Positions 1 to 64,000 of a DNA stretch of 64,000 nt are shown one piece after another. The notes under the pieces were generated by a model. That model was given only the letters and a program-made list of their open reading frames with translations, was not told the origin of the DNA and made no database searches. How positions within the stretch are numbered: position 1 is the first letter of the stretch; each line of letters opens with the position of its first letter. The stretch lies in sequence record OQ718158.1; one strand, 5' to 3'. The position numbers and the translations under genes are program-made.

Positions 1-187
1 TTGATTGGGAATAAAAAGGTATCGACATATAAATCAGATGCTGGTATAATAGCAAATGTAATATTGATAGTGGACCCCAAGACAAAGGATGGGGATATTT
101 ACATAGTCATTTATCAAGATTCGTCGAACAAACGCGATCAGGATATTGATAAATTGAATATTCATTGTGAACTGTAAGGTATAACAA

Positions 188-571
188 ATGATAAACGATG
201 TAATGCTTTATGTATTAATTACTCCGATTCTTATTAACTCAGTAATAACTATTTCAATGGCATTATTTGGTATAGTAGCAATTGTTTATGCGGTTAGTAC
301 TGGAAAGTATACTTTAATTAGTAAGGTTGATTCATGGTTCGCATCTGATAGTGTACCATATTCAGCTAGTATGATTACGATTGGTATTCTAATCGTTGCA
401 TTTACACTGCACTGTATTGGTTTTATTAATACAAGTATTTTTTCAGTTTTTATTGGTCTATCATTATATCCATCACTTTGGTACTTGATTTATGTAATCG
501 ATGTTTGGTATAATAACTACAAGCAGTACAAAGTGAAGAAATCCATTTTATCCAAAGGAAACAAATCATGA
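188..571 (+). CDS. hypothetical membrane protein
   Basis: 127 aa, about three hydrophobic segments, basic C-terminus. Confidence 0.75.
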   Translation: MINDVMLYVLITPILINSVITISMALFGIVAIVYAVSTGKYTLISKVDSWFASDSVPYSASMITIGILIVAFTLHCIGFINTSIFSVFIGLSLYPSLWYLIYVIDVWYNNYKQYKVKKSILSKGNKS

Positions 572-918
572 AAGTAATTTTGTTTTTTGTTTGTATGATT
601 ATATGTGGTATGTCTTATGCAGAACCATTACCTGGACTAGTCTGTACTGAAGGTGATATTAAACACATTTACCAAGGTGATAGCGATGACCATACTATCG
701 TTTATATCGATGGTGAAGTGTATAATTTTGTTAAAGAACATACTGTAGGTGACATTAGTTTTACGCAGTACTCGAATGATACTGATCCCAATATGCTTGC
801 ATTTCTTCAAGTTGATGTATATGAAGAAAGTAATGGTGAACAGTATGTTAAACTTGTGATGATGCGTAAGGCAGCAAAACAGGCAACATTCGGTGGCTTG
901 TGTAAATATGAGGACTAA
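568..918 (+). CDS. hypothetical exported protein
   Basis: Sec-type signal peptide; Cys near both ends of mature part; overlaps upstream stop (ATGA). Confidence 0.75.
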   Translation: MKVILFFVCMIICGMSYAEPLPGLVCTEGDIKHIYQGDSDDHTIVYIDGEVYNFVKEHTVGDISFTQYSNDTDPNMLAFLQVDVYEESNGEQYVKLVMMRKAAKQATFGGLCKYED

Positions 919-922
919 ACAT

Positions 923-1114
923 ATGTTGATTTATCAATGTGATAACATTCGTGTTATGCAGCATCCCTACTTACAAATCTTTGATGTGCAGCAGTATATG
1001 GAAGGTGATGACCCAAGAACCTATGGTCGTAAGTATGATTACTTCACTGTAAAGCAGTGTCATAACATCAAAGAAGTACGACAATTAGTTCAAGAACTTC
1101 AAAATAAAGGTTGA
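923..1114 (+). CDS. hypothetical protein
   Basis: ATG 923 after AGGA SD; ORF-track start 893 trimmed. Confidence 0.65.
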   Translation: MLIYQCDNIRVMQHPYLQIFDVQQYMEGDDPRTYGRKYDYFTVKQCHNIKEVRQLVQELQNKG

Positions 1115-1140
1115 CTTCGGTCAACCTTTTTTGTTATAAT
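1106..1140 (+). promoter_or_regulatory. terminator/sigma70 promoter fusion cassette
   Basis: hairpin AAAGGTTGAC-TTCG-GTCAACCTTT plus T-tract; TTGACT 1111-1116, 18 bp, TG-n-TATAAT 1135-1140. Confidence 0.9.
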
Positions 1141-1169
1141 TACTTCATCAACTACTGGGGATTTTAATT

Positions 1170-1610
1170 ATGTACGTATATCGTTTTGAACTTAAATTCA
1201 GTTATATTGAACCTAACTTAGATCCAGCAAAAACAGTAGGGCCGTTCGCACGGTACTCTTCACGATACAGTACTAAAAATGGATTTGACCGTTTGTGCAT
1301 GACCACGCCTTCGCAATTCCAACCAGAACCAACTGAAGATGGAATCTATTCAATCAAACGTGGCTGGGCATTTGGCTGTCAGAGTTTGAATGATTTGTTT
1401 AAGTTCTTTACTATGGACTTGGGTAAATTACATCGTGCAGGGTTTGCTGTATCAGTATATGAAGTTCCTGATAATCATGTTGACATTGGTCGTAGTCAGG
1501 TTCAGTACTATTGTGGTAGTGCCAATCTGGTTCGTATTATGTCAGTGAGAGAAGCAAAGGATGAGTACCGCCAAAGTAAAAGAGTAATACATGAGGCTGT
1601 ATATGGATAA
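1170..1610 (+). CDS. conserved phage hypothetical protein
   Basis: 146 aa after promoter; GPF..PEP..DG..FG..S..F..GF..YEV..G.SQV pattern resembles a recurrent phage family. Confidence 0.7.
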   Translation: MYVYRFELKFSYIEPNLDPAKTVGPFARYSSRYSTKNGFDRLCMTTPSQFQPEPTEDGIYSIKRGWAFGCQSLNDLFKFFTMDLGKLHRAGFAVSVYEVPDNHVDIGRSQVQYYCGSANLVRIMSVREAKDEYRQSKRVIHEAVYG

Positions 1611-1947
1611 GACTCAAATAGAATTAAAAAAATTTGTATCGTTTTATCTACCCAATGACCCACGTTGTACACAATATGATGTTGCATATTACAATGCATT
1701 GACTACACAGTTAATGAAGAAATTCAAACAGTGTTTGACTGTATTCAATGATGATGGTAGACGTAGATATAGAATCATTCCAATGAATGATGAAAACGAT
1801 AACTACTTTGACTTTGATGTTGTTTTTCGAGCATATAATGATGATAGAATAAAATTAAATTATGAGCAAATAATGCTTGACCTCAGTGTTATCTGTGTTA
1901 TAATTACTCACATAGCCGAACTTGATGGTTTAAAAGAATGGTATTAA
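1603..1947 (+). CDS. hypothetical protein
   Basis: ATG 1603 after GAGG SD, coupled to upstream gene. Confidence 0.7.
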   Translation: MDKTQIELKKFVSFYLPNDPRCTQYDVAYYNALTTQLMKKFKQCLTVFNDDGRRRYRIIPMNDENDNYFDFDVVFRAYNDDRIKLNYEQIMLDLSVICVIITHIAELDGLKEWY

Positions 1948-1961
1948 CTTAGAGGATAATC

Positions 1962-2228
1962 ATGAAGCTTAAATTACAATACAATGGTTTTACTTTGCGT
2001 AACGACACTGAGTTTGTCAATCGTTCACCAGGTGCTGAGTTGTTTTTGCGAGAGATGAACATTCCTTTCGTCATCACTACTGTTGGTGACCGTGAAGTGC
2101 TACAATACGCAGAGCATCCAGTTATTGATGTTCCGTGGTATTCTGAGCATATGTATATGGATATGGCCCGTCGCTACGACTGTAAGTTCGTAGTTGAAGG
2201 TGATAAAATTACAGTCCAATTCAAATAA
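1962..2228 (+). CDS. hypothetical protein
   Basis: GAGG SD, operon context. Confidence 0.75.
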   Translation: MKLKLQYNGFTLRNDTEFVNRSPGAELFLREMNIPFVITTVGDREVLQYAEHPVIDVPWYSEHMYMDMARRYDCKFVVEGDKITVQFK

Positions 2229-2239
2229 GGTAACTTAAA

Positions 2240-2533
2240 ATGATCAGTACTTCAGTAAATGCAAGCATCGTGGCAGACGTAGAAATGGTTAAAGAATGTA
2301 CAGACGAAACCCTTCGCAACATGTACATCAATGATTTGATTTCAGAGTACGGAAGTCGTGGTGTTCATGAGTTTGTTCGCCTAAGCGGTGAATTGATGAA
2401 GAATCGCATTCGTATGAAGCTTAATGTGCATCCAAAAGCATGGGCGTTTACAATGAAGTACGCTGAAGATATTGTTGAGTTGCGTCGCAATGATGTGTAT
2501 AATCGTTTACACAATGGTACATTAAAGGACTAA
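2240..2533 (+). CDS. hypothetical protein
   Basis: AAGGT SD, operon context. Confidence 0.75.
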   Translation: MISTSVNASIVADVEMVKECTDETLRNMYINDLISEYGSRGVHEFVRLSGELMKNRIRMKLNVHPKAWAFTMKYAEDIVELRRNDVYNRLHNGTLKD

Positions 2534-2538
2534 ATTAT

Positions 2539-2560
2539 AGGAATCCGTAAAAGGATTCCT
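2539..2560 (+). terminator. possible intrinsic terminator
   Basis: AGGAATCC-GTAAAA-GGATTCCT hairpin; weak T-tract. Confidence 0.4.
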
Positions 2561-2583
2561 GTTCTTGTTTATAAGGTAATAAA

Positions 2584-2808
2584 ATGAAATATCTAGTACT
2601 AGTACTGCTATTCTTGAGTACTGTTGTATGTGCTAAACCAAAGTATCATGTAGTGTGTATCAACGAGATGGAAGGATATACTGAAACATATAAGAACCAT
2701 ATTGTTGAAGTTGCAGCCCAAGGTTCCTATGGGACCATCATCTTCCTTAAGAACAATGTGATTGTTCAGTACAAAAAAGATTCAAATTGTAAAGTGACTA
2801 AAAAATGA
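2584..2808 (+). CDS. hypothetical exported protein
   Basis: signal peptide MKYLVLVLLFLSTVVCA; two Cys bracket the mature domain. Confidence 0.7.
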   Translation: MKYLVLVLLFLSTVVCAKPKYHVVCINEMEGYTETYKNHIVEVAAQGSYGTIIFLKNNVIVQYKKDSNCKVTKK

Positions 2809-2878
2809 TCTAGATCAATTTTTCAGATATTCTCTGTAAATAATAGCAGTACAGAACATTATTTTACGGAGGTGTAAT

Positions 2879-3115
2879 ATGGAAACTATAATCATCATAT
2901 GTGCGTTGTTTGCATTTTTGGTAATGTGGTCACCAACATTCATTGCATATAAAATGAAAAATAAAAATGCAGAAGCAATTATGTACGTAAACTTATGTTG
3001 CATACTAACTTATGGAATACTTTTATTCTTTACTGAATTTACATTAATCCCAGTAGTAGTTTGTTCATCAATGTTTATTTGGTTGTTTCTGCTTTATGAA
3101 TCTATTAAAAAATAA
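2879..3115 (+). CDS. superinfection immunity (T4 Imm-like) membrane protein
   Basis: 78 aa, hydrophobic; SPTFIAYKMKNKN..AI.YVNL pattern recalls T4 Imm; GGAGGT SD. Confidence 0.5.
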   Translation: METIIIICALFAFLVMWSPTFIAYKMKNKNAEAIMYVNLCCILTYGILLFFTEFTLIPVVVCSSMFIWLFLLYESIKK

Positions 3116-3169
3116 AAGATATAGGGTTGGTAATATGCCATCCCTTTTACTTTATGTGGGGTTTAATTA

Positions 3170-3742
3170 ATGAATAGAAAAGGTAAGTTCAAAGTATCAA
3201 AGAAGAACAAAAGTTCTAGATTTAGACCTATAACTTTAACTTTTAAGGCTAAAGAAGAATTAACTGCACTTAGTAAAAAGATAATTTCATCTAAGATTAA
3301 AGTATCATACGTAAATTCGGTAAAATTTCAGAAGGTTAAACCACAAGACAAACTCATTTCACTTATATTTAAACGTAATGATTTTGAGATATTAGTAGAT
3401 GATTATAGAGCCTATAATGCTGGATTCATTCATGTCACTTGTAATACCGAACTAACTGAGTTGGAACATTTGACATGTATCATAAGTGTAGATAACGGTG
3501 TGGTGAAGTACAATTTTTTACATTTTACCAATATCAATAATGGAATGGGTGTACAATCCAGACCTATAGTACCTACATGTGATGTGACTAATTTAGCAAA
3601 GCTCAATGAAGAAGAATATTTTCAAGAAAGCATTGTAACTGAGCATTTAGATGCTATAATAGCAACTTACAAAGAATGCATATGGGTTTTGAATGCGATA
3701 AAGCCCAAATTGTGTTTAATGAATGTCGTTCGTGATTTATAA
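3170..3742 (+). CDS. hypothetical protein, basic N-terminus, EE.xFQxS family
   Basis: K/R-rich N-terminus; LNEEEYFQES near C-terminus, shared with 19835 and 39214. Confidence 0.7.
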   Translation: MNRKGKFKVSKKNKSSRFRPITLTFKAKEELTALSKKIISSKIKVSYVNSVKFQKVKPQDKLISLIFKRNDFEILVDDYRAYNAGFIHVTCNTELTELEHLTCIISVDNGVVKYNFLHFTNINNGMGVQSRPIVPTCDVTNLAKLNEEEYFQESIVTEHLDAIIATYKECIWVLNAIKPKLCLMNVVRDL

Positions 3743-3755
3743 CTGGAGATGTAGT

Positions 3756-4199
3756 ATGGGTTGGATTAACGTTAATAGCATTGAACTAAATGAGCAAGAC
3801 ATATTTGCCTTTGTTAATTTGGTAGAGAACATTGCTATTAAAGGTCGTCTGTTTAGTTCATCGGACGGTAAAAAATGGATCTCTCTTATGAACGACAATG
3901 GCGAGATTTATGACGTTATGCAACTACCTCATTGGGCTTATAAGAATACATCTGATGATGTGATGGCTGCTGTTATGCGTGAGTTTGAGAAGCTGCCAGG
4001 TGGTGATATTAAGAACATCGTATTCAATGCAGAACGCATGAACTACACACCAGAGCAGCTTCAACAGTTGGCAATTGCTGCCTATCAAGCTGCCATTAAG
4101 AAACCTGAATGTGTGATATTAAAGTACACACCGAACTTGAAGTTAACACTAGAAGATATGGATTCCTTTATCTTCAGTTCAGAACTTAAACAGTACTGA
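3756..4199 (+). CDS. hypothetical protein
   Basis: ATG 3756 after GGAG SD. Confidence 0.75.
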   Translation: MGWINVNSIELNEQDIFAFVNLVENIAIKGRLFSSSDGKKWISLMNDNGEIYDVMQLPHWAYKNTSDDVMAAVMREFEKLPGGDIKNIVFNAERMNYTPEQLQQLAIAAYQAAIKKPECVILKYTPNLKLTLEDMDSFIFSSELKQY

Positions 4200-4270
4200 T
4201 TTGACTTTGGAACAACCATTTCATATGTGATATAATCTTAAGTGTCTGTTGAAATAAACAGCACATGAAG

Positions 4271-4278
4271 TATAAATA
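4271..4278 (+). promoter_or_regulatory. T4-type late promoter
   Basis: exact TATAAATA about 30 bp upstream of the ORF at 4311. Confidence 0.65.
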
Positions 4279-4310
4279 TTAAAGTAATTTATCTCTTTAA
4301 GGAGTATGAA

Positions 4311-4694
4311 ATGGTTGATAAATGGAATAAGAAAGATCCATCGCATGATGTGGATATTTCTGGAATTGATAATGCACATAAGCATAAGTATCTTGATTCA
4401 CTAGGTCTACTAAAGCCTGACCAAAGTCTTGCACATGATCGTCCTTCACGCGAAAAAGCTTTCAGTTTAGAATCACTAGGCCATGAATTGAATCGTGTAT
4501 TTGAAGATCATCCAATTTATGTACGTGATATCATTGAGAAACTTAAAGTGACTCCTAAAGAGCACTTCAAGGCAACAGTACACGCAGCATTCCGTGCACT
4601 ACATGAAGCACTAAAGAAAACTCATAACCTTCGTAAGATTCATGATGATATCGTGAACTCTATTGAAGGCGAAAAACATAAGTTTAAAAAATAA
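4311..4694 (+). CDS. His-rich helical protein, putative late/internal virion protein
   Basis: AAGGAG SD; late promoter; aligns with N-terminal part of 5566..7053. Confidence 0.75.
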   Translation: MVDKWNKKDPSHDVDISGIDNAHKHKYLDSLGLLKPDQSLAHDRPSREKAFSLESLGHELNRVFEDHPIYVRDIIEKLKVTPKEHFKATVHAAFRALHEALKKTHNLRKIHDDIVNSIEGEKHKFKK

Positions 4695-4700
4695 TTAAAA

Positions 4701-4734
4701 GGGGTTGACTTCAGTCAGCCCTTTGTCGTATAAT
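4701..4734 (+). promoter_or_regulatory. terminator/sigma70 promoter fusion cassette
   Basis: GGGGTTGACTTCAGTCAGCCC hairpin; TTGACT 4705, TATAAT 4729. Confidence 0.8.
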
Positions 4735-4781
4735 ATTTTCATCAAGTGATACAAAATACAAACAACGTGAGGTATTAAATT

Positions 4782-4895
4782 ATGCAAGGTACTAAATTCA
4801 TCATCGCTGCCCTAATCGCTGCTGTTGTAGTGGGTACAGTATGTTATTCAATTGACACCTATATCAATACACCTAGTGTTGAACAAACCAAATAA
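4782..4895 (+). CDS. small single-TM protein (37 aa)
   Basis: MQGTKFIIAALIAAVVVGTVCY..., GAGGT SD; below ORF-track cutoff, translated by hand. Confidence 0.6.
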   Translation: MQGTKFIIAALIAAVVVGTVCYSIDTYINTPSVEQTK

Positions 4896-4903
4896 GGGAT
4901 ATC

Positions 4904-5167
4904 ATGGCTGAAACATTATCACTATATGCGTTAGTACTGTTATTTGTCGGATTTCTTCCCGCACTCATTACAGCCATTCGTGTTGTTAAACATGAAGCTG
5001 CATTGATTGTATGTAGTATTGGGTCGAACATTCTATTGTATTTCTTTTTGACAAACACTATTGTACTGTTCGCTTTCTTTATCATGATTCTGTGGGTACT
5101 TGTAATTCTCGGATTCTTCATTTGGTCATTGGTTGATCCTAAGAAAAAAACAGGAGAAGTGAAATGA
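4904..5167 (+). CDS. superinfection immunity (T4 Imm-like) membrane protein
   Basis: FLPALITAIR...FIWSLVDPKKK resembles T4 Imm LPWFIALMR...FIWSIAGETKK. Confidence 0.5.
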   Translation: MAETLSLYALVLLFVGFLPALITAIRVVKHEAALIVCSIGSNILLYFFLTNTIVLFAFFIMILWVLVILGFFIWSLVDPKKKTGEVK

Positions 5168-5460
5168 AATTAATTATTGTAATGATGATGTTTTTGGCTT
5201 TCCCAGTACTGGCTACTCCTAATCTGGACTGCACACTGTTGCGTTCAGATGGTGACACACTTGAAATCAACACATATGAACTCTTTGGTCCAAGTGTAGT
5301 GGAGAATGAAACCACCTACAATTTCAAAGCTATTGACTTTGAAGGTAATGTTCCAGTACTAACTACAATGACTATTGACAAAACTACTTTACTCGGACGA
5401 ATCACCACACAACGCGGAGAAAGTAAAACATTCACAGCGAAAGCTGACTGTAACTACTAA
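5164..5460 (+). CDS. hypothetical exported protein
   Basis: signal peptide ending VLA; N- and C-terminal Cys. Confidence 0.7.
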   Translation: MKLIIVMMMFLAFPVLATPNLDCTLLRSDGDTLEINTYELFGPSVVENETTYNFKAIDFEGNVPVLTTMTIDKTTLLGRITTQRGESKTFTAKADCNY

Positions 5461-5481
5461 TGGTATAGTACAGTGAAAATA

Positions 5482-5520
5482 GGGTTGACTTCGGTCAACC
5501 TTTTCTTTATACTATAAATA
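5482..5520 (+). promoter_or_regulatory. terminator plus overlapping early (TTGACT-17-TATACT) and late (TATAAATA) promoters
   Basis: hairpin GGTTGAC-TTCG-GTCAACC; TATACT 5508-5513; TATAAATA 5513-5520. Confidence 0.75.
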
Positions 5521-5565
5521 TAGTCATAGAGAATAAACAATATGAAATCTATGGAGAGAAATCAA

Positions 5566-7053
5566 ATGCCAGGTCAATTTACTGATAAAAATGGCGGGAA
5601 CATGGCAGGTCACTCTGATAAATGGAGTGAACGCAATCGTCGTCAAAATAGCTACCAAGCAGGACAGGGGTCACGTGGTTCACGTAATCAAGGGACAGGT
5701 TTAGCTGGTAAGGCAAACGCAGAAGCAGGTGAAGTTAAGAGTACTGAGAACATGACTGAGCTAGAAAAGCTACGTTATGTTAACTCATTAGGTCTTCTTA
5801 ACGCAACACAGAAACAACGCCTTGCTGATATGGAACGTGCTGAGAAAGAACAAGAAGTTCCTAAAGAAGAACCAAAACCAGAAGCTCCTAAAGCAGCTAA
5901 CCCTGTTAAAGAGTTATCTGATAACTTAGGTAAGATCTTTGCTAACAAACCACAGTTGATTCAGGGTATTGTCAAAGCACTACAGGCAGTTCCTAAAGAA
6001 GAACTCAAAGGTAAAGCACAAGCTGTACTTGATGCAATGAAAGGTAATAAGAGCACTGAACCTACTGAAGTATTCAGTACTATCATGCGTGCACTTGAAG
6101 GTACACACAAAGAAGATTCCAAAGAACCTGAACAGGGTGAAGCAAGTCTTGATGGTATTCTTAAAACTTTTGATAGTATTGGTAAAGCAGACCGTGCTAA
6201 TGCCCAGCAAGTCAAGAATGTACTGGCTAAACTTGAAAACCGTTTAGAAGGTAAAGATGATAAGGTTAAGCTCGTATCAGATGCAGTTAACAGTGCACTT
6301 AAATCTTATGTACAAGGTGAGAAAAGTCGCTTCGTAACAGCTATGGATGCTGCATTCAACACTATGAAAAAGTATGAAGCAGAACATGGTGAGAAAGTGA
6401 CACCTGATGGATATCTACTACGTAAAGATGAAGAAGGTGCAGTTGAACAGAAAGATGTTGAGCCTGAGCAAGAAGATCTACCTGATACCGTTGATATGGA
6501 TGGATACATTCATCGTCCTGAGATGGAAGAGTTTGGGTCAGATAAAGAAGGTTTTGAACATGCAATGGCAGTATATAAAGCATTAGTTAAAAATCCAGAT
6601 TATGCTAACCGTTTTGTTGACGAGTTTGATAGTGCATGGAATAACTACAAAGAGAAAGGTTATGATTTCCCTGCTGAAGCTGCATTCTTTGAACTTGGTA
6701 AACTATTAGCTAAACATGGAATTGACGTTGGTTCATCTGATTCCGAAGGTATGGAAGAAGAACATCTTGAAATGACTGATAAATCAATTCATGAACTTCA
6801 AAAGTTAATGATGTGGATATCCGAGATTGGTAAAAAAGCAGGTGCTGATAGTAAAAGTATCAACAAAAATATTAGTTGGATTAAAGATAATGTTGGTAAC
6901 AATGCTCGTAAACTTCAAAAGGCTTGGGCTGATTTAGTAAATGGTGCAGATGATGTTGACATTGAATCACCAGAAGCATATGAGTATGCACTAACTACAC
7001 TTGATAACTCATTCAAAGAGTACGACCGTGGTGTTGGAAAGGATAAAAAATAA
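5566..7053 (+). CDS. large charged helical protein, putative internal virion protein
   Basis: likely start MPGQF at 5566 (GGAGAG SD; ORF open from 5542); K/E/D-rich; early and late promoters. Confidence 0.8.
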   Translation: MPGQFTDKNGGNMAGHSDKWSERNRRQNSYQAGQGSRGSRNQGTGLAGKANAEAGEVKSTENMTELEKLRYVNSLGLLNATQKQRLADMERAEKEQEVPKEEPKPEAPKAANPVKELSDNLGKIFANKPQLIQGIVKALQAVPKEELKGKAQAVLDAMKGNKSTEPTEVFSTIMRALEGTHKEDSKEPEQGEASLDGILKTFDSIGKADRANAQQVKNVLAKLENRLEGKDDKVKLVSDAVNSALKSYVQGEKSRFVTAMDAAFNTMKKYEAEHGEKVTPDGYLLRKDEEGAVEQKDVEPEQEDLPDTVDMDGYIHRPEMEEFGSDKEGFEHAMAVYKALVKNPDYANRFVDEFDSAWNNYKEKGYDFPAEAAFFELGKLLAKHGIDVGSSDSEGMEEEHLEMTDKSIHELQKLMMWISEIGKKAGADSKSINKNISWIKDNVGNNARKLQKAWADLVNGADDVDIESPEAYEYALTTLDNSFKEYDRGVGKDKK

Positions 7054-7060
7054 ACATTTA

Positions 7061-7095
7061 AAAGGTTGACTTCGGTCAACCTTTTTTTGTAAATA
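7061..7095 (+). terminator. intrinsic terminator followed by TAAATA
   Basis: AAAGGTTGAC-TTCG-GTCAACCTTTTTTT then GTAAATA. Confidence 0.85.
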
Positions 7096-7124
7096 TTGTA
7101 GAGGGTTTTATAAGAGGTAATGCA

Positions 7125-7376
7125 ATGTTTAAATATGTTTTATTTTCACTTGTATTGTTTACTGATATAGTTTATAGTACTGAATACCAGTGCTCCATTG
7201 CTAGACAGGAGTTTAGAAACGGTGAGTTCTATACCAAGTCTTACACTAGAGGATTGGTACATGACAATAATAAAACTATAGGGTTCAATGCATTTGATAA
7301 CAAAGATCGATATACGTCTGGAATACTATCTGAACGTAAGTCTGATATACTAGGTATCGAGCGTGAATTCCGGTGA
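7125..7376 (+). CDS. hypothetical exported protein (possibly N-half of a split gene)
   Basis: signal-like N-terminus, GAGGT SD. Confidence 0.6.
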   Translation: MFKYVLFSLVLFTDIVYSTEYQCSIARQEFRNGEFYTKSYTRGLVHDNNKTIGFNAFDNKDRYTSGILSERKSDILGIEREFR

Positions 7377-7737
7377 CACGGTTGCAATGTGTAATGATAT
7401 TGAGAGTACTAAGAAAGTATATACTAATGGTGAAAATACTTTTAGATTCCACAATCTTACTACTAATGAAAGTTTATACTTCTACAACTGTAAAGAGTTC
7501 ATTAAACCTGTGGATAACTCATGTGATATGCCGGAGCCAAAAGCTGCTGTATGTGAGGAACCACAATCCAAAGCTGACAAAGATTCAAAAGATAAGAAAG
7601 ACAAAGCTGACAAATCGGATAAAAAAGAAAACAAAAAGAAAGCTAAAGATGATAAAGATAAAAAGTCCCCTAAGCCAAATCCATTTGAAAAGCCAAAGAA
7701 TGAAAAGCCAAAACCAGACATGACATGTAAAATATAA
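7363..7737 (+). CDS. hypothetical protein with K/D low-complexity tail
   Basis: GTG start overlapping upstream ORF; KADKDSKDKK tail. Confidence 0.55.
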   Translation: MNSGDTVAMCNDIESTKKVYTNGENTFRFHNLTTNESLYFYNCKEFIKPVDNSCDMPEPKAAVCEEPQSKADKDSKDKKDKADKSDKKENKKKAKDDKDKKSPKPNPFEKPKNEKPKPDMTCKI

Positions 7738-7743
7738 AAGAAA

Positions 7744-7777
7744 AGGGTTGACTTCGGTCGGCCTTTTTTGCTATAAT
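7744..7777 (+). promoter_or_regulatory. terminator/sigma70 promoter fusion cassette
   Basis: GGGTTGACTTCGGTCGGCC hairpin; TTGACT 7748, TGCTATAAT 7769-7777. Confidence 0.85.
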
Positions 7778-7803
7778 CATTTCATCAACTACTGGAGGCA
7801 AAC

Positions 7804-8217
7804 ATGTTAAAAGTTATTTTCCGTTCTATCAGTTCATTACTTCTTATGATTAGTTCAGTTTGTTATGCAAATGAAGTATCTGATTTATTTGAGAAGAATT
7901 ACCCAACTGCACAAGAGATGGGTGTTTTAAAATGCAAGCTAACTTCGTACAACATCATCGGCAGTAAACTTGTACTAGAACATGAACGTAGTACACCAAT
8001 CCCTCTAGTAGAAGAAGGTAGTACCTTTAGCTTCAAGTACGGGGTGAACGTAACATCTGGTGTAATGAACAATGTTGATGCAGAGACTGGTTCAACATGG
8101 AGTACTAGCGGTAAAGATGTGTTTCATCGTATGCGTGAAAATGGTAAACTGAAGTACGTATATGAAAGTTCATTCATGAAACGTGTATTCATTATAAAAA
8201 ATTGTGTACCAGCATAA
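7804..8217 (+). CDS. hypothetical exported protein
   Basis: signal peptide ending CYA; GGAGG SD. Confidence 0.75.
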   Translation: MLKVIFRSISSLLLMISSVCYANEVSDLFEKNYPTAQEMGVLKCKLTSYNIIGSKLVLEHERSTPIPLVEEGSTFSFKYGVNVTSGVMNNVDAETGSTWSTSGKDVFHRMRENGKLKYVYESSFMKRVFIIKNCVPA

Positions 8218-8228
8218 GGAACAACATC

Positions 8229-8504
8229 ATGCGTTCATTTGAAAACTTAATAGGTAAACTTCGCTTACAAGAAATTGAAGCTGATGTGAAGGAATTATCT
8301 GAAACTAAGAGTTACATTCATTTAGATGAACTGTTTATTAAGTACGGTGAGATTGGTTTTAAGTCATTATTTGTGTTTGTCATGAAGGTGCATAGTTTAA
8401 AGTACTTTGATTTGAGTTCAAAAGACGGACAACCAAATCTGTATTACATGTATTATCTTAAGAACATAGACGAAGCTAATACATTATTCTTAGAATATAT
8501 GTAG
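8229..8504 (+). CDS. hypothetical protein
   Basis: ATG 8229 after AAGGA. Confidence 0.65.
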   Translation: MRSFENLIGKLRLQEIEADVKELSETKSYIHLDELFIKYGEIGFKSLFVFVMKVHSLKYFDLSSKDGQPNLYYMYYLKNIDEANTLFLEYM

Positions 8505-8513
8505 GGGTAAAAA

Positions 8514-8852
8514 ATGGAACAACATTTTGAATTAATTAATAAGGTATCATTTTATGTAGTATCATTAATTTGGGTGTATTACATGTTTTGTTACATTATT
8601 GCATTCTTCCGATACACGACCTTGTATCAACGCATATACTACGATGCACCCATTTCATTTATGATGTTCTGTGCATGTACGTGGGGGATAATTGAAGCAC
8701 TGGTATGTGGATATAGTACTGACGAATTAAATCTCGTATCGGGGTTGACATTACTAACAATTGCCATTATGATAGCTACTGTTCCGATATTTTTGCTCTT
8801 TAAACTGCTTCATCGTATCGATGAGTGGCGTAATAAAATCCCTGAAAAGTAA
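8514..8852 (+). CDS. 3-TM membrane protein, paralog family
   Basis: three TM segments, ends WRNKIPEK. Confidence 0.8.
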   Translation: MEQHFELINKVSFYVVSLIWVYYMFCYIIAFFRYTTLYQRIYYDAPISFMMFCACTWGIIEALVCGYSTDELNLVSGLTLLTIAIMIATVPIFLLFKLLHRIDEWRNKIPEK

Positions 8853-8855
8853 GGA

Positions 8856-9203
8856 TTGATAATGATTTTTTACACTAATGCGTTTGCTTATGCCGTTGCA
8901 TCAATCTACATTGTGTACTTCTTATTTGGTGGAGTACTGTACTTCTTTAAGTACAAAACATTGTTTAACCGAATGTATCCAAATCACCCAATTGTAGTAG
9001 TACTTTTGATGATTTCTGTTGCTCACATCATTGTAGAAACAATAATGGGTATCAGTGCAGTACATTACAGTCTAGGTACTATTGTGATTATTACTATGAT
9101 CATCGCATACATTTTAGTAATGGGTTCTGGTTTATTTGGGAATGTAGCAATGAAATTGTATAATCGAATTAAAACCTTACGTGATAATCTACCGGAGCGT
9201 TGA
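8856..9203 (+). CDS. 3-TM membrane protein, paralog family
   Basis: YFFKYKTLFNRMYP, ends LRDNLPER. Confidence 0.8.
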   Translation: MIMIFYTNAFAYAVASIYIVYFLFGGVLYFFKYKTLFNRMYPNHPIVVVLLMISVAHIIVETIMGISAVHYSLGTIVIITMIIAYILVMGSGLFGNVAMKLYNRIKTLRDNLPER

Positions 9204-9204
9204 G

Positions 9205-9549
9205 ATGTATAATTTAAATTTAATCTCATATATCATAACAACACTGTTTACTTTCTATACCTTTGTCGGTATACTCCTACTGTACTTTAAATTTTATAAA
9301 CTCTTTGACCGTTTATATCCATCATTGGAACATGAATTCTTATTGGTGATGTACATCTGTTTAACGTGTATGTCTACATTTTTCACTGTATTTGATGGTA
9401 TCATCGGTATTAAAGCTGAAGATCCAAATGGCAGTACACTTGTTGCCTTTATCCTGGTAGGATTCTTCGGTACTTATATCACTTTCATTTCAACATGGTC
9501 TGTGGTTGATTATCTCATTAGATTACGAGATAAAATGCCAAATCGATAG
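9205..9549 (+). CDS. 3-TM membrane protein, paralog family
   Basis: YFKFYKLFDRLYP, ends LRDKMPNR; start trimmed to ATG 9205. Confidence 0.8.
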   Translation: MYNLNLISYIITTLFTFYTFVGILLLYFKFYKLFDRLYPSLEHEFLLVMYICLTCMSTFFTVFDGIIGIKAEDPNGSTLVAFILVGFFGTYITFISTWSVVDYLIRLRDKMPNR

Positions 9550-9558
9550 GGGATTGCT

Positions 9559-9816
9559 ATGTTTGCATTGCGTAATAAAAATACAAAAGAGATTCTATGT
9601 ATCTCAACAGTATGGGATTGTGCAGGAAGTGAAATGATCCTCGAAGAAGGTTCAGGTGATTGTGTTTATGTTGTTCATGATCGTCGCGAACTGGAATCAT
9701 TACTTGATGAATTTAATGCTGGTGGAAATCCTAAAAGTACTCAATTCCCTGAGATCAGGAATCCAGCACCACCAGGCTCTTATGAAATTCTACAACTGTG
9801 GGAGATGGATAAGTAA
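9559..9816 (+). CDS. hypothetical protein (paralog of 11679)
   Basis: MFALRNK..YVVHD..L..LL..PE..YEILQL pattern shared with 11679. Confidence 0.7.
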   Translation: MFALRNKNTKEILCISTVWDCAGSEMILEEGSGDCVYVVHDRRELESLLDEFNAGGNPKSTQFPEIRNPAPPGSYEILQLWEMDK

Positions 9817-10196
9817 TGCGACAAATGCACAAAGTAACCGAGCTAAACAAGCGTCTGATTAAACAATCAATGTTTGAGGATAAAGAGTCTTACTATAACT
9901 TCAAACGTGCTGTAGAGGCTGCTATCCACATTCAGAAGCTTAAAGATAGTGGATGTATTATTCTCGAAAATGGTTCTGACGTTGTTACTGATGACTTCAG
10001 TGTAGCGTTTGATGTTTCACCTGATGGTTCGCTATCAATGCCACGCTTAGGGACTGGTGACATGACTGTGTGGGTAGGTTTCACTATGGGGAATGTACCA
10101 GGCACGGTGTATGTAGATGATGCTGAGTTGAAAGAAAGCTTTAAAAACTTATCGCATCTTGAACCACAATACGCACATGAAATGAATTTATTTTGA
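9816..10196 (+). CDS. hypothetical protein
   Basis: coupled TAATG junction. Confidence 0.7.
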   Translation: MRQMHKVTELNKRLIKQSMFEDKESYYNFKRAVEAAIHIQKLKDSGCIILENGSDVVTDDFSVAFDVSPDGSLSMPRLGTGDMTVWVGFTMGNVPGTVYVDDAELKESFKNLSHLEPQYAHEMNLF

Positions 10197-10197
10197 G

Positions 10198-10225
10198 TTG
10201 ACAAACTCATTCAGTACTGTATAAT
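10198..10225 (+). promoter_or_regulatory. sigma70 early promoter
   Basis: TTGACA-16-TATAAT with AGTACT abutting the -10; leader hairpin GGGGATG/CATCCCC follows. Confidence 0.8.
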
Positions 10226-10272
10226 GTTTATCAAGGGGATGAACTTCTCATCCCCACAATCGAGGAATTGTC

Positions 10273-10827
10273 ATGATTACTTTTAAGAAAACTGCTAACC
10301 ACATCCATGAGATCTACATTAACGGTCACAAAGCTGGCCTTCTTCGTTTACTCGCCCATCATCCGAATATTACCGTATCTGATAATGAACCTAAAGATTG
10401 GCGTGTATTTTTCTTTGGAAAGTACAGTGATTTTCAAGTATCAAACCTGAAGAACATTCGTTCAGTATGCACGTTAACTGAAATTAAAGAAAAGTTAACC
10501 AAAGCATTGAAAACTAATCCAGATGGTGTTCTTCCACCTGATAACTTTGTAGAGAAAGGATATGCCTTAGCTCATTTCAAAGATGGTACTATTCAATCTA
10601 TCAGTACTGAATATGAATATCAATGGACTGAGTACTTCACTTATGGATCGCGTAATACATTGATGGCTTCACGTAGTAAATTGGAAGAAGTACTGACTCG
10701 TATGAATGAACGCGAGCGTCAGTACTATGACAAACCAGAAATGTGGAGTTCAACTTACATTGACCGTATTGACTATGTTATTATGACTCCAATCTTTGAC
10801 ACTGCTTACTATGATTCTTTGAAATAA
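10273..10827 (+). CDS. hypothetical protein
   Basis: GAGGA SD, 184 aa. Confidence 0.75.
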   Translation: MITFKKTANHIHEIYINGHKAGLLRLLAHHPNITVSDNEPKDWRVFFFGKYSDFQVSNLKNIRSVCTLTEIKEKLTKALKTNPDGVLPPDNFVEKGYALAHFKDGTIQSISTEYEYQWTEYFTYGSRNTLMASRSKLEEVLTRMNERERQYYDKPEMWSSTYIDRIDYVIMTPIFDTAYYDSLK

Positions 10828-10838
10828 GGATAACTTAT

Positions 10839-11015
10839 ATGAAACTACGTACTCGTAATCGACTGATGGATGCACTGTACCATGAACAGCTTTCACTGAA
10901 TGAAGTGAAGCGACAGTTAATGTACACATATCTGTTACCCGCTCGCATTGCAAAACAACGTGCTAAAGAATTGCTGAAAGAAGCAATCGAGTACTGGGAA
11001 TCTGATTCGTACTAA
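10839..11015 (+). CDS. hypothetical protein (58 aa)
   Basis: AAGGA SD; MKLRTRNRLMDALY..., translated by hand. Confidence 0.6.
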   Translation: MKLRTRNRLMDALYHEQLSLNEVKRQLMYTYLLPARIAKQRAKELLKEAIEYWESDSY

Positions 11016-11043
11016 TTGTCACGTTAATTAAGTGAGGCGATAA

Positions 11044-11295
11044 ATGAAAATTTTATTAGTTCTAATACTACTAATTGTTTTACCATTTACGTTAGTATCC
11101 CCTGAACTTGCATGGAATGTGTTTGTGTACTTACTATGTACTATGATAGTAAATGGTATCTTGTTCTTAGTTCTATTCATAAATGGAATAGGACACGGTG
11201 GAGGATGGACCAGTACTGCTGATATTGTACATAAAACCACTATGTCTTTATTTGTAGTGTGGAATTTATTCTGGACTTGGTTTGTGTTCTTCTAA
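11044..11295 (+). CDS. hypothetical membrane protein
   Basis: three hydrophobic segments, GAGG SD. Confidence 0.7.
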   Translation: MKILLVLILLIVLPFTLVSPELAWNVFVYLLCTMIVNGILFLVLFINGIGHGGGWTSTADIVHKTTMSLFVVWNLFWTWFVFF

Positions 11296-11305
11296 TTAAA
11301 AAAAT

Positions 11306-11677
11306 ATGAATATAGATTTGAAAGGTGCAACACGAACTGTCATACTCATTGGGGAATATGCTATCAAGATTCCAACCTTTAAAAGTTGGAAGCTATTCTT
11401 AACAGGGATGATAGCTAACCTCAATGAACGTTCGTGGATGCAGTACTCCAAGCGTAGTGATACTGGTATCTGTCCTACTTTGTGGTCATCATGTACTGGA
11501 CTAGTAACTGTACAGAAACGTTGTAAGCCAGTACAACATAGGGGTTTATTTTGGGTGGAGTTGTGTGCTTTAGCATTGAATTCAGAGTTAAGTACTGACT
11601 TCTTCTATTCAGATGCGAAGCCAGAAAACTTTGGGTATCTGTGTGGTAAGTTGGTTAAACTTGATTATGGAGATTAA
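11306..11677 (+). CDS. minimal protein-kinase-like protein
   Basis: KGATRTV (Gly loop), YAIKIP (VAIK Lys), SDAKPENFG (catalytic loop), KLDYG (DFG-like). Confidence 0.7.
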   Translation: MNIDLKGATRTVILIGEYAIKIPTFKSWKLFLTGMIANLNERSWMQYSKRSDTGICPTLWSSCTGLVTVQKRCKPVQHRGLFWVELCALALNSELSTDFFYSDAKPENFGYLCGKLVKLDYGD

Positions 11678-11678
11678 T

Positions 11679-11948
11679 ATGTACGCATTGTATAATAAAG
11701 AAAAGAAACGATTTGCTAAGGTTGAAATTTCGATTGATACATTTGATATGTTGGAGTACTGTATTGTAACGGACTTATATGCTAACTTGTATTACGTTCT
11801 TGATGACGTATCAGTACTGCAACGATTGCTTGAGAATTCCAAAAGTCAATGCCAGGGCATCCATGATGGTTCATCTTATGAAACACCTGAGTGTTCCTAC
11901 GGCTATCTGGACGGGTATGAGATTGTGAAGTTGGGGATTGTTGAATAA
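11679..11948 (+). CDS. hypothetical protein (paralog of 9559)
   Basis: ATG 11679 after GGAG; MYALYNK...YEIVKL. Confidence 0.7.
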   Translation: MYALYNKEKKRFAKVEISIDTFDMLEYCIVTDLYANLYYVLDDVSVLQRLLENSKSQCQGIHDGSSYETPECSYGYLDGYEIVKLGIVE

Positions 11949-11960
11949 ATGGATTAAACA

Positions 11961-12374
11961 ATGAAGAAGTGTATCACGTGTAATATTGAAAAAGACATTA
12001 GTGAATTTGGTATAAGAAGTGATACTGGGAAACATAGAAATACATGCAAAGGTTGTAGTAATATTACCAGTAAGAAAACCAGAAATAAAAAAACTGATGT
12101 CAAAAAACTTGAAGAAATCAAAAGAAAAAATAAAGATTTCATGACCAGAGTTAAATCATTTTATGGTTGTAGTGTTTGTATGATGAAGTATCCAGAATGT
12201 TTAGACTTTCACCATCTTGACCCTAATACCAAAGAACATACACCAAGTTCTATGTTCAGTAAAAGTCGAGATGCTATCAAAGATGAAATTCGAAAGTGTA
12301 TGATTCTTTGTTCTAATCACCATCGCATGGTACATTCTGGTAGACTATGTTTGATTGAAAGAAAAAAGGGTTGA
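11961..12374 (+). CDS. HNH endonuclease, free-standing homing type
   Basis: CxxC motifs, CLDFHHLDP...EIRKCMILCSNHHRMVH. Confidence 0.85.
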   Translation: MKKCITCNIEKDISEFGIRSDTGKHRNTCKGCSNITSKKTRNKKTDVKKLEEIKRKNKDFMTRVKSFYGCSVCMMKYPECLDFHHLDPNTKEHTPSSMFSKSRDAIKDEIRKCMILCSNHHRMVHSGRLCLIERKKG

Positions 12375-12400
12375 CTTCGGTCAGCCCTTTTTGCTATAAT
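12367..12400 (+). promoter_or_regulatory. terminator/sigma70 promoter fusion cassette
   Basis: AGGGTTGACTTCGGTCAGCCCTTTTTGCTATAAT. Confidence 0.9.
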
Positions 12401-12428
12401 CATTTCATCGAAACGAGAGGATGAATAC

Positions 12429-12944
12429 ATGACACGCATTAACTTAGTACACGTTAAAGAACTTGCTGACCAACATCTGATGGCTGAATATCGTGAACTC
12501 CCACGTGTGTTTGGTGCTGTACAAAAACATGTTCAAGCACGTAAGCGAGTCCGTGATTTCAAAATTAACAGTACTTACCTGTTAGGTTCAGGTCATGTAA
12601 CATTCTTCTACAACAAGTTATTGTACTTACAGAAGCGTCATATTGATATTGTTAACGAATGTTTGCGTCGTGGTATGAAGATTCAAAACACTGAAGTAAA
12701 CGACATTAGCGGATTCCCTGCTGAGTTTTGTAATGACTACGTACCATCGGAGTCAGAGATTAAAATGTCTCGTGAGCGTTTGATTGAGAAGCTCCAGATG
12801 AAGCCTACGTGGTATAAATTTACTGACGTTGAACGCCCACAGTACGTTAAAGATATGCAGGACGTAAGTAGTAATATAGAATCTAGTACTGATATGTTAG
12901 ACGAAATTGAAGAACAAATCAAAGATGAAATGAATAATTATTAA
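12429..12944 (+). CDS. denV: pyrimidine dimer DNA glycosylase / endonuclease V
   Basis: [35 protein letters not shown] is near-identical to T4 DenV; extra acidic C-terminal tail. Confidence 0.97.
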
Positions 12945-12982
12945 AGGTAAGGGTTAACTTCGGTCACACAAAGGAACATAAC

Positions 12983-13177
12983 ATGTTATTAGTATATTCA
13001 AAGCGTTTCTGGATTTCTTTTATTGTACTATCGCTTATCGGCTTCGGTGTGAGTATACTCTTTTCGTGGGATGAATTGGGTACATGGTATTATGAAGTTC
13101 CGTGGTACATGAAGATAGCTCCTTGTTATGCGGCATTGTTCGTGTCATTCCTTATTGTTGTCTTCAGCGAGGATTAG
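12983..13177 (+). CDS. small 2-TM membrane protein
   Basis: AAGGA SD, two hydrophobic segments. Confidence 0.7.
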   Translation: MLLVYSKRFWISFIVLSLIGFGVSILFSWDELGTWYYEVPWYMKIAPCYAALFVSFLIVVFSED

Positions 13178-13283
13178 TTGATGTAGTAGGTGCTACACCA
13201 AAGTATTTGGATATTTGAGATATAAACATTGACACCTGTTCTATCTTTCTGTATTATGTACATCACCAAATGAGGAATACCAC

Positions 13284-13643
13284 ATGGCATCTTTAAGTGA
13301 AATCGCGGAATACAACCCACTAACAATCTCAACAATTCAACGTACAAAAACTTTTTATTTCCGTCCTGCTGATGGATGGAAACGTGGAATGAATGGTGAC
13401 TATCGAGTACTGGAAGATGCACTCGTCGAGCGTATCAACTCTGAACTACATAAGTATGAAGGTGTTAAAGTTGTGCGTTCAACTTCTCGTTATTTTGAGT
13501 ACTACATTGAGTCTTCAACTGTAAATGAAAACTCATCATTCTCGGTGGATAACACTGATATTCTTCGCAATGCAGTTGGTCTGTTATGCAACATTGCTGA
13601 GGAAATGGGATTAACTATTACTACAATGAGTGAATTAGAATGA
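13284..13643 (+). CDS. hypothetical protein
   Basis: GAGGA SD. Confidence 0.7.
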   Translation: MASLSEIAEYNPLTISTIQRTKTFYFRPADGWKRGMNGDYRVLEDALVERINSELHKYEGVKVVRSTSRYFEYYIESSTVNENSSFSVDNTDILRNAVGLLCNIAEEMGLTITTMSELE

Positions 13644-13837
13644 TTAAAACTTTTATTCTTACTATGGTATTTGGGTCTTATGGGTATGGTGGTGGTGTAG
13701 CAACAGTTGAGTATCCATTATACGAAGATTGTAAGGCCGCCGCTGAAGTGTTTGTAAAAACAACCAAAGATTTAGCAACTGTCACTGATGCAAAAGCTTG
13801 GTGTACAACTAAAAATACACCAGAAACTAAGAAATAA
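13640..13837 (+). CDS. small exported/membrane protein
   Basis: hydrophobic N-terminus, C..AA..C pattern. Confidence 0.65.
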   Translation: MIKTFILTMVFGSYGYGGGVATVEYPLYEDCKAAAEVFVKTTKDLATVTDAKAWCTTKNTPETKK

Positions 13838-13844
13838 AAAATAA

Positions 13845-13878
13845 AGGGTTGACTTCGGTCAGCCCTTTTTGCTATAAT
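13845..13878 (+). promoter_or_regulatory. terminator/sigma70 promoter fusion cassette
   Basis: AGGGTTGACTTCGGTCAGCCCTTTTTGCTATAAT. Confidence 0.9.
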
Positions 13879-13904
13879 TATTTCATCAACTGATGAGGTA
13901 ACAA

Positions 13905-14141
13905 ATGAAACTATCTTTTATACGATTAGCTGAATTTTTCGGTACTAATGTAATTACTCTACAACAAATCGCAGATAATACATCATTAACTACTCAAGAA
14001 GTACTTGACTTAGATGTAATTCAGTGCGATAATACTTCCATCGATTACAAAGAAGGTCTTGTCGAAAAAGATAAGATTCAAGCTAAGATTAATGGTGCTG
14101 GACGGGTTCAGTACTGGAAAGGAGTTTTAAGTAATGTATAA
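13905..14141 (+). CDS. hypothetical protein
   Basis: GAGGT SD after promoter. Confidence 0.7.
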   Translation: MKLSFIRLAEFFGTNVITLQQIADNTSLTTQEVLDLDVIQCDNTSIDYKEGLVEKDKIQAKINGAGRVQYWKGVLSNV

Positions 14142-15249
14142 ATTTTATTTTAATGACGATGGTGAAAAAGTTTATTTCCACGAAGAACTTGGTATGCGTT
14201 TTGAATGGATGCACGCGGAAGACATTGAACAATTTTCTTGTGGAAAAACTGCCAAAGACCACGTTGATGACATAGAGGCATCATTCTATGATTTAGGAAT
14301 AACTGATATCACAATTTTGGGTATTGGTGTGTCAAACGCAGCTGAATTTGGTATTTCTGGAAATTCACATGCTAAAATCGTCTTAAAAAAAGACGATATC
14401 ATCTATAATAATTATAAAATAACTGCTTTTAAAACAAAGCTTAATAAGTTGTCAGAAGGTGATGGTATTAAGTTATCTTTTTCATACACAAATGATAATT
14501 ATTACTATTACGTAACCAAACTTGCAAAATTACAATCTAAAAACTGTCATATACATCCAAATGAAATAATTGATAATGGAATTTCATCTAAAATAAAATT
14601 CACATATAGTGATGGTGTAACTGTACCTAGAAGAATAAATGATATATTGACAAAAACTAAAATTAATGTGAGTTATTTTGTAGATGATGATATTAGAGAT
14701 GGGGTAGCTTTAAATCGATGTAGAGAATTGAAATATCATTTTCAGTCTATTTACAAGCATGAGAATGGACGATACTTTGTAAAATATGAGTGTACTAGAG
14801 GTCATCAATGTGATCAAGACTATCATGCATTTACTGGTACAGCGAAGCAATCATGTGGTGTGTGTTCTAAACTTAAGACACACTCATATGGTCATAATGA
14901 TACCATGAAATTTTTAAGGAATTTGCATATTACAATAACGGAAAAAACTTTCAATGATTTGAAAGATAAAATGAAACTTCCATATGATTTTTATGTGAAA
15001 GATTTAAATGCGTTGATAGAATATGACGGTAGTGATCATTTTAAAAATAAGTCATCTCGAAACAATTTTATTGATCGTCAGAAGAAAGATAAAATGAAAA
15101 CGGAGTACGCAATCAACAATGGATATAACTTCCTACGAATTGCATATTATGAAGGTCATCTTGAAGTACTGGAATCTTTCCTGAAACTCATCGAAGAGAA
15201 CCCAGGAAAGCAAATCGTACAGATTTATGGTGATGTGAAAATCATCTAA
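14134..15249 (+). CDS. putative homing endonuclease with C-terminal DUF559/Vsr-like PD-(D/E)xK domain
   Basis: C..GH..C..C Zn motif; LPYDFY..LIEYDG..HF..D..K..YA..NG..FLRI. Confidence 0.75.
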   Translation: MYKFYFNDDGEKVYFHEELGMRFEWMHAEDIEQFSCGKTAKDHVDDIEASFYDLGITDITILGIGVSNAAEFGISGNSHAKIVLKKDDIIYNNYKITAFKTKLNKLSEGDGIKLSFSYTNDNYYYYVTKLAKLQSKNCHIHPNEIIDNGISSKIKFTYSDGVTVPRRINDILTKTKINVSYFVDDDIRDGVALNRCRELKYHFQSIYKHENGRYFVKYECTRGHQCDQDYHAFTGTAKQSCGVCSKLKTHSYGHNDTMKFLRNLHITITEKTFNDLKDKMKLPYDFYVKDLNALIEYDGSDHFKNKSSRNNFIDRQKKDKMKTEYAINNGYNFLRIAYYEGHLEVLESFLKLIEENPGKQIVQIYGDVKII

Positions 15250-15256
15250 AACAAAA

Positions 15257-15290
15257 AGGGTTGACTTCGGTCAGCCCTTTTTGCTATAAT
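15257..15290 (+). promoter_or_regulatory. terminator/sigma70 promoter fusion cassette
   Basis: AGGGTTGACTTCGGTCAGCCCTTTTTGCTATAAT. Confidence 0.9.
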
Positions 15291-15318
15291 CATTTCATCA
15301 ACTGATGAGGATAACGAA

Positions 15319-16089
15319 ATGACCAGAGAAGCACGTAGCATTCAAATCCAGAAAAACTTCAACTCCATGATGGTTGCTCTTGAGTGTTTGCTCGACGATA
15401 ACAGTACTGTAAAAAGTATGGTTGTCAGCGGTGCACCTGGTGTTGGTAAGACTTACACCCTGTCACAACGCCTCCAGAAAGCTCATGACGCAGCAGAATG
15501 GAACGTAGCTACTATCAGTGGTAAGATGACTACTCTTGCTCTGTACGAAGTTCTGTACAAGAATCGTCACAGCACTAACGTATTAGTACTGGATGATATG
15601 GACAGCATCTTTGATTCAGAAGACGGTATGAACCTGCTCAAAGCAGTACTGGACAGCGGTAAACGTACTGTGTCTTACATGACTAGCTCTAAGTACTTAA
15701 CTACCAACGGTATCCCTAACAGCTTTGATTTTAACGGTCGTATCGTATTCATTACTAACAAAGATTTAGCACTGAATGCTAAAGCTAAAACCAAAATGTC
15801 TGCTCACTATGCTGCTCTTATGTCTCGCTCTGTGTATGTTGACTTACAGATCCAGACTAAAAGCGATATCATGATTCACATTGAAAACGTAATGAACAAG
15901 ACCAACATCCTGTCAACTAAAGGTGTTAATAGTAATGGTAGCAAAGCAATCCTGAATTGGATGCTGAAACATGAAGATGCACTTCGTGCCCCTTCACTGC
16001 GTATGCCTCTGTTGATTTCAGCAGTATACAACAACAACCCGTATGATTGGGAAGAGCAGTGCGAAAACTTGTTCCTTGAGAAAATTTAA
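15319..16089 (+). CDS. AAA+ family ATPase
   Basis: Walker A GAPGVGKT, Walker B VLVLDDMD, sensor-1-like FITN, SRS arginine finger. Confidence 0.85.
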   Translation: MTREARSIQIQKNFNSMMVALECLLDDNSTVKSMVVSGAPGVGKTYTLSQRLQKAHDAAEWNVATISGKMTTLALYEVLYKNRHSTNVLVLDDMDSIFDSEDGMNLLKAVLDSGKRTVSYMTSSKYLTTNGIPNSFDFNGRIVFITNKDLALNAKAKTKMSAHYAALMSRSVYVDLQIQTKSDIMIHIENVMNKTNILSTKGVNSNGSKAILNWMLKHEDALRAPSLRMPLLISAVYNNNPYDWEEQCENLFLEKI

Positions 16090-16098
16090 TTACATGTA

Positions 16099-16127
16099 TT
16101 GACAGCACTACACTATGGTAGTACTAT
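16099..16127 (+). promoter_or_regulatory. sigma70 early promoter
   Basis: TTGACA-17-TACTAT upstream of the membrane-protein array. Confidence 0.75.
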
Positions 16128-16156
16128 AACTTAATATTCACCACCGGAGATACGAT

Positions 16157-16495
16157 ATGCTTGAGTTTTTTAATTCAGATACAATGCTTAGTATTACTTT
16201 GATTTATCTGTTTGGTTTTTTCTTTTATCATGCACTAGTTGTAGTACTATGGTATTTTAAAAAGAAAATTGTTTTCAAACTGTATCCTGATGGAAATATT
16301 TCACTACTTCTTTTCACTATTATCCAAGGTATGTTTGCAATTGTTGGTCTTATCGCACACTTAATTTATTGTGCTAATCCACAGTTGAACTCAATATCAC
16401 AATATATTGTTTTCCTTGGATTACTAATTTGGGTGCTGATATACTTGTTTAATCTCATCATTAATGGTAGAGCAAAAATTCGTGGGGACTTCTAA
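16157..16495 (+). CDS. 3-TM membrane protein, paralog family
   Basis: LWYFKKK..KLYP; three TM segments. Confidence 0.8.
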   Translation: MLEFFNSDTMLSITLIYLFGFFFYHALVVVLWYFKKKIVFKLYPDGNISLLLFTIIQGMFAIVGLIAHLIYCANPQLNSISQYIVFLGLLIWVLIYLFNLIINGRAKIRGDF

Positions 16496-16842
16496 TGTTT
16501 GAATCTTATCTTGAGTTTTTAAAGAGTAGTTCTGTTGCACATTCAATTGCAGGGATTATTCTAACAGGTTATGTAACATTTTGGGTAGTTATGTTTCTAG
16601 GATGGTATTTTAAACGACAATTCTATAAGCGTAATGGTGAAGATTTTATGAATTCTTTCATTAATCAATCGTTGTTTGCATCAACATTGATAGCATGTAT
16701 TGTAGCAACACTCACAGGAAAGGTACTGCCAGCATTCTCCGCAGTTTACGGTACATTGGGTATGATATGTGTAGTTTTTTACTTGACCATTAAACTTTGT
16801 TGTGTTATGATTGAACTTCGAAACAAGATACCGGAGGAATGA
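16495..16842 (+). CDS. 3-TM membrane protein, paralog family
   Basis: GWYFKR; ends LRNKIPEE. Confidence 0.8.
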   Translation: MFESYLEFLKSSSVAHSIAGIILTGYVTFWVVMFLGWYFKRQFYKRNGEDFMNSFINQSLFASTLIACIVATLTGKVLPAFSAVYGTLGMICVVFYLTIKLCCVMIELRNKIPEE

Positions 16843-17177
16843 TGGAATATTTTTTACACTTACTGCCGTGGTATATGAAAGTTAGTACTATGTACTATAT
16901 TCTTAGTGCTGGATTCTACTTTCTGATGTGGTTCTTCAAACGACCAATTTCAGTATTCATCTCTGATAACATGCTGCAATTAAAATTACACGCATGGTTT
17001 TTTATGGCGATGTTTATGCCTATTATTCACTACTCAATGATTAGTAGAGGTTTACGTTCTAATGGTGAACCAATTATATTAGTATTCTATTGGGGTTCAA
17101 CTATTGCATATGTAAGTTTGTTGTTGATCCCAGCCGTTCATAAATTGCGTTCTAAAGTTCCTGATGCGAGGTACTAA
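16839..17177 (+). CDS. 3-TM membrane protein, paralog family
   Basis: MWFFKRP; ends LRSKVPDARY. Confidence 0.8.
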   Translation: MMEYFLHLLPWYMKVSTMYYILSAGFYFLMWFFKRPISVFISDNMLQLKLHAWFFMAMFMPIIHYSMISRGLRSNGEPIILVFYWGSTIAYVSLLLIPAVHKLRSKVPDARY

Positions 17178-17491
17178 TGGATATCGTAACATTGATTTAC
17201 ACGTTGTATTCATTCTATTTTATTATGTGTTGGGTTGGATTTTTATTTGTACTGAAAATGTTTGATTATGTTGAAAAACAGATAAAAGAATTTTGTATTC
17301 CTTTTATTGGGTCAACCATAATTAGTATTACTTGTTTGTATTATTTGGTATGTGATCCACCTGTTAATACAGCAATGATTGACTTCATGTTATTACCAAC
17401 AACTGTTATTTTTTTATGTAGTCTGATGCCACCGATTAGTCGTGGGCTAACCGAATTTAGACGCAATCAAAAGCGTAAACGAGGGATGTGA
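17177..17491 (+). CDS. 3-TM membrane protein, paralog family
   Basis: three TM segments, basic tail. Confidence 0.75.
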   Translation: MDIVTLIYTLYSFYFIMCWVGFLFVLKMFDYVEKQIKEFCIPFIGSTIISITCLYYLVCDPPVNTAMIDFMLLPTTVIFLCSLMPPISRGLTEFRRNQKRKRGM

Positions 17492-17859
17492 TGGAAATTG
17501 CACTTATTATATTAACTGCTATGTTGTTTATTAGTACAATTGTTATTATTGGCAAGTTCTTCTGTGTATCCTTCTTGGAAACCGTATACGATGAAATTGC
17601 TGATGATTATGAATTACATGCGGGATTTTTTACTACGTATTGGATTAGTTTATTACTACTTATCACTGTATGGATTTTACATATATTCAAATGGGGTATG
17701 GTAGATGGTGATCCAGTACTGGCAATTATCTGTGTAGTGTTTGGTCTACTCGGTGGTGCTGTCCATAATCTGATGGTAATTTGGCAAACCGTACAATATG
17801 TATTAGTTCCACATTTTCAGAGAATGCACCAAAGCATCAAATACCGCAAACGAGGATAA
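17488..17859 (+). CDS. 3-TM membrane protein, paralog family
   Basis: three TM segments, basic tail. Confidence 0.75.
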   Translation: MMEIALIILTAMLFISTIVIIGKFFCVSFLETVYDEIADDYELHAGFFTTYWISLLLLITVWILHIFKWGMVDGDPVLAIICVVFGLLGGAVHNLMVIWQTVQYVLVPHFQRMHQSIKYRKRG

Positions 17860-17860
17860 C

Positions 17861-18223
17861 ATGAATAATATTGAATTATCTTTTATTGGTCAATTAATGG
17901 TAATGGCGTATACATTTATCTTCTCACTGAATGCATTCGTGTGCATTGGGAAGTACTTCCATAAGCGACCATTATCAAATATATATGATGTAATACAAAG
18001 GAGATATAGTCCAGCATATACTGTGTTGAGTACAGCATTCAATTTTGGTTTTATTCTAATGCTGGTTGCATTATTAACATCGAGTTCGAATTTTATAACA
18101 TTTGGTATTATGGTATGTTCACTAACACTGTGTGTGGTTATTCTCTGTGCATCAGTTGAGTTGATGGCGTGGATGTATAATAAGATTTCCGAAATCCATG
18201 AGCGTTTAGGTAAGAGGAACTAA
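17861..18223 (+). CDS. 3-TM membrane protein, paralog family
   Basis: GKYFHKRP; three TM segments. Confidence 0.75.
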   Translation: MNNIELSFIGQLMVMAYTFIFSLNAFVCIGKYFHKRPLSNIYDVIQRRYSPAYTVLSTAFNFGFILMLVALLTSSSNFITFGIMVCSLTLCVVILCASVELMAWMYNKISEIHERLGKRN

Positions 18224-18224
18224 A

Positions 18225-18596
18225 ATGAGTTATCGTGAAATATTTTCGATCATTACTATTATTGTGTTTAGTTTAGGTTCTTTGATTTGGTTATTGTATT
18301 ACTTCTGTGTAACCCCAGTATATAATATGCTAAATTCAGTACGCTCTGATGTTGGTATTGTTTCTTTTATTATCTTCATGGCATATTATATGCTAAGTAT
18401 CACAGGTTTGGTTTTGGTTGTTATCTTTGACCTTGGACCGAATCAAGATGGTATGGAGGTGTGGGAATTGATAACGATGTTTGCATGTATGATACCTGCA
18501 TTTGGTGTATGTGCTGGTGTATTTTATGGGTTATGTAAAGGTGTGAACTACTTAAAAAATATCCACAATACTATTCGTAAAAAACGTATGTTATAA
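18225..18596 (+). CDS. 3-TM membrane protein, paralog family
   Basis: YYFCVTPVY similar to 17488; basic tail. Confidence 0.75.
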   Translation: MSYREIFSIITIIVFSLGSLIWLLYYFCVTPVYNMLNSVRSDVGIVSFIIFMAYYMLSITGLVLVVIFDLGPNQDGMEVWELITMFACMIPAFGVCAGVFYGLCKGVNYLKNIHNTIRKKRML

Positions 18597-18602
18597 TAAA
18601 AA

Positions 18603-18627
18603 ATCCAGTACTATAATAGTACTGGAT
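18603..18627. terminator. bidirectional terminator between convergent genes
   Basis: ATCCAGTACT-ATAAT-AGTACTGGAT hairpin. Confidence 0.75.
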
Positions 18628-18632
18628 TAATT

Positions 18633-19757
18633 TTAATTATCTAAGCCACCAATTACACTGAACTGTGTGGTAACGTCTGAACTATTATCTATGTAAGTTC
18701 TTCGACCAACATAATATAGTTGTCCTTTTGCTTGAATAAAAGTTACGGTCCCTGTATTGAATGTTATAATATCATTGTATGTAATGTCAGGTGGTAGTGC
18801 TGCTGATAATGCAGTAACAGCACTTAATGCAGCACTAGCACTACCATTTATACCAGCAGCAATACTACCAGTACCATAGAACTTATTATCTTTACCAATG
18901 AATACGTTGGCTGATGCTTGTGTAGCTGATGTTATTGCCTTACCAATTTGGAATGCGGTTCCTATGGTGTATGGTGTGCTCCTGGCTGCGTCTATGCTTT
19001 GTGTATATCCATCCCCTAGCTGACCATTAACTTTGTCACCACATGAGTATAGAGTACCATTGAGGCTGTATATGATCCCACGGTTAGAGAAGCTAACAGC
19101 TTCTGCATTAGTCCATACTGGTGCGGTGTATGAGTTTACACGACTAGCGGTAGTTCCTAGACCTAGTATACCATATGTGTTATCACCACATCCAAACCAT
19201 TGTCCAGAACTGTTTTGATAGAACACTGAACGTTCTGTTGATTCCATGCGTACAGCATCCACAGCACCACTTTTAACGAACGAAGTGGATGAGGATGTAG
19301 TACCAGTACCCAATGCACCATAAGTGTTTGTACCAATCGCATAGATTGATCCTAGTGGTGTCATAACACGTATGCAGTTATATCCCAATTGAACTTTACA
19401 TTCAAATAGGTTGTCCCATATTTCAGGAACAGCAGAAAATAAATTTGTAATTTCGAACCATGATGTTGTCGAACCAGTTAATCCTATACTGCTTTTGTTT
19501 CCTAAAATGAAAACAGTTTTGTCCTTCTTAATTATCCATGATGATAGAAAGCCTATCTCACAGCTATGAACATTTGATTCGATTTGGGTAATATAATACT
19601 TAACGGTGTTATCACCCATAAATGCCGCAGCACCAGATGCAAAAAGGTTTCCAGTTTGTTTATTTAAAATGTAGTTATTGTTTCCATATACACTAACATC
19701 ATAAGAACTTTCTTGTTTTTCGTTCCCATAATCAAATAACAATACGAAAGGTAACAT
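18633..19757 (-). CDS. RCC1/BLIP-II-like beta-propeller protein (array member 1)
   Basis: MLPFVLLFDYGN; YAIGTNTYGALGTG, FGCGDNTYGILGLG, YSCGDKVNGQLGDG repeats. Confidence 0.85.
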   Translation of the reverse strand: MLPFVLLFDYGNEKQESSYDVSVYGNNNYILNKQTGNLFASGAAAFMGDNTVKYYITQIESNVHSCEIGFLSSWIIKKDKTVFILGNKSSIGLTGSTTSWFEITNLFSAVPEIWDNLFECKVQLGYNCIRVMTPLGSIYAIGTNTYGALGTGTTSSSTSFVKSGAVDAVRMESTERSVFYQNSSGQWFGCGDNTYGILGLGTTASRVNSYTAPVWTNAEAVSFSNRGIIYSLNGTLYSCGDKVNGQLGDGYTQSIDAARSTPYTIGTAFQIGKAITSATQASANVFIGKDNKFYGTGSIAAGINGSASAALSAVTALSAALPPDITYNDIITFNTGTVTFIQAKGQLYYVGRRTYIDNSSDVTTQFSVIGGLDN

Positions 19758-19834
19758 GATAAAATCTCCTTGTGTTATACTTTATTTAATCATTTTATAA
19801 TGTACAATTTTACAGCGATTTAATTGAGGTACTC

Positions 19835-20485
19835 ATGAATAAAAGAAGTAAGTTCTATCAAGAATATTTCACTAAACAGAAACGATTCACAAAAAAATAC
19901 TTTACATCATCCCACCGACCAGTTGCAAGTTACAAACGTCCTAATACTAACTATCTTACTGGTGGCAAGTTTAGTGCAAAGTTCGAATTACTTATGCGTG
20001 AAAAGAATATCAAGATGCATTACGCAGAGACAAGAAAAAACTCATCAATTATTTGTTCTGATTTTCTTGAGTACGGTTGCTTAACTTATAAATTCAATGA
20101 TGTATATTTGTATATTGATGTTGATTGTAACAGTACTCGTATGTTTGAGATTTCAATTCACCCAAATCACAACCGTTATATAAACATTAACTTGGTTGAT
20201 AAAGTACTGATTGGTATATCTAGTACTGATGGTGGTGGATTTGAATTTATTGCTTCAAAATATGATGAAGATTTCGTACTTTACCCAGTACTTGATGATG
20301 TGAAAGATATTCTCAATTCATTAAAAGGAAGTCAATACAAATTATCTGAAGAACAGCTATTTCAGTACTCACTTATTCATGATGATATCGAGATATACTT
20401 AGAGTGTGCGAGAATCTTGGAGTATCTTTATAATGAACTAACAACAACTGGTAAAGTGACAGCATTCACATTATATAATATGTAA
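19835..20485 (+). CDS. hypothetical protein, basic N-terminus, EE.xFQxS family
   Basis: LSEEQLFQYSLIHD; GAGGT SD; inserted in opposite orientation within the array. Confidence 0.75.
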   Translation: MNKRSKFYQEYFTKQKRFTKKYFTSSHRPVASYKRPNTNYLTGGKFSAKFELLMREKNIKMHYAETRKNSSIICSDFLEYGCLTYKFNDVYLYIDVDCNSTRMFEISIHPNHNRYININLVDKVLIGISSTDGGGFEFIASKYDEDFVLYPVLDDVKDILNSLKGSQYKLSEEQLFQYSLIHDDIEIYLECARILEYLYNELTTTGKVTAFTLYNM

Positions 20486-20490
20486 AAGAA

Positions 20491-20515
20491 AAAGCCAGTA
20501 CATAGTACTGGCTTT
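20491..20515. terminator. bidirectional terminator
   Basis: AAAGCCAGTAC-ATA-GTACTGGCTTT. Confidence 0.8.
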
Positions 20516-20518
20516 ATA

Positions 20519-21652
20519 TTAAACTGGTGGAGAATTATATGGCTCAAATTTATAAGTTGTCGTAGCAGTACCAGCAATGGCGTTGTTAGCTAGTATGTAC
20601 ATAGTCCTATAGTCGATTACTACCACAGTAATACTACCACCAAAAGCATAGTCTGTTATGTTATTAGTGTTGAATGGTAAATTAGATGAACTGGTCCATG
20701 TATTAGCTGTTGTGCTATTTGTACCATTGGAATAGCCGACACTAGATGCACCAGTTGTCCATAAGTTTCCATCATTGAACAACGATACATGGTTAGCTGT
20801 ATATGATTTATTAGGTATAGAACTATCAATTGGCGTATTCCAAACTTTAGTAACCCATGTTGTGACGGCTGTATTATTAGTAACACCATTACCTAACGAA
20901 CCATTTATTGGTATACCTCTTATATAAGAAGTGTTAGTACTAGGGTCAACATATCCAAATGTATATGTATCAAATGCAAATTGAAAACAATCAGAACTCG
21001 GTAATGTGTACAGTAATGTATATGAAGACGTGATTATTGATGAATTTGTACCGTTCACGCCTTGGTATAAAATACCACTACCCAATATTTGATTATTATT
21101 TTTTGTTATAGCAGTCATAGATGGATATGTTTTTACTTCACGCACATCATTAGTTACATATGTTTGTGTTGATAATGCAACATTACTACCATTACCAATA
21201 ACACCTGTATTTGCACCGCTTCCATAAAGTGAACCATCATTCAAAAGTACCATTGTGGCATTACTATTTCCAGTAATTGTTTTAATATTACTAACATCCA
21301 CCGCAGCAAATACAGTTGATGTTAAATCAGTGAAACGTGTATAATGTGATGTTGTGCCATTGATTGGTGTCGCAAAACCAGAATACAAAATTCTATTTTC
21401 TTTGGTAATAAGGAATGTTCCAGTAACACCGTTTGAATGGATATCAATAATATTATCGCCCATTAATACCCAATCACTTACGAATGTTGTACCAGCACCC
21501 AACCCATATGTCGTATTGTATCCACGTCCATACACTCTACCATCACTGAGTAATGTTACCACACATTGACCACCACCACCAAGGATAACTTTTTGGATAG
21601 TACTCTTTACTTTTATATTCCCGTACTTAACCATTCTTGCAAAAGGTAACAT
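20519..21652 (-). CDS. RCC1/BLIP-II-like beta-propeller protein (member 2)
   Basis: MLPFARMVKYGN; GRVYGRGYNTTYGLG, GSLYGSGAN. Confidence 0.85.
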   Translation of the reverse strand: MLPFARMVKYGNIKVKSTIQKVILGGGGQCVVTLLSDGRVYGRGYNTTYGLGAGTTFVSDWVLMGDNIIDIHSNGVTGTFLITKENRILYSGFATPINGTTSHYTRFTDLTSTVFAAVDVSNIKTITGNSNATMVLLNDGSLYGSGANTGVIGNGSNVALSTQTYVTNDVREVKTYPSMTAITKNNNQILGSGILYQGVNGTNSSIITSSYTLLYTLPSSDCFQFAFDTYTFGYVDPSTNTSYIRGIPINGSLGNGVTNNTAVTTWVTKVWNTPIDSSIPNKSYTANHVSLFNDGNLWTTGASSVGYSNGTNSTTANTWTSSSNLPFNTNNITDYAFGGSITVVVIDYRTMYILANNAIAGTATTTYKFEPYNSPPV

Positions 21653-21722
21653 AATTCCCTCCTTTATTCTTTATACTATATTTAATCAAAAAGAAAAGCC
21701 AGTACTCTGTACTGGCATTATT

Positions 21723-22883
21723 TTAAATTGGTGAATCTTCAACAAATATAGTACTAGCAGTACCACCAGATACTAGGTTAGTACCACTTGAATATATTTT
21801 GTTTCCATCTGTCATATATGTTTTACCATAGCAACTTTGGATTTTAACATCTTTGAAATTCAAATCAGGAGTAATAGATTTAGTGTAAGTTAATACGTTA
21901 GTAGTTGAACCTGTACTTAATTGTCCATAGTATGAAGTCGCTGAGTTATTACCAGCAACGTATACACCTGTGTCAGTAATAACAAAGTTAGAGTAATATC
22001 CGTACCCATATCCTATATCTAATATATTTCCTTGTGGTTGATTTGCCACAACAGTTGTCAATATGTTGGTTGATGCTGCTGTATTAGTAGCAGCCTGTCC
22101 ATATGATTGGTCACCACCAGTATACACAGTAACAACAGACGTACTATTGTTTCTAGCAATACCTTGAACCATACCATTAACAGTACTTATAAATGCTATA
22201 GTACTAACAGTTGCTGGTAATCTATCTGATAATGCGAATACATTATAAAAACTCACGGTTGAAGTACTGTTAGTATCACCCTTAACTTCACCTGTGTAAT
22301 ATAGTCTACCACTTTCGGCAATAAACGAACACATGTTTATACCTGCAATAATCCTTTTCGGAACCGCACCACTTGGTATAATTGATTGTACTAAAGTAGA
22401 GAAACTGTTAGAATAAGAAGCATTCCCAAGCTGCCCTCCTGTGTTATAACCACCACTCCAAATTGTCCCATTACTCATAAGTATTGAAATGAAGTTATTC
22501 CCTAGTGATATTTCTGAAATTGTTCCTTGGGAATTAACTTGATTAATAACAGTTTGCATAGAAGTCCATGCATTAACAGATGATGTACCCATACACACAT
22601 TGTATTGTCGCCCTGTGTATTGATATGTACCATCTGATTTGTGAATCATTGTAGCATACTGACCACACCATACATCAATGACATCCGATGCAGTTACTGT
22701 CCATGATGTTCTGGTTGTATTGTCTCCTAAACCCAACTGACCACTTGAATTGGAACCACGGGTATATAATTTACCATTACTACCCAATACCATAACCCAG
22801 TTATACCCTGCAACTAATTTTTTAATGGCAGCAGGGGATGGTGCAATGTTCCCGTAATCAAACAATCTTACAAAAGGTAACAT
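21723..22883 (-). CDS. RCC1/BLIP-II-like beta-propeller protein (member 3)
   Basis: true start 22883 (MLPFVRLFDYGN, AAGGAG SD); GKLYTRGSNSSGQLGLGD. Confidence 0.88.
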   Translation of the reverse strand: MLPFVRLFDYGNIAPSPAAIKKLVAGYNWVMVLGSNGKLYTRGSNSSGQLGLGDNTTRTSWTVTASDVIDVWCGQYATMIHKSDGTYQYTGRQYNVCMGTSSVNAWTSMQTVINQVNSQGTISEISLGNNFISILMSNGTIWSGGYNTGGQLGNASYSNSFSTLVQSIIPSGAVPKRIIAGINMCSFIAESGRLYYTGEVKGDTNSTSTVSFYNVFALSDRLPATVSTIAFISTVNGMVQGIARNNSTSVVTVYTGGDQSYGQAATNTAASTNILTTVVANQPQGNILDIGYGYGYYSNFVITDTGVYVAGNNSATSYYGQLSTGSTTNVLTYTKSITPDLNFKDVKIQSCYGKTYMTDGNKIYSSGTNLVSGGTASTIFVEDSPI

Positions 22884-22896
22884 TTTTTTCTCCTTA

Positions 22897-24045
22897 TTAT
22901 ATTGATGGCATATCCAACACATATGAGTTGCTAGTAATTGATGAATATGTAGAATTTAAACCTGTACTATAAACATAATCACCTGCCCATAAGAATGTTC
23001 TATCCAATGTTGTATGTATTTCAATATCATCATATGATGATAATGATATTTGTGCTAGTGTATATGTAGTAGCATCAATGTTTGAACCAATACCCAAAGT
23101 ACCATTGTATTGTGATTGGGAGTTTTGACCAGTTGCATATATACCAGATTTGGTTATTAAATGCTGATTGTACATTGACGTACCTTTAAACAATTTAATT
23201 AAATTAGAGTTAGGTGTAGTTATTGGTGCAGGAGCAAGTATTGTTGTTGTAGTGCCACCATCACCTAATTGTCCATATCGTTGGTAACCACCAGCGTATA
23301 CCTGTTTAACTCCAGCCGTAGTTTCAATAATAAAGAATGAACCATAGCCAGTAGTATTAAAGTCTATAATTTTATTTGTACTCAAACCAACATTATATCT
23401 AGTAAATGTTGTTGCATTTGCTGAACCACCAGCATTCCCACCTACCATTTGCCCACTATAATAAAATGCTCCAGTACTGTCAGTATAAGCCATACAGTTC
23501 TCACTACCATAGATTTTTACTGGTGTACTGGGGAAACTAGAGGTTATATTCACACATGTATTATATTTTGCAGTAGTTCCAGTAATTTCACCATTGTTGT
23601 TTTGCCCAATTACCCAAACTGTGTCATCCGAACGTATAGCCATTGAGCTATAAAACGAGGATACAAATTGTTTAATAAAGGAACCAGGGAGAGAAGTAAG
23701 CATACTATTGATTTGTGCACTCACATTGGTCCATGTATTCACAACTGAATTGACACCTGCGGCTGCACCTGAACCAGAACTCCACCATGATTCATCATTC
23801 TTTTTAATCAATGTACCATTAGCAGAGCAATAAACATCAGCAACTGAACTATTAACTAATATCCATGCCCTCGCTGCTGTTGTATTACCAGTACCTAGCT
23901 GTCCTGCTGCATTACTACCCTTAGCATATAAATCTCCATTCTGCGTTAAAAGCATAGCATGTTGGTATCCAGTTGACAATTTCTTTATTTTTGGTAATGC
24001 TGGTGCTTCATTTCCATAATCAAACATTCTAACAAAAGGTAACAT
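22897..24045 (-). CDS. RCC1/BLIP-II-like beta-propeller protein (member 4)
   Basis: MLPFVRMFDYGN; GDLYAKGSNAAGQLGTG, YAGGYQRYGQLGDG. Confidence 0.88.
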   Translation of the reverse strand: MLPFVRMFDYGNEAPALPKIKKLSTGYQHAMLLTQNGDLYAKGSNAAGQLGTGNTTAARAWILVNSSVADVYCSANGTLIKKNDESWWSSGSGAAAGVNSVVNTWTNVSAQINSMLTSLPGSFIKQFVSSFYSSMAIRSDDTVWVIGQNNNGEITGTTAKYNTCVNITSSFPSTPVKIYGSENCMAYTDSTGAFYYSGQMVGGNAGGSANATTFTRYNVGLSTNKIIDFNTTGYGSFFIIETTAGVKQVYAGGYQRYGQLGDGGTTTTILAPAPITTPNSNLIKLFKGTSMYNQHLITKSGIYATGQNSQSQYNGTLGIGSNIDATTYTLAQISLSSYDDIEIHTTLDRTFLWAGDYVYSTGLNSTYSSITSNSYVLDMPSI

Positions 24046-24116
24046 AATTCCCTCCTTTATTCATTATACTATATTTAATCAAAAAGAAAAGCCAGTACTC
24101 AAGTACTGGCATTATC

Positions 24117-25295
24117 TTAAAATTGTGGTAGTTGGTATTCAGTTAATGTCCATGTACCTGTAACTGTTCCATTCGGGGACATCCCTGTGTAGTATAATTT
24201 GCCACCAGCGTATACAAATAATGCATTGTCATTAGCAGCAACCATCGAAGTTTCTGGATCAAATACTACAGAAATTGGTAATTGTGATTGAACAAATACT
24301 GACGCATTGGTAGTTGAATTGTTACCAAGTTGTCCATAGTTGTTATACCCAGTACTGAAAATACGGCTACCATTTCTATATAATATACCCCTAGTACTTT
24401 GTGAATGTAGATCTATAAATTCAAAATCGGAAACATTAGTTAATTGCAAATAAGTACTTTGTGGAGTTAGTGCTGTCTTATTCGTATTGGTTGTAACTCC
24501 ATTACCTAATTGACCGTAAAATTGTGATCCTAAACCATATAGCGGATAAGTACCATCTGAATAAAGAACTATACCCAACATCTTATTATGTGAAAGAATA
24601 TCTATTGGATATTTCCCTGTACCAAAGTCGTATCTAGTCCAAGACGTTAATGTAGCCGACGCTGCCCCAGTTAACAAAGTACCAGTGGTAGTTGTGCCAC
24701 ATCGCCACGCTGAATTATCATTCTTAATTATCCAAGTTGGACTATTAAAAAATGAACTAACCTTTTTAACATTAATATTGACCTGGGTTAATTCTGTAAG
24801 CATTGATGAACTTGAACCCAACTCATATGTGGAGTTATTACCTATTGCATAAAGAACCCCACTATTTGTTAGTACAAACAAATTACGAACATTAGGATAT
24901 ATCTCTTTAATATCATCAATATTAATACCCGAAAAATAAGAAGTACATTCCACAAAGGTAGTACTTTGTACTTCACTCGATGCACCTGTCCAGGTGTTCC
25001 ATCCTGCATAATAAAATTTATTATCATTAGTCTGTACTAAGCTATATGAAGAGTTCCTAGTGCACCAGAAATTTTTCACATTTTGCATTAATCGAACCCA
25101 TGATGTCTGTGTTGTAGTATTACCCAGTCCGAAAATACCAGCATTGTTTCCACCGATACCCCACAAATCACCGTTACTATACTGTAGCATCAATGTATTG
25201 TTGGTGAACGCTGATGGTGCTTGCATTTTAATTACATTAGCTGATGGTGCAGGTTTAATATTCCCGTACTTAACCATTCTTGCAAAAGGTAACAT
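24117..25295 (-). CDS. RCC1/BLIP-II-like beta-propeller protein (member 5)
   Basis: MLPFARMVKYGN; YGLGSQFYGQLGNG, FSTGYNNYGQLGNN. Confidence 0.88.
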   Translation of the reverse strand: MLPFARMVKYGNIKPAPSANVIKMQAPSAFTNNTLMLQYSNGDLWGIGGNNAGIFGLGNTTTQTSWVRLMQNVKNFWCTRNSSYSLVQTNDNKFYYAGWNTWTGASSEVQSTTFVECTSYFSGINIDDIKEIYPNVRNLFVLTNSGVLYAIGNNSTYELGSSSSMLTELTQVNINVKKVSSFFNSPTWIIKNDNSAWRCGTTTTGTLLTGAASATLTSWTRYDFGTGKYPIDILSHNKMLGIVLYSDGTYPLYGLGSQFYGQLGNGVTTNTNKTALTPQSTYLQLTNVSDFEFIDLHSQSTRGILYRNGSRIFSTGYNNYGQLGNNSTTNASVFVQSQLPISVVFDPETSMVAANDNALFVYAGGKLYYTGMSPNGTVTGTWTLTEYQLPQF

Positions 25296-25370
25296 ATATT
25301 TTTCCTCCTTTATTCATTATACTATATTTAATCAAAACGAAATGCCAGCACTCAAGTACTGGCATTATTG

Positions 25371-26561
25371 TTATAGTTGTCTTGGAGTATCAAGTACATA
25401 TCTATTTGTACTAGGACCACCATCATCATAAGTTCCGGTTGAATATATATTTTTCATATCAGCAGTTAGGAAAGTACGTAACGACCCTCGATATATTTTT
25501 ATTTTATCATACATAGAATATGTTATTTCTGACGGCAATGGACATGCAGTAAATTTACCAATGGTAACATTAGAACCAACACCCAATGAACCAGCATAAC
25601 TACTCGCATTTAAACCTGTTGCATATACACCAGAACTCGTAACTAGTATACTAGATTGTGCTGGGTATCCAGTATGAATTGAATACAAAGTACCGGGTGG
25701 TAAGGTTGTACTATTATTTCCTAATACTGCTCGTGCTGTACTAGACGTAGTGTTATTACCCCATGCCCCATTATTGGCGTTCCCACCCACTAGGAACTGA
25801 CGTGCTCCTGTACTTGGATTCTCCACTAAAGCACTGACTGCACCAATTGTACATACAACATATTGTAATGTTTTTGTATATGTTGTACTTGGCTGATATA
25901 AAGTATATTGATTGTATGGAGTCCATGTATCAGTAGTACTTATACCTGATGTACTACCACCAATATATAAATTATTTTGTGTATCATAAAACATTACACA
26001 GCTATTTGTTGACTGTATTCGTGCAATATCAACATTAGGCGTGACAGCTTTTACAAATGATCCATCTGTTATTTGCTGAGTACTACCAGTACCATCAGCG
26101 AATTGTCTAGCCCCACTCCAACCAGTACTCCATATTGTATTATTATCCATTAAGAAAGTAAACCAAGTAGTACCTGCATACATCTGTTTAATTGAAGTAC
26201 CTGAACTTTGTGTGTACAAATTTTCAATATATTGGTTATAACTTAAAAATGATGTAGTACTAGTTTCTAAACCAATATGACTACCATATCCACAATAAAA
26301 ATAATTTAAGTCCTTATCTTGAACTAACAAAGTTCCTTGTGTCATCCAGCAATCTTTGACATTTTCTCTAATTAATGTCCACGACCTTACTGCATTATTA
26401 TTTCCGCGACCGAACTTCCCATAACTATTATTTCCTCGTGCGTATAGTTGACCGTCAGTATAAAGTACAACCACATCAGTATCAGTTGGTATTATTTTCT
26501 TAATTAGAAGAGGTTCAGGTGTGATATTCCCATAATCAAACAATCTAACAAAAGGTAACAT
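25371..26561 (-). CDS. RCC1/BLIP-II-like beta-propeller protein (member 6)
   Basis: MLPFVRLFDYGN; GQLYARGNNSYGKFGRG. Confidence 0.88.
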   Translation of the reverse strand: MLPFVRLFDYGNITPEPLLIKKIIPTDTDVVVLYTDGQLYARGNNSYGKFGRGNNNAVRSWTLIRENVKDCWMTQGTLLVQDKDLNYFYCGYGSHIGLETSTTSFLSYNQYIENLYTQSSGTSIKQMYAGTTWFTFLMDNNTIWSTGWSGARQFADGTGSTQQITDGSFVKAVTPNVDIARIQSTNSCVMFYDTQNNLYIGGSTSGISTTDTWTPYNQYTLYQPSTTYTKTLQYVVCTIGAVSALVENPSTGARQFLVGGNANNGAWGNNTTSSTARAVLGNNSTTLPPGTLYSIHTGYPAQSSILVTSSGVYATGLNASSYAGSLGVGSNVTIGKFTACPLPSEITYSMYDKIKIYRGSLRTFLTADMKNIYSTGTYDDGGPSTNRYVLDTPRQL

Positions 26562-26631
26562 ATTTTCCTCCTTTATTCATAATACTATATTTAACCAAAA
26601 AGAAAAGCCAGTACTTGATACTGGCGTAATG

Positions 26632-27774
26632 TCAATAAGCTTCCCACGGTAAGGGTGTCTTCCTAAATCCATACCTGGTTGTGGTCGCACCATCACCAGC
26701 AATGTATCGACCGATACCACATTGGTATAACTCTGTACTACTACATATAGCACCACCAATAGTACCACTACTCCACAGAATTATATTAGAATATGTTATT
26801 GGTAAATCACTACATTTAGTATATACACCAACGGTAGCAGTCCCACTAATACCACCAAACATACTTCGGTTAGCACCAGTATAATATATACCATCTGGAC
26901 TCATAAATGCAGAGGTGTAAGTTGTACTACAATCCACTGGACTTCTTATAGTATTAAGATCGCCTGGGTATGTCCTGACACCAAAGGTGTATACATTACC
27001 ATCAGTTGTAATACCATTACCTAACTGCCCACTGTTTTGTCCACCACATGTAAGCAACAATGCAGAACCAGAAACAATTGCAGTAGCATTATACGAAGTA
27101 CCCATCGCAATAGAAGCACCAGACAATAGTTTTGGAGTAACAATAGCTGTTGTATTACCCTGGCCTAATTCACCATTGATATTTCGTCCCCATGCGTATA
27201 TAGAAGTTGTATCCAATCGACATAGTACTGAACCATAACTAAACGTATATCGCATGTCAATTACCGCATTAGGCAAATTAACCTTAGTTGCAACACTAAT
27301 AACACCACCAGTAACACCACTGTTTGCGTTCATGTTACGACCATATGCATATAAAGAACCATCTGAAGTTTTAATATGCATCATACCATCTGTACAATAC
27401 AATGCATCTATACTATCCACTGCAACCGGACCCATACTGGTAGTTATATCGGTCCACCCAAGCGTGGTAGTACTGGAAATTAAGTTATTTCCGGCGTATA
27501 GTATTCTATTATTATTAGTAACTACAACTGTATATCTGGCAGTAACACCAATTAATCGAACATCAGTATATATCTTAGACCACGCACCTAATGAATTGGT
27601 GTTTGCATCCAAAAAGCCCAACTGCCCATCTGTATTGTATCCAATACCCCATACATCACCTGCACTGTCCAATAACACTTCATGTGAAAATCCAATCTTA
27701 AAATCTTTTATTGTAGGAACTACCGGAACTGGTGCAATATTCCCGTACTTAACCATTCTAGCAAAAGGTAACAT
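26632..27774 (-). CDS. RCC1/BLIP-II-like beta-propeller protein (member 7)
   Basis: MLPFARMVKYGN; GDVWGIGYNTDGQLG, YAWGRNINGELGQG. Confidence 0.9.
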   Translation of the reverse strand: MLPFARMVKYGNIAPVPVVPTIKDFKIGFSHEVLLDSAGDVWGIGYNTDGQLGFLDANTNSLGAWSKIYTDVRLIGVTARYTVVVTNNNRILYAGNNLISSTTTLGWTDITTSMGPVAVDSIDALYCTDGMMHIKTSDGSLYAYGRNMNANSGVTGGVISVATKVNLPNAVIDMRYTFSYGSVLCRLDTTSIYAWGRNINGELGQGNTTAIVTPKLLSGASIAMGTSYNATAIVSGSALLLTCGGQNSGQLGNGITTDGNVYTFGVRTYPGDLNTIRSPVDCSTTYTSAFMSPDGIYYTGANRSMFGGISGTATVGVYTKCSDLPITYSNIILWSSGTIGGAICSSTELYQCGIGRYIAGDGATTTRYGFRKTPLPWEAY

Positions 27775-27850
27775 AATTCCCTCCTTTATTCATTATACTA
27801 TATTTAATACAAAAAAGAAAAGCCAGCACTCAAGTACTGGCATTTTAATT

Positions 27851-28999
27851 TTAACGAGGTATAACTATTTTTTTGAATAATCCAGTATTTCCTGCATTTT
27901 CTTCTTCATATGGAATTGTACCCATACCAGCAGTTCTGCCACCATTCCCTGAACCATACAGTTCTCCATTCTTAATCATGAATGTTATCATATAACCATG
28001 TGTCATTTTATCATATGGAACTGGTTCAGTTATATTATTACATGCTCGCCATGTACTAATAACACTAGAGTTCGTTATACCATCACCTGATGCGTTTCCT
28101 CGACCAGCGAAATACCATATCCCACCTGCTCTAACGTGTGCTTCATAATTAGAACCACCTATGTAATCAATCGCAGTACTAGGAATACTAGAAGCTGGTA
28201 TCTTTGTGATTGTTCTAAGACTGTTAATAGTGCCATTAGTACCATCACCCAACTGTCCATATATTTGTGAACCGAATACATATAGCCCATCACTCTTTAA
28301 TACGTAATTAGCACTATATGCATTTTCTGAATTTACCTGTAATACTCCAGTAGTAACAGTAGTCAATGTGGTGGTAGTTGTACCAGTCGAACCAATACTA
28401 GATTTATTCCCACTGTACTTTAATATTCCATTATTGTATAATACAAATGAAGCATTATCAGCGGTTACACCAATATCTTTAACATCAACTTCTGGTGTCA
28501 ATGTCAGTACTGATACTCTTTGGTCAACAGCCCCAGTAAAAACTTCACCGTTGTTATTGTAACCCATCTTATATAATTTATTATCTATTGTTAATAATAA
28601 TGTAACGCCGTTTCCTATAACTATTTTACTATATGTGTCATTCACATCATCAAAAATACCAAGTATTTCTGTCCATACACGATAAGTAGTATTAACACCA
28701 CGATAGATTTGAGCACCAGTACTCCACCATGTGCCATCATTTTTACGTACTAATATTCCATGTGTATTACCAGTAGTCCAAAATTCCTTTACATCAGTTA
28801 AACATAAAACCCACTCTTCAACTATAGTAGGAGAACTACTACCAGTACCTAATTGATAGTAAAAATTATGCCCTCTGCCATATAATCTTCCGTCTTCTAA
28901 TAAAATAAACACATTATTCTGTAAAACTTTTACCATCTTTATACCAACTGGCACAGGTGCTTCATTCCCATAATCAAACATTCTAACAAAAGGTAACAT
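27851..28999 (-). CDS. RCC1/BLIP-II-like beta-propeller protein (member 8)
   Basis: MLPFVRMFDYGN; GRLYGRGHNFYYQLGTG, YVFGSQIYGQLGDG. Confidence 0.88.
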   Translation of the reverse strand: MLPFVRMFDYGNEAPVPVGIKMVKVLQNNVFILLEDGRLYGRGHNFYYQLGTGSSSPTIVEEWVLCLTDVKEFWTTGNTHGILVRKNDGTWWSTGAQIYRGVNTTYRVWTEILGIFDDVNDTYSKIVIGNGVTLLLTIDNKLYKMGYNNNGEVFTGAVDQRVSVLTLTPEVDVKDIGVTADNASFVLYNNGILKYSGNKSSIGSTGTTTTTLTTVTTGVLQVNSENAYSANYVLKSDGLYVFGSQIYGQLGDGTNGTINSLRTITKIPASSIPSTAIDYIGGSNYEAHVRAGGIWYFAGRGNASGDGITNSSVISTWRACNNITEPVPYDKMTHGYMITFMIKNGELYGSGNGGRTAGMGTIPYEEENAGNTGLFKKIVIPR

Positions 29000-29070
29000 A
29001 TTTCCCTCCTTTATTCATTATACTATATTTAATTCAAAAAGAAAAGCCAGTATCAAGTACTGGCATTATG

Positions 29071-30180
29071 TTATTTTGGTAAATCAATTTTAGTAAAGAC
29101 TGCAACATCCTCGCTTGCCCCTGGGATGGCGTAATAAGAACCAGTACTATATACATCTCCGTCTTTTGTTAATATTGAAGTTAAACCATCACTAAAAAGA
29201 ACATCACTAATCTCACTAACTGAAACAGGTAATTGTAAATTAGTAGCACTATATATTGCACCAGTTTGAGAATTGTTTAATCCCAAACCACGGTTCGCCC
29301 CAACACCCTTCTGATATGTACTAGTAATTATAATTTGTGTAGCAGTATTTAATGCAGGTGAATTCGTCATAAACAACGGAGAACTATTAGGCAAAGAACT
29401 TACAGGAACTGCACGAAATGTAGTTGTATCTGAACTAAGAAAGTTTGGCGTTTGACCACATACGAAATATGATGTACCATTATAGTAATTAAATGCATTA
29501 CCACCTATAGCTGCATCTATTACTCCAGTACTACGTAATCCCCACGTGTTAATTTGTGTTCGGTTCCCCGTGCCATGCTGACCCCTGTCATTCCACCCAG
29601 AACTATATAACTTATTATCTAATGTAATATACATACTGTCATTTGAATTCGTCATTACTTTACGCACATTAGTAGCACATTGAGTTAATGTGTAAATTGA
29701 TGATGAACCAATACCTAAAGCACCACGATATCCATTAGCCCCTGCACCATAGAGTACTGAACTAGTGCTAAGTACAAATATTAAACCATACGAACATACT
29801 ATATCAGCAATTTCATTTACCGATAGTACACTCGTAAACCACGCAGTCCTATCAACTAATACAGTACTGTAAGAAGTCCCAGTAGAAGACGAAAACCAAT
29901 AAGTCTCACCAGCAGTCCATATAGTATTGTCACTCTTAATAACAACAACTGTACGATCACCAGCAAAAAAATTAGTAACTTCTGTACTCACTAATCTCCA
30001 TGAAGATACAGTGTTGGTATTACCATTTCCAGATTCACCACCTTGATTTCTACCTATGTAATATAAATCATGTGAATCAGTCAATAAGAATTGACCCTGT
30101 GTAGACGCACCAACTTTTATTATATTTTTAGGACCAGGTGTGATATTCCCATAATCAAACATTCTTACAAAAGGTAACAT
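29071..30180 (-). CDS. RCC1/BLIP-II-like beta-propeller protein (member 9)
   Basis: MLPFVRMFDYGN; LYSSGWNDRGQHGTG. Confidence 0.88.
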   Translation of the reverse strand: MLPFVRMFDYGNITPGPKNIIKVGASTQGQFLLTDSHDLYYIGRNQGGESGNGNTNTVSSWRLVSTEVTNFFAGDRTVVVIKSDNTIWTAGETYWFSSSTGTSYSTVLVDRTAWFTSVLSVNEIADIVCSYGLIFVLSTSSVLYGAGANGYRGALGIGSSSIYTLTQCATNVRKVMTNSNDSMYITLDNKLYSSGWNDRGQHGTGNRTQINTWGLRSTGVIDAAIGGNAFNYYNGTSYFVCGQTPNFLSSDTTTFRAVPVSSLPNSSPLFMTNSPALNTATQIIITSTYQKGVGANRGLGLNNSQTGAIYSATNLQLPVSVSEISDVLFSDGLTSILTKDGDVYSTGSYYAIPGASEDVAVFTKIDLPK

Positions 30181-30190
30181 ATTTCTCTCC

Positions 30191-31321
30191 TTAATTTAAT
30201 AATGCCCCTGGCAAATCCACTTTGACGAATTGTGCATATGCTGAGGAATTTTGATCAAAGTTTGGTCCCAATCCATAAAATGAGCTAATGCCGTCTTCAT
30301 TTGTGTATATGATATAAACGTTCTTTACATCATTTCCGCATATAAATCGAATGTCTTTCGTTTGTGTTCCCGCTGGAACATTACGAAGGTTCACAACGCC
30401 ATTACTTGCATTGTTATCAGCCGACGCAATTGGTAATTGATTTTGACCATATTGACCACGCATATTTTTTGCATCTAAACCAAACACAGTATCTGATACC
30501 GCACCAACTTTCAAAAATGAACCAAAACTATTATTGAATGACTTTGGAAATGTACCACTATAAACACTTCTCCCATCTGATAATACCGCTGAACTGAATT
30601 TCCCGCTATTCGATATGGCAAATTCATTGTAAGGAAGTGTACCCATTTTGGTATATACAGAATATGAATTAGTGGAAGTATTATCAATAATCTTATTACC
30701 ATTATATCCAATACCATACTGGTATCCGTCTGCATCTTGAACTATACACAAAGGACCACTTGGGGTTTGTGTCAACGAAACAACACGTTCAACTTGTATA
30801 TCACCAAATGTATTTCTTCGCCATGTTCTATCTATTATAGTACTAGTATTACCCAAAGATAATGCCACACTATATAATAGATTGTTTTCAGTAAAAATGG
30901 CAACATAATATGCGTGGTTAATAACTTGCTTCATCCCAGCATCAATAACTTCCTGTGGAATATGATCAGTAACATCCAACCAATCAAGGTTAGATGATGC
31001 AATATCTGGAGTACTGAATTTGTCAAATCTAGTTGAGCCACAAACTAGCACTCTATCATCATTTGTCAAAGCCACTGTGCTAGTCTGCATATTAGAACTG
31101 AATGATTTAACATTACTAATGTTAGACTTGTACCAACCCTTATCAGCAGCACCCACCGTGAATCCGGTTCCCATTGATCCACTTGTACTTGTACCATAAG
31201 CCCACATCTCACCACTATATGTTAGTGCCATACAGTGGCTTCCATTTGCTTGGAAATCCTTTATACCAGTGGGAGCAACCACTGTATTCCCATAATCAAA
31301 CATTCTAACAAAAGGTAACAT
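30191..31321 (-). CDS. divergent RCC1-like beta-propeller protein (member 10)
   Basis: MLPFVRMFDYGN; GEMWAYGTSTSGSMGTG; more degenerate repeats. Confidence 0.8.
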   Translation of the reverse strand: MLPFVRMFDYGNTVVAPTGIKDFQANGSHCMALTYSGEMWAYGTSTSGSMGTGFTVGAADKGWYKSNISNVKSFSSNMQTSTVALTNDDRVLVCGSTRFDKFSTPDIASSNLDWLDVTDHIPQEVIDAGMKQVINHAYYVAIFTENNLLYSVALSLGNTSTIIDRTWRRNTFGDIQVERVVSLTQTPSGPLCIVQDADGYQYGIGYNGNKIIDNTSTNSYSVYTKMGTLPYNEFAISNSGKFSSAVLSDGRSVYSGTFPKSFNNSFGSFLKVGAVSDTVFGLDAKNMRGQYGQNQLPIASADNNASNGVVNLRNVPAGTQTKDIRFICGNDVKNVYIIYTNEDGISSFYGLGPNFDQNSSAYAQFVKVDLPGALLN

Positions 31322-31398
31322 AACTAATTCTCCAAATTCAAATAATTATAATGTATTTACAAAAAAAATACCAGCACATATTTCAGTACTGGTATCAT

Positions 31399-32580
31399 TT
31401 ATGGTAAAATGATAGATTGTAACGAACTCATACCCAATGCTGGAACACTAGCCTGTGGTGCTGGAGAATTCAATTTTGGTGATGAAACCGCATATGACAT
31501 TCCTGAACCCAAATCTGGATCAAAAACTACAGCACAATAATTCCCACTATATATAAGTCCATTCTTGTATCCTTGTGCACTTTGAATGCATTTCGTGAAC
31601 GTACCAATATCTGTAGTGGCATTTATTAAGTTCCTCCCACGATAACCGCAGGTGTATATGAAATTATCATCGCCTATGTACATACTAGAATCCCCAGAAG
31701 AACTACATAGATACGACATATAAGCACGCATGTTTTTAGGAGCAACTGACAATGTACCTGCATAGAATTTATTATTCGAACCCGTAATATCACCATCACC
31801 CAATGCACCAAAACTTCCCCAGCCAGTACCATAATATCTCTTATCACTCAAGAATATAATACAGTTGTTATTACACATCTTGACTTGATATATCAATGAA
31901 GGATCAACCCCAGGGAATGATTCAGTGTATGTTAGAACAGCCAGATCAGTACTAGCATTACATTGATGATATGTATTAGTACCAGCGGACAAGATTGTTC
32001 CATTAGCTAACAGAATTCTCGCAGTACCAGTACCAGCAGTACAAGCAACTGCACTTCCTGCACTTCCGGTGTATATTTGTCTGAAAGTAAAGAAACCAAC
32101 AGTTTTACTTCCCTGCCCACTCCAACCAGTATTATCAACTCCACACGCCCATACTGAACCATCTTGCATGATCATCATTACACCAAAGCGTTCTATTGAA
32201 ATATAAACAATCTTCGTTGTATCAACTGCACTAAATCTAGAAGTTATATCAGTCCATACCTTAACACTTACCGCCGTCGCACTGGAAGTAGGATCTTCAC
32301 CAGCTATCATTATCCTCCCATTGTTAGTAAGATACATTGTCTGACTATAACCAGTACTACAAAACTTAACACTATCAGTCTCTGGAACTTTTAACCACTC
32401 GTTGTAACGTGTTACGTTAGTGTTATTACCTAACTGATAATAGTTATTCATCCCAGATACATATAACACACCATCCTTTATTAAACTATAAGTCGCACTA
32501 TAGTCACTACAGGTATAACGTGTACCCACAGGTCGCTCAACGACGTTCCCATAATCAAACATTCTAACAAAAGGTAACAT
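31399..32580 (-). CDS. RCC1/BLIP-II-like beta-propeller protein (member 11)
   Basis: MLPFVRMFDYGN; GVLYVSGMNNYYQLGNN, YGTGWGSFGALGDG. Confidence 0.88.
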   Translation of the reverse strand: MLPFVRMFDYGNVVERPVGTRYTCSDYSATYSLIKDGVLYVSGMNNYYQLGNNTNVTRYNEWLKVPETDSVKFCSTGYSQTMYLTNNGRIMIAGEDPTSSATAVSVKVWTDITSRFSAVDTTKIVYISIERFGVMMIMQDGSVWACGVDNTGWSGQGSKTVGFFTFRQIYTGSAGSAVACTAGTGTARILLANGTILSAGTNTYHQCNASTDLAVLTYTESFPGVDPSLIYQVKMCNNNCIIFLSDKRYYGTGWGSFGALGDGDITGSNNKFYAGTLSVAPKNMRAYMSYLCSSSGDSSMYIGDDNFIYTCGYRGRNLINATTDIGTFTKCIQSAQGYKNGLIYSGNYCAVVFDPDLGSGMSYAVSSPKLNSPAPQASVPALGMSSLQSIILP

Positions 32581-32653
32581 AATAAAATCTCCGTAATTAA
32601 ATTATATAGTATTTACAAAAAATACCAGTACATATTTCAGTACTGACCTATTA

Positions 32654-33775
32654 TTAAAAGGGCAACGGTAACTCAGTAAAAGTACTTACGTCCGGTAAAC
32701 CATACATTGAATTAGCATCACCACAGTAATACCACTTCGTAGAATCATGTACCACCGATAAACGCTGTGCACATAACACTTCCTGTATGTCATTAAACAC
32801 CATCGGGACTAACTCATATGTATCCGCAAATGAAGATACACCACCACTCGCATGAAAAGTATTCGTCCCAGCATAAAATAACTGATTAGTGTTCTTACCC
32901 ACAGCAAATGTCATCAATATCCCATCATTCTCCCATAAAGAAGAAAACTTATCAACACTACCAGAAAGCTCTGTGTAAGTACTCGTAATGGCACTCGCAG
33001 CCGCCGCATTACCCATCTGTTTATTCAAGTTCTGTCCAGCAATAAAATATCTCGTGCGTGCACTAGAATCAGTATATAATAACCCAGTGTTCGTAGTCAT
33101 CATTCCAATGTCCTTAATCGTCATACCAGTCTGTGAATAACTTAGATACGAAGTTAAACTACCATTATTACCCAACGAACCGTTATCACTCATGCCACAA
33201 CGATGTAATATACCACTTGTATCAACGTAGATAGTACTAACTAAACTCGTATACAACTCTTGTACATTATTCGCAATAAACACAGCAGTCGCCTTATTAC
33301 TAACCCCACCAAATGATAGGTTATTATCAAATCCCTTAGCGTATAATTGATTATTAGTAGTCAATAATCCAATCGTGAAATAAGACATTTTCATATCCCT
33401 TACTGTACTCAAATCTACTGCCCCAAATTGGTGCGTAACATCTGTCCATGTGAAAATCTGTGCACTACCAACACCACCCGTTTCAAACCATTTGTCACCA
33501 CAGTACAATATGCGATTACCCTTAGTAAAGATAACTGTTACCAATCCACTACCACACGCAAACTTTACATCACTTCTAACCTTCGTCCAATCAAGTACAT
33601 AGGTAGTGGTGTTATTACCTATACCTAACTTGCCATAACGGTTATAACCACGCACCCACAAATCACCACTCTTAGTAATTAATAGTAATGCGTCTCCTGT
33701 ACTTATTATTCGAAATCCCGAACTAGGATCAGGTACTTCATTTCCATAATCAAACATTCTAACAAAAGGTAACAT
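32654..33775 (-). CDS. RCC1/BLIP-II-like beta-propeller protein (member 12)
   Basis: MLPFVRMFDYGN; GDLWVRGYNRYGKLGIG. Confidence 0.88.
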   Translation of the reverse strand: MLPFVRMFDYGNEVPDPSSGFRIISTGDALLLITKSGDLWVRGYNRYGKLGIGNNTTTYVLDWTKVRSDVKFACGSGLVTVIFTKGNRILYCGDKWFETGGVGSAQIFTWTDVTHQFGAVDLSTVRDMKMSYFTIGLLTTNNQLYAKGFDNNLSFGGVSNKATAVFIANNVQELYTSLVSTIYVDTSGILHRCGMSDNGSLGNNGSLTSYLSYSQTGMTIKDIGMMTTNTGLLYTDSSARTRYFIAGQNLNKQMGNAAAASAITSTYTELSGSVDKFSSLWENDGILMTFAVGKNTNQLFYAGTNTFHASGGVSSFADTYELVPMVFNDIQEVLCAQRLSVVHDSTKWYYCGDANSMYGLPDVSTFTELPLPF

Positions 33776-33848
33776 ATATCCCTCCTTTATTCATTATACT
33801 ATATTTAATCAAAAAAGAAATGCCAGTACTCAAGTACTGGCATAGTAT

Positions 33849-34976
33849 TCAAAAAGGTAAATCAATTTGCTTAGTAATAATAGTATCTAACGGTATTGAA
33901 CACAATGAGAAATTCTTTCCACCCGTATTTTCAGGATTATATCCATTCATCCATACATTATTACCTTCGTAAAATGTATTCCAGTATAAAGACCCACTAT
34001 ATCGTGTATTCGAATTGAACGATGTAAAATTGAATTCTTGAAATGCTGTAAAATATGGAAGGGAACTTGAACTACTTCCCGTAAATGGGGTATGCCCAGT
34101 TGCTATTAGTTTGTTTGTATCTGCATTAATTAAAAATACAACACTAGTCGAATAGTCCAACGAATCAGGATGATATATATTACTCATATCACCTATAGTA
34201 AAACCAACATCAAAAACTTTACTATGTGCACCACTACCAGCAAAAGTAGTTCCAGTTGCATATATTTTATTATCAGATGTTATCATTACAAAACCAACAC
34301 CAGAAACAAAACTGCATTTTATATCATAAGATATATCATCAAACAACGGAACAAATGTGGTTGCATCACCCGATGTTGCTTTAACTTGAAAGCTGTTATT
34401 TGAACCTGAACCATATACAGTTCCATCGTTTTTAATCTTAAACAATGTATCGCCAAGGTAACCGCCAAATATATTATCCACATTAGTGTCAAGTACAGTC
34501 CACGCTGAAACATAATTTTTATGTCCTAAACCTAATGTACCACTTCGATTCCATCCTCTTCCATAAAGTGTTCCGTCTTTCATTAATATAAATGCTGTAT
34601 AACCACATAACATTTTTTTAATTTGGGTAACATCTATACCAGTGAAATACACAGCCCAGTCAGTATATCCTTGTTGGAAAGTATTAGAATTCGTGAATGC
34701 ATATGTTGAACCTGAACCATATATTTTATCACCTTTAATAACAACGGAAAACGATCCTAACCATAAGTCATCAACTTCAGTTGTGATTTGTTGAACTGCT
34801 CCTAACGATACAAACTGTGTACTTAAACCCGCATTATAGTTTGAATCTTCACCGTGTGCATATACAGTGCCATCTTGCATTAGAAACATTTCAAGAGTGT
34901 AACTAACAACACTTTTCTTTATATTATTAACTTCGATTATATTCCCATAATCAAACATTCTAACAAAAGGTAACAT
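33849..34976 (-). CDS. RCC1/BLIP-II-like beta-propeller protein (member 13)
   Basis: MLPFVRMFDYGN; GTLYGRGWNRSGTLGLG. Confidence 0.88.
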   Translation of the reverse strand: MLPFVRMFDYGNIIEVNNIKKSVVSYTLEMFLMQDGTVYAHGEDSNYNAGLSTQFVSLGAVQQITTEVDDLWLGSFSVVIKGDKIYGSGSTYAFTNSNTFQQGYTDWAVYFTGIDVTQIKKMLCGYTAFILMKDGTLYGRGWNRSGTLGLGHKNYVSAWTVLDTNVDNIFGGYLGDTLFKIKNDGTVYGSGSNNSFQVKATSGDATTFVPLFDDISYDIKCSFVSGVGFVMITSDNKIYATGTTFAGSGAHSKVFDVGFTIGDMSNIYHPDSLDYSTSVVFLINADTNKLIATGHTPFTGSSSSSLPYFTAFQEFNFTSFNSNTRYSGSLYWNTFYEGNNVWMNGYNPENTGGKNFSLCSIPLDTIITKQIDLPF

Positions 34977-35045
34977 AATTCCCTCCTTTATTCATTATAC
35001 TATATTTAATCAAAAAAAGCCAGTATCAAGTACTGGCATATTAAT

Positions 35046-36194
35046 TTACTGCAAAAATGACATATCGACTTCTGTATAATTAAGAACGTTCTGTCCAGAA
35101 ATACCACCCATTACTACTATTGCAAGGCCACAATAATATAATTTTCCAGTATCAGTAAGTATAAGTGAACCAGATGGGGTGCGTACCAAATTACAAGAGG
35201 TATTAAACGAAGTATATGAAGGAGTATAGGAGTACTGATTAATATTATTACCAACACCTAATTGACCAGACGCGTTGCTTCCAGATGCATAAAGTACTTC
35301 ATCACCTTTAACTATATGTGATGCCATGTTACCAACACAAGTATATAAACTATAAACACCTGCACTCAATAATGTGGGGGTTTTATATTGTATATCAGTA
35401 GAAGAGGAAGTACCACCTGTACCAAATTCGTTCCCATATTGTGCACCGAACTGTTTACCACAAGCGTACAAATTATTATCCGATTTGATAAAAAATGTAC
35501 TCTGATAACTTACATTAAAATCTATAACATCCGAAGAAATCATCGTCACCCCAGTAATAGAAGTTTGATTACCCGTGCCCAACTGGTAGTAATAGTTAAA
35601 ACCACAACCCCATAAAGTATTATCTTCTCGCAAATAAATGTTACCAACTGCCTTTTTAACCGAAGTTATAGTATCTACTCTTTTGAATGTGTTAAAAGAA
35701 TTAATGTTTGTGCCATCACCAAATGATGATATGTTCGATATATTGTTAGCTCCACAACAATACAATGTACCATCGTTTGTTATCAAATTCACCTTCATAT
35801 CATAAAAACTACTCATGTATTTTATATCAGAAACATTAATACCACTTGATGTTATCCACGTAGTACAGTCCGTCCACAAAGTTTTTCTATCAGTTACACC
35901 AGTGAATGCCTTCGTGTTACCAGTGATAAAAACTTTTCCAGTACCTTTCTCTTCATACAATTGACAATCACTACTGTTATCTTCCAATAGAACTCGTTTA
36001 ACATTCTCCGCACAAAGAATAAATTTACTCGATGCTACACCTGTACCAGTACCCCAATTCGTCGCAGAAGATGCATACAACTTATCAGTATAAGTATCAT
36101 GAAGATACATAGAATCACTGGAATATATTTTAAAACGCCCAGAGTTGGTAGGTGCTTCATTCCCATAATCAAACATTCTTACAAAAGGTAACAT
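35046..36194 (-). CDS. RCC1/BLIP-II-like beta-propeller protein (member 14)
   Basis: MLPFVRMFDYGN; LWGCGFNYYYQLGTG, LYASGSNASGQLGVG. Confidence 0.88.
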   Translation of the reverse strand: MLPFVRMFDYGNEAPTNSGRFKIYSSDSMYLHDTYTDKLYASSATNWGTGTGVASSKFILCAENVKRVLLEDNSSDCQLYEEKGTGKVFITGNTKAFTGVTDRKTLWTDCTTWITSSGINVSDIKYMSSFYDMKVNLITNDGTLYCCGANNISNISSFGDGTNINSFNTFKRVDTITSVKKAVGNIYLREDNTLWGCGFNYYYQLGTGNQTSITGVTMISSDVIDFNVSYQSTFFIKSDNNLYACGKQFGAQYGNEFGTGGTSSSTDIQYKTPTLLSAGVYSLYTCVGNMASHIVKGDEVLYASGSNASGQLGVGNNINQYSYTPSYTSFNTSCNLVRTPSGSLILTDTGKLYYCGLAIVVMGGISGQNVLNYTEVDMSFLQ

Positions 36195-36206
36195 ATTTCC
36201 TCCAAA

Positions 36207-37112
36207 TTATTTAAAAACATACTGCGTATTAACACGTGTCCCGTTGTCGTAACCAAGTACGTAAAATATTTCAGCACTATTATTAGAGCCAAATAATGCA
36301 CCAGTACTATTACTCAACGTTGTATTGATAGCTAATGGTATCCATTTGTTTTGCTCGGCATCATATTTTAATAAATTTAATGCACCATAAGATACTGCAT
36401 ATATACCTTTGTCATATCTATTGTAAATTATCTTACTAGGGTTAGCTCCACCAACTGCTGCCATTCTTGACCAAACCGCACTCTCTATGTGATATTTTTG
36501 TGCAGGAGTAGATCCTTGTCCTGTAAAATATATGTAAGTACCATCAGTGCACATATCACCACCACCATTGTTTGTTGTATTCCCAGTAGTACCTAACGAT
36601 GTCCATGTATTAGTACTCGGCGTATAACTATATAATGCAGTATTAGACGGTGAACCCCACAAATATATCTTATCCCCTGTAGTAATCATCTTACTATATA
36701 CTGCCTGGTTAGGTTTGCCAACACTTGTATTATTCAGTGTCCATGTATCAGAGCTTATGTCATATACATAAAAATTATTATTAGCAACATTCGCTGCACC
36801 TAAACCACCGAACAAATATATTTTTCCTTGATAGGCACACAATGCACTTCCATAGGTGGATACTGGTGGTGATGATAATTGTACCCATATTCTAGAATTT
36901 AAATTAAAACTCCATAACTGATTATCCTGGTTCGAAGTATTCATTATACCACCAAATATATAAGCAGTATTTCTTGATGCATCATACGTATAACCAAAGT
37001 TATTTCGTGCTGAAGGTACTGGTGATGTGGTAAATTGAGTTCGTATACCACCATTTGGGGCTGGTAATGGAGCTTCATTCCCATAATCAAACATTCTAAC
37101 AAAAGGTAACAT
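36207..37112 (-). CDS. Kelch-repeat beta-propeller protein with the same N-terminal tag (member 15)
   Basis: true start 37112 (MLPFVRMFDYGN); AYIFGG, IYLFGG, YVYDISSDTW, YSYTPSTNTW. Confidence 0.88.
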   Translation of the reverse strand: MLPFVRMFDYGNEAPLPAPNGGIRTQFTTSPVPSARNNFGYTYDASRNTAYIFGGIMNTSNQDNQLWSFNLNSRIWVQLSSPPVSTYGSALCAYQGKIYLFGGLGAANVANNNFYVYDISSDTWTLNNTSVGKPNQAVYSKMITTGDKIYLWGSPSNTALYSYTPSTNTWTSLGTTGNTTNNGGGDMCTDGTYIYFTGQGSTPAQKYHIESAVWSRMAAVGGANPSKIIYNRYDKGIYAVSYGALNLLKYDAEQNKWIPLAINTTLSNSTGALFGSNNSAEIFYVLGYDNGTRVNTQYVFK

Positions 37113-37160
37113 ATTTCCTCCTTTATTCATTATATCATATTTACCCCATAAACAAAACCC

Positions 37161-37189
37161 TTGACATCCTTTCAGTACTGGTGTACTAT
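37161..37189 (+). promoter_or_regulatory. sigma70 early promoter for the mini-gene operon
   Basis: TTGACA-17-TACTAT, AGTACT in the spacer; divergent from the Kelch gene promoter. Confidence 0.8.
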
Positions 37190-37214
37190 AGAAGGAATAC
37201 AAGGAGAACTACAC

Positions 37215-37442
37215 ATGACAGCTACACTTAAGTACTACATTAATACTCTAAATGAACTAGAGTACGGTAAGTTTCTCGCGGATAGTTCGTGGCTAATTGA
37301 GCTAAAAACACATAACAGTACTGGATGTAACCTTATGCTGAACAATGCACTTGATACCCTTGTAGTGAGTATTTTACACAGCACCATCTGCGGGGATAGC
37401 AATAAACAATTATCAAAAATCTTAGTACTGGTAGCTCTATGA
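37215..37442 (+). CDS. tandem mini-protein
   Basis: ATG 37215 after AAGGAG; KYYINTL...ILVLVAL. Confidence 0.7.
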   Translation: MTATLKYYINTLNELEYGKFLADSSWLIELKTHNSTGCNLMLNNALDTLVVSILHSTICGDSNKQLSKILVLVAL

Positions 37443-37651
37443 ACACTATGAACATTGAACAGTACTACATTGATGCACTGCCAACAAAAGGTCTACGAGA
37501 AAGCCTACTGTATACACAAAATAATTATATAAACCTCAAACATTGTCCTAAACTATTGAACTCGTACAGGAATAATAAAATAAGAAATGCTGTACAAGGG
37601 GTAGAAAGTATGCAATACTATTACATCCTAACCCTTTTAATCGAGCACTAA
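37439..37651 (+). CDS. tandem mini-protein (paralog of 37850)
   Basis: MNIEQYYIDALP...VQGV..YY.IL.L. Confidence 0.75.
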   Translation: MNTMNIEQYYIDALPTKGLRESLLYTQNNYINLKHCPKLLNSYRNNKIRNAVQGVESMQYYYILTLLIEH

Positions 37652-37652
37652 T

Positions 37653-37838
37653 ATGTATAAAGAATTCTACTGTAGTAAGCTGCACAAACAATACAGAGAT
37701 TCATTTCCCAATGAACCTATGGATATGAATAGTCCCTTTTATAAATTTGACTTCAGACTGGAGACACGTTATGCAATAGAACATCAATTTCCTGAAACTA
37801 AGTACTTATCTATCATGAACCTCATCTTTAAGTTCTAA
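37653..37838 (+). CDS. tandem mini-protein
   Basis: MYKEFY..KL...YL.IM.LIF. Confidence 0.75.
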   Translation: MYKEFYCSKLHKQYRDSFPNEPMDMNSPFYKFDFRLETRYAIEHQFPETKYLSIMNLIFKF

Positions 37839-37849
37839 AAGAGTACTAT

Positions 37850-38062
37850 ATGAAAACTATGAACATACACCAGTACTACTTAGATATTCTCCCTAAAGAT
37901 GTACAGTTCATCCTTAAACAAGAATACAGTACTTTAAAAAACCTTAAAAGATCCGCACCGAATGTATTAATCCTGCACCAAGAAAATGTAGTTGATAATA
38001 TTCTACAAGGTGTACCAGGGACCGAGTACTTTAACATAATAAGGCTAATTACATTACCATGA
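37850..38062 (+). CDS. tandem mini-protein (paralog of 37439)
   Basis: MNIHQYYLDILP...LQGV..YF.II.L. Confidence 0.75.
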   Translation: MKTMNIHQYYLDILPKDVQFILKQEYSTLKNLKRSAPNVLILHQENVVDNILQGVPGTEYFNIIRLITLP

Positions 38063-38244
38063 ATCATATATTATACTATTACCAAAATCTATCCGACAGG
38101 GACAAGTACACCCACAACTCCAATGTATGGTACTACAAACGCGGTAGTATAAGAGACAAACAACATTACTTCTGTATTGCTATAAAAGAAGCACTAACAA
38201 CTAAGTACACGTACAGAGCAGTACTGAAACTTATTGATATGTAA
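38059..38244 (+). CDS. tandem mini-protein, subfamily A
   Basis: ends KYTYRAVLKLI. Confidence 0.75.
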   Translation: MNHILYYYQNLSDRDKYTHNSNVWYYKRGSIRDKQHYFCIAIKEALTTKYTYRAVLKLIDM

Positions 38245-38254
38245 AGAGAATACT

Positions 38255-38437
38255 ATGAGCATTGAATTGTACTTAAGTAAATTACAGCCTGGCGATAGAT
38301 TCATCTACAATAAGTTCGAATTCAACTACAAGAACGGGAGCAACAAATATCGTCGAGGATACCTATATACAAGCACAAGAGATGCACAAAACGAAAAGTA
38401 CACATACAGAGAAGTACTTAAACTAATCTCTATTTGA
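38255..38437 (+). CDS. tandem mini-protein, subfamily A
   Basis: start trimmed to MSIELY; ends KYTYREVLKLI. Confidence 0.75.
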   Translation: MSIELYLSKLQPGDRFIYNKFEFNYKNGSNKYRRGYLYTSTRDAQNEKYTYREVLKLISI

Positions 38438-38445
38438 GGTAATAT

Positions 38446-38631
38446 ATGAATACATTTGAGTACTATACAAATAAACTATCTATGCCTGAAAGATCTCATC
38501 TCTATGTGTGGAGAAATGCGTATAAAAGCGGCAATAAACTTATACAAAGAAATTCCCTTACAGTGTGTACAAATTTAATTAAAGCAGAGTACCGCACATA
38601 TATTGAAGTACTCAAACTGATAGCAATCTAA
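38446..38631 (+). CDS. tandem mini-protein, subfamily A
   Basis: MNTFEYY; ends YIEVLKLI. Confidence 0.75.
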   Translation: MNTFEYYTNKLSMPERSHLYVWRNAYKSGNKLIQRNSLTVCTNLIKAEYRTYIEVLKLIAI

Positions 38632-38639
38632 GGTACTCT

Positions 38640-38819
38640 ATGCAAGAATTCTATATCTATAACCTCCAGCACAAAGATAGATACAACTATAATAAATTCC
38701 AAAGGTACTACACAGTCGGGAACAAAAGAGATAAAAAACGTTATCTACTCTCGTGTACAGTAGAAGCACAAAACGAAAAGTACACGTACAGAGAAGTACT
38801 TAAACTAATCTTAATCTAA
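38640..38819 (+). CDS. tandem mini-protein, subfamily A (59 aa, not in ORF track)
   Basis: MQEFYIYNLQHKDRY...EKYTYREVLKLILI, translated by hand. Confidence 0.75.
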   Translation: MQEFYIYNLQHKDRYNYNKFQRYYTVGNKRDKKRYLLSCTVEAQNEKYTYREVLKLILI

Positions 38820-38826
38820 GGTAGAC

Positions 38827-39015
38827 ATGAACACTTTTGAGTACTACTTCAATAAACTAAACCACATAGAACAAAGTATGCACAACTCATTTATTCAGCA
38901 CCATCAATCATCTGCACATGGAATTAAAAATATATCGATTGAGATTATCACTACCCGTGTACTGTCATCTGAACGTTATATGTATATTGATGTACTGAAA
39001 CTCATCTCTATGTAA
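38827..39015 (+). CDS. tandem mini-protein, subfamily A
   Basis: MNTFEYY; ends YIDVLKLI. Confidence 0.75.
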   Translation: MNTFEYYFNKLNHIEQSMHNSFIQHHQSSAHGIKNISIEIITTRVLSSERYMYIDVLKLISM

Positions 39016-39023
39016 GGAATAAT

Positions 39024-39203
39024 ATGCAAGAATACTATATAGAACACATAAGCATTAAAGACCGTTTCATGTACGACACCTTCGTGAAGTACTACAACCT
39101 GGCAACTAATAGTACTAAAAATATTAATCTCAATAGCTGCATTCATCACGCACTAACAAAAGATAATCCCTTCAGGGAAATCCTCGCTCTCGCATCTGTA
39201 TAA
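39024..39203 (+). CDS. tandem mini-protein, subfamily A (59 aa, not in ORF track)
   Basis: MQEYYIEHISIKDRF...FREILALASV; AAGGA SD; translated by hand. Confidence 0.7.
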   Translation: MQEYYIEHISIKDRFMYDTFVKYYNLATNSTKNINLNSCIHHALTKDNPFREILALASV

Positions 39204-39213
39204 AGGAAACCAA

Positions 39214-39873
39214 ATGAAACTTAATGCACACAGCAAACAATACCTTAAGCACTTTAAATACCTCAACAGTATTCAAGCAGAATCAGTTACATCATCTTAT
39301 ACGTATCACCCGAATATACTAAAGAAACGAAATAAAAAGAAAAAATCCAGAAATGTTCTCGTATCTAAGAACCTCAAATCGTACTTGAAGAAAAATAATA
39401 TAGCTCTTGCTTTTATTAATATCTATAATACTGATTTAAAAGTATTGAGTACTAATACCAGCACAAAAGCACTAAAGAATGCATCTATCTATATACACAT
39501 GGATAATATCCCGTGCACTATAATTCTATCTTTCGGGAATGTATACTTCTTCGGGAATTGTAATAGCACCCATGATATCAGTACTGCACAATTCCAAATC
39601 GGCGATATGTACTGCATGGGTTCAGAAAAAATACACGATAACATGCACTTCTTCCAAAAGCAACGTACTAACGAAACTGATACAGTACTGCAATTCCTCA
39701 AAGAATTACCAGGCAAAGAATTAACACCAGAAGAAGAATTCATGTACAGTACTGTAATCGATAATCCAGGACTCTATAAAAACGCGTACAAACTAACAAA
39801 ACATGTACAGGAACTTATCAGTACTGATAAGAAAATTCATCACCTCATTACGTATATTACAAACTATGTATAA
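39214..39873 (+). CDS. hypothetical protein, basic N-terminus, EE.xFQxS family
   Basis: LTPEEEFMYSTVID; paralog of 19835. Confidence 0.75.
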   Translation: MKLNAHSKQYLKHFKYLNSIQAESVTSSYTYHPNILKKRNKKKKSRNVLVSKNLKSYLKKNNIALAFINIYNTDLKVLSTNTSTKALKNASIYIHMDNIPCTIILSFGNVYFFGNCNSTHDISTAQFQIGDMYCMGSEKIHDNMHFFQKQRTNETDTVLQFLKELPGKELTPEEEFMYSTVIDNPGLYKNAYKLTKHVQELISTDKKIHHLITYITNYV

Positions 39874-40048
39874 AGAATACTACAAAGATAAAATCCCAAT
39901 GCATCTACAACACCATATACCAAACGTTGCATTGGGTATCAAAGATCACGCAAAGATAATGTTCCAACAATGTACTAAGTACACGCTCATATACGATGAT
40001 AATCCATATATGCTGTACTACGTAGTAATGCTAACATTCAGGTACTAA
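39866..40048 (+). CDS. tandem mini-protein, subfamily B
   Basis: start trimmed to MYKEYY; ends LYYVVMLTFRY. Confidence 0.75.
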   Translation: MYKEYYKDKIPMHLQHHIPNVALGIKDHAKIMFQQCTKYTLIYDDNPYMLYYVVMLTFRY

Positions 40049-40049
40049 T

Positions 40050-40229
40050 ATGCACAAACATAAAGAATTCTACCTCTCGTACCTTAATTCCGATATAGTA
40101 ACATCCAATACCTTCAGTACTAAAATTATCTATAATGAATTAATGAAAGAGTGTATTAAAGGTGCTATTAACCCTAAAGATACGTATGACTTGTACTATG
40201 CAGTACTAACCCTTGTTTTCACGAAATAA
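40050..40229 (+). CDS. tandem mini-protein, subfamily B (59 aa, not in ORF track)
   Basis: MHKHKEFYLSYL...ECIK...LYYAVLTLVFTK, translated by hand. Confidence 0.75.
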   Translation: MHKHKEFYLSYLNSDIVTSNTFSTKIIYNELMKECIKGAINPKDTYDLYYAVLTLVFTK

Positions 40230-40237
40230 CACATAAT

Positions 40238-40429
40238 ATGAATAACCACAAAGAATACTACATAGATAAACTCCCAATGCATCTACAATACCTTGTACCA
40301 ACAGAACCATTGGGTATAGAAAAAGACTACGAAAAAGACTACTTCGTTAAGTGCACTAAATCCTCGATAGATATTGAGGACTATAATCGAGTACTGTATC
40401 ACATCCTTTTACTAATATATAAGTACTAA
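40238..40429 (+). CDS. tandem mini-protein, subfamily B
   Basis: MNNHKEYY..LP..F..C..LY.ILLLIY.Y. Confidence 0.78.
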   Translation: MNNHKEYYIDKLPMHLQYLVPTEPLGIEKDYEKDYFVKCTKSSIDIEDYNRVLYHILLLIYKY

Positions 40430-40430
40430 T

Positions 40431-40619
40431 ATGAATAACCACAAAGAATACTACATACAATTTCTCCCCAGTATTTTTGAACACTACGCCAGATATAAAG
40501 TCCCCCTGGATAACGATTTGGCAGTACTGGGATTCAATAACTGCATAGAACGAAGTATAGAAAATAGTAGTAGTTATGACCAATTATATAACACTATCCT
40601 ACTTATATTCAGGTACTAA
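40431..40619 (+). CDS. tandem mini-protein, subfamily B
   Basis: same pattern as 40238. Confidence 0.78.
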   Translation: MNNHKEYYIQFLPSIFEHYARYKVPLDNDLAVLGFNNCIERSIENSSSYDQLYNTILLIFRY

Positions 40620-40620
40620 T

Positions 40621-40812
40621 GTGTATAAAGAATACTACATAAAAGATTTACCACCGCACCTTCAAGGTAATCTGTTAGAAGATGAACCTCGCGGTATCAA
40701 TGCTCAAAACGATAAAGTGTACTTTACTATGTGCACTAAAGCATGTATACTAGATTTTGACAGCTATCATCGAGTACTGTATCATGTACTGTACCTAGCT
40801 TTCGTGTACTAA
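40621..40812 (+). CDS. tandem mini-protein, subfamily B
   Basis: GTG start 40621 (VYKEYY); closest to 40238. Confidence 0.72.
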   Translation: MYKEYYIKDLPPHLQGNLLEDEPRGINAQNDKVYFTMCTKACILDFDSYHRVLYHVLYLAFVY

Positions 40813-40822
40813 AGAGGCCAAT

Positions 40823-41029
40823 ATGAACGAACAGAAAGAATTTTACACCAAACACCTCAGTGCATCAGAACAAATGTTTCTAAGGAGTGTATCACCTTTA
40901 AGTTTAGATACACCACACGCCAGAGATTGTTTTAATAATTGTATACGTATTACTCTAGAAGCTTTAGAAAATAATAACAAAAATATTCAGTACTCAGGCG
41001 TAATGGGACTAATATTCTTCTATGAATAA
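40823..41029 (+). CDS. tandem mini-protein, subfamily B (paralog of 41403)
   Basis: KHLSASEQMFLR..PLS.DT...NNCI. Confidence 0.78.
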   Translation: MNEQKEFYTKHLSASEQMFLRSVSPLSLDTPHARDCFNNCIRITLEALENNNKNIQYSGVMGLIFFYE

Positions 41030-41210
41030 CAAAGAATTCTACATAAACCATCTGGAACTAAACTCCCAAATGCTTATACCACTAAACCCAATAGATATCA
41101 AGGATAAGAAAAATACCCAACAATTCATTTACCATACACAGTGTGCTATCACTCCAGATTATAATACATATAAACTGTACTACATTCTCGCCCTAATATA
41201 CAGGTACTAA
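41022..41210 (+). CDS. tandem mini-protein, subfamily B
   Basis: MNNKEFY...LYYILALIYRY. Confidence 0.78.
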   Translation: MNNKEFYINHLELNSQMLIPLNPIDIKDKKNTQQFIYHTQCAITPDYNTYKLYYILALIYRY

Positions 41211-41211
41211 T

Positions 41212-41397
41212 ATGCATAGAGAATACTACACACAATTTGTTAAAGGGAACTACAAACACGCCGTCCCCGTAAACCCCTTAAATTCTAATGACCCAAGTAC
41301 TATATTCTTGTTCCATGACGCAATACGTACAGTACTCAATACTAAAGATGAACAGGTGCAGTACGTATTCTTACTATTACTTATATACAGACACTAA
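41212..41397 (+). CDS. tandem mini-protein, subfamily B
   Basis: MHREYY...LLLIYRH. Confidence 0.75.
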   Translation: MHREYYTQFVKGNYKHAVPVNPLNSNDPSTIFLFHDAIRTVLNTKDEQVQYVFLLLLIYRH

Positions 41398-41402
41398 CTA
41401 AT

Positions 41403-41612
41403 ATGAATAAAGAACATAAAGAATACTACTCCAAACACCTCAGCCCCTCAGAACAAATGTTTCTAAGGACTACAGCACCTTTAAGTACTGATACATATTT
41501 CGGCAGATTATGCTACAATAATTGTATTCAAATGACTTTAAACGCAAACGACAATAATAACAGTACTAACCTGTACTCAGGCATCATAGGTATACTATTT
41601 CTATATGAATAA
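41403..41612 (+). CDS. tandem mini-protein, subfamily B (paralog of 40823)
   Basis: KHLSPSEQMFLR..PLS.DT...NNCI. Confidence 0.78.
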   Translation: MNKEHKEYYSKHLSPSEQMFLRTTAPLSTDTYFGRLCYNNCIQMTLNANDNNNSTNLYSGIIGILFLYE

Positions 41613-41787
41613 AGAACATAAAGACTTCTATATAAGAAAACTAACATTCGTCCCCGTAAAAATATATAAAGAATGCGACCCAAGATTATACCTATGGCAC
41701 TTCAATGAGTGCATAAAAGATTCTATATACCCTAAGAACTACAAAGAACAATTGTGCTCAGTACTAACCCTAGTACTATCATATTAA
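41605..41787 (+). CDS. tandem mini-protein, subfamily B
   Basis: HKDFYI.KL..F.ECIK..VL.LV. Confidence 0.75.
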   Translation: MNKEHKDFYIRKLTFVPVKIYKECDPRLYLWHFNECIKDSIYPKNYKEQLCSVLTLVLSY

Positions 41788-41800
41788 TAGAGATAATACT

Positions 41801-41983
41801 ATGCATAAAGACTTCTATATAAGTAAACTCAAAGAGAATGAACAAGCATGGGTTAACAATTTAATCCCCCTGGCAATGACTCAATACGAATTTAATATGT
41901 GTACAAAGATTGTTTTAACTAGTAATGATATCTCTAATACGTACTACTTCCTATTAAGAGTACTATATGGTACTTTGAAATAA
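41801..41983 (+). CDS. tandem mini-protein, subfamily B
   Basis: MHKDFYISKL..QAW..FN.CT. Confidence 0.75.
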   Translation: MHKDFYISKLKENEQAWVNNLIPLAMTQYEFNMCTKIVLTSNDISNTYYFLLRVLYGTLK

Positions 41984-41994
41984 TAAGGTATACT

Positions 41995-42201
41995 ATGCAG
42001 AACATAAAAAACTATAAAGAGTACTATATAAGTAAACTACCACCGACTGACCAAGCATGGATTAGATCTATAATAGTACTGGCATTTAATAGATATGCAT
42101 TTAACAGATGTACCGAGATTGCTATAGACCCTTATAATATTAAAGAGAATGTACAGCATAATCAGTACTACTATATGTTAATGCTTATATATAGGAAGTA
42201 A
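41995..42201 (+). CDS. tandem mini-protein, subfamily B
   Basis: YKEYYISKL..QAW..FN.CT; last gene of the operon. Confidence 0.75.
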   Translation: MQNIKNYKEYYISKLPPTDQAWIRSIIVLAFNRYAFNRCTEIAIDPYNIKENVQHNQYYYMLMLIYRK

Positions 42202-42546
42202 TTCAACATATAGACAGGGGGAAGCTCCGCAGGGAAAGCATTGGACAGGCTTTAACATATGTTATATATGTTAAAATTCAGCCTGGACAAATGCGATCAC
42301 TAGGATTCTCCCCAGGCTAAACCCCGTAATCATATGTAGTCATAAGTAATCATATATAAACATTTAAGTAATCATTTATAATCACTGTAGTGATCAGTAG
42401 TGAGTACTAGAGTGTAATAGAGTACAGGAATGTGCACGTTTAATCAAGAACGTAGCAGTACTGATATGTCACTAAAGTAGGCAGAGGAAGTCTGCCGTAC
42501 TTTGTAGTTTCCAAGCTCCTTTTCCATTTTGCAAATTACATCAAAT

Positions 42547-42574
42547 GTAATCAAAAGTAATCAAAAGTAATCAC
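42547..42574. repeat. GTAATCAAAA tandem repeat (about 3 copies)
   Basis: direct reading; further TAATCA copies at about 42327-42385. Confidence 0.8.
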
Positions 42575-42623
42575 GCAATGATTAGTACTGAATTATTACT
42601 TTCACCTTAATTTCAATTACCCC

Positions 42624-42641
42624 TTTACCCTTCGGGGTAAA
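42624..42641. terminator. UUCG-tetraloop hairpin
   Basis: TTTACCC-TTCG-GGGTAAA. Confidence 0.55.
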
Positions 42642-42850
42642 ATTCCATTACCCCTTGAGGCTCCAGCAAAAAGTTGGTTAGTACTCCATCCTAAATCTCG
42701 ATCCTAAAAATTTTGGAGTACCTATGAAATAAAAGTTGGATCTTCGAAATTTGAAATTTACGTTGGGACGTTTATGATTTGTGGGATATAATGATGTTTG
42801 TAGTCGGGTAGTTTTCAAGAATATCAGCACTGAATAATGAAAGAAAGCTA

Positions 42851-42878
42851 TTGACATTATGATTCAGTACTGTATAAT
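42851..42878 (+). promoter_or_regulatory. sigma70 promoter with no downstream ORF
   Basis: TTGACA-16-TATAAT with AGTACT before the -10. Confidence 0.75.
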
Positions 42879-43281
42879 GTTCTACATAGGGTGATGAGTT
42901 GCTGCGAACAATTCATTTACTCTACCTCCTGTCGTGAGACAGTACAGAAAAGATAGTTCCTCCTGTGGTGGTACATCTTTTTGAACCTCATATGAAAATC
43001 GTAATAACAGTACTGATATTAACAGAATGGTGTCAGTACTGATTTTAATCTAAAGCATTATGCCACCAGCACAAGCTGGTGGATTCCCTCTAACAGTATT
43101 CAGTACTACATGATGGTCTTCATCCTCCTAGGGTAACATAGTGAGGGCTATGATGGCAGTACTGAATACTCCCTTTCAAAAGATAGATCTATGGTATAGT
43201 ACTGACGGATTTTGGGCGTAGTTACCCTGGATGGATTTTGGACGTAGATATGTCTAGCCCTCCAGAAGTCTGGAAGTAAAG

Positions 43282-43393
43282 ATGGCTATCCATCTAGACG
43301 GCTAAACGGCTAGATTTCTGGATGGCTAGATGGCTAGACGTTTGGACGGCTAAACGGCTAGATGGTTACACGTCTGGAAGTATAGACGGCTAA
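43282..43393. repeat. A(C/T)GGCTA(A/G) octamer cluster, 8 copies
   Basis: copies at 43282, 43298, 43306, 43322, 43330, 43346, 43354, 43386; GACGGCTAAACGGCTAGAT repeated at 48 bp spacing. Confidence 0.85.
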
Positions 43394-44234
43394 ATCAAAA
43401 TTTTATTTTGTTTTTCCAATAGTTCCCCTACCGCGTGGGGATAGTTTCCCCGCAGTATCTGGAGTTAGATTTTTCTGAATCTGGAATCATTATCTTATAA
43501 ACTGGGGGCAATGTCAACGACCTGGACGGATATTTTTAAAAATTTTTTCAGTACTGAATTTTGGGCGTAACTATGCACCCGGTGGGCTTGAGTCTTTCTC
43601 GACTTGATGGAACTATTATACAGTACTGAAAAAATAAAGCAATACCCTGGAAGCAAAAAAGTTTTAATTAATTTGCTTGCTATCCTGGGCCGGACTATGG
43701 TACTATATTTCAGTACTGAGAAAGTGCGTTTACCTGCTAGGGTGCGGGAGTGTATCCTTTTTTTATATCTTGAATTTTGGGCGTAATTCCGCACCCTCTG
43801 GGGTTTCCGCTTTCTCGCGTCTATGTAGTAATTATACGCTTTTTCAGGATCAAGTCAATACCTAAAAACAAAATAATTGAAAATAATTTAACGCGTTTAA
43901 ACGGCCCGTAAAGCCCTGGAATGATTGGAATGGTGCAAATGTATAGCTTAGGTGTATTAATGCGTTAGAATGCGTCTGAGGCCGTTTTACGGGGTATAGG
44001 GATGATTTGGTGGATTGATTCAGTACTGAATGATAGTACTACTATATAGAAAGATAGTTCCCCTGGATGGTTGCAGTACTGAATGATAGTACTGAATAAT
44101 AGTTCCCCTATATAGAAAGAAAACTATTTTAAAAGTATTTGTAGAAAGTACTTGCAAACTAAGTTTAACGGCGTATAATGTTTTACATCGAGAGCGGGAA
44201 CACTTCCCGCTACATATTACGAGAGATTAAAACG

Positions 44235-44597
44235 ATGGCGACTCAAATCACTAAAATTATTGCTAACCTGGTTAACTTTCGCGACGAGATGAAAGATCTT
44301 CCGGCAGAAACGGTAAAAATTCACATTTCAGCTTATCGGGAACTTATTGCAATGTTACCGCTTAAGCGTGAACAATACGCCGCGACCGTGATGCTTGATG
44401 CGATGATCCATAAGATGATCGCCAGTGATTTAACGATGGTTTATCAGTATATGGGCGAAAATTTCGCGGTGTATAGTAAACCAGTACCAGGAATGGAAAG
44501 TACAGAAGTATTACACGGTTTAAATTTAAAACAAGATGCATGGGATAATATGCCTCGTTTCCTGGTATGGGCTGACAGTGGCAAGATTTACGAATAA
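44235..44597 (+). CDS. early hypothetical protein
   Basis: true start MATQ 44235; upstream MFYIE extension is promoter DNA. Confidence 0.75.
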   Translation: MATQITKIIANLVNFRDEMKDLPAETVKIHISAYRELIAMLPLKREQYAATVMLDAMIHKMIASDLTMVYQYMGENFAVYSKPVPGMESTEVLHGLNLKQDAWDNMPRFLVWADSGKIYE

Positions 44598-44691
44598 GTT
44601 TTAAAAAGTACTTGCAAACTAAGTTTAAAAGCGTATAATGTTTTACATCAGGTGGGGAATAGTTCCCCACTATAATTAAGAGATTAATTTC

Positions 44692-44925
44692 ATGAGTACT
44701 ATTTTAACTGTTTCTCAATCCGTTGCACTGACTGACCTATTAAACGCTTTAAGCCGTTGCACTGAGGTTGGCTTGTTTGATGTGGTAGACGTTGCACCGG
44801 ACGTTATTAATCATTTTTGTGATGCGATGGAAGAATGTAAGGAAGATGATAGCCGTATGATGGCGGTCGCCTTTGAGGAAGTACAACCAGGTGAGATCAA
44901 AGGTTTACCAGTACTGAAAAAATAG
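44692..44925 (+). CDS. early hypothetical protein
   Basis: own promoter cassette and SD. Confidence 0.7.
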   Translation: MSTILTVSQSVALTDLLNALSRCTEVGLFDVVDVAPDVINHFCDAMEECKEDDSRMMAVAFEEVQPGEIKGLPVLKK

Positions 44926-45007
44926 TACTTGCAAACTAAGTTTAAAAGCGTATAATACTTTCTATCAGGTGGGGAATAGTTCCCCACTATATAAGAGGAT
45001 TTAAAAA

Positions 45008-45247
45008 ATGGCTAAATCAAAAATGTTCTTAGGTCACAAAAACAAAACTCATTGGAATGTAAGCCTTTGGATTAATAACGATGAGTCATTGTACCGGTTG
45101 GCCCAGGACTTTATTAACGATAGCACTAATCGCAATGATGCGGCCCGTCATATGATGTTATTTTTAGAACAGACTGGACAAGATAAAACACCGGACGGAT
45201 TCAAATATAGCACTACTGCGATCCGTGCGGCGATGGTTGGAATGTAA
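45008..45247 (+). CDS. early conserved phage protein (paralog of 47111)
   Basis: GHKNKTHWNVSLWINNDESLYRLA...TPDGFKYS. Confidence 0.8.
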   Translation: MAKSKMFLGHKNKTHWNVSLWINNDESLYRLAQDFINDSTNRNDAARHMMLFLEQTGQDKTPDGFKYSTTAIRAAMVGM

Positions 45248-45335
45248 TAGAATAGAATTTATTTAAAGTACTATTGCACGGGGATAGTACTTTATAATAG
45301 TGTTTTATTCATACACCAACGATAAGGGCAACAGC

Positions 45336-45602
45336 ATGAATATTAAGTATTTTGCGACGCGTGAACAAGCTCGGATCGCCGCACGGCAGGACGGGGCAAC
45401 GTTTAAAGATATGGGCGTACAATCGGAACGTGGTAAACGTTGGGCCATTGTAAAGCGTAGTACCGCCAGATCATTACAGTACTGGTTAGCGGCCTTAAAA
45501 AGTCCCGATAGTGTATCGCGTCGAGTGGTAGAAATAAAGCTCGACCGAAAGGGCAACCGCGTGACTGTGTACCGTACTAAAAAGATTGCAGTACTTGAAT
45601 AA
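45336..45602 (+). CDS. early hypothetical protein (paralog of 57850)
   Basis: ATRE.AR..AR..GA.FKDMG...DRKGNRVTVY. Confidence 0.75.
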   Translation: MNIKYFATREQARIAARQDGATFKDMGVQSERGKRWAIVKRSTARSLQYWLAALKSPDSVSRRVVEIKLDRKGNRVTVYRTKKIAVLE

Positions 45603-45689
45603 AAAGTACTTGCAAACTATGTTTAATGGCGTATAATGTTTTACATCGAGAGCGGGAACACTTCCCGCCTATAACCTGGAGTAATAAAA

Positions 45690-45920
45690 ATGACTAATAT
45701 GTATATGACTGAAGTTAAAACCGTAAAAGATACTACCACGAATAAAACTACTTACTTACAGCGGATCTGCGGTGTATGGCAACGTATCAGCAAATCAAAG
45801 TACTTTAAATTAACATCATATGCAAACCGTTCGGATTCATTCAGTACTGAAATAAAAGGTAATAAAGTACACCAATACGGCACTTATTATTATTATAGCC
45901 TGGACGCGATTGCAGTCTAA
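45690..45920 (+). CDS. early hypothetical protein
   Basis: promoter cassette, GGAG SD. Confidence 0.7.
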   Translation: MTNMYMTEVKTVKDTTTNKTTYLQRICGVWQRISKSKYFKLTSYANRSDSFSTEIKGNKVHQYGTYYYYSLDAIAV

Positions 45921-46202
45921 GCAGTTTACAAATCTTTACAATTGCCGGTATTGACTTATTTTGTCAGTACTGGCATAATGTATTCATTGGCAGATAAGCC
46001 GTAGCCCATAGGGTGCGGGAGTGTATCTATAGAAAAATTAGTTTAGTACAGTTACAATTGTGCACCCGGTGGGTTAGCTGTTGTCATGGGGTATATTATG
46101 CCAGTACTTGATAATGCTGTCAATACTTTTTTAATATTCAGTACTGAAAACTATTTTTAAAAAGTACTTGCAAACTATGTTTAAAGGCGTATAATGTTTT
46201 AC

Positions 46203-46277
46203 ATCAGGACGGGGAACGAAATAAGTAACTTCCCGTTAAGTAGCCCAGGAGTAAGGCACACGAAAAACTCCCCTGAT
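46203..46277 (+). ncRNA. candidate structured small RNA with H-type pseudoknot (copy A)
   Basis: starts at +1 of promoter 46168-46195; ATCAGG/CCTGAT closing stem; GCC/GGC and GGAG/CTCC pseudoknot; no ORF. Confidence 0.75.
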
Positions 46278-46345
46278 AAAATAGTTTGACAATTGTTTTT
46301 AAAAGCGTATAATACTTACATCAACTACTGAATGAGGGTTACAAA

Positions 46346-47020
46346 ATGAAAACTATCACTACTACTACTTTCGTTATGGATTTTTCTGAATTGAATGAGG
46401 GTTGCAAAGCGAAAACTGTCACTAATACTACTTTCGTTATGGATTTTTCTGAATTGAACGCAGAACAAAAAACGTCAGCTATCGAACTGGTTCGGGAACG
46501 TGAAAAAAACTTAAACGATGATTATTTTTCTGAAAGTGAAATTGAATACTATAAAGAAACAGTACTACCGGAATATGGCATTAATGACGCTGAAATACAA
46601 TTCAGTGGTTTTTGGTCCCAGGGTGACGGTGCATCAATCAGTACTGACCACGTTGACGCAGTGAAGTTTTTACGCAAGGTAAGAGCATTAACTAAATATC
46701 GCTCAATCCGTCACTTGCTGAATGAAGATGATTTGGCGATGAGTGTAAAGCGTTCTCACTCCCACTACTCGCATGAGAATACTGTAAGCGGGTACATTGA
46801 ATCGGCTTACACTGATTTAACCGCAAAACAAGAAACGTTAGTTAATGAGCTTGAGGAACTACTCACTGAAACTATTCGTGAATTATCCCGCAAGTTGTAC
46901 CGTGATTTAGAGAATGCATATGAGGATCAATTCACTACTGAAAACATTACGGCACTGATTGAGGGTAACGAATATCAATTCAATGTTATTAATGGCGTAG
47001 TAGAATCAATCGAATATTAA
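46346..47020 (+). CDS. acidic early protein (FSGFWSQGDGA family) with 21-aa N-terminal duplication
   Basis: own promoter; IQFSGFWSQGDGAS motif. Confidence 0.8.
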   Translation: MKTITTTTFVMDFSELNEGCKAKTVTNTTFVMDFSELNAEQKTSAIELVREREKNLNDDYFSESEIEYYKETVLPEYGINDAEIQFSGFWSQGDGASISTDHVDAVKFLRKVRALTKYRSIRHLLNEDDLAMSVKRSHSHYSHENTVSGYIESAYTDLTAKQETLVNELEELLTETIRELSRKLYRDLENAYEDQFTTENITALIEGNEYQFNVINGVVESIEY

Positions 47021-47110
47021 TTTAAAAAGTACTTGCAAACTAAGTTTAAAGGCGTATAATACTTTATATCGAGGCGGGGAGTGGTTCCCCGCTCAAACGA
47101 GGATTAAAAA

Positions 47111-47350
47111 ATGGCTAGTACTAAAACTTACAACGGGCACAAAAACAAAACTCATTGGAATGTTTCCTTATGGATTAATAACGGTGAGTCATTGTATCGG
47201 CTTGCTCAAAGTTGCATCGCACAAAGTAGAACTAAAGATATTGCTGCGGAATGTATGTACCGCAGATTAAAAGCCAACGGTACTACTACAACGCCGGACG
47301 GATTCAAGTATAGCACTACGGCGATCCGTGCTGCAATGGTTGGAATGTAA
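47111..47350 (+). CDS. early conserved phage protein (paralog of 45008)
   Basis: NGHKNKTHWNVSLWINNGESLYRLA...TPDGFKYSTTAIRAAMVGM. Confidence 0.8.
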   Translation: MASTKTYNGHKNKTHWNVSLWINNGESLYRLAQSCIAQSRTKDIAAECMYRRLKANGTTTTPDGFKYSTTAIRAAMVGM

Positions 47351-47408
47351 TATTCAGTACTGTAACAATGGCGGGGAATGGTTCCCGCCTTTATTGAGGG
47401 TTTATCTA

Positions 47409-47669
47409 ATGAGTAAAGTAATTAGCTATACAGTACTAAGCAAGTCATTATCTATTAGCCAGTGCACCGATGGTTATTGGCTATTTGATGAAACGCGTGG
47501 AATGAATTTAGCTATGCGTGCAAAAACTGCTGAGGCGGCGTATCTTGAGGCACTGGAATACTACCAGGAACGTTTAACGGAAGTAGAAGAAGATTATAAA
47601 AGCCTCAAAGCGAAAGTAGATCATTTCGTCGGTCAATTCATCGAGGAAGACGACGACAAACAATATTGA
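47409..47669 (+). CDS. early hypothetical protein, coiled-coil C-terminus
   Basis: true start MSKV 47409, GAGG SD. Confidence 0.72.
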   Translation: MSKVISYTVLSKSLSISQCTDGYWLFDETRGMNLAMRAKTAEAAYLEALEYYQERLTEVEEDYKSLKAKVDHFVGQFIEEDDDKQY

Positions 47670-47755
47670 AAAAGTACTTGCAATTAGTTTTAAGTACTGT
47701 ATAATGGTTTACATCAAAGGGAGAAATGGTTCTCCCTGGTAATGAGGAAAATAAA

Positions 47756-47977
47756 ATGGCTAATATCACTACTCTTTCCCAACTGGAAGCACTGGTTAAA
47801 TCTATGCGGGAACATGCCGACAAAATCGGCGTACAAGATCCAGCCGTTTGCTTCTGCGACGAATTGAATGATGATACCCTGGTAATAGCAGAAGTCCAGG
47901 ACGTTTCTAACTATTCCTCGCGTTACACTGGCGGCGTAGCAAATAAAGGTGACTTCTGTTTATACCTTACAAAATAA
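47756..47977 (+). CDS. early hypothetical protein
   Basis: true start MANI 47756, GAGGA SD. Confidence 0.72.
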   Translation: MANITTLSQLEALVKSMREHADKIGVQDPAVCFCDELNDDTLVIAEVQDVSNYSSRYTGGVANKGDFCLYLTK

Positions 47978-48220
47978 CAACGCGGGGAGATAATAACTCC
48001 CCGTTACTTTTTCAGTACTGAATCATTTAATAGACGGATCTCGGCACCCGGTGGGTTAGTGACTGTTTCGTCTTGATGTAGTAATTATGCCAGTACTGGA
48101 TGCACTTGTCAACAATTATTTTTCAAATACTTTTTATTAAAATACTTGCAATTAGTTTTTAAACGCGTATAATGTTTTGCATAGGGGGAGCGGTTCCCCT
48201 GGTAACTAAGGAATAAGAAA

Positions 48221-48457
48221 ATGGTCGAACAAATCAAATCAACGTCTTCGAATGTAACGGGAACGGTAGCACACTTTACTAGTGATGAATCGCGGGGCGT
48301 TCCCTATTGTGCTGTACATGTAAACACTGAGGGTAACTACTGGTTTACGGTTTACGGATCATATTCATTTGGACGGCCAGGGCATCAAAAAATTCTGGAT
48401 AAAGTACAACCAACGGGTAAAAATATCACTGCCGAAATGTTTTATAAAAAATCATAA
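48221..48457 (+). CDS. early hypothetical protein
   Basis: promoter cassette, AAGGA SD. Confidence 0.72.
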   Translation: MVEQIKSTSSNVTGTVAHFTSDESRGVPYCAVHVNTEGNYWFTVYGSYSFGRPGHQKILDKVQPTGKNITAEMFYKKS

Positions 48458-48541
48458 AGTACTTGCAATTAGTTTTTAGTACTGTATAATATTTTACATC
48501 GCAAGGGGGAGCGGTTCCCCCTGGTAACTAAGGATAATCAA

Positions 48542-48841
48542 ATGAAAATTGCAATCATCGCCCTGGCTTTATCTGTTTCCTCTTTCGCTGTTAATGCGTC
48601 ATTAGATGTAAGTAGTGAAAAATTCATTCAGTGCACTGTTGCAATGACCGATGAAAGAACTGGCGAGATTGTATTAAAGGATTTAGAGATCCAGCCGGAA
48701 GCATTTAAAAACGGGCCGTTCCATGAAGAAGACGAAAAAGGTAGCACGACAATTTATTACGATGCCAGTACTAAACGCGGTTCGGTCACTGTAATGGATA
48801 CTGAGAAAGTAACTCATACTGGCGTTATTAATTGCCGTTGA
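48542..48841 (+). CDS. early exported protein
   Basis: signal peptide ending VNA; Cys at both ends of mature domain. Confidence 0.75.
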   Translation: MKIAIIALALSVSSFAVNASLDVSSEKFIQCTVAMTDERTGEIVLKDLEIQPEAFKNGPFHEEDEKGSTTIYYDASTKRGSVTVMDTEKVTHTGVINCR

Positions 48842-48862
48842 TAGATACTACGGGGTAACATC

Positions 48863-49093
48863 ATGACTAAGCGAATTGTTTTACTTAACGAAAGCAGTAC
48901 TACACAACTACTTAACGCCGTGCATTATGATATTGAAACGAGCGTTAATCTTATCAGTACTGTCGTACTGTTGGACACTGGAAAGGTCGCCAATGATAAA
49001 GCGATTGCAGGTATATTAACGGATCTTGAGCCTGGTAGCAGTGCACCCATAACGTTAAATGGTAAAGTGTTTAATATTTTACTCACTGATTAA
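48863..49093 (+). CDS. early hypothetical protein
   Basis: GGGGT SD, followed by terminator. Confidence 0.65.
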   Translation: MTKRIVLLNESSTTQLLNAVHYDIETSVNLISTVVLLDTGKVANDKAIAGILTDLEPGSSAPITLNGKVFNILLTD

Positions 49094-49099
49094 GTACAT

Positions 49100-49122
49100 A
49101 GCCCACCTGGTGGGCTTTTTTT
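49100..49122 (+). terminator. intrinsic terminator
   Basis: AGCCCAC-CTG-GTGGGCT-TTTTTT. Confidence 0.85.
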
Positions 49123-49211
49123 GTTTTTGTAGTATCGTAGTACTGAGATACTTTGAAAATAGTTTTAAAAAAGTAGTTGACATTACCGCAGAAAAGCGTA
49201 GAATGTATTAC

Positions 49212-49284
49212 ATCAAGACGGGGAGCACTAAGTAGACCGCCAGTAAGTCGAACGAAAAACTGGACACGTCGAGAAAACTTTGAT
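49212..49284 (+). ncRNA. candidate structured RNA with H-type pseudoknot (copy C), leader of H-NS-like gene
   Basis: GAC/GTC and CCAG/CTGG stems, compensatory relative to copies A and B; promoter TTGACA-16-TAGAAT at 49178. Confidence 0.7.
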
Positions 49285-49327
49285 ACACTAATAAACGTAA
49301 ACTAAACTTTAATTGAGGATTTATAAA

Positions 49328-49810
49328 ATGGCTAATGTAAAATCATTCATCAAAGCACTGGTAGCAAATGAAACTAACGTCGCGGCTGAGATCCTGGCTG
49401 AACTGGATAACGATACCATGAAAGCGGTACGCAATAATTTTAACATCGCGTACAGTACTGCGAAAGAACTACAAGCAAATAAAGCGGCAGAAATTGAAGC
49501 GGCAAAGGCTGCCCGTGAAGCAGAACTACAAGCAACAATCGAAAGTATTCAGGCGGCAGTAGTTGGATTGGATCTGGAAGTAGTTACAGAGATGGCACAA
49601 AAAGCCCTGGCGGTTAAGTATGGGGAAGACAAGCCAGAAGTAAAAGCCAAAAAATGGATTCAGGAACGCGTAGCGGTAGTACTGGATAATGGGGAAGAAT
49701 ATCTGATTCCGGTGCGTGGTAACTGTATTGCGGTAGTACTGGACGCGATTAACGCCAGCGGTATGACTCGCGAGGAATGGATCGAATCTCATCGCAAAGT
49801 TGAAGCATAA
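49328..49810 (+). CDS. H-NS/StpA-like protein
   Basis: coiled-coil N-terminal half; C-terminal VLDNGEEYLIPVRGNCIAVVLDAINASGMTREEWI aligns by eye with H-NS [35 protein letters not shown]. Confidence 0.55.
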   Translation: MANVKSFIKALVANETNVAAEILAELDNDTMKAVRNNFNIAYSTAKELQANKAAEIEAAKAAREAELQATIESIQAAVVGLDLEVVTEMAQKALAVKYGEDKPEVKAKKWIQERVAVVLDNGEEYLIPVRGNCIAVVLDAINASGMTREEWIESHRKVEA

Positions 49811-49831
49811 CAATTAAAGTACTGAATCACT

Positions 49832-49857
49832 AGCCCACTGTATAAGTGGGCTTTTTT
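49832..49857 (+). terminator. intrinsic terminator
   Basis: AGCCCACT-GTATA-AGTGGGCT-TTTTT. Confidence 0.85.
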
Positions 49858-50094
49858 GTGTTTATCGTTTACCAGGCCACCAGCACCGCCTAGAAACGAT
49901 TCTAACGTATTAAACTGTTTATCTGATGCATTGCCCTAGCTGGTGGCGTGAAGGTCGTTAGAATGCGATTGAGAGCGTTTAAAGTATTTTGCAAAAAGTA
50001 ATAAAAAGTACTTGCACGATTAAGAGATTAGCGTATAATGTTTTACATCGAGAGGGGGAAACGGTTCTCCTTCCAAATCAAAGGAATCAAAACA

Positions 50095-50322
50095 ATGGCT
50101 ATCGTAATCACTCGCGTAACTGGTACTACTGGCAATTCTTCTACTGTTGCTGTAATTACTAATAAGAAAGGTGCGGAATTGCATTTTGCAATGGATAAAT
50201 GGGCCGTTAATGAGTTCGGTCAGTGGGCAAGTGTAGCATACATTGAAACCTATCAAGTGCCGTCGATTAGTTTAACTGATTTGGGCGTTGAGCGTATCCT
50301 TTGCCTTGATGAATTAAATTAA
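50095..50322 (+). CDS. early hypothetical protein
   Basis: true start MAIV 50095. Confidence 0.7.
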   Translation: MAIVITRVTGTTGNSSTVAVITNKKGAELHFAMDKWAVNEFGQWASVAYIETYQVPSISLTDLGVERILCLDELN

Positions 50323-50407
50323 AAAAGTACTTGCAAAGTAAATCGAATAAAGTATAATACATTACATCAAGGGGAGAAATGGTTCTCCCCACTACAAGGA
50401 AACTAAA

Positions 50408-50551
50408 ATGAAAACTTGTCAATGTGGTCAGAAATCTATTACGGGTTTAAAGCGGGGCGTTGCTCTTTGCCAGTACCATTATAATTTACAAGTATGGGGT
50501 AAAGAATGGGCCGACCAGGTGGAAGCAGCAAAGAAAGCAAAAAGTAAGTAA
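50408..50551 (+). CDS. small Zn-finger-like protein (47 aa)
   Basis: MKTCQCG...LCQYH; AAGGA SD; translated by hand. Confidence 0.65.
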   Translation: MKTCQCGQKSITGLKRGVALCQYHYNLQVWGKEWADQVEAAKKAKSK

Positions 50552-50631
50552 AATATTATCACAGTACTATTGACATAGTTTGATAGTACTGGCATAATAG
50601 ATTTTATCAAGACAACTAAGAGGAAACAATA

Positions 50632-50844
50632 ATGGCTATCATCACAAAAATCAAAGTTAACAAATCACTGGTTAAACTTGAACAAGTGAAAGCAGGTTAT
50701 AAAGTATCGTGGTGCGGTATGTATCGGATGTTCACCGATATAGACAATGCAATCAAGTACTACACTGACACCGTTGCCTCATTCGTTCGTGCTGATGTGG
50801 TTATGGCAGTGGCAACGCACAAAGCAGCGAAAGAAAGTAAGTAA
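50632..50844 (+). CDS. early hypothetical protein (paralog of 53770)
   Basis: MAIITK...Y.VS...Y..F..ID.A..YY. Confidence 0.72.
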   Translation: MAIITKIKVNKSLVKLEQVKAGYKVSWCGMYRMFTDIDNAIKYYTDTVASFVRADVVMAVATHKAAKESK

Positions 50845-50933
50845 AAATATTATCACAGTACTATTGACATAGTTTGATAGTACTGGCATAATAGATTTTA
50901 TCAAGACAACATATTAATTTAAGGAATACAAAA

Positions 50934-51257
50934 ATGGCTAAAACTATCATTAACACCGTTTCCCTGGCTGCAATCCGTGCAATCAATGTTGACGGTAAAC
51001 GTTGGACTGATTCATATGGCAATACTTATCATTCTTGTCATGTAAGCGTTGAACTGGATAACGGTTTGAATGATCTGGCGGTTGAATCATTTACTTATGG
51101 CTATGAAGATGCATATCAACAAACGGCGTTATCTCTCTTAAAGGAATCAGTAGACGGGCTTAATACTGATGAAACCTCCCTTACTCGTGTGTGCAATGAT
51201 CTTAATATCCCGTTGCATTGTACTGTACAGAATGTTAAACGCAAAAAAGATCTTTAA
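50934..51257 (+). CDS. early conserved phage protein (paralog of 57431)
   Basis: RWTDSYGNTYHSC...FTYGY...NVKRKKD. Confidence 0.8.
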   Translation: MAKTIINTVSLAAIRAINVDGKRWTDSYGNTYHSCHVSVELDNGLNDLAVESFTYGYEDAYQQTALSLLKESVDGLNTDETSLTRVCNDLNIPLHCTVQNVKRKKDL

Positions 51258-51336
51258 TTAGCTTTACTTTATGCAGATACTTTGATATAGTGTCTGCATA
51301 GGGGAAAGAAATTAAACTACTTAAGAGGATCGTATA

Positions 51337-51606
51337 ATGAAAAATATCAGTACTTTAATCGATGCAGGTACTCATGTTCGTCGGTCTATGGTTGCAACCA
51401 GTACTACAAAACAAGTAGCGAGCGGTTATCTTGTATTTGTGCACGATGGTAAACTCCTGGAACGTTCAATCAATTTTGATGTTAAAAACAATTGCCGTTT
51501 TATTATCTTTAAGCGTGAGCAATATAAAATTGATTTACCAGCAAAGCCCATTAGTGGGGCGTACAACGTGCAATCATTGTTTGAACGTCAACCATACACC
51601 TATTAA
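51337..51606 (+). CDS. early hypothetical protein
   Basis: GAGGA SD; weak resemblance to 55581. Confidence 0.7.
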   Translation: MKNISTLIDAGTHVRRSMVATSTTKQVASGYLVFVHDGKLLERSINFDVKNNCRFIIFKREQYKIDLPAKPISGAYNVQSLFERQPYTY

Positions 51607-51657
51607 TCAAAACATCGTTAGCGGTCGATTCAGGCCGCTTATATTGGGGATTATACC

Positions 51658-51930
51658 ATGAACGTTAATCAAGTACTGAATGAGATCGAAAGCATCATTA
51701 AACCGATGAAGCGTACTGATGCTATGTTAACACCGGAAGAATGCCGCCTTTATGAGCGTTACAGCGTCGAACAAGTCCAGGCAATGGCTATGGCTACCCC
51801 AGCCGTTAAACCGCCTGAGAATGCGTTACAGGACGTTACAGGGGATTATATCATCAATCCAGTACTAGGGAAGATGGCTGCAATCACCGAAGATCAACAA
51901 GACTACTTAAGCCAGTACTTAAAAGGTTAA
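51658..51930 (+). CDS. early hypothetical protein
   Basis: GGGGA SD. Confidence 0.68.
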   Translation: MNVNQVLNEIESIIKPMKRTDAMLTPEECRLYERYSVEQVQAMAMATPAVKPPENALQDVTGDYIINPVLGKMAAITEDQQDYLSQYLKG

Positions 51931-51935
51931 TTAAT

Positions 51936-52145
51936 ATGCTTACTGTACAGGATAAGATCGACATCTTAAAGGTTAATATGTATGTGATTGATGCAGTACC
52001 TGGTAAAGTATTTGCCTACGATGACACCACTGTAAGCGATTTCTACTATAGCCAGGCCGTGGGGGATCTTTCTGTACAGTCGGTTATTGAAAACGTAGTT
52101 AATGCAGCGTATGAGCATTTACTTTCAAATAGTACTTGCAATTAG
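51936..52145 (+). CDS. early hypothetical protein
   Basis: AAGGT SD. Confidence 0.68.
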   Translation: MLTVQDKIDILKVNMYVIDAVPGKVFAYDDTTVSDFYYSQAVGDLSVQSVIENVVNAAYEHLLSNSTCN

Positions 52146-52214
52146 TTTTTAAACGCGTATAATGTTTTACATGAAGGGGAGAAATGATTCTCCCCACTAA
52201 TTAAGGAATATGAA

Positions 52215-52361
52215 ATGAAAGCATCAAAAAAGAGTACTAACAAGAAAGCACGTTCAACCTTAGATGGGGTATTCCCTTTACGTTTCGTTGATGAAGTGGT
52301 TTCCTACCCGCCTGGCCTTACTCCTGAGATGGTAGAAAGTTTGCGTAAATCTAAAAAATAG
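52215..52361 (+). CDS. small early protein (48 aa)
   Basis: promoter cassette, AAGGA SD; translated by hand. Confidence 0.6.
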   Translation: MKASKKSTNKKARSTLDGVFPLRFVDEVVSYPPGLTPEMVESLRKSKK

Positions 52362-52442
52362 TACTTGCAATTAGTTTTTAGTACTGTATAATGTTTTACA
52401 TGAAGGGGAGAAATGATTCTCCCCAATAACAGGAGAAACAAA

Positions 52443-52595
52443 ATGAAACAATACAACGCTCGGTTTGATGTTACTATCGGTAACGGCAAAGGTCAATTCT
52501 CTTTCAGTACTCGCAAAAGTTATACAGAAAACTTCCTGCGTAATTGTGCACTGACCGCCGCACAAATTAAACATTACTTTCAGGCTAAAAAATGA
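52443..52595 (+). CDS. small early protein (50 aa)
   Basis: true start MKQY, AGGAG SD. Confidence 0.65.
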   Translation: MKQYNARFDVTIGNGKGQFSFSTRKSYTENFLRNCALTAAQIKHYFQAKK

Positions 52596-52681
52596 AATCA
52601 TTAGCTTACTATAGTTCTGCGGTGATCGGTGCATTGATCGCGGCGTTGTTAGTAACCTATCTATTCTTTATGGTGATTTAA
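52592..52681 (+). CDS. possible 29-aa single-TM peptide
   Basis: ATGA coupling, hydrophobic; translated by hand. Confidence 0.45.
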   Translation: MKSLAYYSSAVIGALIAALLVTYLFFMVI

Positions 52682-52825
52682 ATGAATCCAACAGGTTTAA
52701 ACTATAAAAGTTGTTCGGCGTTTACGAAAGCAAATAAAGCGAATGCACGTAAAGCGAAAGTACAGGAATACATCAAGCAAGGCATGACGCGAAAAGCGGC
52801 GATTATAAAAGCTAAAAATAAATGA
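52682..52825 (+). CDS. small basic protein (47 aa)
   Basis: directly after upstream stop; K/A-rich; translated by hand. Confidence 0.5.
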   Translation: MNPTGLNYKSCSAFTKANKANARKAKVQEYIKQGMTRKAAIIKAKNK

Positions 52826-53036
52826 AAAAAGTGGTTGACTCCGGTCAGCCATTTTGCTATTATATATTCATTGAGAGATAGCTCACTAGCCCACAGGGTG
52901 CATAAGTGTATCTATTATATGAGTATTGAGTACTGAAAACTATTTTTAAAAAGTACTTGCAAACTATCTCAATAAGCGTATAATGTTTTACATCGAGAGG
53001 GGGAAACGGTTTCCCCTGGTAATAAGGAAACAAATC

Positions 53037-53378
53037 ATGACTATCTCAATTGCTCAATCTAACTTTGAAAATGAAATCATCGCCCAGGCACTGCGTTTAA
53101 ATGATGGTCGGGCCGAAATTAATTACGGTTTCAATTCAGGCGGTTGCGAAAACTATCAGTACTTTGTAACGGCTGATGGCGGTGTCCTGGGTATCAATAC
53201 AGTTATTGTAAACATCCAAAAAATTAATTTCAATGATCCAGACGATAGCCAGTTTTACATCACTGGCGTAGACGTGAACTATGAGGATGACTCACTAACT
53301 GATGATCACACTGGCGAGCGGTTAGAAAGTGCATACGGTGAAGATGATTATCAGTCCGGTCCAGAAGATTTCGAATAA
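53037..53378 (+). CDS. highly acidic early protein
   Basis: true start MTISI; DVNYEDDSLTDDHTGERLESAYG; about 23 D/E versus 4 K/R. Confidence 0.78.
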   Translation: MTISIAQSNFENEIIAQALRLNDGRAEINYGFNSGGCENYQYFVTADGGVLGINTVIVNIQKINFNDPDDSQFYITGVDVNYEDDSLTDDHTGERLESAYGEDDYQSGPEDFE

Positions 53379-53473
53379 TATAAAAAATAGTTTGACAATA
53401 GATTATAGTACTGTATAATTAATTACATCAAGGGGAGAAAAACTTCTCCCCACTAACAGAGAGAGAAAACAAA

Positions 53474-53686
53474 ATGGCTAATATCCGGTCGAAATTAAAA
53501 AATGCAAAACAAGTTTTATTTTCAGATCATGAATACTTTAATAAAGATATTACAGGAGTTACAAGTATCAAGGAAGTAAAAGAAAAAACCGGCGTTTTGT
53601 GTGATGTGCGATTAGTTGGGACATTTGGGAATAACGTGCTATATCGCTGCGGTGATTACAATTTTACACTGACTATCATTAACTAA
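53474..53686 (+). CDS. early hypothetical protein
   Basis: promoter cassette, GAGAG SD. Confidence 0.7.
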   Translation: MANIRSKLKNAKQVLFSDHEYFNKDITGVTSIKEVKEKTGVLCDVRLVGTFGNNVLYRCGDYNFTLTIIN

Positions 53687-53769
53687 AAATATTATCACAG
53701 TACTATTGACATAGTTTGATAGTACTGACATAATAACTTTTATCAACTACACTACTAAGGAATTAAAAA

Positions 53770-53949
53770 ATGGCTATCATCGCAAAAACTGAAATCGTTG
53801 GTCTGGATTCTATCATCATGACGTTTGAAGATCAAAAAGGTATGTATGTAGTTTCCTATGGTGATTATGTTCGGGAGTATGAAACGGTAGACGAAGCCTT
53901 TGAAAGTTATATTCGCCAGGTGAATAAAGCATACGACGACTACCGCTAA
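53770..53949 (+). CDS. early hypothetical protein (59 aa, paralog of 50632)
   Basis: MAIIAKTE..., AAGGA SD; translated by hand. Confidence 0.68.
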   Translation: MAIIAKTEIVGLDSIIMTFEDQKGMYVVSYGDYVREYETVDEAFESYIRQVNKAYDDYR

Positions 53950-54048
53950 AATATATTACCAGTACTATTAAATCTATTGACAACGTTTGATAGTACTGTA
54001 TAATAAGTTTTATAAACAGTAGTTAACTTAACCTAAGAGAGAAACAAA

Positions 54049-54192
54049 ATGATCGCACTGGATTCATTCATCGACGCAGTACTGGCAAAAACTGGCGAGG
54101 ATCTGACCGCAGAACAATACGCGATGATCGAGCAATGTCAGCAAAACGGTAAATCGGTGAAAGATACTGTTAAGATTATCCGCAAGATGTAA
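54049..54192 (+). CDS. small early protein (47 aa)
   Basis: MIALDSFIDAVLAK..., followed by AGCCCAC/GTGGGCT terminator. Confidence 0.62.
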   Translation: MIALDSFIDAVLAKTGEDLTAEQYAMIEQCQQNGKSVKDTVKIIRKM

Positions 54193-54291
54193 TATTATAG
54201 CCCACTGGTTAACGCTGGTGGGCTTTAATCATTTACCCTATACAATGCCAGTACTAAACCGTTTATCTCGTTAGAATGCGTTACAGGACGT

Positions 54292-54495
54292 TTGACAATG
54301 ATTAGCATGAAATCAGTACAAAAACAAATAGAAACATTATCAAAAATTAAACGTAAACAATACTCGTTAGAATATACAATCAATGGTAACTATCATCTAA
54401 TGAAAGAAAATAATTTTATAGTCATTGATGAATCATTGCAAGTTATTAGTATAGTACTGAAAGCATTAATTAATGATAGAAAAAAATTAAAATAA
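54292..54495 (+). CDS. possible hypothetical protein
   Basis: ORF present but no clear SD. Confidence 0.35.
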   Translation: MTMISMKSVQKQIETLSKIKRKQYSLEYTINGNYHLMKENNFIVIDESLQVISIVLKALINDRKKLK

Positions 54496-54823
54496 TTGTT
54501 GACATACAATGCCAGTACTGGCATAATACTTACATCAAGACGAGAACGTCACTAACCCATAGGGTGCACAAATGTAACTATATAATATCGATCAATAAAT
54601 GATCAAAAAAGTACTGGATCAATTTAGCATAAGGAGTATAATTCTGATCAATTCTTGATCAAAGGCAATATACGCAGTTGAATTTATATAGACAGTACAA
54701 AGGCGTTACTATCCGTGGTAATGCTGATGGATATGTAGTATCATACGGTTTGAATAAGATAAGCACTAGTAGTATTATTGTAGCATTACAGTACTATAGT
54801 ATTTTTATAATGAGGTTAAAATA

Positions 54824-55081
54824 ATGGCTGTTGGATTCGCGAAGGACGGGGCCGAGCAAGACGAGATTAACGCAGTTATTCAGGCCGCTGTAAACCACGC
54901 TAGAACGCAAATTAACGCACAAATAGAATCACTGATACATTGCCTCGACTGTGGCGATAAAATCCCTGAGAATCGCCGCCAGGTCGTTAAGGGGTGTAAG
55001 TACTGTATCACTTGCCAGGAGGATCATGATAGTACTTTTAAACGTCAACCGCGTAATTGTTGGCATAGATCTATGAGATAA
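54824..55081 (+). CDS. DksA/TraR C4-type zinc-finger protein (YbiI-like)
   Basis: MAVGFAKDGA..EI...A+..AR; CLDCG..IPE.RR..V.G...CITCQ. Confidence 0.88.
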   Translation: MAVGFAKDGAEQDEINAVIQAAVNHARTQINAQIESLIHCLDCGDKIPENRRQVVKGCKYCITCQEDHDSTFKRQPRNCWHRSMR

Positions 55082-55144
55082 AAAGTATTGACAGTACTAT
55101 CCAGTAGTGTATAATGTTTTATATCTTAACTGAGGATAGAAATC

Positions 55145-55501
55145 ATGGGAATACAACATATCACGCGTACTACTGACAATGGCGAGATCACTGGCTATCA
55201 AGTACAGGGCAAAGTAGCACAATTGCAGTACTGGTTTGTTAAACGTGGAATCATTGCACCGGATCTTGATTATGACCGTGTAGCGTTTATTGATTCTCTT
55301 TATGTTGATCCTGATAGTCGGGGGAATGGTGAAGGTAACGAATTAATGAATGCCTTTATTGATGCCGCCGATGATTCAGATTGTATCATCTTAGAATGCG
55401 ATACGGGAGAAGATAACGCCTTTAATCTTAAAGAATGGTATGAAGGTTTCGGATTCGAGGTACTGATCGATAGTGAATATCCTATCATGATTTTATCATA
55501 G
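55145..55501 (+). CDS. GNAT family acetyltransferase
   Basis: IDSLYVDPDSRGNGEG..LM (motif A); L..WYEGFGF. Confidence 0.88.
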   Translation: MGIQHITRTTDNGEITGYQVQGKVAQLQYWFVKRGIIAPDLDYDRVAFIDSLYVDPDSRGNGEGNELMNAFIDAADDSDCIILECDTGEDNAFNLKEWYEGFGFEVLIDSEYPIMILS

Positions 55502-55580
55502 TACTTGCATTTAGTTTTCAGTACTGTATAATAGTTTACATGAAGGGGAGAATAGTTCTCCCCACTACAAGGAAAGACAA

Positions 55581-55769
55581 ATGGAAAACTTATCAAGTAT
55601 TTTAGTACAAGATGATTTCGGTAATCCTGGAAGTGCTATCATTGTTCGGGGTAATAAAGCAACGTTTGTTATTGCTGGTGGACCCGTACAGCGTAGCATT
55701 AAAAATAATGCTGTTACCATTAATAATGTACGCTATCGCTTAGATAAAGAATTAATTCATAAACTGTAA
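55581..55769 (+). CDS. early hypothetical protein
   Basis: promoter cassette, AAGGA SD. Confidence 0.7.
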   Translation: MENLSSILVQDDFGNPGSAIIVRGNKATFVIAGGPVQRSIKNNAVTINNVRYRLDKELIHKL

Positions 55770-55855
55770 AAAAGTACTGGACAATAGATTATAGTACTGT
55801 ATAATAAGTTACATGAAGGGGAGAAAATGATTCTCCCCACTAAGAGGAAAGAAAA

Positions 55856-56068
55856 ATGCAAGGTCAACTAATCGTTCGTAAATGGTCTGATACTAACGCT
55901 AAACCGTGGGATGTACAATACATCGCCCCCAATGGTGAATCCAGATATCAACCAGGTGTAACGCATAGTACTGAGCAATTCGCCGCCGCTCATCGTGAAC
56001 GTCTGTTACAATCAATGCAGCAAGGTTTCGGTGAAAAATTCATTCAGGATCATTGGCTGAAAGATTAA
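55856..56068 (+). CDS. early hypothetical protein
   Basis: promoter cassette, GAGGA SD. Confidence 0.7.
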   Translation: MQGQLIVRKWSDTNAKPWDVQYIAPNGESRYQPGVTHSTEQFAAAHRERLLQSMQQGFGEKFIQDHWLKD

Positions 56069-56154
56069 AAAGTTCTTGCACAGTACTGAATAAAGTGTAT
56101 AATGTTTTATATCGAGAGGGGAATAGTTCCCCTCCTAACAAAAAGGAAAGTATA

Positions 56155-56328
56155 ATGATCCAAGTAGAATTATCAGTACTGAAAGATCTATTTTATCGGT
56201 TAGGTACTAATGGCGAGTATCCTAAAAGTGATACCGCAAAACTTTTTGTATCACTCGACTTATGGCAACGCGAACAATTAGTAATGTCGTGGCGTAAAGG
56301 TAAAGCAGATCGCGAGGTGAAAGCATGA
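56155..56328 (+). CDS. early hypothetical protein
   Basis: true start MIQV 56155. Confidence 0.68.
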   Translation: MIQVELSVLKDLFYRLGTNGEYPKSDTAKLFVSLDLWQREQLVMSWRKGKADREVKA

Positions 56329-56474
56329 AAGAATTCTTATTTGAAGTAGTGTTTCAAGGTGTCGGTAGTAACCAACTGATTCGCTCAAGTGGTTACAATG
56401 TTAACCAGGCATGGAATAACATTAAACAAATGTACCCGAACGCTATCACATATCGCAACCCGAAAGAAGTTTAA
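56325..56474 (+). CDS. small early protein (49 aa)
   Basis: GAGGT SD, ATGA coupling; translated by hand. Confidence 0.6.
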   Translation: MKEFLFEVVFQGVGSNQLIRSSGYNVNQAWNNIKQMYPNAITYRNPKEV

Positions 56475-56656
56475 AAATAATTGAAAAAGGGATTGACTCC
56501 GGTCAGTCCCTTTGCTATTATATACGCATAGAAACAAATTAGCCCACCGGGTGCATAAATGTATCTATTGTTTGCTGGTGGCTAGTACTATCAAGTACTG
56601 AAAACTATTTTTAAAAAGTACTTGCAAAGTATCACGATAAGCGTATAATGTTTTAC

Positions 56657-56729
56657 ATCAGGACGGGGAACGAAACAAGTAACCCCGTTAAGTAGTCCAG
56701 GAGTAAGACATACGAAAAACTCCCCTGAT
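56657..56729 (+). ncRNA. candidate structured small RNA with H-type pseudoknot (copy B)
   Basis: GTC/GAC and GGAG/CTCC stems; ATCAGG/CCTGAT closing stem; own promoter; no ORF. Confidence 0.75.
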
Positions 56730-56798
56730 AAAATAGTTTGACAATAGAAAGTAAACGAGTATAATACTTACATCAACCACTGATAAGGAAACATTAAA

Positions 56799-57074
56799 AT
56801 GCGGATTCTACTGACAGCTAACGAAATCGAACAAGTACTGACTACTAACCTGGAAGACTGGAAACGTGAAGCAGATATCCAGGCGGTTCAATGGCTTAAT
56901 GATAAGTTAACGCCGGATGATTTAAGTAAGATTGTAGATCCTCAATTCTACGAAGATATTCACGACACCGCGTTAAGCGTCGAGGATGTACTTGATAAGC
57001 ACTACATTGATACTGATTTACATGTTTACGGTCGTAAAAACTTTATCACTATTCACGACATTTACAATACTTAA
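56799..57074 (+). CDS. acidic early protein
   Basis: own promoter, AAGGA SD, D/E-rich. Confidence 0.72.
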   Translation: MRILLTANEIEQVLTTNLEDWKREADIQAVQWLNDKLTPDDLSKIVDPQFYEDIHDTALSVEDVLDKHYIDTDLHVYGRKNFITIHDIYNT

Positions 57075-57160
57075 GTATTGACAAAGTATCTTAGTACTGT
57101 ATAATAGTTTACATCGAGAGGGGAAACGGTTCCCCTCCTAACAAAGAGAGAGAAATAAAA

Positions 57161-57343
57161 ATGGCTAAGTGCACTATCTGCAAGAAAGAAATAGTATTAG
57201 TTCCAAGTGCCCGTGAACGTGCCGCTCGGTTTGGTGGCAAAGCGTCAGACTATACAAAAATGTTTACTGCCCATACAGCTTGCCAGGTAGCAAAACGTTC
57301 ACAAGAAAGCGTAGAATTAATGCGTAAACTTTCCAAAAAATAA
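57161..57343 (+). CDS. small Zn-finger-like early protein
   Basis: CTIC...H..C. Confidence 0.72.
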   Translation: MAKCTICKKEIVLVPSARERAARFGGKASDYTKMFTAHTACQVAKRSQESVELMRKLSKK

Positions 57344-57430
57344 GTATTGACAAAGTATCTTAGTACTGTATAATAGTTTACATCAAGCGAGGGGAATGGT
57401 TCCCCTCCTAACAAAGAGAGAGAAATAAAA

Positions 57431-57754
57431 ATGGCTATGATCCTTACCCAGAAAGTAGAACTGAAAATTGTAACCTCCTTTGACATTAACGTTAATCGGT
57501 GGACTGATTCACACGGCAATACTTACCACTCTTGCTACGTGTCTGCGTTAATTGGCGACCGCTGGGAAGACCTGGGACACGAAACCTTTACATACGGTTA
57601 CGGTACACAAGGCGAATACACGGGCTTGGAGATCATTAAAGAAACCGTTATAGGTTTCAACCCGAAAGAAAAAGTTATTCACCGCATCGAGGAAGAGATC
57701 AACAAAGAAATAACAGTTCGATACAACGATGTAAAACGTAAGAAAGACATGTAA
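57431..57754 (+). CDS. early conserved phage protein (paralog of 50934)
   Basis: RWTDSHGNTYHSC...FTYGYG...DVKRKKD. Confidence 0.8.
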   Translation: MAMILTQKVELKIVTSFDINVNRWTDSHGNTYHSCYVSALIGDRWEDLGHETFTYGYGTQGEYTGLEIIKETVIGFNPKEKVIHRIEEEINKEITVRYNDVKRKKDM

Positions 57755-57849
57755 TAGAATCCATTTAAAGTACTATTTGACATTGCCCAGATAGTACTTT
57801 ATAATAGACTCTAACTTGTAGTACTAACTCAACTAATAGGATGTATACC

Positions 57850-58245
57850 ATGATTACTAAATTCTACGCTACCCGTGAAGCTGCCCGTATTGTTGCACGC
57901 GAGGAAGGAGCAGCATTTAAAGACATGGGCAAAGATGCACCGAAAGGTCAACGCTGGGCCGTACAGTTCAAAGAAATCTCTGATATTGTGAATTCACCTG
58001 AGCCAGTACTGACAGCAGCAGAACTAAAACGAGCGGATATGCTGGCGGCAATACTTGACGCACAAGATGAGTTTATCGCTGATTCTGATATCAAAGTACA
58101 GGTAAACCACACCGCATGGACTCACGCGGATCACCTGGCAAACCTTAAGCGTCCAAGTGAACTGATTCGCAACCAGAAAGAGATCCGACACGACCGTAAG
58201 GGTAATCGTGTAACAGTATACAGTAAACGCCGCCAGGTTATCTAA
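57850..58245 (+). CDS. early hypothetical protein (paralog of 45336)
   Basis: FYATREAAR..GAAFKDMG...DRKGNRVTVY. Confidence 0.78.
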   Translation: MITKFYATREAARIVAREEGAAFKDMGKDAPKGQRWAVQFKEISDIVNSPEPVLTAAELKRADMLAAILDAQDEFIADSDIKVQVNHTAWTHADHLANLKRPSELIRNQKEIRHDRKGNRVTVYSKRRQVI

Positions 58246-58267
58246 TAACTTGCAGTACTAACAACAC

Positions 58268-58292
58268 GGCGGGATCAGTTCCCGCCTTTTTT
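58268..58292 (+). terminator. intrinsic terminator
   Basis: GGCGGGA-TCAGT-TCCCGCC-TTTTTT. Confidence 0.8.
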
Positions 58293-58306
58293 ATAGGACA
58301 AACAAC

Positions 58307-58561
58307 ATGATTAAGGTTCAACTATCAAACGATAATGTATTACGGGTACACTATAAAGCACCTCAGAGAATCATCACAAAGGCCGTACAGCTTGCTAATG
58401 AGTTTATTAATGGTAACCTATTACCTAGGAAGTTAAGCAACGGGAAACTGCGTGTAATCGACGTGGACACTAACAACAGGATAGTAATCGAGAACACAGG
58501 AAAGATAAACCTTTATGAGCATCAACAATACAATAAGAAAATAAAACTAATATCACGTTGA
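58307..58561 (+). CDS. hypothetical protein, possible RelE/ParE-like fold
   Basis: RKL..LRVIDV..NRIV..LYEHQQYN pattern. Confidence 0.45.
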   Translation: MIKVQLSNDNVLRVHYKAPQRIITKAVQLANEFINGNLLPRKLSNGKLRVIDVDTNNRIVIENTGKINLYEHQQYNKKIKLISR

Positions 58562-58614
58562 CAGTACTCAATTGTTTTAGTACTATGTACACATACCAAC
58601 ACGGGAGAAACAAA

Positions 58615-58833
58615 ATGAAATTATCTAAAATCGAAAAGAAAACTATTGATGAAGCAGTTAAGCACGGTTATACCTTTCGTAATGATTCACATTTTACCAA
58701 TTTTCAACAAGGGTATCGTACTATTAAAAAACTAATTGACAAAGGTTTATTAGTTGAAGTCAATAACGGTAACGGTATCGAGTATCAACCAACACAGGAC
58801 GCATTTTATTTTAAGAAATATAATATTATCTAA
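58615..58833 (+). CDS. early protein, possible winged helix
   Basis: true start MKLS; R.IKKLIDKGLL. Confidence 0.65.
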   Translation: MKLSKIEKKTIDEAVKHGYTFRNDSHFTNFQQGYRTIKKLIDKGLLVEVNNGNGIEYQPTQDAFYFKKYNII

Positions 58834-58890
58834 TTGACAGTACTCAAATGTTTTAGTACTATATGTACATACCAACACGGGGGAAACAAA

Positions 58891-59133
58891 ATGATTACTT
58901 TAGAAAAACGTATCAAAGAAACTACATCGCTGGTGGAACTGTTAACAGTACTCAAATGTAAAACAACACCATTCAGCACGCCGGACTTTATTAATATGGT
59001 TGATGTTAATGGTCGCTATCGTATCACGGTCGAACAAGGAGCGGCGAAAGTATTCAGTACTAAAAACACTAAGGAAGTGATCCACGCCGTTAATGTTAAA
59101 AAAGTAGTTGCCATTGATAGTAAAGTACTGTAA
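58891..59133 (+). CDS. early hypothetical protein
   Basis: true start MITL; promoter block duplicated from 58559. Confidence 0.68.
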   Translation: MITLEKRIKETTSLVELLTVLKCKTTPFSTPDFINMVDVNGRYRITVEQGAAKVFSTKNTKEVIHAVNVKKVVAIDSKVL

Positions 59134-59164
59134 TATAGTTTCATTAACTCAAGGAGAACATGCA

Positions 59165-59749
59165 ATGCGTAATTATACTAAATTCATCCGTACACTGTCA
59201 GAAATGGAAACCAACAAAGAGATCCTTTCAGCTTGTCGGTTAGCTGGACTGGAGATCATCGGTGCTGGTTCTTCCCGTATAGTATTCGCTTTAAATGATC
59301 GGTTAGTGATTAAGGTCGCGAATTGTGATGCGGGTGTAGAACAAAATGAAACTGAATGTAAGGTATGGAATTTTTTAGACTATGACCGCCCTCAGTTGAA
59401 ACAGTACTTTGCAAAGGTGCATATGCATTTATGCGATCCTGATAATATGTTTATCGTTATGGATCGGTTGAGTACTGCAAGTAAAGGCAGTGTGAAGCAC
59501 GTTAACGCGTGCAATGAATTAAAGTACAATATTAAACGTAATGCAATTGAACGCCAGCACCGCTTTGCTGATGCACTACAACACGTCGATGATACATTAT
59601 CAACACTAACGATAAGAGATATCAGAAAACAGAATATCGGCCAGGATCGTAATGGCCTTATTAAAGTACTTGATTACGGTTTAACCTGCAATATCTGGAA
59701 TCAGTACTATAAAAAGCGTGATGTGGCAGCAAGTAAGGTAACACGATAA
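59165..59749 (+). CDS. early protein-kinase-like protein
   Basis: GAGSSRIVF, LVIKVA, QNETE, RDIRKQNIG, VLDYG; ATG 59165 after AGGAG. Confidence 0.75.
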   Translation: MRNYTKFIRTLSEMETNKEILSACRLAGLEIIGAGSSRIVFALNDRLVIKVANCDAGVEQNETECKVWNFLDYDRPQLKQYFAKVHMHLCDPDNMFIVMDRLSTASKGSVKHVNACNELKYNIKRNAIERQHRFADALQHVDDTLSTLTIRDIRKQNIGQDRNGLIKVLDYGLTCNIWNQYYKKRDVAASKVTR

Positions 59750-59973
59750 AAAAGATTAAAAAAGGGATTGACTCCGGTCAGTCCCTTTGCTATTATATAT
59801 TCATTGAGAGATAACTCACTGACCCATAGGGTGCGGAAGTGTATCTATTATATAAGTATTCAGTACTGAAAACTATTTTAAAAAAAAGTACTTGCATTGT
59901 ACTTAGAATCAAGTATAATGTTTTATATCGAGAGGGGGAAATGGTTCTCCCTGGTATATTAAGGAATAAAATC

Positions 59974-60195
59974 ATGACTACAATGACTTGCATTTACGCT
60001 TCCAATCTTCTGAATGATGCGGCCTTTAATGTTGATTCAGAATATCAATGTTATCGGGATGAAAATAAAAAAGTTTTTGTAGTTGATAATAATGGTTTCC
60101 ATATTGAATTACAATCCGGCTTCACTGGCGTTGATGGTAAATCAGTATGGGGCGTACAGGATGATAAAGGTACATATCATTTTAAACGTAATTAA
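59974..60195 (+). CDS. early hypothetical protein
   Basis: true start MTTM 59974. Confidence 0.7.
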   Translation: MTTMTCIYASNLLNDAAFNVDSEYQCYRDENKKVFVVDNNGFHIELQSGFTGVDGKSVWGVQDDKGTYHFKRN

Positions 60196-60278
60196 GTATT
60201 GACAAAGTATCTTAGTACTGTATAATAGTTTACATCAAGGGGAGAATAGTTCTCCCCGATACTAAAAGGAATAAAATC

Positions 60279-60686
60279 ATGACTACTACTAATCAAGCTC
60301 GGTCCATCGCCAACGATAAAAATCATGCTGAAATGGTCGCTGGTTACATTGAAGCTATGCAATTCAGTACTGTACACAATGAGAACGGCGAATACCTGGA
60401 AGATTATGAATTATCAGAGCAAGCCCATCAAGCGGCAGTGATTGCATGTTCACGTTTCCTTGCTGTACATGGTGAAGATATGGAAACAGTACAAAAACAC
60501 CATAATCCTGATTATACTTATAGTCATGCGGGTCATGATCTCTTTCTTACTCGCGAAGGTCACGGCACTGGTTTTTGGGATCGTGATATCGGTCACTATG
60601 ATGATATATTCACTAAGTACTGCGAAGAAATCAACGTTTGCGATCCCTATGTAGGCGATGATAATCTAATCTATATGGGCGAATAA
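60279..60686 (+). CDS. early conserved phage protein (GHD.xLTR.GHG.GFWDR family)
   Basis: AGHDLFLTREGHGTGFWDR motif; acidic. Confidence 0.8.
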   Translation: MTTTNQARSIANDKNHAEMVAGYIEAMQFSTVHNENGEYLEDYELSEQAHQAAVIACSRFLAVHGEDMETVQKHHNPDYTYSHAGHDLFLTREGHGTGFWDRDIGHYDDIFTKYCEEINVCDPYVGDDNLIYMGE

Positions 60687-60773
60687 AAGTATTTGACAAA
60701 GTATATCAGTACTGTATAATAGTTTACATCAAGGGGAGAATAGTTCTCCCCACCAATAAAAGGAAACAAAATT

Positions 60774-61046
60774 ATGTCCAGCTACTCCGCTACTATGATC
60801 ATTAAAGATATGAACGGTAATCCTACTTCTGCTGGTGGATCATTTGGAAACATTAATTTAGATGGTCGGTTATCCATGCAATCAGCCATCGATGCAGCGA
60901 AAGAAGTTTTTAAGAATGAATGTACTGTAAGTAAGCTGGATTATATGGGATTCGCTATCGAAAAAACTAATCGTTTTGTGAACTACAAAAATCCACTGAT
61001 GATCGATACTAACCTGAAAGCAAACGAAGTGGGGTACTTATTATGA
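60774..61046 (+). CDS. early hypothetical protein
   Basis: LDGRLS..AI..A motif; AAGGA SD. Confidence 0.72.
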   Translation: MSSYSATMIIKDMNGNPTSAGGSFGNINLDGRLSMQSAIDAAKEVFKNECTVSKLDYMGFAIEKTNRFVNYKNPLMIDTNLKANEVGYLL

Positions 61047-61234
61047 CAGTAGAAGAAGTTAAAAAAGTACTGGCAGTACTACGCTATCATAATCATTGCA
61101 AGGTGAAGAATGATCCTGATTATCTCGATTCATCCCTGGAAGAGGATACACTACAAGCAATAAGCCATATGCAAAAAATGCTTAAGCGTATGACCGAAAA
61201 GAATAGGCCGGACTATATCGGAAATAAAATTTAA
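61043..61234 (+). CDS. early hypothetical protein
   Basis: ATGA coupling. Confidence 0.65.
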   Translation: MTVEEVKKVLAVLRYHNHCKVKNDPDYLDSSLEEDTLQAISHMQKMLKRMTEKNRPDYIGNKI

Positions 61235-61321
61235 AAAGTACTTGCATTGTAGTTAGATTAACGTATAATGTTTTATATCGAGAGGGGGAAATGGTTTCCC
61301 CTCAAGTCCAGGAGATACACC

Positions 61322-61585
61322 ATGAACACTATCGAAATCACTATCAATGCACACGTATACGACAACGTAGTACTGCAAACTACTATGACCGCTAATGATA
61401 CCAGTACTTTGCGGAATACTGTTATTAGTGCCGTATGTGCTGCAATCGGTGATGTCGCCCTGGAAAATGCAGAACACATCAACAACGGTTTCACTATGTG
61501 CAAACGTGATAACGCAAAACATATCATCGTAGAAGGTTACGGCGGTGTAGAATTTAATGTTTATATGAAAAAAGTACTTGCATAA
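61322..61585 (+). CDS. early hypothetical protein
   Basis: true start MNTI, AGGAG SD. Confidence 0.7.
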   Translation: MNTIEITINAHVYDNVVLQTTMTANDTSTLRNTVISAVCAAIGDVALENAEHINNGFTMCKRDNAKHIIVEGYGGVEFNVYMKKVLA

Positions 61586-61652
61586 TAACTAAAACAAAGT
61601 ATAATGTTTTGCATAGGGGGAGATATCCTCCCCCACTAAAAGGAGTAATAAA

Positions 61653-61877
61653 ATGGCTAACTTTGATGAACTGATGCGGGAAGTAGCTAACCTGGCAGAA
61701 GAGAAGAAATCATTCGATTCTATCTATAACACCGCTCACCGTGATTCAGTACTGGCATGTAACCAGGATCAAAAAGATGAACTAATCGCCACCTATCATG
61801 AAGCATGGAAGTACTACCGACAATGGGAGAAAGAAGAAAGTGAGTCTACCATCGAAGGTATCAATAATCTAATCTAA
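61653..61877 (+). CDS. early hypothetical protein
   Basis: AAGGAG SD, helical and acidic. Confidence 0.72.
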   Translation: MANFDELMREVANLAEEKKSFDSIYNTAHRDSVLACNQDQKDELIATYHEAWKYYRQWEKEESESTIEGINNLI

Positions 61878-61953
61878 AAGTTTTATTTCAGTACTATTGA
61901 CATAGCTTGATAGTACTGATGTAATAACTTTACTAACTACAAGGGGAAACATA

Positions 61954-62211
61954 ATGGATCAATTCACACAATATCGGGTAAATCCTCAATCTATGGCCTA
62001 CGTAGAAGACCATAAAACGTTACCAGTACTGCAACCAGTTAAAGGCCGTATCTATCGTGGCCTTGCCTGGGATACGGCCCAGGATGGATATAAAACCGTC
62101 GCCGTGGGGATGTATTGCGGGAATGGTGAATGGTTTGATCCTAACAATCCGATTGCACTTGACAGTACTGAAAAAATGAAATGGGCCGACTACATCGAAG
62201 ATATTTCATAA
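61954..62211 (+). CDS. early hypothetical protein
   Basis: promoter, GGGGA SD. Confidence 0.7.
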   Translation: MDQFTQYRVNPQSMAYVEDHKTLPVLQPVKGRIYRGLAWDTAQDGYKTVAVGMYCGNGEWFDPNNPIALDSTEKMKWADYIEDIS

Positions 62212-62301
62212 AAACTATTTGACAGTACTAACCAGTAATGTATAATGTTTTACATAGAGCGGGGGAATAGTTCTCCCGCCAATAGTTTGGAGTTAAACAT
62301 T

Positions 62302-62502
62302 ATGTCTATCGCTATCGCCCTGGTTGAAGTACTGAAAGAAGCTAAAGCCAACCTTATCGATGTACAGATTAAGGAATTGCAAAACGGCTTAATCGGCTGT
62401 ACTTGTACCGCTGGTGGAGCGGCAGACTATCGAGAACACGAATCACTCGAATCACTGGTTCGGTATCTTACCATGATCGTTGATGATTGGAGAATCATCT
62501 AA
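62302..62502 (+). CDS. early hypothetical protein
   Basis: true start MSIA, GGAG SD. Confidence 0.68.
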   Translation: MSIAIALVEVLKEAKANLIDVQIKELQNGLIGCTCTAGGAADYREHESLESLVRYLTMIVDDWRII

Positions 62503-62746
62503 CAAAAAAGAATAAAAAAGGGATTGACTCCGGTCAGTCCCTTTGCTATTATATACGCATAGACAAAAACTAGCCCACAGGGTGCATAAGTGTATCCAAA
62601 ATATATAGTTAATAACGGTGAGTAACTATCTGCTGGTGGAGTGAAAACTATTAATAAAAAAGTATTGACAAAGTATATCAGTACTGCAATAATGTATCTC
62701 GTAGGGCGGCAATGGTGCGACGGCCCACAAAGTTAGGAGCTTCAAA

Positions 62747-63079
62747 ATGACTACTTCAATCGCTATCGTTAAAGCTTTCATCCGTACTAATGTTTCCTCT
62801 GTATTCATCGACGGCCTCGACCGTAACGTAGAATACTCAATCATTATCGCACAAACGGCAAACGGTTCTCGGTACATCCTGAATGATAGTGAAGCAAATC
62901 ACTACTACTTCACTAAAGCCACTGGCTTTAAACGCATCGATGCTGATGTAGTATACGCTAAGATGAATAAGCTGGTAGATAAGATTAACGCTAAAGGTAC
63001 TATAGATTTACAGTACTGGACCGAAACCGATCCAGAATATGGATCTCACCGCTACCTGAATCCAGGTATTAAAATGTAA
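62747..63079 (+). CDS. early hypothetical protein
   Basis: AGGAG SD. Confidence 0.72.
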   Translation: MTTSIAIVKAFIRTNVSSVFIDGLDRNVEYSIIIAQTANGSRYILNDSEANHYYFTKATGFKRIDADVVYAKMNKLVDKINAKGTIDLQYWTETDPEYGSHRYLNPGIKM

Positions 63080-63168
63080 AAAGTACTTGCATAGTACTTA
63101 GATTCATGTATAATGTTTTACATAGAGAGGGGGAAATGGTTCTCCCTCCTAAATTAAGGAGTTTTATC

Positions 63169-63570
63169 ATGACCTTCTCAATCACTTCCTTCGCTGACGT
63201 TTTAGTACTGGCTCGGACTTTTGGTAAAGATGCACTGGAGTACGCTGTAAGTAATGGCACTATCCAACCGGAACAGTGCCGCATCATTGGAAACTGCAAA
63301 CGTTGGGCGGTATCCAATACTATTGCACTGGAAAACTTCAACGATGGCAACAATGAATATTCTGTTGATGCAGTATTCGAAGCCGTAGACCTGGGCGGTA
63401 TCTATAACACTAACCTGAATGATGTGCGTATCGTTCGCACGGGGTTCGGTGCTTATGATGTATCTATCCGTGAAGCTATGGACAATGGATACATTAGCAA
63501 GGACTTACTTGCTCACATCATGCAGCTATGGACGGAACGTAACGAAGCACGCACTATCTTAGGGCTGTAA
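63169..63570 (+). CDS. early hypothetical protein
   Basis: true start MTFS, AAGGAG SD. Confidence 0.72.
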   Translation: MTFSITSFADVLVLARTFGKDALEYAVSNGTIQPEQCRIIGNCKRWAVSNTIALENFNDGNNEYSVDAVFEAVDLGGIYNTNLNDVRIVRTGFGAYDVSIREAMDNGYISKDLLAHIMQLWTERNEARTILGL

Positions 63571-63594
63571 GCGTTACACATCACTAAACATCAT

Positions 63595-63614
63595 AGGCCG
63601 CTCTCTAGCGGCCT
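63595..63614 (+). terminator. hairpin, possible terminator or processing site
   Basis: AGGCCGC-TCTCTA-GCGGCCT, short T-tract. Confidence 0.45.
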
Positions 63615-63638
63615 TAACTATATCAGGAGGGCATACAT

Positions 63639-63848
63639 ATGTTCTATACAGTATATAGCGTTATAGGCACTATTGCAGGCGTACATGATAACGTCGATAG
63701 TGCTATGCGTACAGTACTGCAACAGGTTCCACTTAAGCCTAAGACCATTAAGCAGATGACAGCACGACTAACCAGGGCGACGGCTGGCGTGGAAGTATGG
63801 CAGGACTATGGGGATACACAGATAATCGTAAGCGTAACGAAGGATTAA
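63639..63848 (+). CDS. hypothetical protein
   Basis: AGGAGG SD. Confidence 0.65.
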   Translation: MFYTVYSVIGTIAGVHDNVDSAMRTVLQQVPLKPKTIKQMTARLTRATAGVEVWQDYGDTQIIVSVTKD

Positions 63849-64000
63849 TGCGTAAAAGGATTTAGTACTGAATCATAAAAAAGTCAAGGTATTTTTAAAC
63901 TTCAGCGTTAAAAAAATGCATAGGTAATCCCTTGACTTTTATGAATAAAAAGGGATTGGACTATGGCAAAATGCGTAGGGGGCTAAAGGGCGGGTAACCT

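Follow-up and report, generated by a model that had tools for sequence, protein, structure and literature searches.

AGTACT, a highly iterated palindrome that enterobacterial RaK2-like jumbo phages probably maintain actively

Phages usually lose short palindromes and thereby escape restriction. Cyanobacteria carry the highly iterated palindrome HIP1 (GCGATCGC), whose reader and purpose are uncertain and for which an enrichment process tied to an enzyme has been proposed. The DNA uptake sequences of Haemophilus (USS) and Neisseria (DUS), present in around 1,000 or more copies at about one per kb, mark own versus foreign DNA and frequently make up terminators as inverted pairs, while Chi (GCTGGTGG) is an over-represented word that acts as a 'self' signal to a DNA-processing machine. 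The abundant phage proteins p6 of phi29 and TF1 of SPO1 bind all along the DNA of their phages, with the strongest binding near the ends or in the terminal redundancy, and repress early promoters.

AGTACT resembles HIP1 in being a short palindrome with a genome-wide excess of about ten-fold or more, found in all frames of genes as well as between them, shared by relatives and conserved beyond the neutral level; the earlier note on this DNA had aptly likened it to HIP1 and to uptake sequences. Whereas HIP1 has eight bases and belongs to cells, AGTACT has six, belongs to a phage clade, occupies fixed promoter positions and has so far no plausible matching methyltransferase. Uptake sequences share its copy number and its inverted-pair terminators (here GCC-AGTACT-TG-AGTACT-GGC), but they are asymmetric, span 9–12 bases and are recognised by a competence receptor, and nothing in the phage suggests uptake. 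Chi differs in lacking symmetry and having a strand orientation, and RecBCD reads it on single-stranded DNA; we know of no nuclease that matches AGTACT.

The window, 64,000 nucleotides of sequence record OQ718158.1, is the last 64 kb of the 378-kb genome of Escherichia phage vB_Ec-M-J (Asteriusvirus) and includes the right terminal repeat (Table 1). AGTACT is its most over-represented hexamer (z = 56), with 288 copies where base composition predicts 21.6, a first-order Markov model 22.4 and a second-order model 51.8; the enrichment first noticed by eye is real (288 vs ~22). The GC content had been put at about 33% and is actually 36.2%, although about 0.35 per kb remains a valid expectation after this correction. 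A fourth-order model predicts 245 copies, which means that the pentamers AGTAC and GTACT are also enriched and nothing more. The three copies described at 2595–2622 start at 2595, 2601 and 2617, and the cluster reported at 37170–38030 is present with ten copies (37174–38025) rather than about 11. Across the whole genome record, 1,125 copies give a density of 2 to 3 per kb, which peaks at the genome ends. Separately, 25 of the 64 six-base palindromes are wholly missing from the window.

Table 1. Features of the window that carry, or nearly lack, AGTACT (strand as annotated; sites given by first base)
Feature	Position	Strand	Details
All AGTACT copies	1..64000	.	161 genic (in each of the three frames), 124 non-coding, 3 at gene borders
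Three AGTACT in gene EcMJ_534	2595..2622	+	
Single-site promoter	10213..10225	+	layout as 42866..42878; outside early region, upstream of EcMJ_552
HNH endonuclease gene	11961..12374	+	zero AGTACT
HNH endonuclease gene	14134..15249	+	one AGTACT
Two-way terminator of convergent genes	18602..18628	.	AATCC-AGTACT-ATAAT-AGTACT-GGATT
Array of 15 RCC1-like paralogues	18633..36194	-	coding AGTACT 2.06 per kb; AGTACT terminators in spacers
Terminator, GCC-AGTACT-TG-AGTACT-GGC, then T run	24091..24110	-	stem formed by the two sites
Terminator of the same family	33820..33843	-	sites 33825, 33833
Early region immediately inside right repeat	37113..42475	+	42 sites, 7.8 per kb
Right copy of 21,525-bp direct terminal repeat	42476..64000	.	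early region, short genes; 142 sites, 6.6 per kb
Promoter, TTGACA-N10-AGTACTgTATAAT	42866..42878	+	single site before -10
Two-site early promoter	47673..47705	+	AGTACT 47673 overlaps first T of -35 TTGCAA; AGTACT 47693, then G, then TATAAT (47700)
Two-site early promoter	48458..48490	+	sites 48458, 48478; layout as 47673..47705
Promoter, cacAGTACTaTTGACA-N9-AGTACTggCATAAT	50563..50598	+	sites 50563, 50585; cassette copies 50857-50892, 53699-53734
Two-site early promoter	52360..52392	+	sites 52360, 52380

Annotated genes hold AGTACT at 3.18 per kb, in all three frames as had been claimed (75/34/52), and their 161 copies compare with 52.3 ± 6.6 after synonymous-codon shuffling (z = 16.5) and 26.0 ± 4.9 after codon permutation (z = 27.7). 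Non-coding DNA is denser still (9.3 per kb), although many of its 124 copies belong to promoter and terminator cassettes that are paralogous and are therefore not independent, a problem from which the coding signal is free. The permuted words ACTAGT, TCATGA, ATGACT and AGTCAT occur at expectation or below, and in the table of NGTACN words A...T alone stands out, with 288 copies vs at most 59 for any other. The enrichment has thereby withstood the Markov, codon-shuffled and permuted-word comparisons that the earlier note had proposed. The many cassette copies would suit a side effect of cassette repetition, codon usage or GTAC content, an explanation to which we give almost no credence: coding sites alone exceed codon-aware nulls at z = 16–28, the late-gene block (106 vs 18.5 expected) and four other genomes are enriched too, and the remaining NGTACN words are not.

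Of 245 CAGTA words 161 continue with C, and of 392 AGTAC words 288 continue with T; both pentamers are enriched only within the complete palindrome, a pattern on which a primase recognition site was rejected. The preferred flanks are themselves symmetric (TTnC-AGTACT-GnAA) and alike in coding and non-coding sites and across four phages; beyond these preferred bases, no general complementarity of the flanks was seen. Because only the full palindrome is enriched and its flanks are symmetric, AGTACT appears to be read as a complete duplex palindrome with two-fold symmetry. A distributed signal for DNA transactions, such as a primase start, a helicase-loading site or a Chi-like guard against exonucleases that works in either orientation on the linear genome, would suit sites that occur everywhere at about one per 350–470 bp, are spaced somewhat more evenly than random (coefficient of variation 0.80–0.86 vs 0.99), are densest at the genome ends and turn over in position while their density stays. 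We nevertheless consider it very unlikely: half-sites by themselves are not enriched, so that a single-strand reader would need all six bases, the fixed promoter positions described below are left without a reason, and T4 and PA5oct have related replication genes without the enrichment.

In comparison with phage 121Q, 72% of coding AGTACT sites are fully conserved (vs 54% of other hexamers), as are 86% of non-coding sites (vs 66%). When RaK2 is compared, 27.9% of sites remain in place, about twice the share of other hexamers (13.2%), and between genera most positions change while density persists. A three-phage comparison gave 12 gains and 12 losses, against a neutral expectation of about 1 to 8.7 (P = 1e-6), with several recent gains requiring 2–4 simultaneous base changes. 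These comparisons support a real signal, presumably maintained by selection or biased conversion; biased gene conversion would produce the same apparent conservation and equal gains and losses. We consider very unlikely a mutation or repair bias towards AGTACT with no functional reader, driven for instance by very-short-patch repair or conversion between repeats. Gains do equal losses, those of 2–4 bases at once could be templated conversion, and recently acquired HNH genes have fewer sites: the two homing endonuclease genes of the window nearly lack AGTACT, as had been remarked (0 in 414 bp, 1 in 1116 bp), and together with two more from the same genome they hold 4 in 3552 bp vs 9.8 expected (P = 0.03). 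However, the one-base neighbours of AGTACT include no drained class among their nine (ratios mostly 1.2 to 2.5), and on this count a target of very-short-patch-type repair was rejected; the one class that runs low in each of the three genomes, AGGACT/AGTCCT, still reaches about half to four-fifths of its expected count, too much to be called drained, and the other eight are near or above expectation. The annotated nucleases of the genome included none of Vsr type, and symmetric flanks and a promoter placement common to a second genus are hard to obtain by bias.

The enrichment recurs in 121Q (218 copies in 46.8 kb), RaK2 (119 vs 12 expected), GAP32 (114 vs 14) and CBB (118 vs 16), and in all ten IMG/VR loci of at least 9 kb with a capsid protein 90–92% identical, which represent uncultured close relatives; in the terminal repeats of enriched phages the density of AGTACT stays near 6.5 per kb. 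Those relatives analysed that have 64–69% capsid identity lack the enrichment, as does the Pseudomonas relative PA5oct, and T4 has 4 copies vs 9.4 expected, which is low, but not significantly so. Judged by these genomes, the enrichment follows one clade, the enterobacterial RaK2-like jumbo phages (Asteriusvirus, Alcyoneusvirus, Mimasvirus), and our literature search found no paper describing it in these phages.

The recorded hosts of enriched phages are Enterobacterales in every case, PA5oct is not enriched, and an early cassette bearing AGTACT is also present in one unrelated coliphage. All this would agree with an enterobacterial host DNA-binding protein that reads AGTACT and is recruited or soaked up by the phage copies, although phage ancestry explains the phyletic pattern equally well; besides SlmA, we know of no host factor with an AGTACT site. 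The SlmA site of E. coli, GTGAGTACTCAC, is a palindrome with an AGTACT core and a dimeric helix-turn-helix reader, and SlmA requires G1, T2, A4 and G5 (PMC3020112). The phage flanks are the opposite and avoid these bases: GAGTACTC occurs at none of the 288 sites, 10 or more of the 12 positions match at just one, and G is the rarest base at -1. SlmA, which moreover has about 50 sites per chromosome vs about 1,000 AGTACT per phage, was rejected on these matches, and we regard a host reader in general as unlikely.

Within early sigma-70 promoters, AGTACT lies just upstream of the -35 and just before the -10, starting 7–8 bases before the -10 hexamer in 19 promoters and 27–31 bases before it in 17, although promoter and terminator copies are often paralogous, so that shared ancestry explains part of their positional regularity within a single genome. 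The terminal repeat of CBB, a phage of another genus, has hardly any nucleotide similarity to the window, yet its early promoters have the same layout, with AGTACT starts peaking 7–8 and 27–29 bases before the -10. As expected of an operator, the word thus holds a fixed position relative to -35 and -10. The placement had been recognised correctly; its attribution to most early promoters went too far, since 33 of the 56 sigma-70-like promoter candidates carry the word and one entire promoter-terminator family has none.

Genome-wide occurrence and fixed early-promoter positions point to a protein reading AGTACT, and we tentatively favour a symmetric DNA-binding protein, probably phage-encoded, that would mark phage DNA and shut off early promoters. 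This dimeric, sequence-specific reader would play the part of a viral nucleoid protein or global regulator, having some 1,000 sites in each genome and tagging phage DNA at about 3 per kb vs about 0.06 per kb in one 50-kb stretch of E. coli K-12. At promoters it would bind just upstream of the -35 and between spacer and -10, blocking RNA polymerase and turning early genes off; the centres of paired sites are 20–22 bp apart, on the same helix face. It is their position that suggests the role in early shut-off, and genome marking may in this way be linked to promoter control. The closest match for how such a system might work is provided by p6 and TF1, but p6 reads DNA bendability and TF1 hydroxymethyluracil DNA, neither an exact palindrome, unlike the proposed reader. 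A protein bound 2–3 times per kb in genes could, on the other hand, hinder transcription and replication. Possible, if more doubtful, is that AGTACT serves as a 'self' tag of the phage, a viral counterpart of Chi and uptake sequences, whose reader doubles as the off switch of early promoters. Some 1,000 orientation-free marks would allow a phage-encoded machine, be it a protective coat, a nuclease guard or a packaging or transcription factor, to distinguish the 350-kb phage genome from the DNA of the host, where copies are 35–100 times fewer.

Pfam scans of the 108 window proteins tested and of annotated regulator candidates elsewhere in the genome detected no helix-turn-helix, nuclease or third methyltransferase family, and no AGTACT-binding regulator was found in this set. 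Of the suggestion that a phage protein or modifying enzyme recognises AGTACT, the complete duplex palindrome as the unit has held up, while the search for the recogniser returned no DNA-binding family and two methyltransferases, one of the phage Dam family and one C5 enzyme, apparently aimed elsewhere. The word could still be a target of such an enzyme, enriched through a methyl-dependent function or a process tied to the enzyme itself, with promoter methylation switching early genes, and the C5 enzyme indeed has homologues in every enriched genus (121Q 95%, CBB 75%, GAP32 74%, RaK2 61%). About 1,000 ScaI-type sites would also require protection from AGTACT-cutting enzymes, and another coliphage, PHB05, avoids the word (0 vs 15.1 expected), as T4 may. 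We consider a methyltransferase target rather improbable. The C5 enzyme has the size of DNMT3 and a short recognition domain. According to the RaK2 paper, bisulfite data show CpG methylation, which weakens the case because AGTACT has no CpG. Family, size and the RaK2 report point to GATC-type and CpG targets, and both enzymes probably act on sequences other than AGTACT. PHB05 itself is free of AGTACT although it encodes a 50%-identical C5 homologue along with a second, small protein annotated as a methyltransferase, the 5-methylcytosine deamination products AGTATT and AATACT are not depleted (ratio 1.4–1.7), and methylation alone gives no reason for sites to accumulate. As regards ScaI-type restriction, ten other enzymes tested in the fEgEco12 paper all cut as predicted.

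A clade that holds one palindrome at 13 times expectation would imply a protein-DNA recognition system extending over the entire genome. The proposed DNA-binding protein, once found, could explain early-gene timing in phages most of whose genes have no known function, and also how these phages distinguish or protect their own DNA; a TTTCAGTACTGAA duplex would be its predicted target. E. coli K-12 with 121Q-type phages would offer a tractable model for the long-open question of why palindromes like HIP1 exist, and AGTACT a simple marker for recognising the clade in metagenomes.

Terminator stems and promoter flanks may be cheap carriers of extra AGTACT copies, as with Neisseria uptake sequences. 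That the word builds terminator stems had been noted from the letters and is borne out between 18500 and 37500, where 17 of 21 terminator-like hairpins have CCAGTAC...GTACTGG stems.

Across the window, which is 100% identical to positions 314,574–378,573 of Escherichia phage vB_Ec-M-J (OQ718158.1, 378,573 bp; a jumbo phage of the 121Q/PBECO4 type, genus Asteriusvirus), we counted 288 copies of the palindrome AGTACT, compared to 21.6 expected from base composition, 22.4 from a first-order and 51.8 from a second-order Markov model, which makes it the most over-represented hexamer (z = 56). This bears out the strong enrichment described in an earlier note made from the sequence alone; the GC content measures 36.2%, not the 33% given there. 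Annotated genes hold 161 of these sites (3.18 per kb) in all three frames (75/34/52), as had also been noted, and non-coding DNA holds 124 (9.3 per kb). The coding count far exceeds the 52.3 ± 6.6 obtained by shuffling synonymous codons within genes and the 26.0 ± 4.9 obtained by permuting codons. The permuted words ACTAGT, TCATGA, ATGACT and AGTCAT occur at or under expectation, and among NGTACN words A...T alone stands out (288 versus at most 59 for the others), with T following AGTAC in 73% of cases. The earlier note had named two outcomes that would speak against enrichment, a ratio near one after correction for GTAC and codon usage and an equal excess of permuted words; given the shuffles, the permuted words and the NGTACN table, neither holds. 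That the enrichment is an artefact is thus extremely improbable. AGTACT is over-represented, found both in genes and between them and common to relatives, and so belongs to the highly iterated palindromes. Separately, 25 of the 64 six-base palindromes, mostly GC-rich and including GGTACC and CGTACG, are wholly absent from the window, the pattern typical of restriction avoidance, from which AGTACT departs sharply.

Pattern counts per locus, extended to the genome, yielded 1,125 sites in the record, or 983 (2.75 per kb) without the second repeat. Per kb, the middle and late parts carry 1.9–2.9, the terminal repeat carries 6.6 and the stretch immediately inside it 7.8; the large structural-gene block contains 106, compared to 18.5 in shuffles. 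The bases around the word are constrained as well. In all four phages examined, position −1 favours C and disfavours G, while position +1 favours G and disfavours C. Viewed by half-site, T(−4) T(−3) n C(−1) precedes AGT, with the same picture in coding and non-coding DNA, and the combined unit is a 14-bp palindrome, TTnC-AGTACT-GnAA. This symmetry is the trace expected of a protein that binds duplex DNA with two-fold symmetry and not that of a hairpin or a single-strand reader. Past the core, the flanks show specific base preferences only and no general complementarity, on which ground we rejected a hairpin or RNA structure as the basis of the word. A half-site or primase model was likewise rejected, since enrichment is limited to the full palindrome, and a priming or Chi-like signal is a very unlikely explanation of the sites.

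The enrichment belongs to one clade, the enterobacterial RaK2-like jumbo phages (Asteriusvirus, Alcyoneusvirus, Mimasvirus). Phage 121Q has 218 sites within 46.8 kb, Klebsiella phage RaK2 has 119 (12 expected; again the top hexamer), Cronobacter phage GAP32 has 114 (14 expected), and the late genes of Pectobacterium phage CBB have 118 (16 expected), its 24-kb terminal region holding 155. We retrieved 80 loci with the capsid protein from IMG/VR and analysed those of at least 9 kb; all ten with a capsid 90–92% identical are enriched, by 3–7 fold, and one at 72% identity has 14 sites versus 4.6. The analysed loci at 64–69% capsid identity show no enrichment save a weak excess in two (9 versus 3.2; 16 versus 5.6), with AGTACT the leading palindrome in none of them and no comparable enrichment of other palindromes. 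Salicola phage SCTP-2 shows a mild excess (20 versus 8.2), and PA5oct (3 versus 14.3 expected) and T4 (4 versus 9.4) are not enriched. The coliphage PHB05 (Justusliebigvirus) avoids the word completely, with none in its first 50 kb (positions 1–50000 of the piece analysed) against 15.1 expected (P = 3e-7), in spite of 126 copies of GTAC. Three copies occur in 50 kb sampled from E. coli K-12, so that phage and host differ 35–100 fold. The Asteriusvirus records vB_Eco_slurp01 and Sharanji give the K-12 strain MG1655 as their host.

Early cassettes (window 45032–45252, 45629–45923 and 55110–55567), which comprise small genes, one for a GNAT acetyltransferase and the AAAAGTACTTGCAA promoter, are 82–90% identical in nucleotide sequence to Shigella phage SF1-1 (146 kb) and to phages of the rV5/Phapecoctavirus type. 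Of the eight AGTACT copies in the SF1-1 locus, seven lie inside the 1.1 kb common with vB_Ec-M-J (locus positions 1501–2569), which suggests that unrelated coliphages exchanged this DNA recently.

The sites are maintained and not passively inherited. Compared to 121Q (89% identity), 72% of coding and 86% of non-coding sites are fully conserved, versus 54% and 66% of other hexamers. Across 45 orthologue pairs with RaK2 (57.5% amino-acid identity), 27.9% of sites occupy the same alignment column, versus 13.2% of other hexamers, rising to 60% versus 32.5% where amino acids are conserved; most site positions therefore differ at equal density. With 121Q as outgroup, vB_Ec-M-J and BF17 show 12 losses and 12 gains, eight of the latter clean and four of these eight needing 2–4 base changes. 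Neutral flux, from 595 one-base neighbours versus 288 sites of six bases, would give about one gain per 8.7 losses (P = 1e-6 overall, 5e-4 for the clean set), a comparison in which the number of gains may be too high owing to mosaic ancestry and to conversion among paralogous cassettes. A repair or conversion bias behind the word is highly improbable. None of its one-base neighbours is drained, which disfavours a repair-driven origin and led us to reject a repair sink. The sites are spaced a little more evenly than under random placement (coefficient of variation 0.83, 0.80 and 0.86 in three genomes versus 0.99), and HNH genes carry four sites in a total of 3.55 kb versus 9.8 expected (P = 0.03), matching the scarcity noted earlier in homing endonuclease genes.

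AGTACT is present in 33 of the 56 sigma-70-like promoters of non-coding DNA, at fixed positions: it starts 7–8 bases 5' of the −10 hexamer in 19 (AGTACTgTATAAT), 27 bases before it in 13 (aaAGTACTTGCAA, overlapping the first T of the −35) and 30–31 bases before it in four, the two promoter sites being 20–22 bp, or about two helical turns, apart. The best evidence for a promoter role comes from CBB, whose terminal repeat has only short matches to the window (65–75% identity) and whose promoters have an identical layout, aaaAGTACT-TTGACA...gAGTACTtTATAAT. A second promoter-terminator family, GGGTTGACTTCGGTCAACCC-T5-GCTATAAT (also written GGGTTGACT...GCTATAAT), has its −35 hexamer inside the terminator hairpin and lacks AGTACT; the earlier claim that the word abuts the −35 or −10 thus holds for the 33 promoters, and its extension to most early promoters was too strong. 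The accompanying claim that the word forms terminator stems agrees with the RCC1 array, where 17 of the 21 terminator-like hairpins follow the pattern (G)CC-AGTAC...GTACT-GG(C); shuffled sequence yields 8.3 hairpins.

We tentatively favour a reading in which these sites are recognised by a symmetric, sequence-specific DNA-binding protein, probably encoded by the phage, that shuts off early promoters and labels phage DNA. Such a candidate would occupy about 1,000 sites in each genome. Bound at an early promoter, it would keep RNA polymerase out and thereby silence early genes, and along the genome the sites would form a dense label. What the data show is the enrichment, its upkeep, the palindromic unit and the conserved positions; the protein, the repression and the labelling are inferred. 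That AGTACT is instead a methylation target seems rather unlikely. The phage encodes two methyltransferases, one of the Dam family (PF05869) and one a C5 enzyme of 269 residues, the latter conserved in every enriched genus. The closest solved relatives of the C5 enzyme are the DNMT3A/3B catalytic domains, aligned over the full length; RaK2 DNA is reported to carry CpG methylation by bisulfite and to be cut only by those enzymes that Dam, Dcm, CpG or EcoKI methylation does not affect (PMC3622015); and PHB05 has a 50% identical homologue, yet no AGTACT. The DNMT3 likeness, the CpG methylation and this homologue make the C5 enzyme a rather unlikely reader. DNA of Asteriusvirus fEgEco12 was cut as predicted by ten enzymes (PMC13070987), indicating no bulk hypermodification.

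Recognition by a host factor is improbable. The SlmA site GTGAGTACTCAC has its core in common with AGTACT (PMC3020112) and was rejected as an explanation, since the flanks it requires are the ones the phage avoids. No DNA-binding family emerged when annotated regulators and nucleases and the genes next to the sigma-factor gene were compared with Pfam and PHROGs, nor when the 108 window proteins tested were compared with Pfam, and sequence searches of solved structures (PDB) with two candidates found nothing. Our literature searches found no report of AGTACT enrichment or test of these sites, and the CBB paper describes three promoter motifs, GTAC being in none. In kind, the word can be grouped with HIP1, uptake sequences and Chi, from which it is set apart by its six-base palindromic form, its occurrence in a phage clade and its fixed promoter positions.

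Positions of features in the window and of the methyltransferase gene
Feature	Position	Strand	Remarks
Densely packed small genes, 2 HNH endonucleases, DenV-type glycosylase, clamp-loader subunit	window 1–18.6 kb		
GGGTTGACTTCGGTCAACCC-T5-GCTATAAT cassettes	window 1115–15318; 52858, 56516, 59791, 62547		
15 tandem RCC1-like beta-propeller paralogues and Kelch-repeat protein	window 18633–37112	−	
216-residue unannotated reading frame	window 19835–20485	+	fills 761-bp gap in RCC1 array
Short early genes	window from 37.1 kb on		sigma-70-type promoter for each
Short tandem repeats	window 42326–42396, 42540–42573, 43294–43392		flank annotated repeat boundary
Right copy of 21,525-bp direct terminal repeat	window 42476–64000		identical gene annotation at record 1–21525
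C5 methyltransferase gene	record 280881–281690 (30881–31690 of vB_Ec-M-J piece L008)		

In the RCC1 array most genes come with a terminator and promoter cassette of their own, and the copy number differs in BF17 and 121Q. The 216-residue frame in its gap has no match in Pfam; a gene is annotated at the corresponding place in BF17. One of the 64 early proteins (window 37215–63848) matches a ParE-like toxin domain (E = 6e-11), and the terminal repeat also encodes a DksA/TraR zinc-finger protein. The boundary tandem repeats consist of GTAATCA-type units, ATCAAAAGTA (3.4 copies) and the 8-base CTAGACGG (about 12 copies), and may be packaging or replication signals. Finally, in window 40230–41800, long stretches annotated as intergenic harbour a family of small genes (about 60 residues; ATGAATAA...AAAGAATACTAC...) in repeated copies that have partly decayed and are probably unannotated genes or pseudogenes.

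Follow-up and report, generated by a model that had tools for sequence, protein, structure and literature searches.

The window analysed here, the whole 64,000-nt stretch of sequence record OQ718158.1, is the end of the genome of an Asteriusvirus jumbo coliphage (E. coli), with 99.8% identity to vB_Ec-M-J. It carries an array of genes whose products start with the same 12-residue peptide, MLPF.....YGN, hereafter the tag. A six-frame scan of the whole window returned exactly 15 ORFs with this start, all on the minus strand, which according to Pfam encode 14 RCC1-like proteins and one Kelch protein. This is the set to which the preliminary description of this DNA had assigned the tag, and the search for further tag-bearing ORFs that it proposed left the window total at 15. 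The two tag variants reported there are also distributed as described: genes ending at 20519, 24117 and 26632 have MLPFARMVKYGN, and the remaining genes follow MLPFV(R/L)(M/L)FDYGN. The linker said to follow the tag usually was found as a Pro/Ala-rich stretch in about two-thirds of the 15 genes. Every tagged ATG, the upper coordinate of each gene below, is preceded by an AGGAG-type ribosome-binding site (RBS) at a distance of 6-9 nt (15/15). Two of the mechanical ORF calls are too long, namely 36207..37202 (TTG), with the true start at 37112, and 21723..22922, with the true start at 22883. The genes of the array are as follows.

36207..37112, minus strand: Kelch-propeller gene, 301 aa; tag MLPFVRMFDYGN encoded at 37077-37112; linker EAPLPAPNGG; first of the array
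35046..36194, minus strand: RCC1-like gene, 382 aa; tag MLPFVRMFDYGN; starts 12 nt past the Kelch gene, without its own cassette
33849..34976, minus strand: RCC1-like gene, 375 aa; tag MLPFVRMFDYGN
32654..33775, minus strand: RCC1-like gene, 373 aa; tag MLPFVRMFDYGN
31399..32580, minus strand: RCC1-like gene, 393 aa; tag MLPFVRMFDYGN
30191..31321, minus strand: RCC1-like gene, 376 aa; tag MLPFVRMFDYGN
29071..30180, minus strand: RCC1-like gene, 369 aa; tag MLPFVRMFDYGN; starts 10 nt past the preceding gene, without its own cassette
27851..28999, minus strand: RCC1-like gene, 382 aa; tag MLPFVRMFDYGN
26632..27774, minus strand: RCC1-like gene, 380 aa; variant tag MLPFARMVKYGN
25371..26561, minus strand: RCC1-like gene, 396 aa; tag MLPFVRLFDYGN
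24117..25295, minus strand: RCC1-like gene, 392 aa; variant tag MLPFARMVKYGN
22897..24045, minus strand: RCC1-like gene (modelled paralog), 382 aa; tag MLPFVRMFDYGN
21723..22883, minus strand: RCC1-like gene, 386 aa; tag MLPFVRLFDYGN; starts 13 nt past the preceding gene
20519..21652, minus strand: RCC1-like gene, 377 aa; variant tag MLPFARMVKYGN
18633..19757, minus strand: RCC1-like gene, 374 aa; most divergent tag, MLPFVLLFDYGN; last of the array

Most of these genes are preceded by a near-identical intergenic cassette of ~70 nt, and the array is accompanied by the following signals.

37113..37170, minus strand: promoter and RBS region of the first gene, GGGGTAAATATGATATAATG...AAGGAGG
34977..35045, minus strand: intergenic cassette with a terminator hairpin GCCAGTAC..GTACTGGC and T-run, a promoter-like box TTAAATATAGTATAATG and an RBS
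33776-33848, 32581-32653, 31322-31398, 29000-29070, 27775-27850, 26562-26631, 25296-25370, 24046-24116 and 21653-21722, minus strand: further copies of the intergenic cassette
20491-20515, minus strand: hairpin
18602-18628, minus strand: final hairpin

Terminator-like sites number 21 in the window, versus 8.3 ± 2.6 in shuffled sequences. Twelve hairpins on the minus strand each lie 3-10 nt past the stop codon of a tagged gene, and this terminator hairpin is almost specific to the tagged array. A late-type TAAATA motif precedes the tagged genes and also, in phage phAPEC6, the genes for capsid, sheath and wedge. Judged by these sequence signals, the tagged genes resemble late genes that are individually equipped with a promoter and a terminator.

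No other stretch of 12 columns in the alignment of the window paralogs is as well conserved as the tag, which has a mean pairwise identity of 87.5% versus 19.4% for the bodies; a chance origin of the shared peptide is excluded. The product of the Kelch gene matches PF24681 with 94 bits against a cut-off of 50, with Kelch_1, 3, 4 and 6 also above cut-off (Pfam). RCC1 or RCC1_2 exceeds the Pfam gathering cut-off in 13 of the 14 RCC1-like genes; gene 32654-33775 matches WD40_RLD only, and WD40_RLD stays under its cut-off in all 14. The top Foldseek matches of the modelled RCC1 paralog are the seven-bladed propellers of UVR8, RPGR and HERC (UVR8: TM 0.76-0.78, E = 2e-24). Eukaryotic RCC1-like and Kelch propellers have the fold of the 15 window bodies (Pfam, Foldseek), but they lack the tag. 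The names 'regulator of chromosome condensation' and 'DNA condensation protein' are transferred from eukaryotes by annotation only, nothing in favour of a GEF or DNA-condensing activity came to light, and the authors of the phAPEC6 study regard any DNA role of the RCC1-like proteins as speculative.

N-terminal strands often close RCC1 and Kelch propellers and the tag has an alternating hydrophobic pattern, so that it might be an integral closing ('velcro') strand rather than a separate element. AlphaFold2 (AF2) models, which cover two tagged proteins (Kelch and RCC1 paralog 22897..24045), speak against this, and we consider it extremely unlikely. In the Kelch model (mean pLDDT 90.2), residues 1-20 have a pLDDT of ~48-50 and no strand, and the first strand spans residues 24-27; in the RCC1 model (mean pLDDT 89.7), residues 1-10 have a pLDDT of 51, residues 1-19 have one of ~50 and no strand, and secondary structure is absent before residue 20, with a first strand at 20-25; low pLDDT is common for terminal peptides and does not by itself prove that the tag is free. 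Because residues 1-20 are unstructured in the models, the tag does not appear to be the closing strand, and it is predicted to lie outside the folded domain. Both models leave it strandless and outside the propeller, and the portable-tag reading of the preliminary description survives this comparison. The PDB homologs of the RCC1 proteins, all eukaryotic or cellular, start after the tag and align from residue 16 onward only; none of the phage structures in the PDB contains the tagged proteins. The same tag is carried by LamG-like, Gly-rich and other non-propeller proteins, which together with the two models led us to reject the closing-strand candidate.

Scans with degenerate DNA patterns recovered at least ~100 different proteins with the tag, 128-688 aa in length, from 121Q, phAPEC6, CBB, GAP32, XbC2 and uncultured jumbo contigs, and from further contigs which we take to belong to Serratia phage BF and Yersinia phage fHe-Yen9-04. 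The consensus is MLPF-x-(R/I/Q)-(M/L/I)-x-x-Y-(G/A)-N, in which the invariance of M-L-P-F and Y-G-N is partly a product of the search pattern. BLAST clustering, Pfam and PHROGs distinguish at least five fold families among the carriers: RCC1, Kelch, Laminin_G_3/ConA-like (phrog_6011 and phrog_3545), Gly-rich (phrog_4474) and a 168-aa family (phrog_6409). Sequence searches gave no PDB relatives for the Gly-rich, 168-aa and LamG-like families. In XbC2, MLPF heads 11 genes in a row whose products differ in fold, and the full tag is present in 9; XbC2_582 and XbC2_586 keep MLPFPIIS without YGN. The claim that the tag is portable across unrelated folds therefore goes further than first described, extending to at least five fold families and to several genera of phages. 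Outside Rak2-like jumbo phages, the same DNA pattern produced only ~20 isolated matches, in very short ORFs, among 2.9 million viral contigs. Among the metagenome matches listed are unrelated ORFs starting with MLPFKGLYWYGNW and MLPFRTIMSYAN on ordinary metagenome contigs, which we take for chance matches inside cellular genes. The RaK2/phiKp24 lineage is absent among the tag matches and may itself be absent from the scanned collection. The literature searched, which covered the motif itself, RCC1 in jumbo phages and N-terminal motifs of Rak2-like phages, contained no description of the tag; this fits an undescribed tag, short of proof.

At identical-residue positions in the window, codons are identical in 83% of cases in the tag versus 46% in the bodies, and the tags have fixed codons that are rare locally (GGG, CCT and AGA). 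This uniformity suggested that conservation might reside in the nucleic acid: the first 36 nt would belong to the repeated terminator-promoter-RBS-start cassette, their uniformity would be due to gene conversion or to selection for efficient translation initiation, and the peptide would be functionless. The near-identical cassettes ahead of most genes agree with this, as do orthologs whose tags have been overwritten by the majority variant of their genome. Orthologs in the window and in phAPEC6 are 83-94% identical overall, with tags alike at only 8-9 of 12 positions: window tags are of the V..FD type and phAPEC6 tags of the A/G..V/I-K type, and paralogs inside one genome have a common tag. 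The phAPEC6 ortholog of 29071..30180, for example, is 88% identical overall, yet its tag is MLPFGRMVKYGN. These comparisons indicate that tags evolve in concert within one genome. Across genera, however, synonymous variation is free at the Pro, Gly, Tyr and Leu codons of the tag (CCA/CCT/CCG/CCC, GGA/GGG/GGT, TAT/TAC and TTA/CTT/CTA/TTG), while the residues are unchanged. Because codons differ and residues stay fixed, selection acts on the peptide. Three window genes as well as CBB_144 and CBB_247 hold the tag without the cassette. Therefore, gene conversion can explain why tags are uniform inside one genome but not why the peptide has been retained across long evolutionary distances, and a functionless peptide is very unlikely; purely nucleotide-level conservation as the main cause was rejected on the basis of the cross-genus codon comparison.

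Tagged proteins are strongly enriched in published virion proteomes. In CBB, 9 of the 11 tagged proteins, a set obtained with Y-(G/A)-N pattern scans and targeted look-ups that may miss other tag variants, are in the ESI-MS/MS virion list, versus 46 of 543 others (Fisher p = 2.4e-8; PMC5259590 Table 4). They are CBB_144, 247, 536, 537, 548, 549, 551, 552 and 553, and include LamG-like, Kelch and Gly-rich proteins. For phAPEC6 the figures are 8 of 10 versus 54 of 541 (Fisher p = 6e-7; PMC7247149 Table 1); in Asteriusvirus an effect of the tag cannot be told apart from one of the RCC1 fold or of array membership, and only CBB separates these. CBB_144 and CBB_247 sit among nucleotide-metabolism and recombination genes, and both are virion proteins; the association of tagged proteins with the virion is independent of fold. 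The tagged RCC1-like gp001 of GAP32 is likewise a reported virion protein. Tagged proteins have low MS peptide counts (1-7), and MS reports presence in the particle, inside or outside alike. Listing is not proof of a structural role, since the phAPEC6 list includes evident non-structural proteins, namely a topoisomerase, a RecA-like protein, SSB and thymidylate synthase (PMC7247149). Six CBB virion proteins have no homolog in GAP32, and all six are tagged. The link of the tag to the hair-like fibres is loose, because GAP32 has tagged virion proteins but no reported hairs.

The preliminary description compared the tag with the capsid-targeting sequence (CTS) of T4. In T4, unrelated internal proteins (IPI, IPII, IPIII, Alt) have a common, transferable N-terminal targeting sequence of about 10 residues, which decides whether they are present in the particle. 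In phiKZ-like phages, head-internal proteins include paralog families. By analogy, the tag could be a packaging signal by which proteins enter the prohead, bound for instance for the scaffold or for the inner body of phAPEC6, of which RCC1-like proteins are candidate components according to its authors; the cargo would then be internal and possibly ejected with the DNA as a diversifying host-binding or anti-defence set. The low abundance of tagged proteins in virion proteomes is in line with this. However, the T4-type signal ends in the cleavage site L/I-x-E and is removed on maturation, and no prohead-protease site of this form is conserved after or within the tag in the tagged proteins examined (positions 7-9 and 11-13). 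The residue at position 9 varies among K, D, Q, E, N and others and that at position 13 among I, T, V, E and others, and a search for a T4-like site after the tag found none; Glu directly follows the tag in only 6 of the 15 window genes. Furthermore, binding of ligands at surfaces is typical of LamG/ConA-like, Kelch and BNR-type modules, folded propellers of 40 kDa would be awkward for passage through the tail tube, and the CBB-specific virion proteins, all tagged, coincide with extra external hairs. We thus consider packaging into the head rather unlikely. The likeness to the T4 CTS holds in that both are peptides of ~10-12 residues at the extreme N-terminus of otherwise unrelated virion-borne proteins of one phage. 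The analogy is nevertheless weak because no protease site is conserved; there is also no sequence similarity, and the T4 cargo consists of basic internal proteins or enzymes, whereas that of the tag consists of lectin- and propeller-type binding modules.

Machinery other than the virion might also read the tag, be it a phage chaperone or assembly factor, a Clp protease recognizing it as a degron, or an export route, with virion association being secondary. These phages encode ClpP and a Clp ATPase, the CBB ClpP is in the virion list, and, in the window as in CBB, the tagged array has an array of small membrane-protein paralogs next to it. Yet the tagged proteins are stable enough for detection in purified virions of three phages, the tag has neither a signal-peptide-like hydrophobic core nor a lipobox, and the membrane-protein genes form a separate, convergent transcription unit; such a role appears distinctly unlikely. 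As to candidate partners among the neighbours (ORF 19835-20485, an AAA-like protein and the small membrane proteins), all PHROGs matches are to families of unknown function.

The tag is common to 15 window genes and ~100 genes of relatives, it spans at least five folds, and published MS detects most such proteins in the particle; it probably serves as a hitherto undescribed address label by which exchangeable binding modules are attached to the virion. We therefore lean towards regarding the tag as a virion-addressing peptide of Rak2-like jumbo phages that docks these modules, probably for surface display. Of the plug-in docking or targeting role proposed in the preliminary description, portability and the virion link (PMC7247149 Table 1, PMC5259590 Table 4) are supported, and docking, its partner and its location are what we infer. 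In the proposed mechanism, the flexible tag, usually followed by a short Pro-rich linker, stays outside the predicted fold and is shared by many small, unrelated beta-rich modules (RCC1 and Kelch propellers, LamG/ConA-like jelly rolls, Gly-rich and others). The products of the tagged, late-type genes end up in the particle, and there the peptide would most likely dock onto a structural protein, in a socket common to all of them. Tags may evolve in concert within a genome because all of them would have to fit this one socket. The surface of each phage could then present a mixed, fast-evolving set of ligand-binding modules. Candidates for the place of display, seen on phAPEC6 and CBB, are hair- or whisker-like fibres ending in small knobs, or decoration sites of the capsid and tail. 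More tentatively, a single universal 12-residue plug could mount a swappable, fast-diversifying library of lectins and propellers, with 15 modules here, on a single particle socket. Such an arrangement may be a natural modular display system and may supply the cargo of the enigmatic 'hairs'.

If the peptide is sufficient for loading, it would explain how accessory virion proteins, in large and changing numbers, come to be assembled in giant 'hairy' phages, and virion proteins could be predicted by a simple sequence rule among the unknown genes that make up 80% of these genomes. It would also correct the misleading 'chromosome/DNA condensation protein' annotation and serve as a 12-residue handle with which proteins of choice could be loaded onto the particle of a jumbo phage. 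The concerted evolution of tags within each genome clearly exemplifies the co-evolution of many cargo proteins with a single presumed receptor.

Several known systems resemble this arrangement in part. The anchors of branched receptor-binding proteins (Klebsiella phages KP32, phiK64-1, RaK2 and phiKp24; G7C; CBA120) dock onto T4gp10-like domains and, like the tag, are conserved N-terminal attachment parts on differing proteins of one phage. The related jumbo phage phiKp24, for instance, has many receptor-binding proteins with a conserved N-terminal attachment part and a variable C-terminal part (PMC9700779). In those systems the N-terminal part measures tens to hundreds of residues and belongs to a trimeric beta-helix fibre or spike, whereas the tag is a 12-residue peptide on small single-domain beta-rich proteins (propellers, LamG-like), known from sequence and models. 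In adenovirus, the short N-terminal fibre-tail motif FNPVYPY binds the penton base, so that variable fibres use one capsid socket; the analogy is mechanistic only, as this is a eukaryotic virus with a trimeric fibre and an unrelated sequence, and homology is unsupported. In the extracellular contractile injection systems Afp/PVC, the loading signals are longer and poorly conserved in sequence, and the cargo is in the tube lumen. According to a preprint, a disordered N-terminal peptide is sufficient there for loading heterologous cargo into a contractile-tail particle (bioRxiv 10.1101/2023.11.13.566157). None of the present results on tagged phage proteins indicates a place in the tube. Finally, related LamG-like proteins of other lineages have different N-terminal peptides, M-x-E-x-L-L-x-G-K/R-K in PhiEaH1 and MEEMLLVGGGK in 4MG, and the plug-and-socket principle may thus be general, with one pair per lineage.

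The window has a G+C content of 36% and contains no tRNA genes. Over the 10 kb of positions 30000-40000 it is 99.8% identical to Escherichia phage vB_Ec-M-J, an Asteriusvirus jumbo myovirus with a genome of 378.6 kb, and related stretches are found in 121Q, PBECO4, phAPEC6 and about 30 further coliphages and Salmonella phages. Judged by coordinates, the window corresponds approximately to the final 64 kb of the vB_Ec-M-J record. A six-frame scan of the window recovered 15 ORFs starting with the 12-residue peptide MLPF.....YGN (hereafter, the tag), all of which lie in 18633-37112 and are read from the minus strand. This array consists of the following genes, assigned using Pfam:

36207-37112, minus strand: first tagged gene, a Kelch propeller of 301 aa
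18633-36194 region, minus strand: the remaining 14 tagged genes, RCC1-like propellers

In two cases the mechanical ORF call begins too far upstream (36207..37202, which opens with a TTG, and 21723..22922); the plausible starts are the tagged ATGs, at 37112 and 22883, both of which have an AGGAG box in front. In the alignment of the 15 proteins, mean pairwise identity is 87.5% within the tag versus 19.4% (range 10-29%) in the remainder, and the tag surpasses every other 12-column stretch in conservation. The distribution of the two tag variants across the genes is as reported in the preliminary description, and the Pro/Ala-rich linker noted there is seen behind the tag in about two thirds of the genes. 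The annotation of tagged genes as 'regulator of chromosome condensation' or 'DNA condensation protein' is a transferred, unsupported name.

Scanning IMG/VR with a degenerate DNA pattern for M-L-P-F-x5-Y-G-N gave about 60 matches on 348-378-kb contigs, among them 121Q, GAP32 and CBB. Elsewhere, about 20 isolated matches in very short ORFs represent chance background. Three more CBB genes came from a Y-A-N variant of the pattern, the rest being background. In a metagenome scan, the matches listed include further Asteriusvirus-like and Mimasvirus-like arrays, and also unrelated ORFs starting with MLPFKGLYWYGNW and MLPFRTIMSYAN on ordinary metagenome contigs, which we take for chance matches in conserved cellular genes, unrelated to the phage tag. 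In the whole phAPEC6 genome, 13 tagged ORFs form a single array, three of them without GenBank annotation. Record positions 2434, 6063, 7325 and 3614 mark these three ORFs (369, 396 and 244 aa) and gp002, whose annotated start lies 108 nt upstream of its tagged ATG; the start of the record repeats gp550 and gp551 (terminal redundancy). The pooled set comprises at least 104 distinct tagged proteins of 128-688 aa, which fall into unrelated BLAST clusters once the first 14 residues are removed. The tagged families are:

RCC1, double-length forms included
Kelch
Laminin_G_3/ConA-like (phrog_6011 'virion structural protein' and phrog_3545)
glycine-rich (phrog_4474)
168-aa proteins (phrog_6409)

The portability of the tag across unrelated folds is thus wider than initially proposed, extending to at least five families, including non-propeller folds, in several phage genera. 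In Xanthomonas phage XbC2, genes 581-591 are 11 MLPF-headed genes in a row with mixed folds; XbC2_582 and XbC2_586 carry a degenerate MLPFPIIS(N/K)T(N/T) in which Y-G-N is absent. As most of the proteins were recovered through the pattern itself, the constancy of M-L-P-F and Y-G/A-N is in part a product of the search. Among positions not fixed by the pattern, position 5 holds small residues (P, A, V, S, G), position 6 R or, more rarely, I or Q, position 7 M, L or I, position 8 V, F, I, L or N, and position 9 a polar residue; positions 15 and 17, behind the tag, are frequently Pro. No description of the motif was found in the literature searched, jumbo-phage papers included.

A tag buried as the closing propeller strand, the outcome named beforehand as speaking against a portable peptide, is contradicted by structural models and PDB alignments. 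The AlphaFold2 model of the Kelch protein (65-sequence alignment; mean pLDDT 90.2, pTM 0.88) has no strand in residues 1-20 (pLDDT 48-50), and the first strand of the fold comprises residues 24-27. Similarly, the model of the RCC1 paralog at 22897-24045 (30 sequences; mean pLDDT 89.7) matches the seven-bladed UVR8, RPGR and HERC propellers with TM scores of 0.76-0.78, has a pLDDT of 51 in residues 1-10 and lacks secondary structure before residue 20. RCC1 homologs in the PDB align only from residue 16 onward. Accordingly, in both models the tag is predicted to stand outside the fold. The C-termini of about 11 of the 14 RCC1-like paralogs share a hydrophobic-x-(L/S/T/M)-P-x motif (e.g., 33849-33870 and 32654-32675), with endings such as ..DLPF, ..LPLPF, ..DLPK, ..VIPR and ..QLPQF; this motif is probably part of the last blade.

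Two published ESI-MS/MS virion proteomes, with low peptide counts and no information on the location of the proteins detected, were cross-tabulated with the tag. In phAPEC6, the virion list of which includes plainly non-structural proteins (PMC7247149), eight of the ten annotated tagged proteins are present (gp003, 005, 006, 007, 009, 010, 549 and 551; PMC7247149 Table 1) versus 54 of the 541 others (Fisher p = 6e-7). In CBB, the corresponding counts are 9/11 (CBB_144, 247, 536, 537, 548, 549, 551, 552 and 553; PMC5259590 Table 4) versus 46/543 (p = 2.4e-8). The CBB tagged virion proteins are LamG-like, Kelch or Gly-rich and none is RCC1, indicating that virion association tracks the tag rather than the fold. 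The tagged RCC1-like gp001 of GAP32 is also a reported virion protein (PMC5259590). CBB_144 is located between the two anaerobic ribonucleotide reductase genes (nrdD, nrdG) and CBB_247 adjoins an endonuclease VII gene; genome position would not predict virion membership for either. Both are single tagged genes far from the structural module and resemble mobile single-gene insertions. All six CBB virion proteins without a GAP32 homolog are tagged; the CBB authors argued proteins of this kind to be the candidates for the tail 'hairs', which terminate in tiny globular structures (PMC5259590). In phAPEC6, hairs are present on both capsid and tail (PMC7247149). That the tag in one way or another governs virion association is highly probable. 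The window also codes for a likely virion protein which does not use the tag, since an untagged 503-aa protein (5542-7053, plus strand) matches phrog_20398 'virion structural protein' (E = 8e-245).

The best-supported reading is that of a flexible N-terminal address peptide, through which numerous small, beta-rich binding modules of unrelated fold would reach the particle. The tag may dock to a single structural socket, with the modules displayed on the surface, at hairs, capsid hexamer centres or tail rings. Docking and display are suggested by the ligand-binding folds, the diversification of paralogs, the hairy morphology and the CBB-versus-GAP32 comparison, and we lean slightly towards this complete statement. 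The main rival, a T4-like packaging signal with internal and possibly ejected proteins, is less probable, weakened as it is by the nature of the cargo and the lack of a conserved protease site. In concept the tag is like the T4 capsid-targeting sequence, but the two have no sequence in common, and the protease site that is a defining feature of the latter is missing. The tag also has a conceptual parallel in branched receptor-binding proteins that are anchored by their N-termini, as in the related jumbo phage phiKp24 (PMC9700779); here too no sequence is shared, and the tagged proteins lack a defining feature of that class, the trimeric fibre body. The adenovirus fibre tail and the signals by which N-termini load cargo into contractile injection systems are likewise similar in concept, with no common sequence.

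At positions with identical residues in the window, codons are identical in 83% of cases within the tag versus 46% in the protein bodies, and locally rare codons are fixed in the tag (GGG 11%, CCT 31%, AGA 34%). The within-genome uniformity of the tag is due to recent homogenisation. Across genera, by contrast, the codons vary (Pro CCA/CCT/CCG/CCC; Gly GGA/GGG/GGT; Tyr TAT/TAC; Leu TTA/CTT/CTA/TTG) while the residues are kept, pointing to long-term constraint on the peptide. For five window proteins, identity to the phAPEC6 counterpart is 83-94.5%; in three of these ortholog pairs (88-94.5% identity), the tags agree at just 8-9 of 12 positions, with V-R-M-F-D in the window versus A/G-R-M-V/I-K in phAPEC6. 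Window genes starting at 36194, 30180 and 26561 thus carry the variant of their own genome despite 88-94% identity to phAPEC6 orthologs: the tags evolve in concert within each genome. Both gene conversion through a repeated intergenic cassette and the fitting of all cargo of a genome to one partner are consistent with this pattern.

In 12 of the 15 tagged genes, a hairpin GCCAGTAC..GTACTGGC with a T-run follows the stop codon by 3-10 nt, and the scan for terminator-like sites gave 21 versus 8.3 +/- 2.6 in shuffles. In the window as in phAPEC6, the hairpin hardly occurs outside the array. Between the hairpin and the next ATG sits a near-identical box, TTAAATATAGTATAATGAATAAAGGAGG, whose TAAATA core is similar to (T)ATAAATA, a motif that precedes the phAPEC6 genes for capsid, scaffold, protease, sheath and baseplate wedge by 40-65 nt. 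From this likeness we infer that the array genes would be expressed late. Sigma-70-type promoters were not enriched in the promoter scan. The genes starting at 36194, 30180 and 22883 lie 10-13 nt behind the preceding gene and lack the cassette while keeping the tag. Within 18602-35045, the spacers between most array genes are copies of a roughly 70-nt module made up of the hairpin GCCAGTAC..GTACTGGC, a T-run, a TTAAATATAGTATAATG box and an RBS; this module probably drives tandem duplication and gene conversion.

Escherichia phage 4MG gp182 and one gene of Erwinia phage PhiEaH1 (within genes 199-202) encode LamG-like homologs of tagged CBB proteins that share a different N-terminal peptide, M-x-E-x-L-L-x-G-(K/R)-(K/R) (MEEMLLVGGGK in 4MG). 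It recurs on the four consecutive PhiEaH1 genes 199-202, in two of them only with the start shifted downstream of the annotated one, and could represent another tag of this type that is specific to its lineage. A plus-strand 216-aa ORF inside the window array (19835-20485; phrog_34359) is unannotated in vB_Ec-M-J; in phAPEC6, an annotated ORF of comparable size, gp011c, stands where the array ends. Seven small tandem plus-strand genes (16157-18596; 104-123 aa), together with one for a 256-aa P-loop/AAA-like protein (15319-16089, plus strand), lie at the end of the tagged array in convergent orientation. In vB_Ec-M-J, one of the seven is annotated as a membrane protein and the others as hypothetical; their CBB counterparts are putative membrane proteins, and the same neighbourhood (CBB_538-547) flanks the tagged genes of CBB. 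ORFs of at least 80 aa are scarce between 37.5 and 44 kb, and 37500-64000 is occupied by a long plus-strand run of tiny genes, mostly of 45-110 aa and nearly all hypothetical in vB_Ec-M-J, which are probably early genes beside the genome end.

Follow-up and report, generated by a model that had tools for sequence, protein, structure and literature searches.

The host-takeover module of the Bacillus phage SPO1 is situated in the terminal redundancy of its genome, and phage T5 possesses a pre-early region. T4-like phages, to which Asteriusvirus is only distantly related, carry hyperplastic regions in which small lineage-specific early ORFs between conserved modules are frequently gained and lost; these regions are not known as single-family tandem arrays. 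In large eukaryotic DNA viruses, terminal multigene families expand and contract (the ‘genomic accordion’), and their role in host interaction has been shown experimentally.

The window analysed here is the last 64 kb of the 378.6 kb genome of Escherichia phage vB_Ec-M-J (OQ718158.1), a jumbo E. coli phage of the genus Asteriusvirus, and contains 22 ORFs of 59–75 aa arranged head to tail at 37215–42201 on the plus strand. Like the genome-end blocks of SPO1, T5 and PA5oct (PMC7318152), this array is a cluster of very small genes with no known function in or near a long direct terminal repeat, with host-type promoters and variation among relatives. Those blocks are assembled as mosaics from genes unrelated to one another, usually with roughly one promoter for every gene or every few genes, whereas the array comprises 21 paralogs of one family with coupled starts, is served by one (perhaps two) promoters, and lies just outside the repeat. 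The T4-like hyperplastic regions share with it the gain and loss of small lineage-specific ORFs. A conceptual analogy can also be drawn with the accordion families, in that near-terminal tandem paralogs, unequal recombination, chimeras and lineage expansions recur, but those families belong to another virus realm and encode larger, unrelated proteins, and a host role is one that we infer for the array. Small phage anti-defence proteins (anti-CRISPR, anti-restriction and sponge proteins) resemble the mini-proteins in being of similar length (~60 aa), in having a limited distribution and an early-type promoter, and in lacking homologs beyond a narrow phage group; their loci, however, are typically mixtures of unrelated genes, in contrast to the 21 paralogs here. 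No likeness of the family to any solved anti-defence protein was found in sequence or structure (the Foldseek hit to AcrIIC4, E = 9.2, is not significant).

Composition of the array

The number, size and tandem packing of the ORFs are as originally predicted, with successive cistrons separated by 1–13 nt or else overlapping by 4–8 nt, but the array is not uninterrupted: a 219-aa gene absent from that prediction (X219, 39214–39873, plus strand) splits it, and the operon-like block has 23 genes, namely 21 paralogs, X219 and the first cistron, m01. Position 37161, previously given as the start of the array, falls in the −35 hexamer of a promoter, and the first ORF most likely begins at the ATG at 37215. 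The three ORFs skipped by the ORF track (at 38640, 39024 and 40050) are each 59 aa, below the usual 60-aa cut-off. The GenBank record of vB_Ec-M-J annotates 11 of the 22 ORFs; other Asteriusvirus records list every one, under the name of hypothetical protein, including the orthologs in 121Q, WPEC5 and E9.1.

In leave-one-out HMM searches, 21 of the 22 ORFs ranked first against the remaining 747 six-frame ORFs in the window (E 1e-16 to 0.07), and on this profile evidence their paralogy far exceeds chance. Sequence clustering yields three clusters, A (m05–m10), B (m03 and m11–m22) and C (m02 and m04), plus the orphan m01, in place of the two subfamilies once proposed. Profile–profile alignment with hhalign joins A to B at 96% (E 4e-9) and C to B at 89% (E 2e-6), and by this measure the 21 ORFs are one superfamily. 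The remaining ORF that had been counted as a paralog, m01 (37215–37442, 75 aa), is position-conserved and has an AGGAG Shine-Dalgarno sequence and a dN/dS of 0.46, but its relation to the family was not demonstrable (leave-one-out E = 1.6; hhalign ≤15%); it may be an unrelated first gene or a paralog that has diverged past recognition. Pairs described as recent in the original prediction prove to be old, with 38–60% amino acid identity and dS of 0.6–1.2, that is 3–6 times the ortholog dS (≤0.21 among the sampled isolates), and two closer pairs, m06/m08 and m11/m13, had been overlooked.

All members are on the plus strand. Cluster C consists of two 70-aa proteins with 38% identity, m02 (37439–37651), which has a 4-nt start/stop overlap with m01, and m04 (37850–38062), which is absent from E9.1, SP27, 121Q and SD-15. 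Between them lies m03 (37653–37838; 61 aa; leave-one-out E 2e-7). Cluster A includes m05 (38059–38244; 61 aa; basic, pI 9.4), m06 (38255–38437; 60 aa; leave-one-out E 8e-12), m07 (38446–38631; 61 aa), which is found by a model built from non-A members only (E 4e-6), m08 (38640–38819; 59 aa), which is unannotated in the GenBank record and 54% identical to m06, m09 (38827–39015; 62 aa; dN/dS ~1.1), and m10 (39024–39203; 59 aa), which has a 1:1 ortholog in the divergent genome JNE01. Downstream of X219, cluster B resumes with m11 (39866–40048; 60 aa), overlapping the X219 stop by 8 nt and 53% identical to its JNE01 ortholog, and continues with m12 (40050–40229; 59 aa), m13 (40238–40429; 63 aa), m14 (40431–40619; 62 aa) and m15 (40621–40812; 63 aa), the last with a GTG start 1 nt past the m14 stop. 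It is completed by m16 (40823–41029; 68 aa), which is 59% identical to m19 by blastp and whose best relative in other isolates occupies array slot 3, m17 (41022–41210; 62 aa; 8-nt overlap with m16), m18 (41212–41397; 61 aa; JNE01 ortholog 59%), m19 (41403–41612; 69 aa), m20 (41605–41787; 60 aa; 8-nt overlap with m19; absent in WPEC5), m21 (41801–41983; 60 aa) and the last cistron, m22 (41995–42201; 68 aa; dN/dS ~1.2). All four cluster B members tested matched phrog_11711, a PHROG family of unknown function (E 2e-15 for m03, 7e-27 for m13, 7e-12 for m16 and 3e-19 for m22), which with the hypothetical proteins of Asteriusvirus records (121Q gp249–265, phAPEC6 gp542c and others) is the nearest known counterpart; clusters A and C and m01 gave no PHROG match at E ≤ 0.01.

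Selection, predicted fold and evolution

The array genes look real and translated, judging from substitution patterns, start-site features and a helical AlphaFold2 model. Against eight relatives, pooled dN/dS is 0.37–0.44, and changes are fewest at codon position 2 (499:319:631 for the three positions). SD-like motifs precede 15 of the 23 starts, compared with 8 of 88 background ATGs (9%), and all other starts either overlap the preceding stop or directly adjoin it. Judged by dN/dS, the paralogs that are retained each experience moderate purifying selection. Only m09, m13 and m22 come near a dN/dS of 1, and the strong arms-race signature that might accompany the originally proposed inhibitors of a diversifying host defence family is therefore lacking.

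Structure prediction was run for m13 of cluster B, and the fold is extended to clusters A and C through homology. The m13 model is confident (pLDDT 91.6, pTM 0.75) and all-helical, with helices at residues 3–9, 14–17, 30–45 and 49–62, the two long ones linked by a 3-residue turn. It suggests a small soluble helical bundle in which two short and two long helices surround a Tyr/Leu/Ile-rich core, a fold that the other members would share as homologs; Foldseek found no fold match to the model in the PDB (best E = 3.8). The predicted combination of a fixed scaffold and a variable middle holds among both paralogs and orthologs. Column entropies across the paralogs show fixed core positions and variation at residues 14–35 and on helix surfaces, and among orthologs 7% of family-conserved positions are variable versus 20% elsewhere (p = 1e-5).

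The family is confined to Asteriusvirus and occurs in the same array throughout: the 36 phage records that contain it all belong to that genus, and a search of 1.84 billion proteins returned just 35 family representatives, in the same array context. Copy number ranges from 15 to 22 in 10 genomes, and chimeric genes are found, for example P0005, which combines the head of m11 with the body of m13, and P0004, an m13 with an m15-like tail. Comparison with JNE01, whose array proteins are 30–60% identical, reveals retained 1:1 orthologs beside lineage-specific expansions, and all 22 frames stay open across genomes, as do their syntenic counterparts in JNE01. Copy-number shifts, chimeras and lineage-specific expansions in these comparisons imply that unequal recombination between adjacent units drives the evolution of the family, in agreement with the birth-and-death evolution first envisaged. 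No description of the A-B-C relationship, the array organisation or the array dynamics was found in the literature searched.

Promoters, the terminal repeat and AGTACT

A sigma70-like promoter at 37161–37189 (plus strand; 10/12 in a consensus scan) heads the array and consists of TTGACA, a 17-nt spacer with CAGTACTG, and TACTAT. Its −35 hexamer is invariant in 10 Asteriusvirus genomes and its −10 differs in JNE01 only (TACAAT). The conservation of this promoter and the lack of intergenic room for others agree with the single promoter originally claimed, but a candidate internal sigma70-like promoter lies within m15 at 40757–40785 (plus strand; TTGACA, 17 nt, TATCAT; 11/12 in the scan), with GAGTACTG immediately 5′ of its −10, and the block may thus not be one transcription unit. 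This site has 0–2 changes in main-clade relatives, yet it is within coding sequence.

The array is followed by a structured non-coding tail (42202–42475, plus strand; RNA fold of 42190–42480, z = −4.0 versus shuffles), the 274 bp that separate it from the right direct terminal repeat, whose promoter-dense block of small genes is on the same strand as the array. There is no canonical terminator between array and repeat, the first terminator-like hairpin being at 42480–42496. The repeat (42476–64000, plus strand; 21,525 bp, PMC13070987) is the repeat_region of the record, whose first 3000 bases are identical to the window from 42476. It is dense in small plus-strand genes with sigma70-consensus promoters, 11 of them perfect (12/12) on that strand, and the TTGACA-17-TACTAT type of the array is found there again. 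The genes in the terminal repeats of the related phage PA5oct are its highly transcribed early genes (PMC7318152). Rak2-like phage CBB has clusters of RpoD-like promoters ahead of short hypothetical ORFs that were taken as early take-over genes (PMC5259590).

The palindrome AGTACT is ~13-fold over-represented, and CAGTACTG ~60–85-fold, throughout the genome and genus-wide. The motif is densest within the array and within the terminal repeat, and it also occurs in promoter spacers; these features together make it expected that some protein reads it. The conserved N- and C-terminal motifs of the family partly coincide with AGTACT (Glu/Gln/Lys-Tyr-Tyr and x-Val-Leu), and codon choice is biased toward it: V-L is written GTA-CTN in 17 of 19 cases, where 9.2 are expected, and Tyr after a NAG codon is TAC in a ratio of 20:0.

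Possible roles of the mini-proteins

Tentatively, we read the array as a genus-specific paralog block, transcribed early by the host, that supplies a set of small protein-binding modules whose targets would be in the host. Host RNA polymerase would transcribe the block early in infection, a timing deduced from promoter type and position, and the modules, differing in specificity, would act in take-over or counter-defence. Host manipulation or counter-defence would be a plausible role for genes that look real and are gained and lost in evolution, and the original observation and its interpretation are each upheld in part. No similarity to known anti-defence, RNA-polymerase-binding or other characterised proteins was found by sequence or fold, nor were expression measurements for any Asteriusvirus found in the literature searched. 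Retention of most paralogs across isolates would equally fit a phage housekeeping role.

The mini-proteins could instead be small nucleic-acid-binding or regulatory proteins, such as modulators of transcription or translation or readers of AGTACT/CAGTACTG, rather than binders of host proteins, but we consider this unlikely. In cluster A, four of the six proteins are strongly basic (pI 9.4–9.6, net charge +5 to +6), suggesting that they target nucleic acid and not protein, and the all-helical model, with its short turn between long helices, and the expected AGTACT reader fit as well. Cluster B, however, is neutral to acidic (pI 5.5–9.3), the Foldseek search returned no helix-turn-helix or other DNA-binding fold from the PDB, a Pfam search found no DNA-binding domain, and one motif would not require 21 diverged paralogs.

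A service to the phage itself, with the mini-proteins as chaperones, adaptors or regulators of an expanded phage family such as the RCC1-like virion proteins (a form of the ‘paralog-specific partner’ mentioned in the original prediction), seems more doubtful still. In all genomes examined, tandem RCC1-like paralogs lie next to the array in divergent orientation, and phAPEC6 encodes eleven RCC1-like proteins, some of them virion-associated (PMC7247149); purifying selection and the keeping of most paralogs also accord with such a partnership. Against it, the array promoter is sigma70-like whereas the neighbours are virion (late-type) genes, array copy number shifts among isolates, and the phAPEC6 virion proteome of 62 proteins includes the neighbouring RCC1-like proteins but no member of the array family (PMC7247149). 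That the ORFs are non-functional, whether they arose by chance, are duplicates in decay or result from selection on the DNA itself (for AGTACT, for example), is very improbable, for although the motif overlaps conserved termini and biases synonymous codons, the literature searched yielded no expression measurements and the vB_Ec-M-J record leaves half of the ORFs without annotation, the substitution pattern, frames open as far as JNE01, SD-like motif enrichment, the confident m13 prediction, full-length profile homology reaching past the motif positions and the constraint among orthologs on family-conserved positions all argue otherwise.

The gene that splits the array, X219, is unrelated to the mini-proteins and matches phrog_29152 (E 1e-114). 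Searches of Pfam and the PDB gave no match, and its AlphaFold2 model (pLDDT 39) is unusable. It is restricted to Asteriusvirus and lies at the boundary between A and B in all arrays seen, including those of JNE01 and of metagenomic sequences.

Gene content and family relationships

Positions 37161-42201 match Escherichia phage vB_Ec-M-J (OQ718158.1), an Asteriusvirus of 378,573 bp, at 100% identity. The window covers the final 64 kb of its record, which carries a direct terminal repeat (DTR) of 21,525 bp, the terminal-repeat length of this phage also being stated in PMC13070987. The first bases of the record are identical to the window from 42476 on, so the DTR begins at that position and the array represents the last genes of the unique region, stopping 274 bp short of the right terminal repeat and lying on the same strand as the repeat's genes. 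The ORF listing and a direct read gave 22 ORFs of 59-75 aa on the + strand at 37215-42201 (m01-m22, in order), arranged head to tail as the original prediction had described, with gaps of 1-13 nt or overlaps of 4-8 nt. The three ORFs that it reported as missing from the ORF track are each 59 aa long, slightly under the 60-aa cut-off. X219, a 219-aa gene that it did not mention (39214-39873, +), lies between m10 and m11 as the sole interruption. The GenBank record of vB_Ec-M-J annotates 11 of the 22 mini-ORFs, and the records of the Asteriusvirus phages WPEC5, E9.1 and 121Q, from other annotation pipelines, annotate every mini-ORF as a hypothetical protein. A search of 769 six-frame ORFs found no further family member elsewhere in the window, ARAGORN found no tRNA in the window, and Rfam gave no match in 36900-44400.

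All-against-all BLASTP grouped the mini-ORFs, all on the + strand, into cluster A (m05-m10, 38059-39203), cluster B (m03 and m11-m22) and cluster C (m02 and m04). With leave-one-out HMMs, ranked against 747 unrelated six-frame ORFs of the window, 21 of the 22 mini-ORFs came first, and with cross-cluster HMMs members ranked first or second against the same background in most cases. Profile-profile comparison (hhalign), using cluster alignments widened with relatives from a profile search, connected A to B (96%, E 4e-9, 56 columns) and C to B (89%, E 2e-6, 58 columns); the direct comparison of C with A was not significant. For m01 the leave-one-out HMM gave E = 1.6 at rank 12, and m01 with its orthologs reached an hhalign probability of 0.4-15% against the family. 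Judged by these HMM and hhalign results, the array thus consists of 21 demonstrable paralogs in three clusters and a position-conserved first gene, m01, of uncertain relationship; the 22-member family originally proposed stands for all members except m01.

Comparison of the array genes with eight relatives gave a pooled dN/dS of 0.37-0.44 and differences by codon position of 499:319:631, with single-gene dN/dS ranging from 0.17 up to ~1.1-1.2 (m09, m13, m22). SD-like tetramers precede 15 of 23 starts versus 8 of 88 other ATGs in the region, and the 8 starts without one overlap the preceding stop or lie directly 3′ of it, as expected for translational coupling. The array is very probably a real and expressed family of paralogous genes. 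AlphaFold2, supplied with an alignment of the 21 window paralogs, modelled m13 of cluster B with a pLDDT of 91.6 and a pTM of 0.75 and placed helices at residues 3-9, 14-17, 30-45 and 49-62; clusters A and C would adopt a similar fold, m13 being the one member modelled. The mini-proteins are hydrophilic (negative GRAVY in 21/22) and unusually rich in Tyr (10.3%), cluster A being mostly basic and cluster B neutral to acidic. The idea of a membrane protein family was rejected on this hydrophilicity and on the hydrophobic C-terminal stretch, which forms a 14-residue helix in the confident m13 model. In the coding strand at 38001-42000, C exceeds G (GC skew -0.16 to -0.19) and A strongly exceeds T (skew +0.16 to +0.22). 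This is consistent with a protein composition low in Gly, Ala, Val, Asp and Glu and high in Tyr, Asn, Lys, Ile and Leu, and the sign of the GC skew is opposite to that of the + strand genes of the terminal repeat.

The distribution of the family is narrow. A tblastn search of 50,697 phage records located it in 36, all from Escherichia or Salmonella Asteriusvirus, and a profile of the 21 paralogs returned only 35 matches at E of 0.001 or better from 1.84 billion representative proteins; neither search yielded relatives outside Asteriusvirus. The 35 matches are ~60 aa each, except for one truncated protein of 41 aa and one repetitive protein of 705 aa (P0031), which was rejected as a repetitive or low-complexity artefact of 11 short matching stretches (blastp E of 0.71 against the family). 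The most divergent matches lie in the same array architecture, with a ~224-aa gene in mid-array. The HMM of phrog_11711, a PHROG of unknown function, matched m03, m13, m16 and m22 (E 7e-12 to 7e-27), all from cluster B, and the tested members of clusters A and C and m01 had no PHROG match at E of 0.01 or better. Sub-threshold Pfam hits to EB1 and TPGS1_C in a scan of 10 proteins were taken as noise. Foldseek found nothing significant for the m13 model in the PDB (best E = 3.8), its matches in BFVD at E ~1e-3 or better were family-type proteins of ~60 aa, one of them from 121Q, and profiles of clusters A and B reached E of 0.55 or worse against PDB sequences. The genes are therefore already known as database hypothetical proteins, and cluster B as a PHROG; a literature search found no description of A, B and C as one family, of how the operon is organised, of its place at the edge of the terminal repeat, of the array dynamics, or of the predicted fold without a solved relative.

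X219 (phrog_29152) is present in every array seen and is likewise restricted to the genus, with shorter counterparts of 120-190 aa in some Salmonella-infecting relatives. It had no PDB or Pfam match, and its AlphaFold2 model (pLDDT 39) was unusable. The idea that its C-terminus is a fused family member was dropped, as no family HMM picked up X219.

Copy-number variation and sequence constraint

Across 10 genomes the array has 15-22 members (cluster A 2-6, cluster C 1-2, cluster B 9-13), individual units are missing from particular isolates, and 121Q-type arrays have an m16-like unit at slot 3. Two database proteins are clean recombinants: P0005 combines the head of m11 (19/20 residues) with the body of m13 (41/41), and P0004 combines m13 with an m15-like tail. 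The array proteins of JNE01, a divergent Asteriusvirus genome, share 30-60% identity with those of the window; 1:1 orthologs are kept for m02, m10, m11 and m18, and most of cluster A, m13/m15/m17, m16/m19 and m21/m22 are nearer to paralogs of their own genome than to those of JNE01. The birth-and-death array of the original prediction is borne out by this combination of variable copy number, chimeras, and lineage-specific expansions beside 1:1 orthologs. What it had called recent pairs are not recent: their dS of 0.6-1.2 exceeds the ortholog dS of at most 0.21 among main-clade isolates, so the duplications are older than these isolates. The comparisons show evolution by unequal recombination under moderate purifying selection. 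An annotation gap in JNE01 (L011, ~7196-7375) contains an unannotated family member of ~59 aa, and the JNE01 array thus has 16 small ORFs, the m01-like first gene counted.

Column composition and ortholog variability agree with the fixed scaffold and variable parts that had been proposed. In a 29-sequence alignment of cluster B (m13 numbering), the N-terminal positions 5 (Lys, 25/29), 6 (Glu, 24/29), 7 (Tyr or Phe, 27/29), 8 (Tyr, 29/29) and 12 (Leu, 25/29) are conserved, as are positions 36 (Phe or Tyr, 28/29), 44 (Ile or Leu, 27/29), 59 (Leu, 27/29) and 63 (Tyr, 22/29); Cys at position 39 occurs in 15/29. Column entropy averages 1.5 bits over residues 1-12, 2.7 over 13-45 and 2.2 over 46-63. 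Among orthologs the family-conserved positions are the least variable (7% versus 20% of gene-sites, Fisher p = 1e-5). Any small domain, at the same time, would show such a contrast between conserved core and variable surface.

Promoters, terminal-repeat junction and the AGTACT motif

The array is headed by a sigma70-like promoter at 37161-37189 on the + strand (TTGACA, 17 nt, TACTAT), with a spacer within the 16-18 nt set for such promoters. Its -35 box is invariant in 10/10 genomes, and its -10 box differs in JNE01 only (TACAAT); the surrounding 110-bp divergent intergenic region, which contains the SD motif of m01, is nearly invariant in the same 10 genomes. The interior of the array has no intergenic room for promoters. 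A candidate internal promoter (40757-40785, +, 11/12) lies inside m15 and carries GAGTACTG just 5′ of its -10 box, as do several terminal-repeat promoters; conservation of this site is not interpretable because it lies in coding sequence. The single promoter originally proposed is thus supported as the head of the array, but, given the promoter-like site within m15, the array may not be a single transcription unit. The terminal repeat shares the promoter type, with 11 perfect and many 10-11/12 sigma70-type sites on its + strand (93 found versus 59 expected). No canonical terminator was found 3′ of m22, and the 274-bp tail that follows is strongly structured (z = -4.0).

Two related phages offer a comparison. 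In PA5oct the terminal-repeat genes are the highly transcribed early genes (PMC7318152), and in CBB short ORFs regarded as take-over genes are preceded by clusters of RpoD-like promoters (PMC5259590). By analogy with these phages, and given its promoter type and its place beside the terminal repeat, the array would be transcribed early; a literature search returned no Asteriusvirus transcriptome and nothing relevant on Asteriusvirus transcription. The array belongs with the accessory early-type small-gene blocks found at phage genome ends, as a variant of them, and the observation behind the original prediction was largely right.

The palindromic hexamer AGTACT occurs 288 times in the window versus ~22 expected, a ~13-fold excess, and CAGTACTG 61 times versus ~1 expected (~60-85-fold); both excesses recur in 121Q and JNE01 and are genus-wide. 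Density rises from 2.8/kb in the first 37 kb to 6.6/kb in the terminal repeat and 7.9/kb in the array, where 37161-42201 holds 40 sites (examples in the window are at 37173, 42865 and 60707). Copies of the motif lie in each of the three reading frames as well as in non-coding DNA, and several are placed immediately 5′ of the -10 box in sigma70-type promoters. Synonymous codon choice is biased towards it: Val-Leu is written GTA-CTN in 17/19 cases in the array (9.2 expected) and 43/87 in other long ORFs (15.7 expected), Ser-Thr is written AGT-ACT in 7/9 (1.1 expected) and 55/131 (21.4 expected), and Tyr after an NAG codon is TAC:TAT 20:0 in the array and 36:16 elsewhere. In the array AGTACT falls on the N-terminal Glu/Gln/Lys-Tyr-Tyr of the family and on its C-terminal x-Val-Leu, so part of the apparent protein-motif conservation may be reinforced at the DNA level; it accounts neither for the full-length homology nor for the pattern of constraint. 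The array also illustrates how a DNA-level motif can shape conserved motifs at the protein level. AGTACT may serve as a binding site, as a target for modification or as an element of promoters; a literature search on CAGTACTG returned nothing relevant.

Across the junction of unique region and terminal repeat, ~2 kb (42202-44235) lacks a convincing gene and contains ten CAGTACTG sites and iteron-like short repeats, including GTAATCA-type repeats at 42326-42396 and 42540-42573 and an 8-mer present ~12 times at 43294-43392. No ORF follows the perfect TTGACA-16-TATAAT promoter at 42851-42878, and this junction stretch is a candidate for an origin, for packaging or for an ncRNA. The right terminal repeat (42476-64000) consists of densely packed small + strand genes, nearly each with its own near-consensus sigma70 promoter, and a GC-rich hairpin often follows the promoter directly, at the 5′ end of the transcript (e.g. 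after 55519 and 60707). A 28-nt hairpin overlaps a TTGACT -35 box at 56486, 59761 and 62517, with a variant at 52828.

Possible roles of the mini-proteins

A conserved host-type promoter precedes 23 tightly packed and partly coupled cistrons, 21 of which encode one protein superfamily, and the family product is predicted to be a soluble, compact bundle of helices around a core of Tyr, Leu and Ile. Host RNA polymerase would transcribe the array early, as one or two polycistronic mRNAs, and the products might then form a panel of small modules for binding, directed at host targets. The interpretation as putative binders or inhibitors is plausible, and the full chain from early host-polymerase operon to host-directed binding modules is a tentative proposal, quite possible though somewhat short of probable. 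Foldseek searches of PDB and BFVD and profile searches of PDB sequences revealed no homology or fold likeness to a characterised anti-defence or anti-CRISPR-type inhibitor. Jumbo phages are therapy candidates in which the function of most genes is not known, and the array offers a compact and delimited set of ~21 related 60-residue proteins, whose confidently predicted fold has no solved match; its clear operon structure and natural copy-number variation make it a tractable entry to the accessory early-type genes of a large virulent phage. If the mini-proteins are target-specific binders, the family is a natural library on one scaffold, and if they are not, the array still documents the birth and death of tandem gene families in phage genomes.

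A bolder and, on balance, unlikely extension draws a parallel to the terminal 'immune-evasion multigene families' of large eukaryotic DNA viruses. The array would be their phage counterpart, ~21 mini-proteins that share a new helical scaffold and differ in the host target to which each is tuned (e.g. members of a diversified defence or stress-response family), and unequal recombination beside the terminal repeat would drive its expansion and contraction as hosts change. A role in nucleic-acid binding or regulation is also unlikely; the basic cluster A and the AGTACT motif favour it. A helix-turn-helix or other known DNA-binding fold was found neither by Pfam nor, for the m13 model, by Foldseek.

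Partnership with another phage component is improbable. The RCC1-like family would be an example: five tandem paralogs of ~380 aa, annotated as 'regulator of chromosome condensation', lie divergently upstream, within ~29000-37202 on the - strand. In the virion proteome of the Asteriusvirus phage phAPEC6 the neighbouring RCC1-like proteins gp549 and gp551 are present and no member of the mini-protein family is (PMC7247149). That the mini-ORFs are simply non-functional is very hard to credit given their coding signals. Beside the RCC1-like genes, whose copy number also varies among isolates, lies a 301-aa virion structural gene (36207-37112, - strand).
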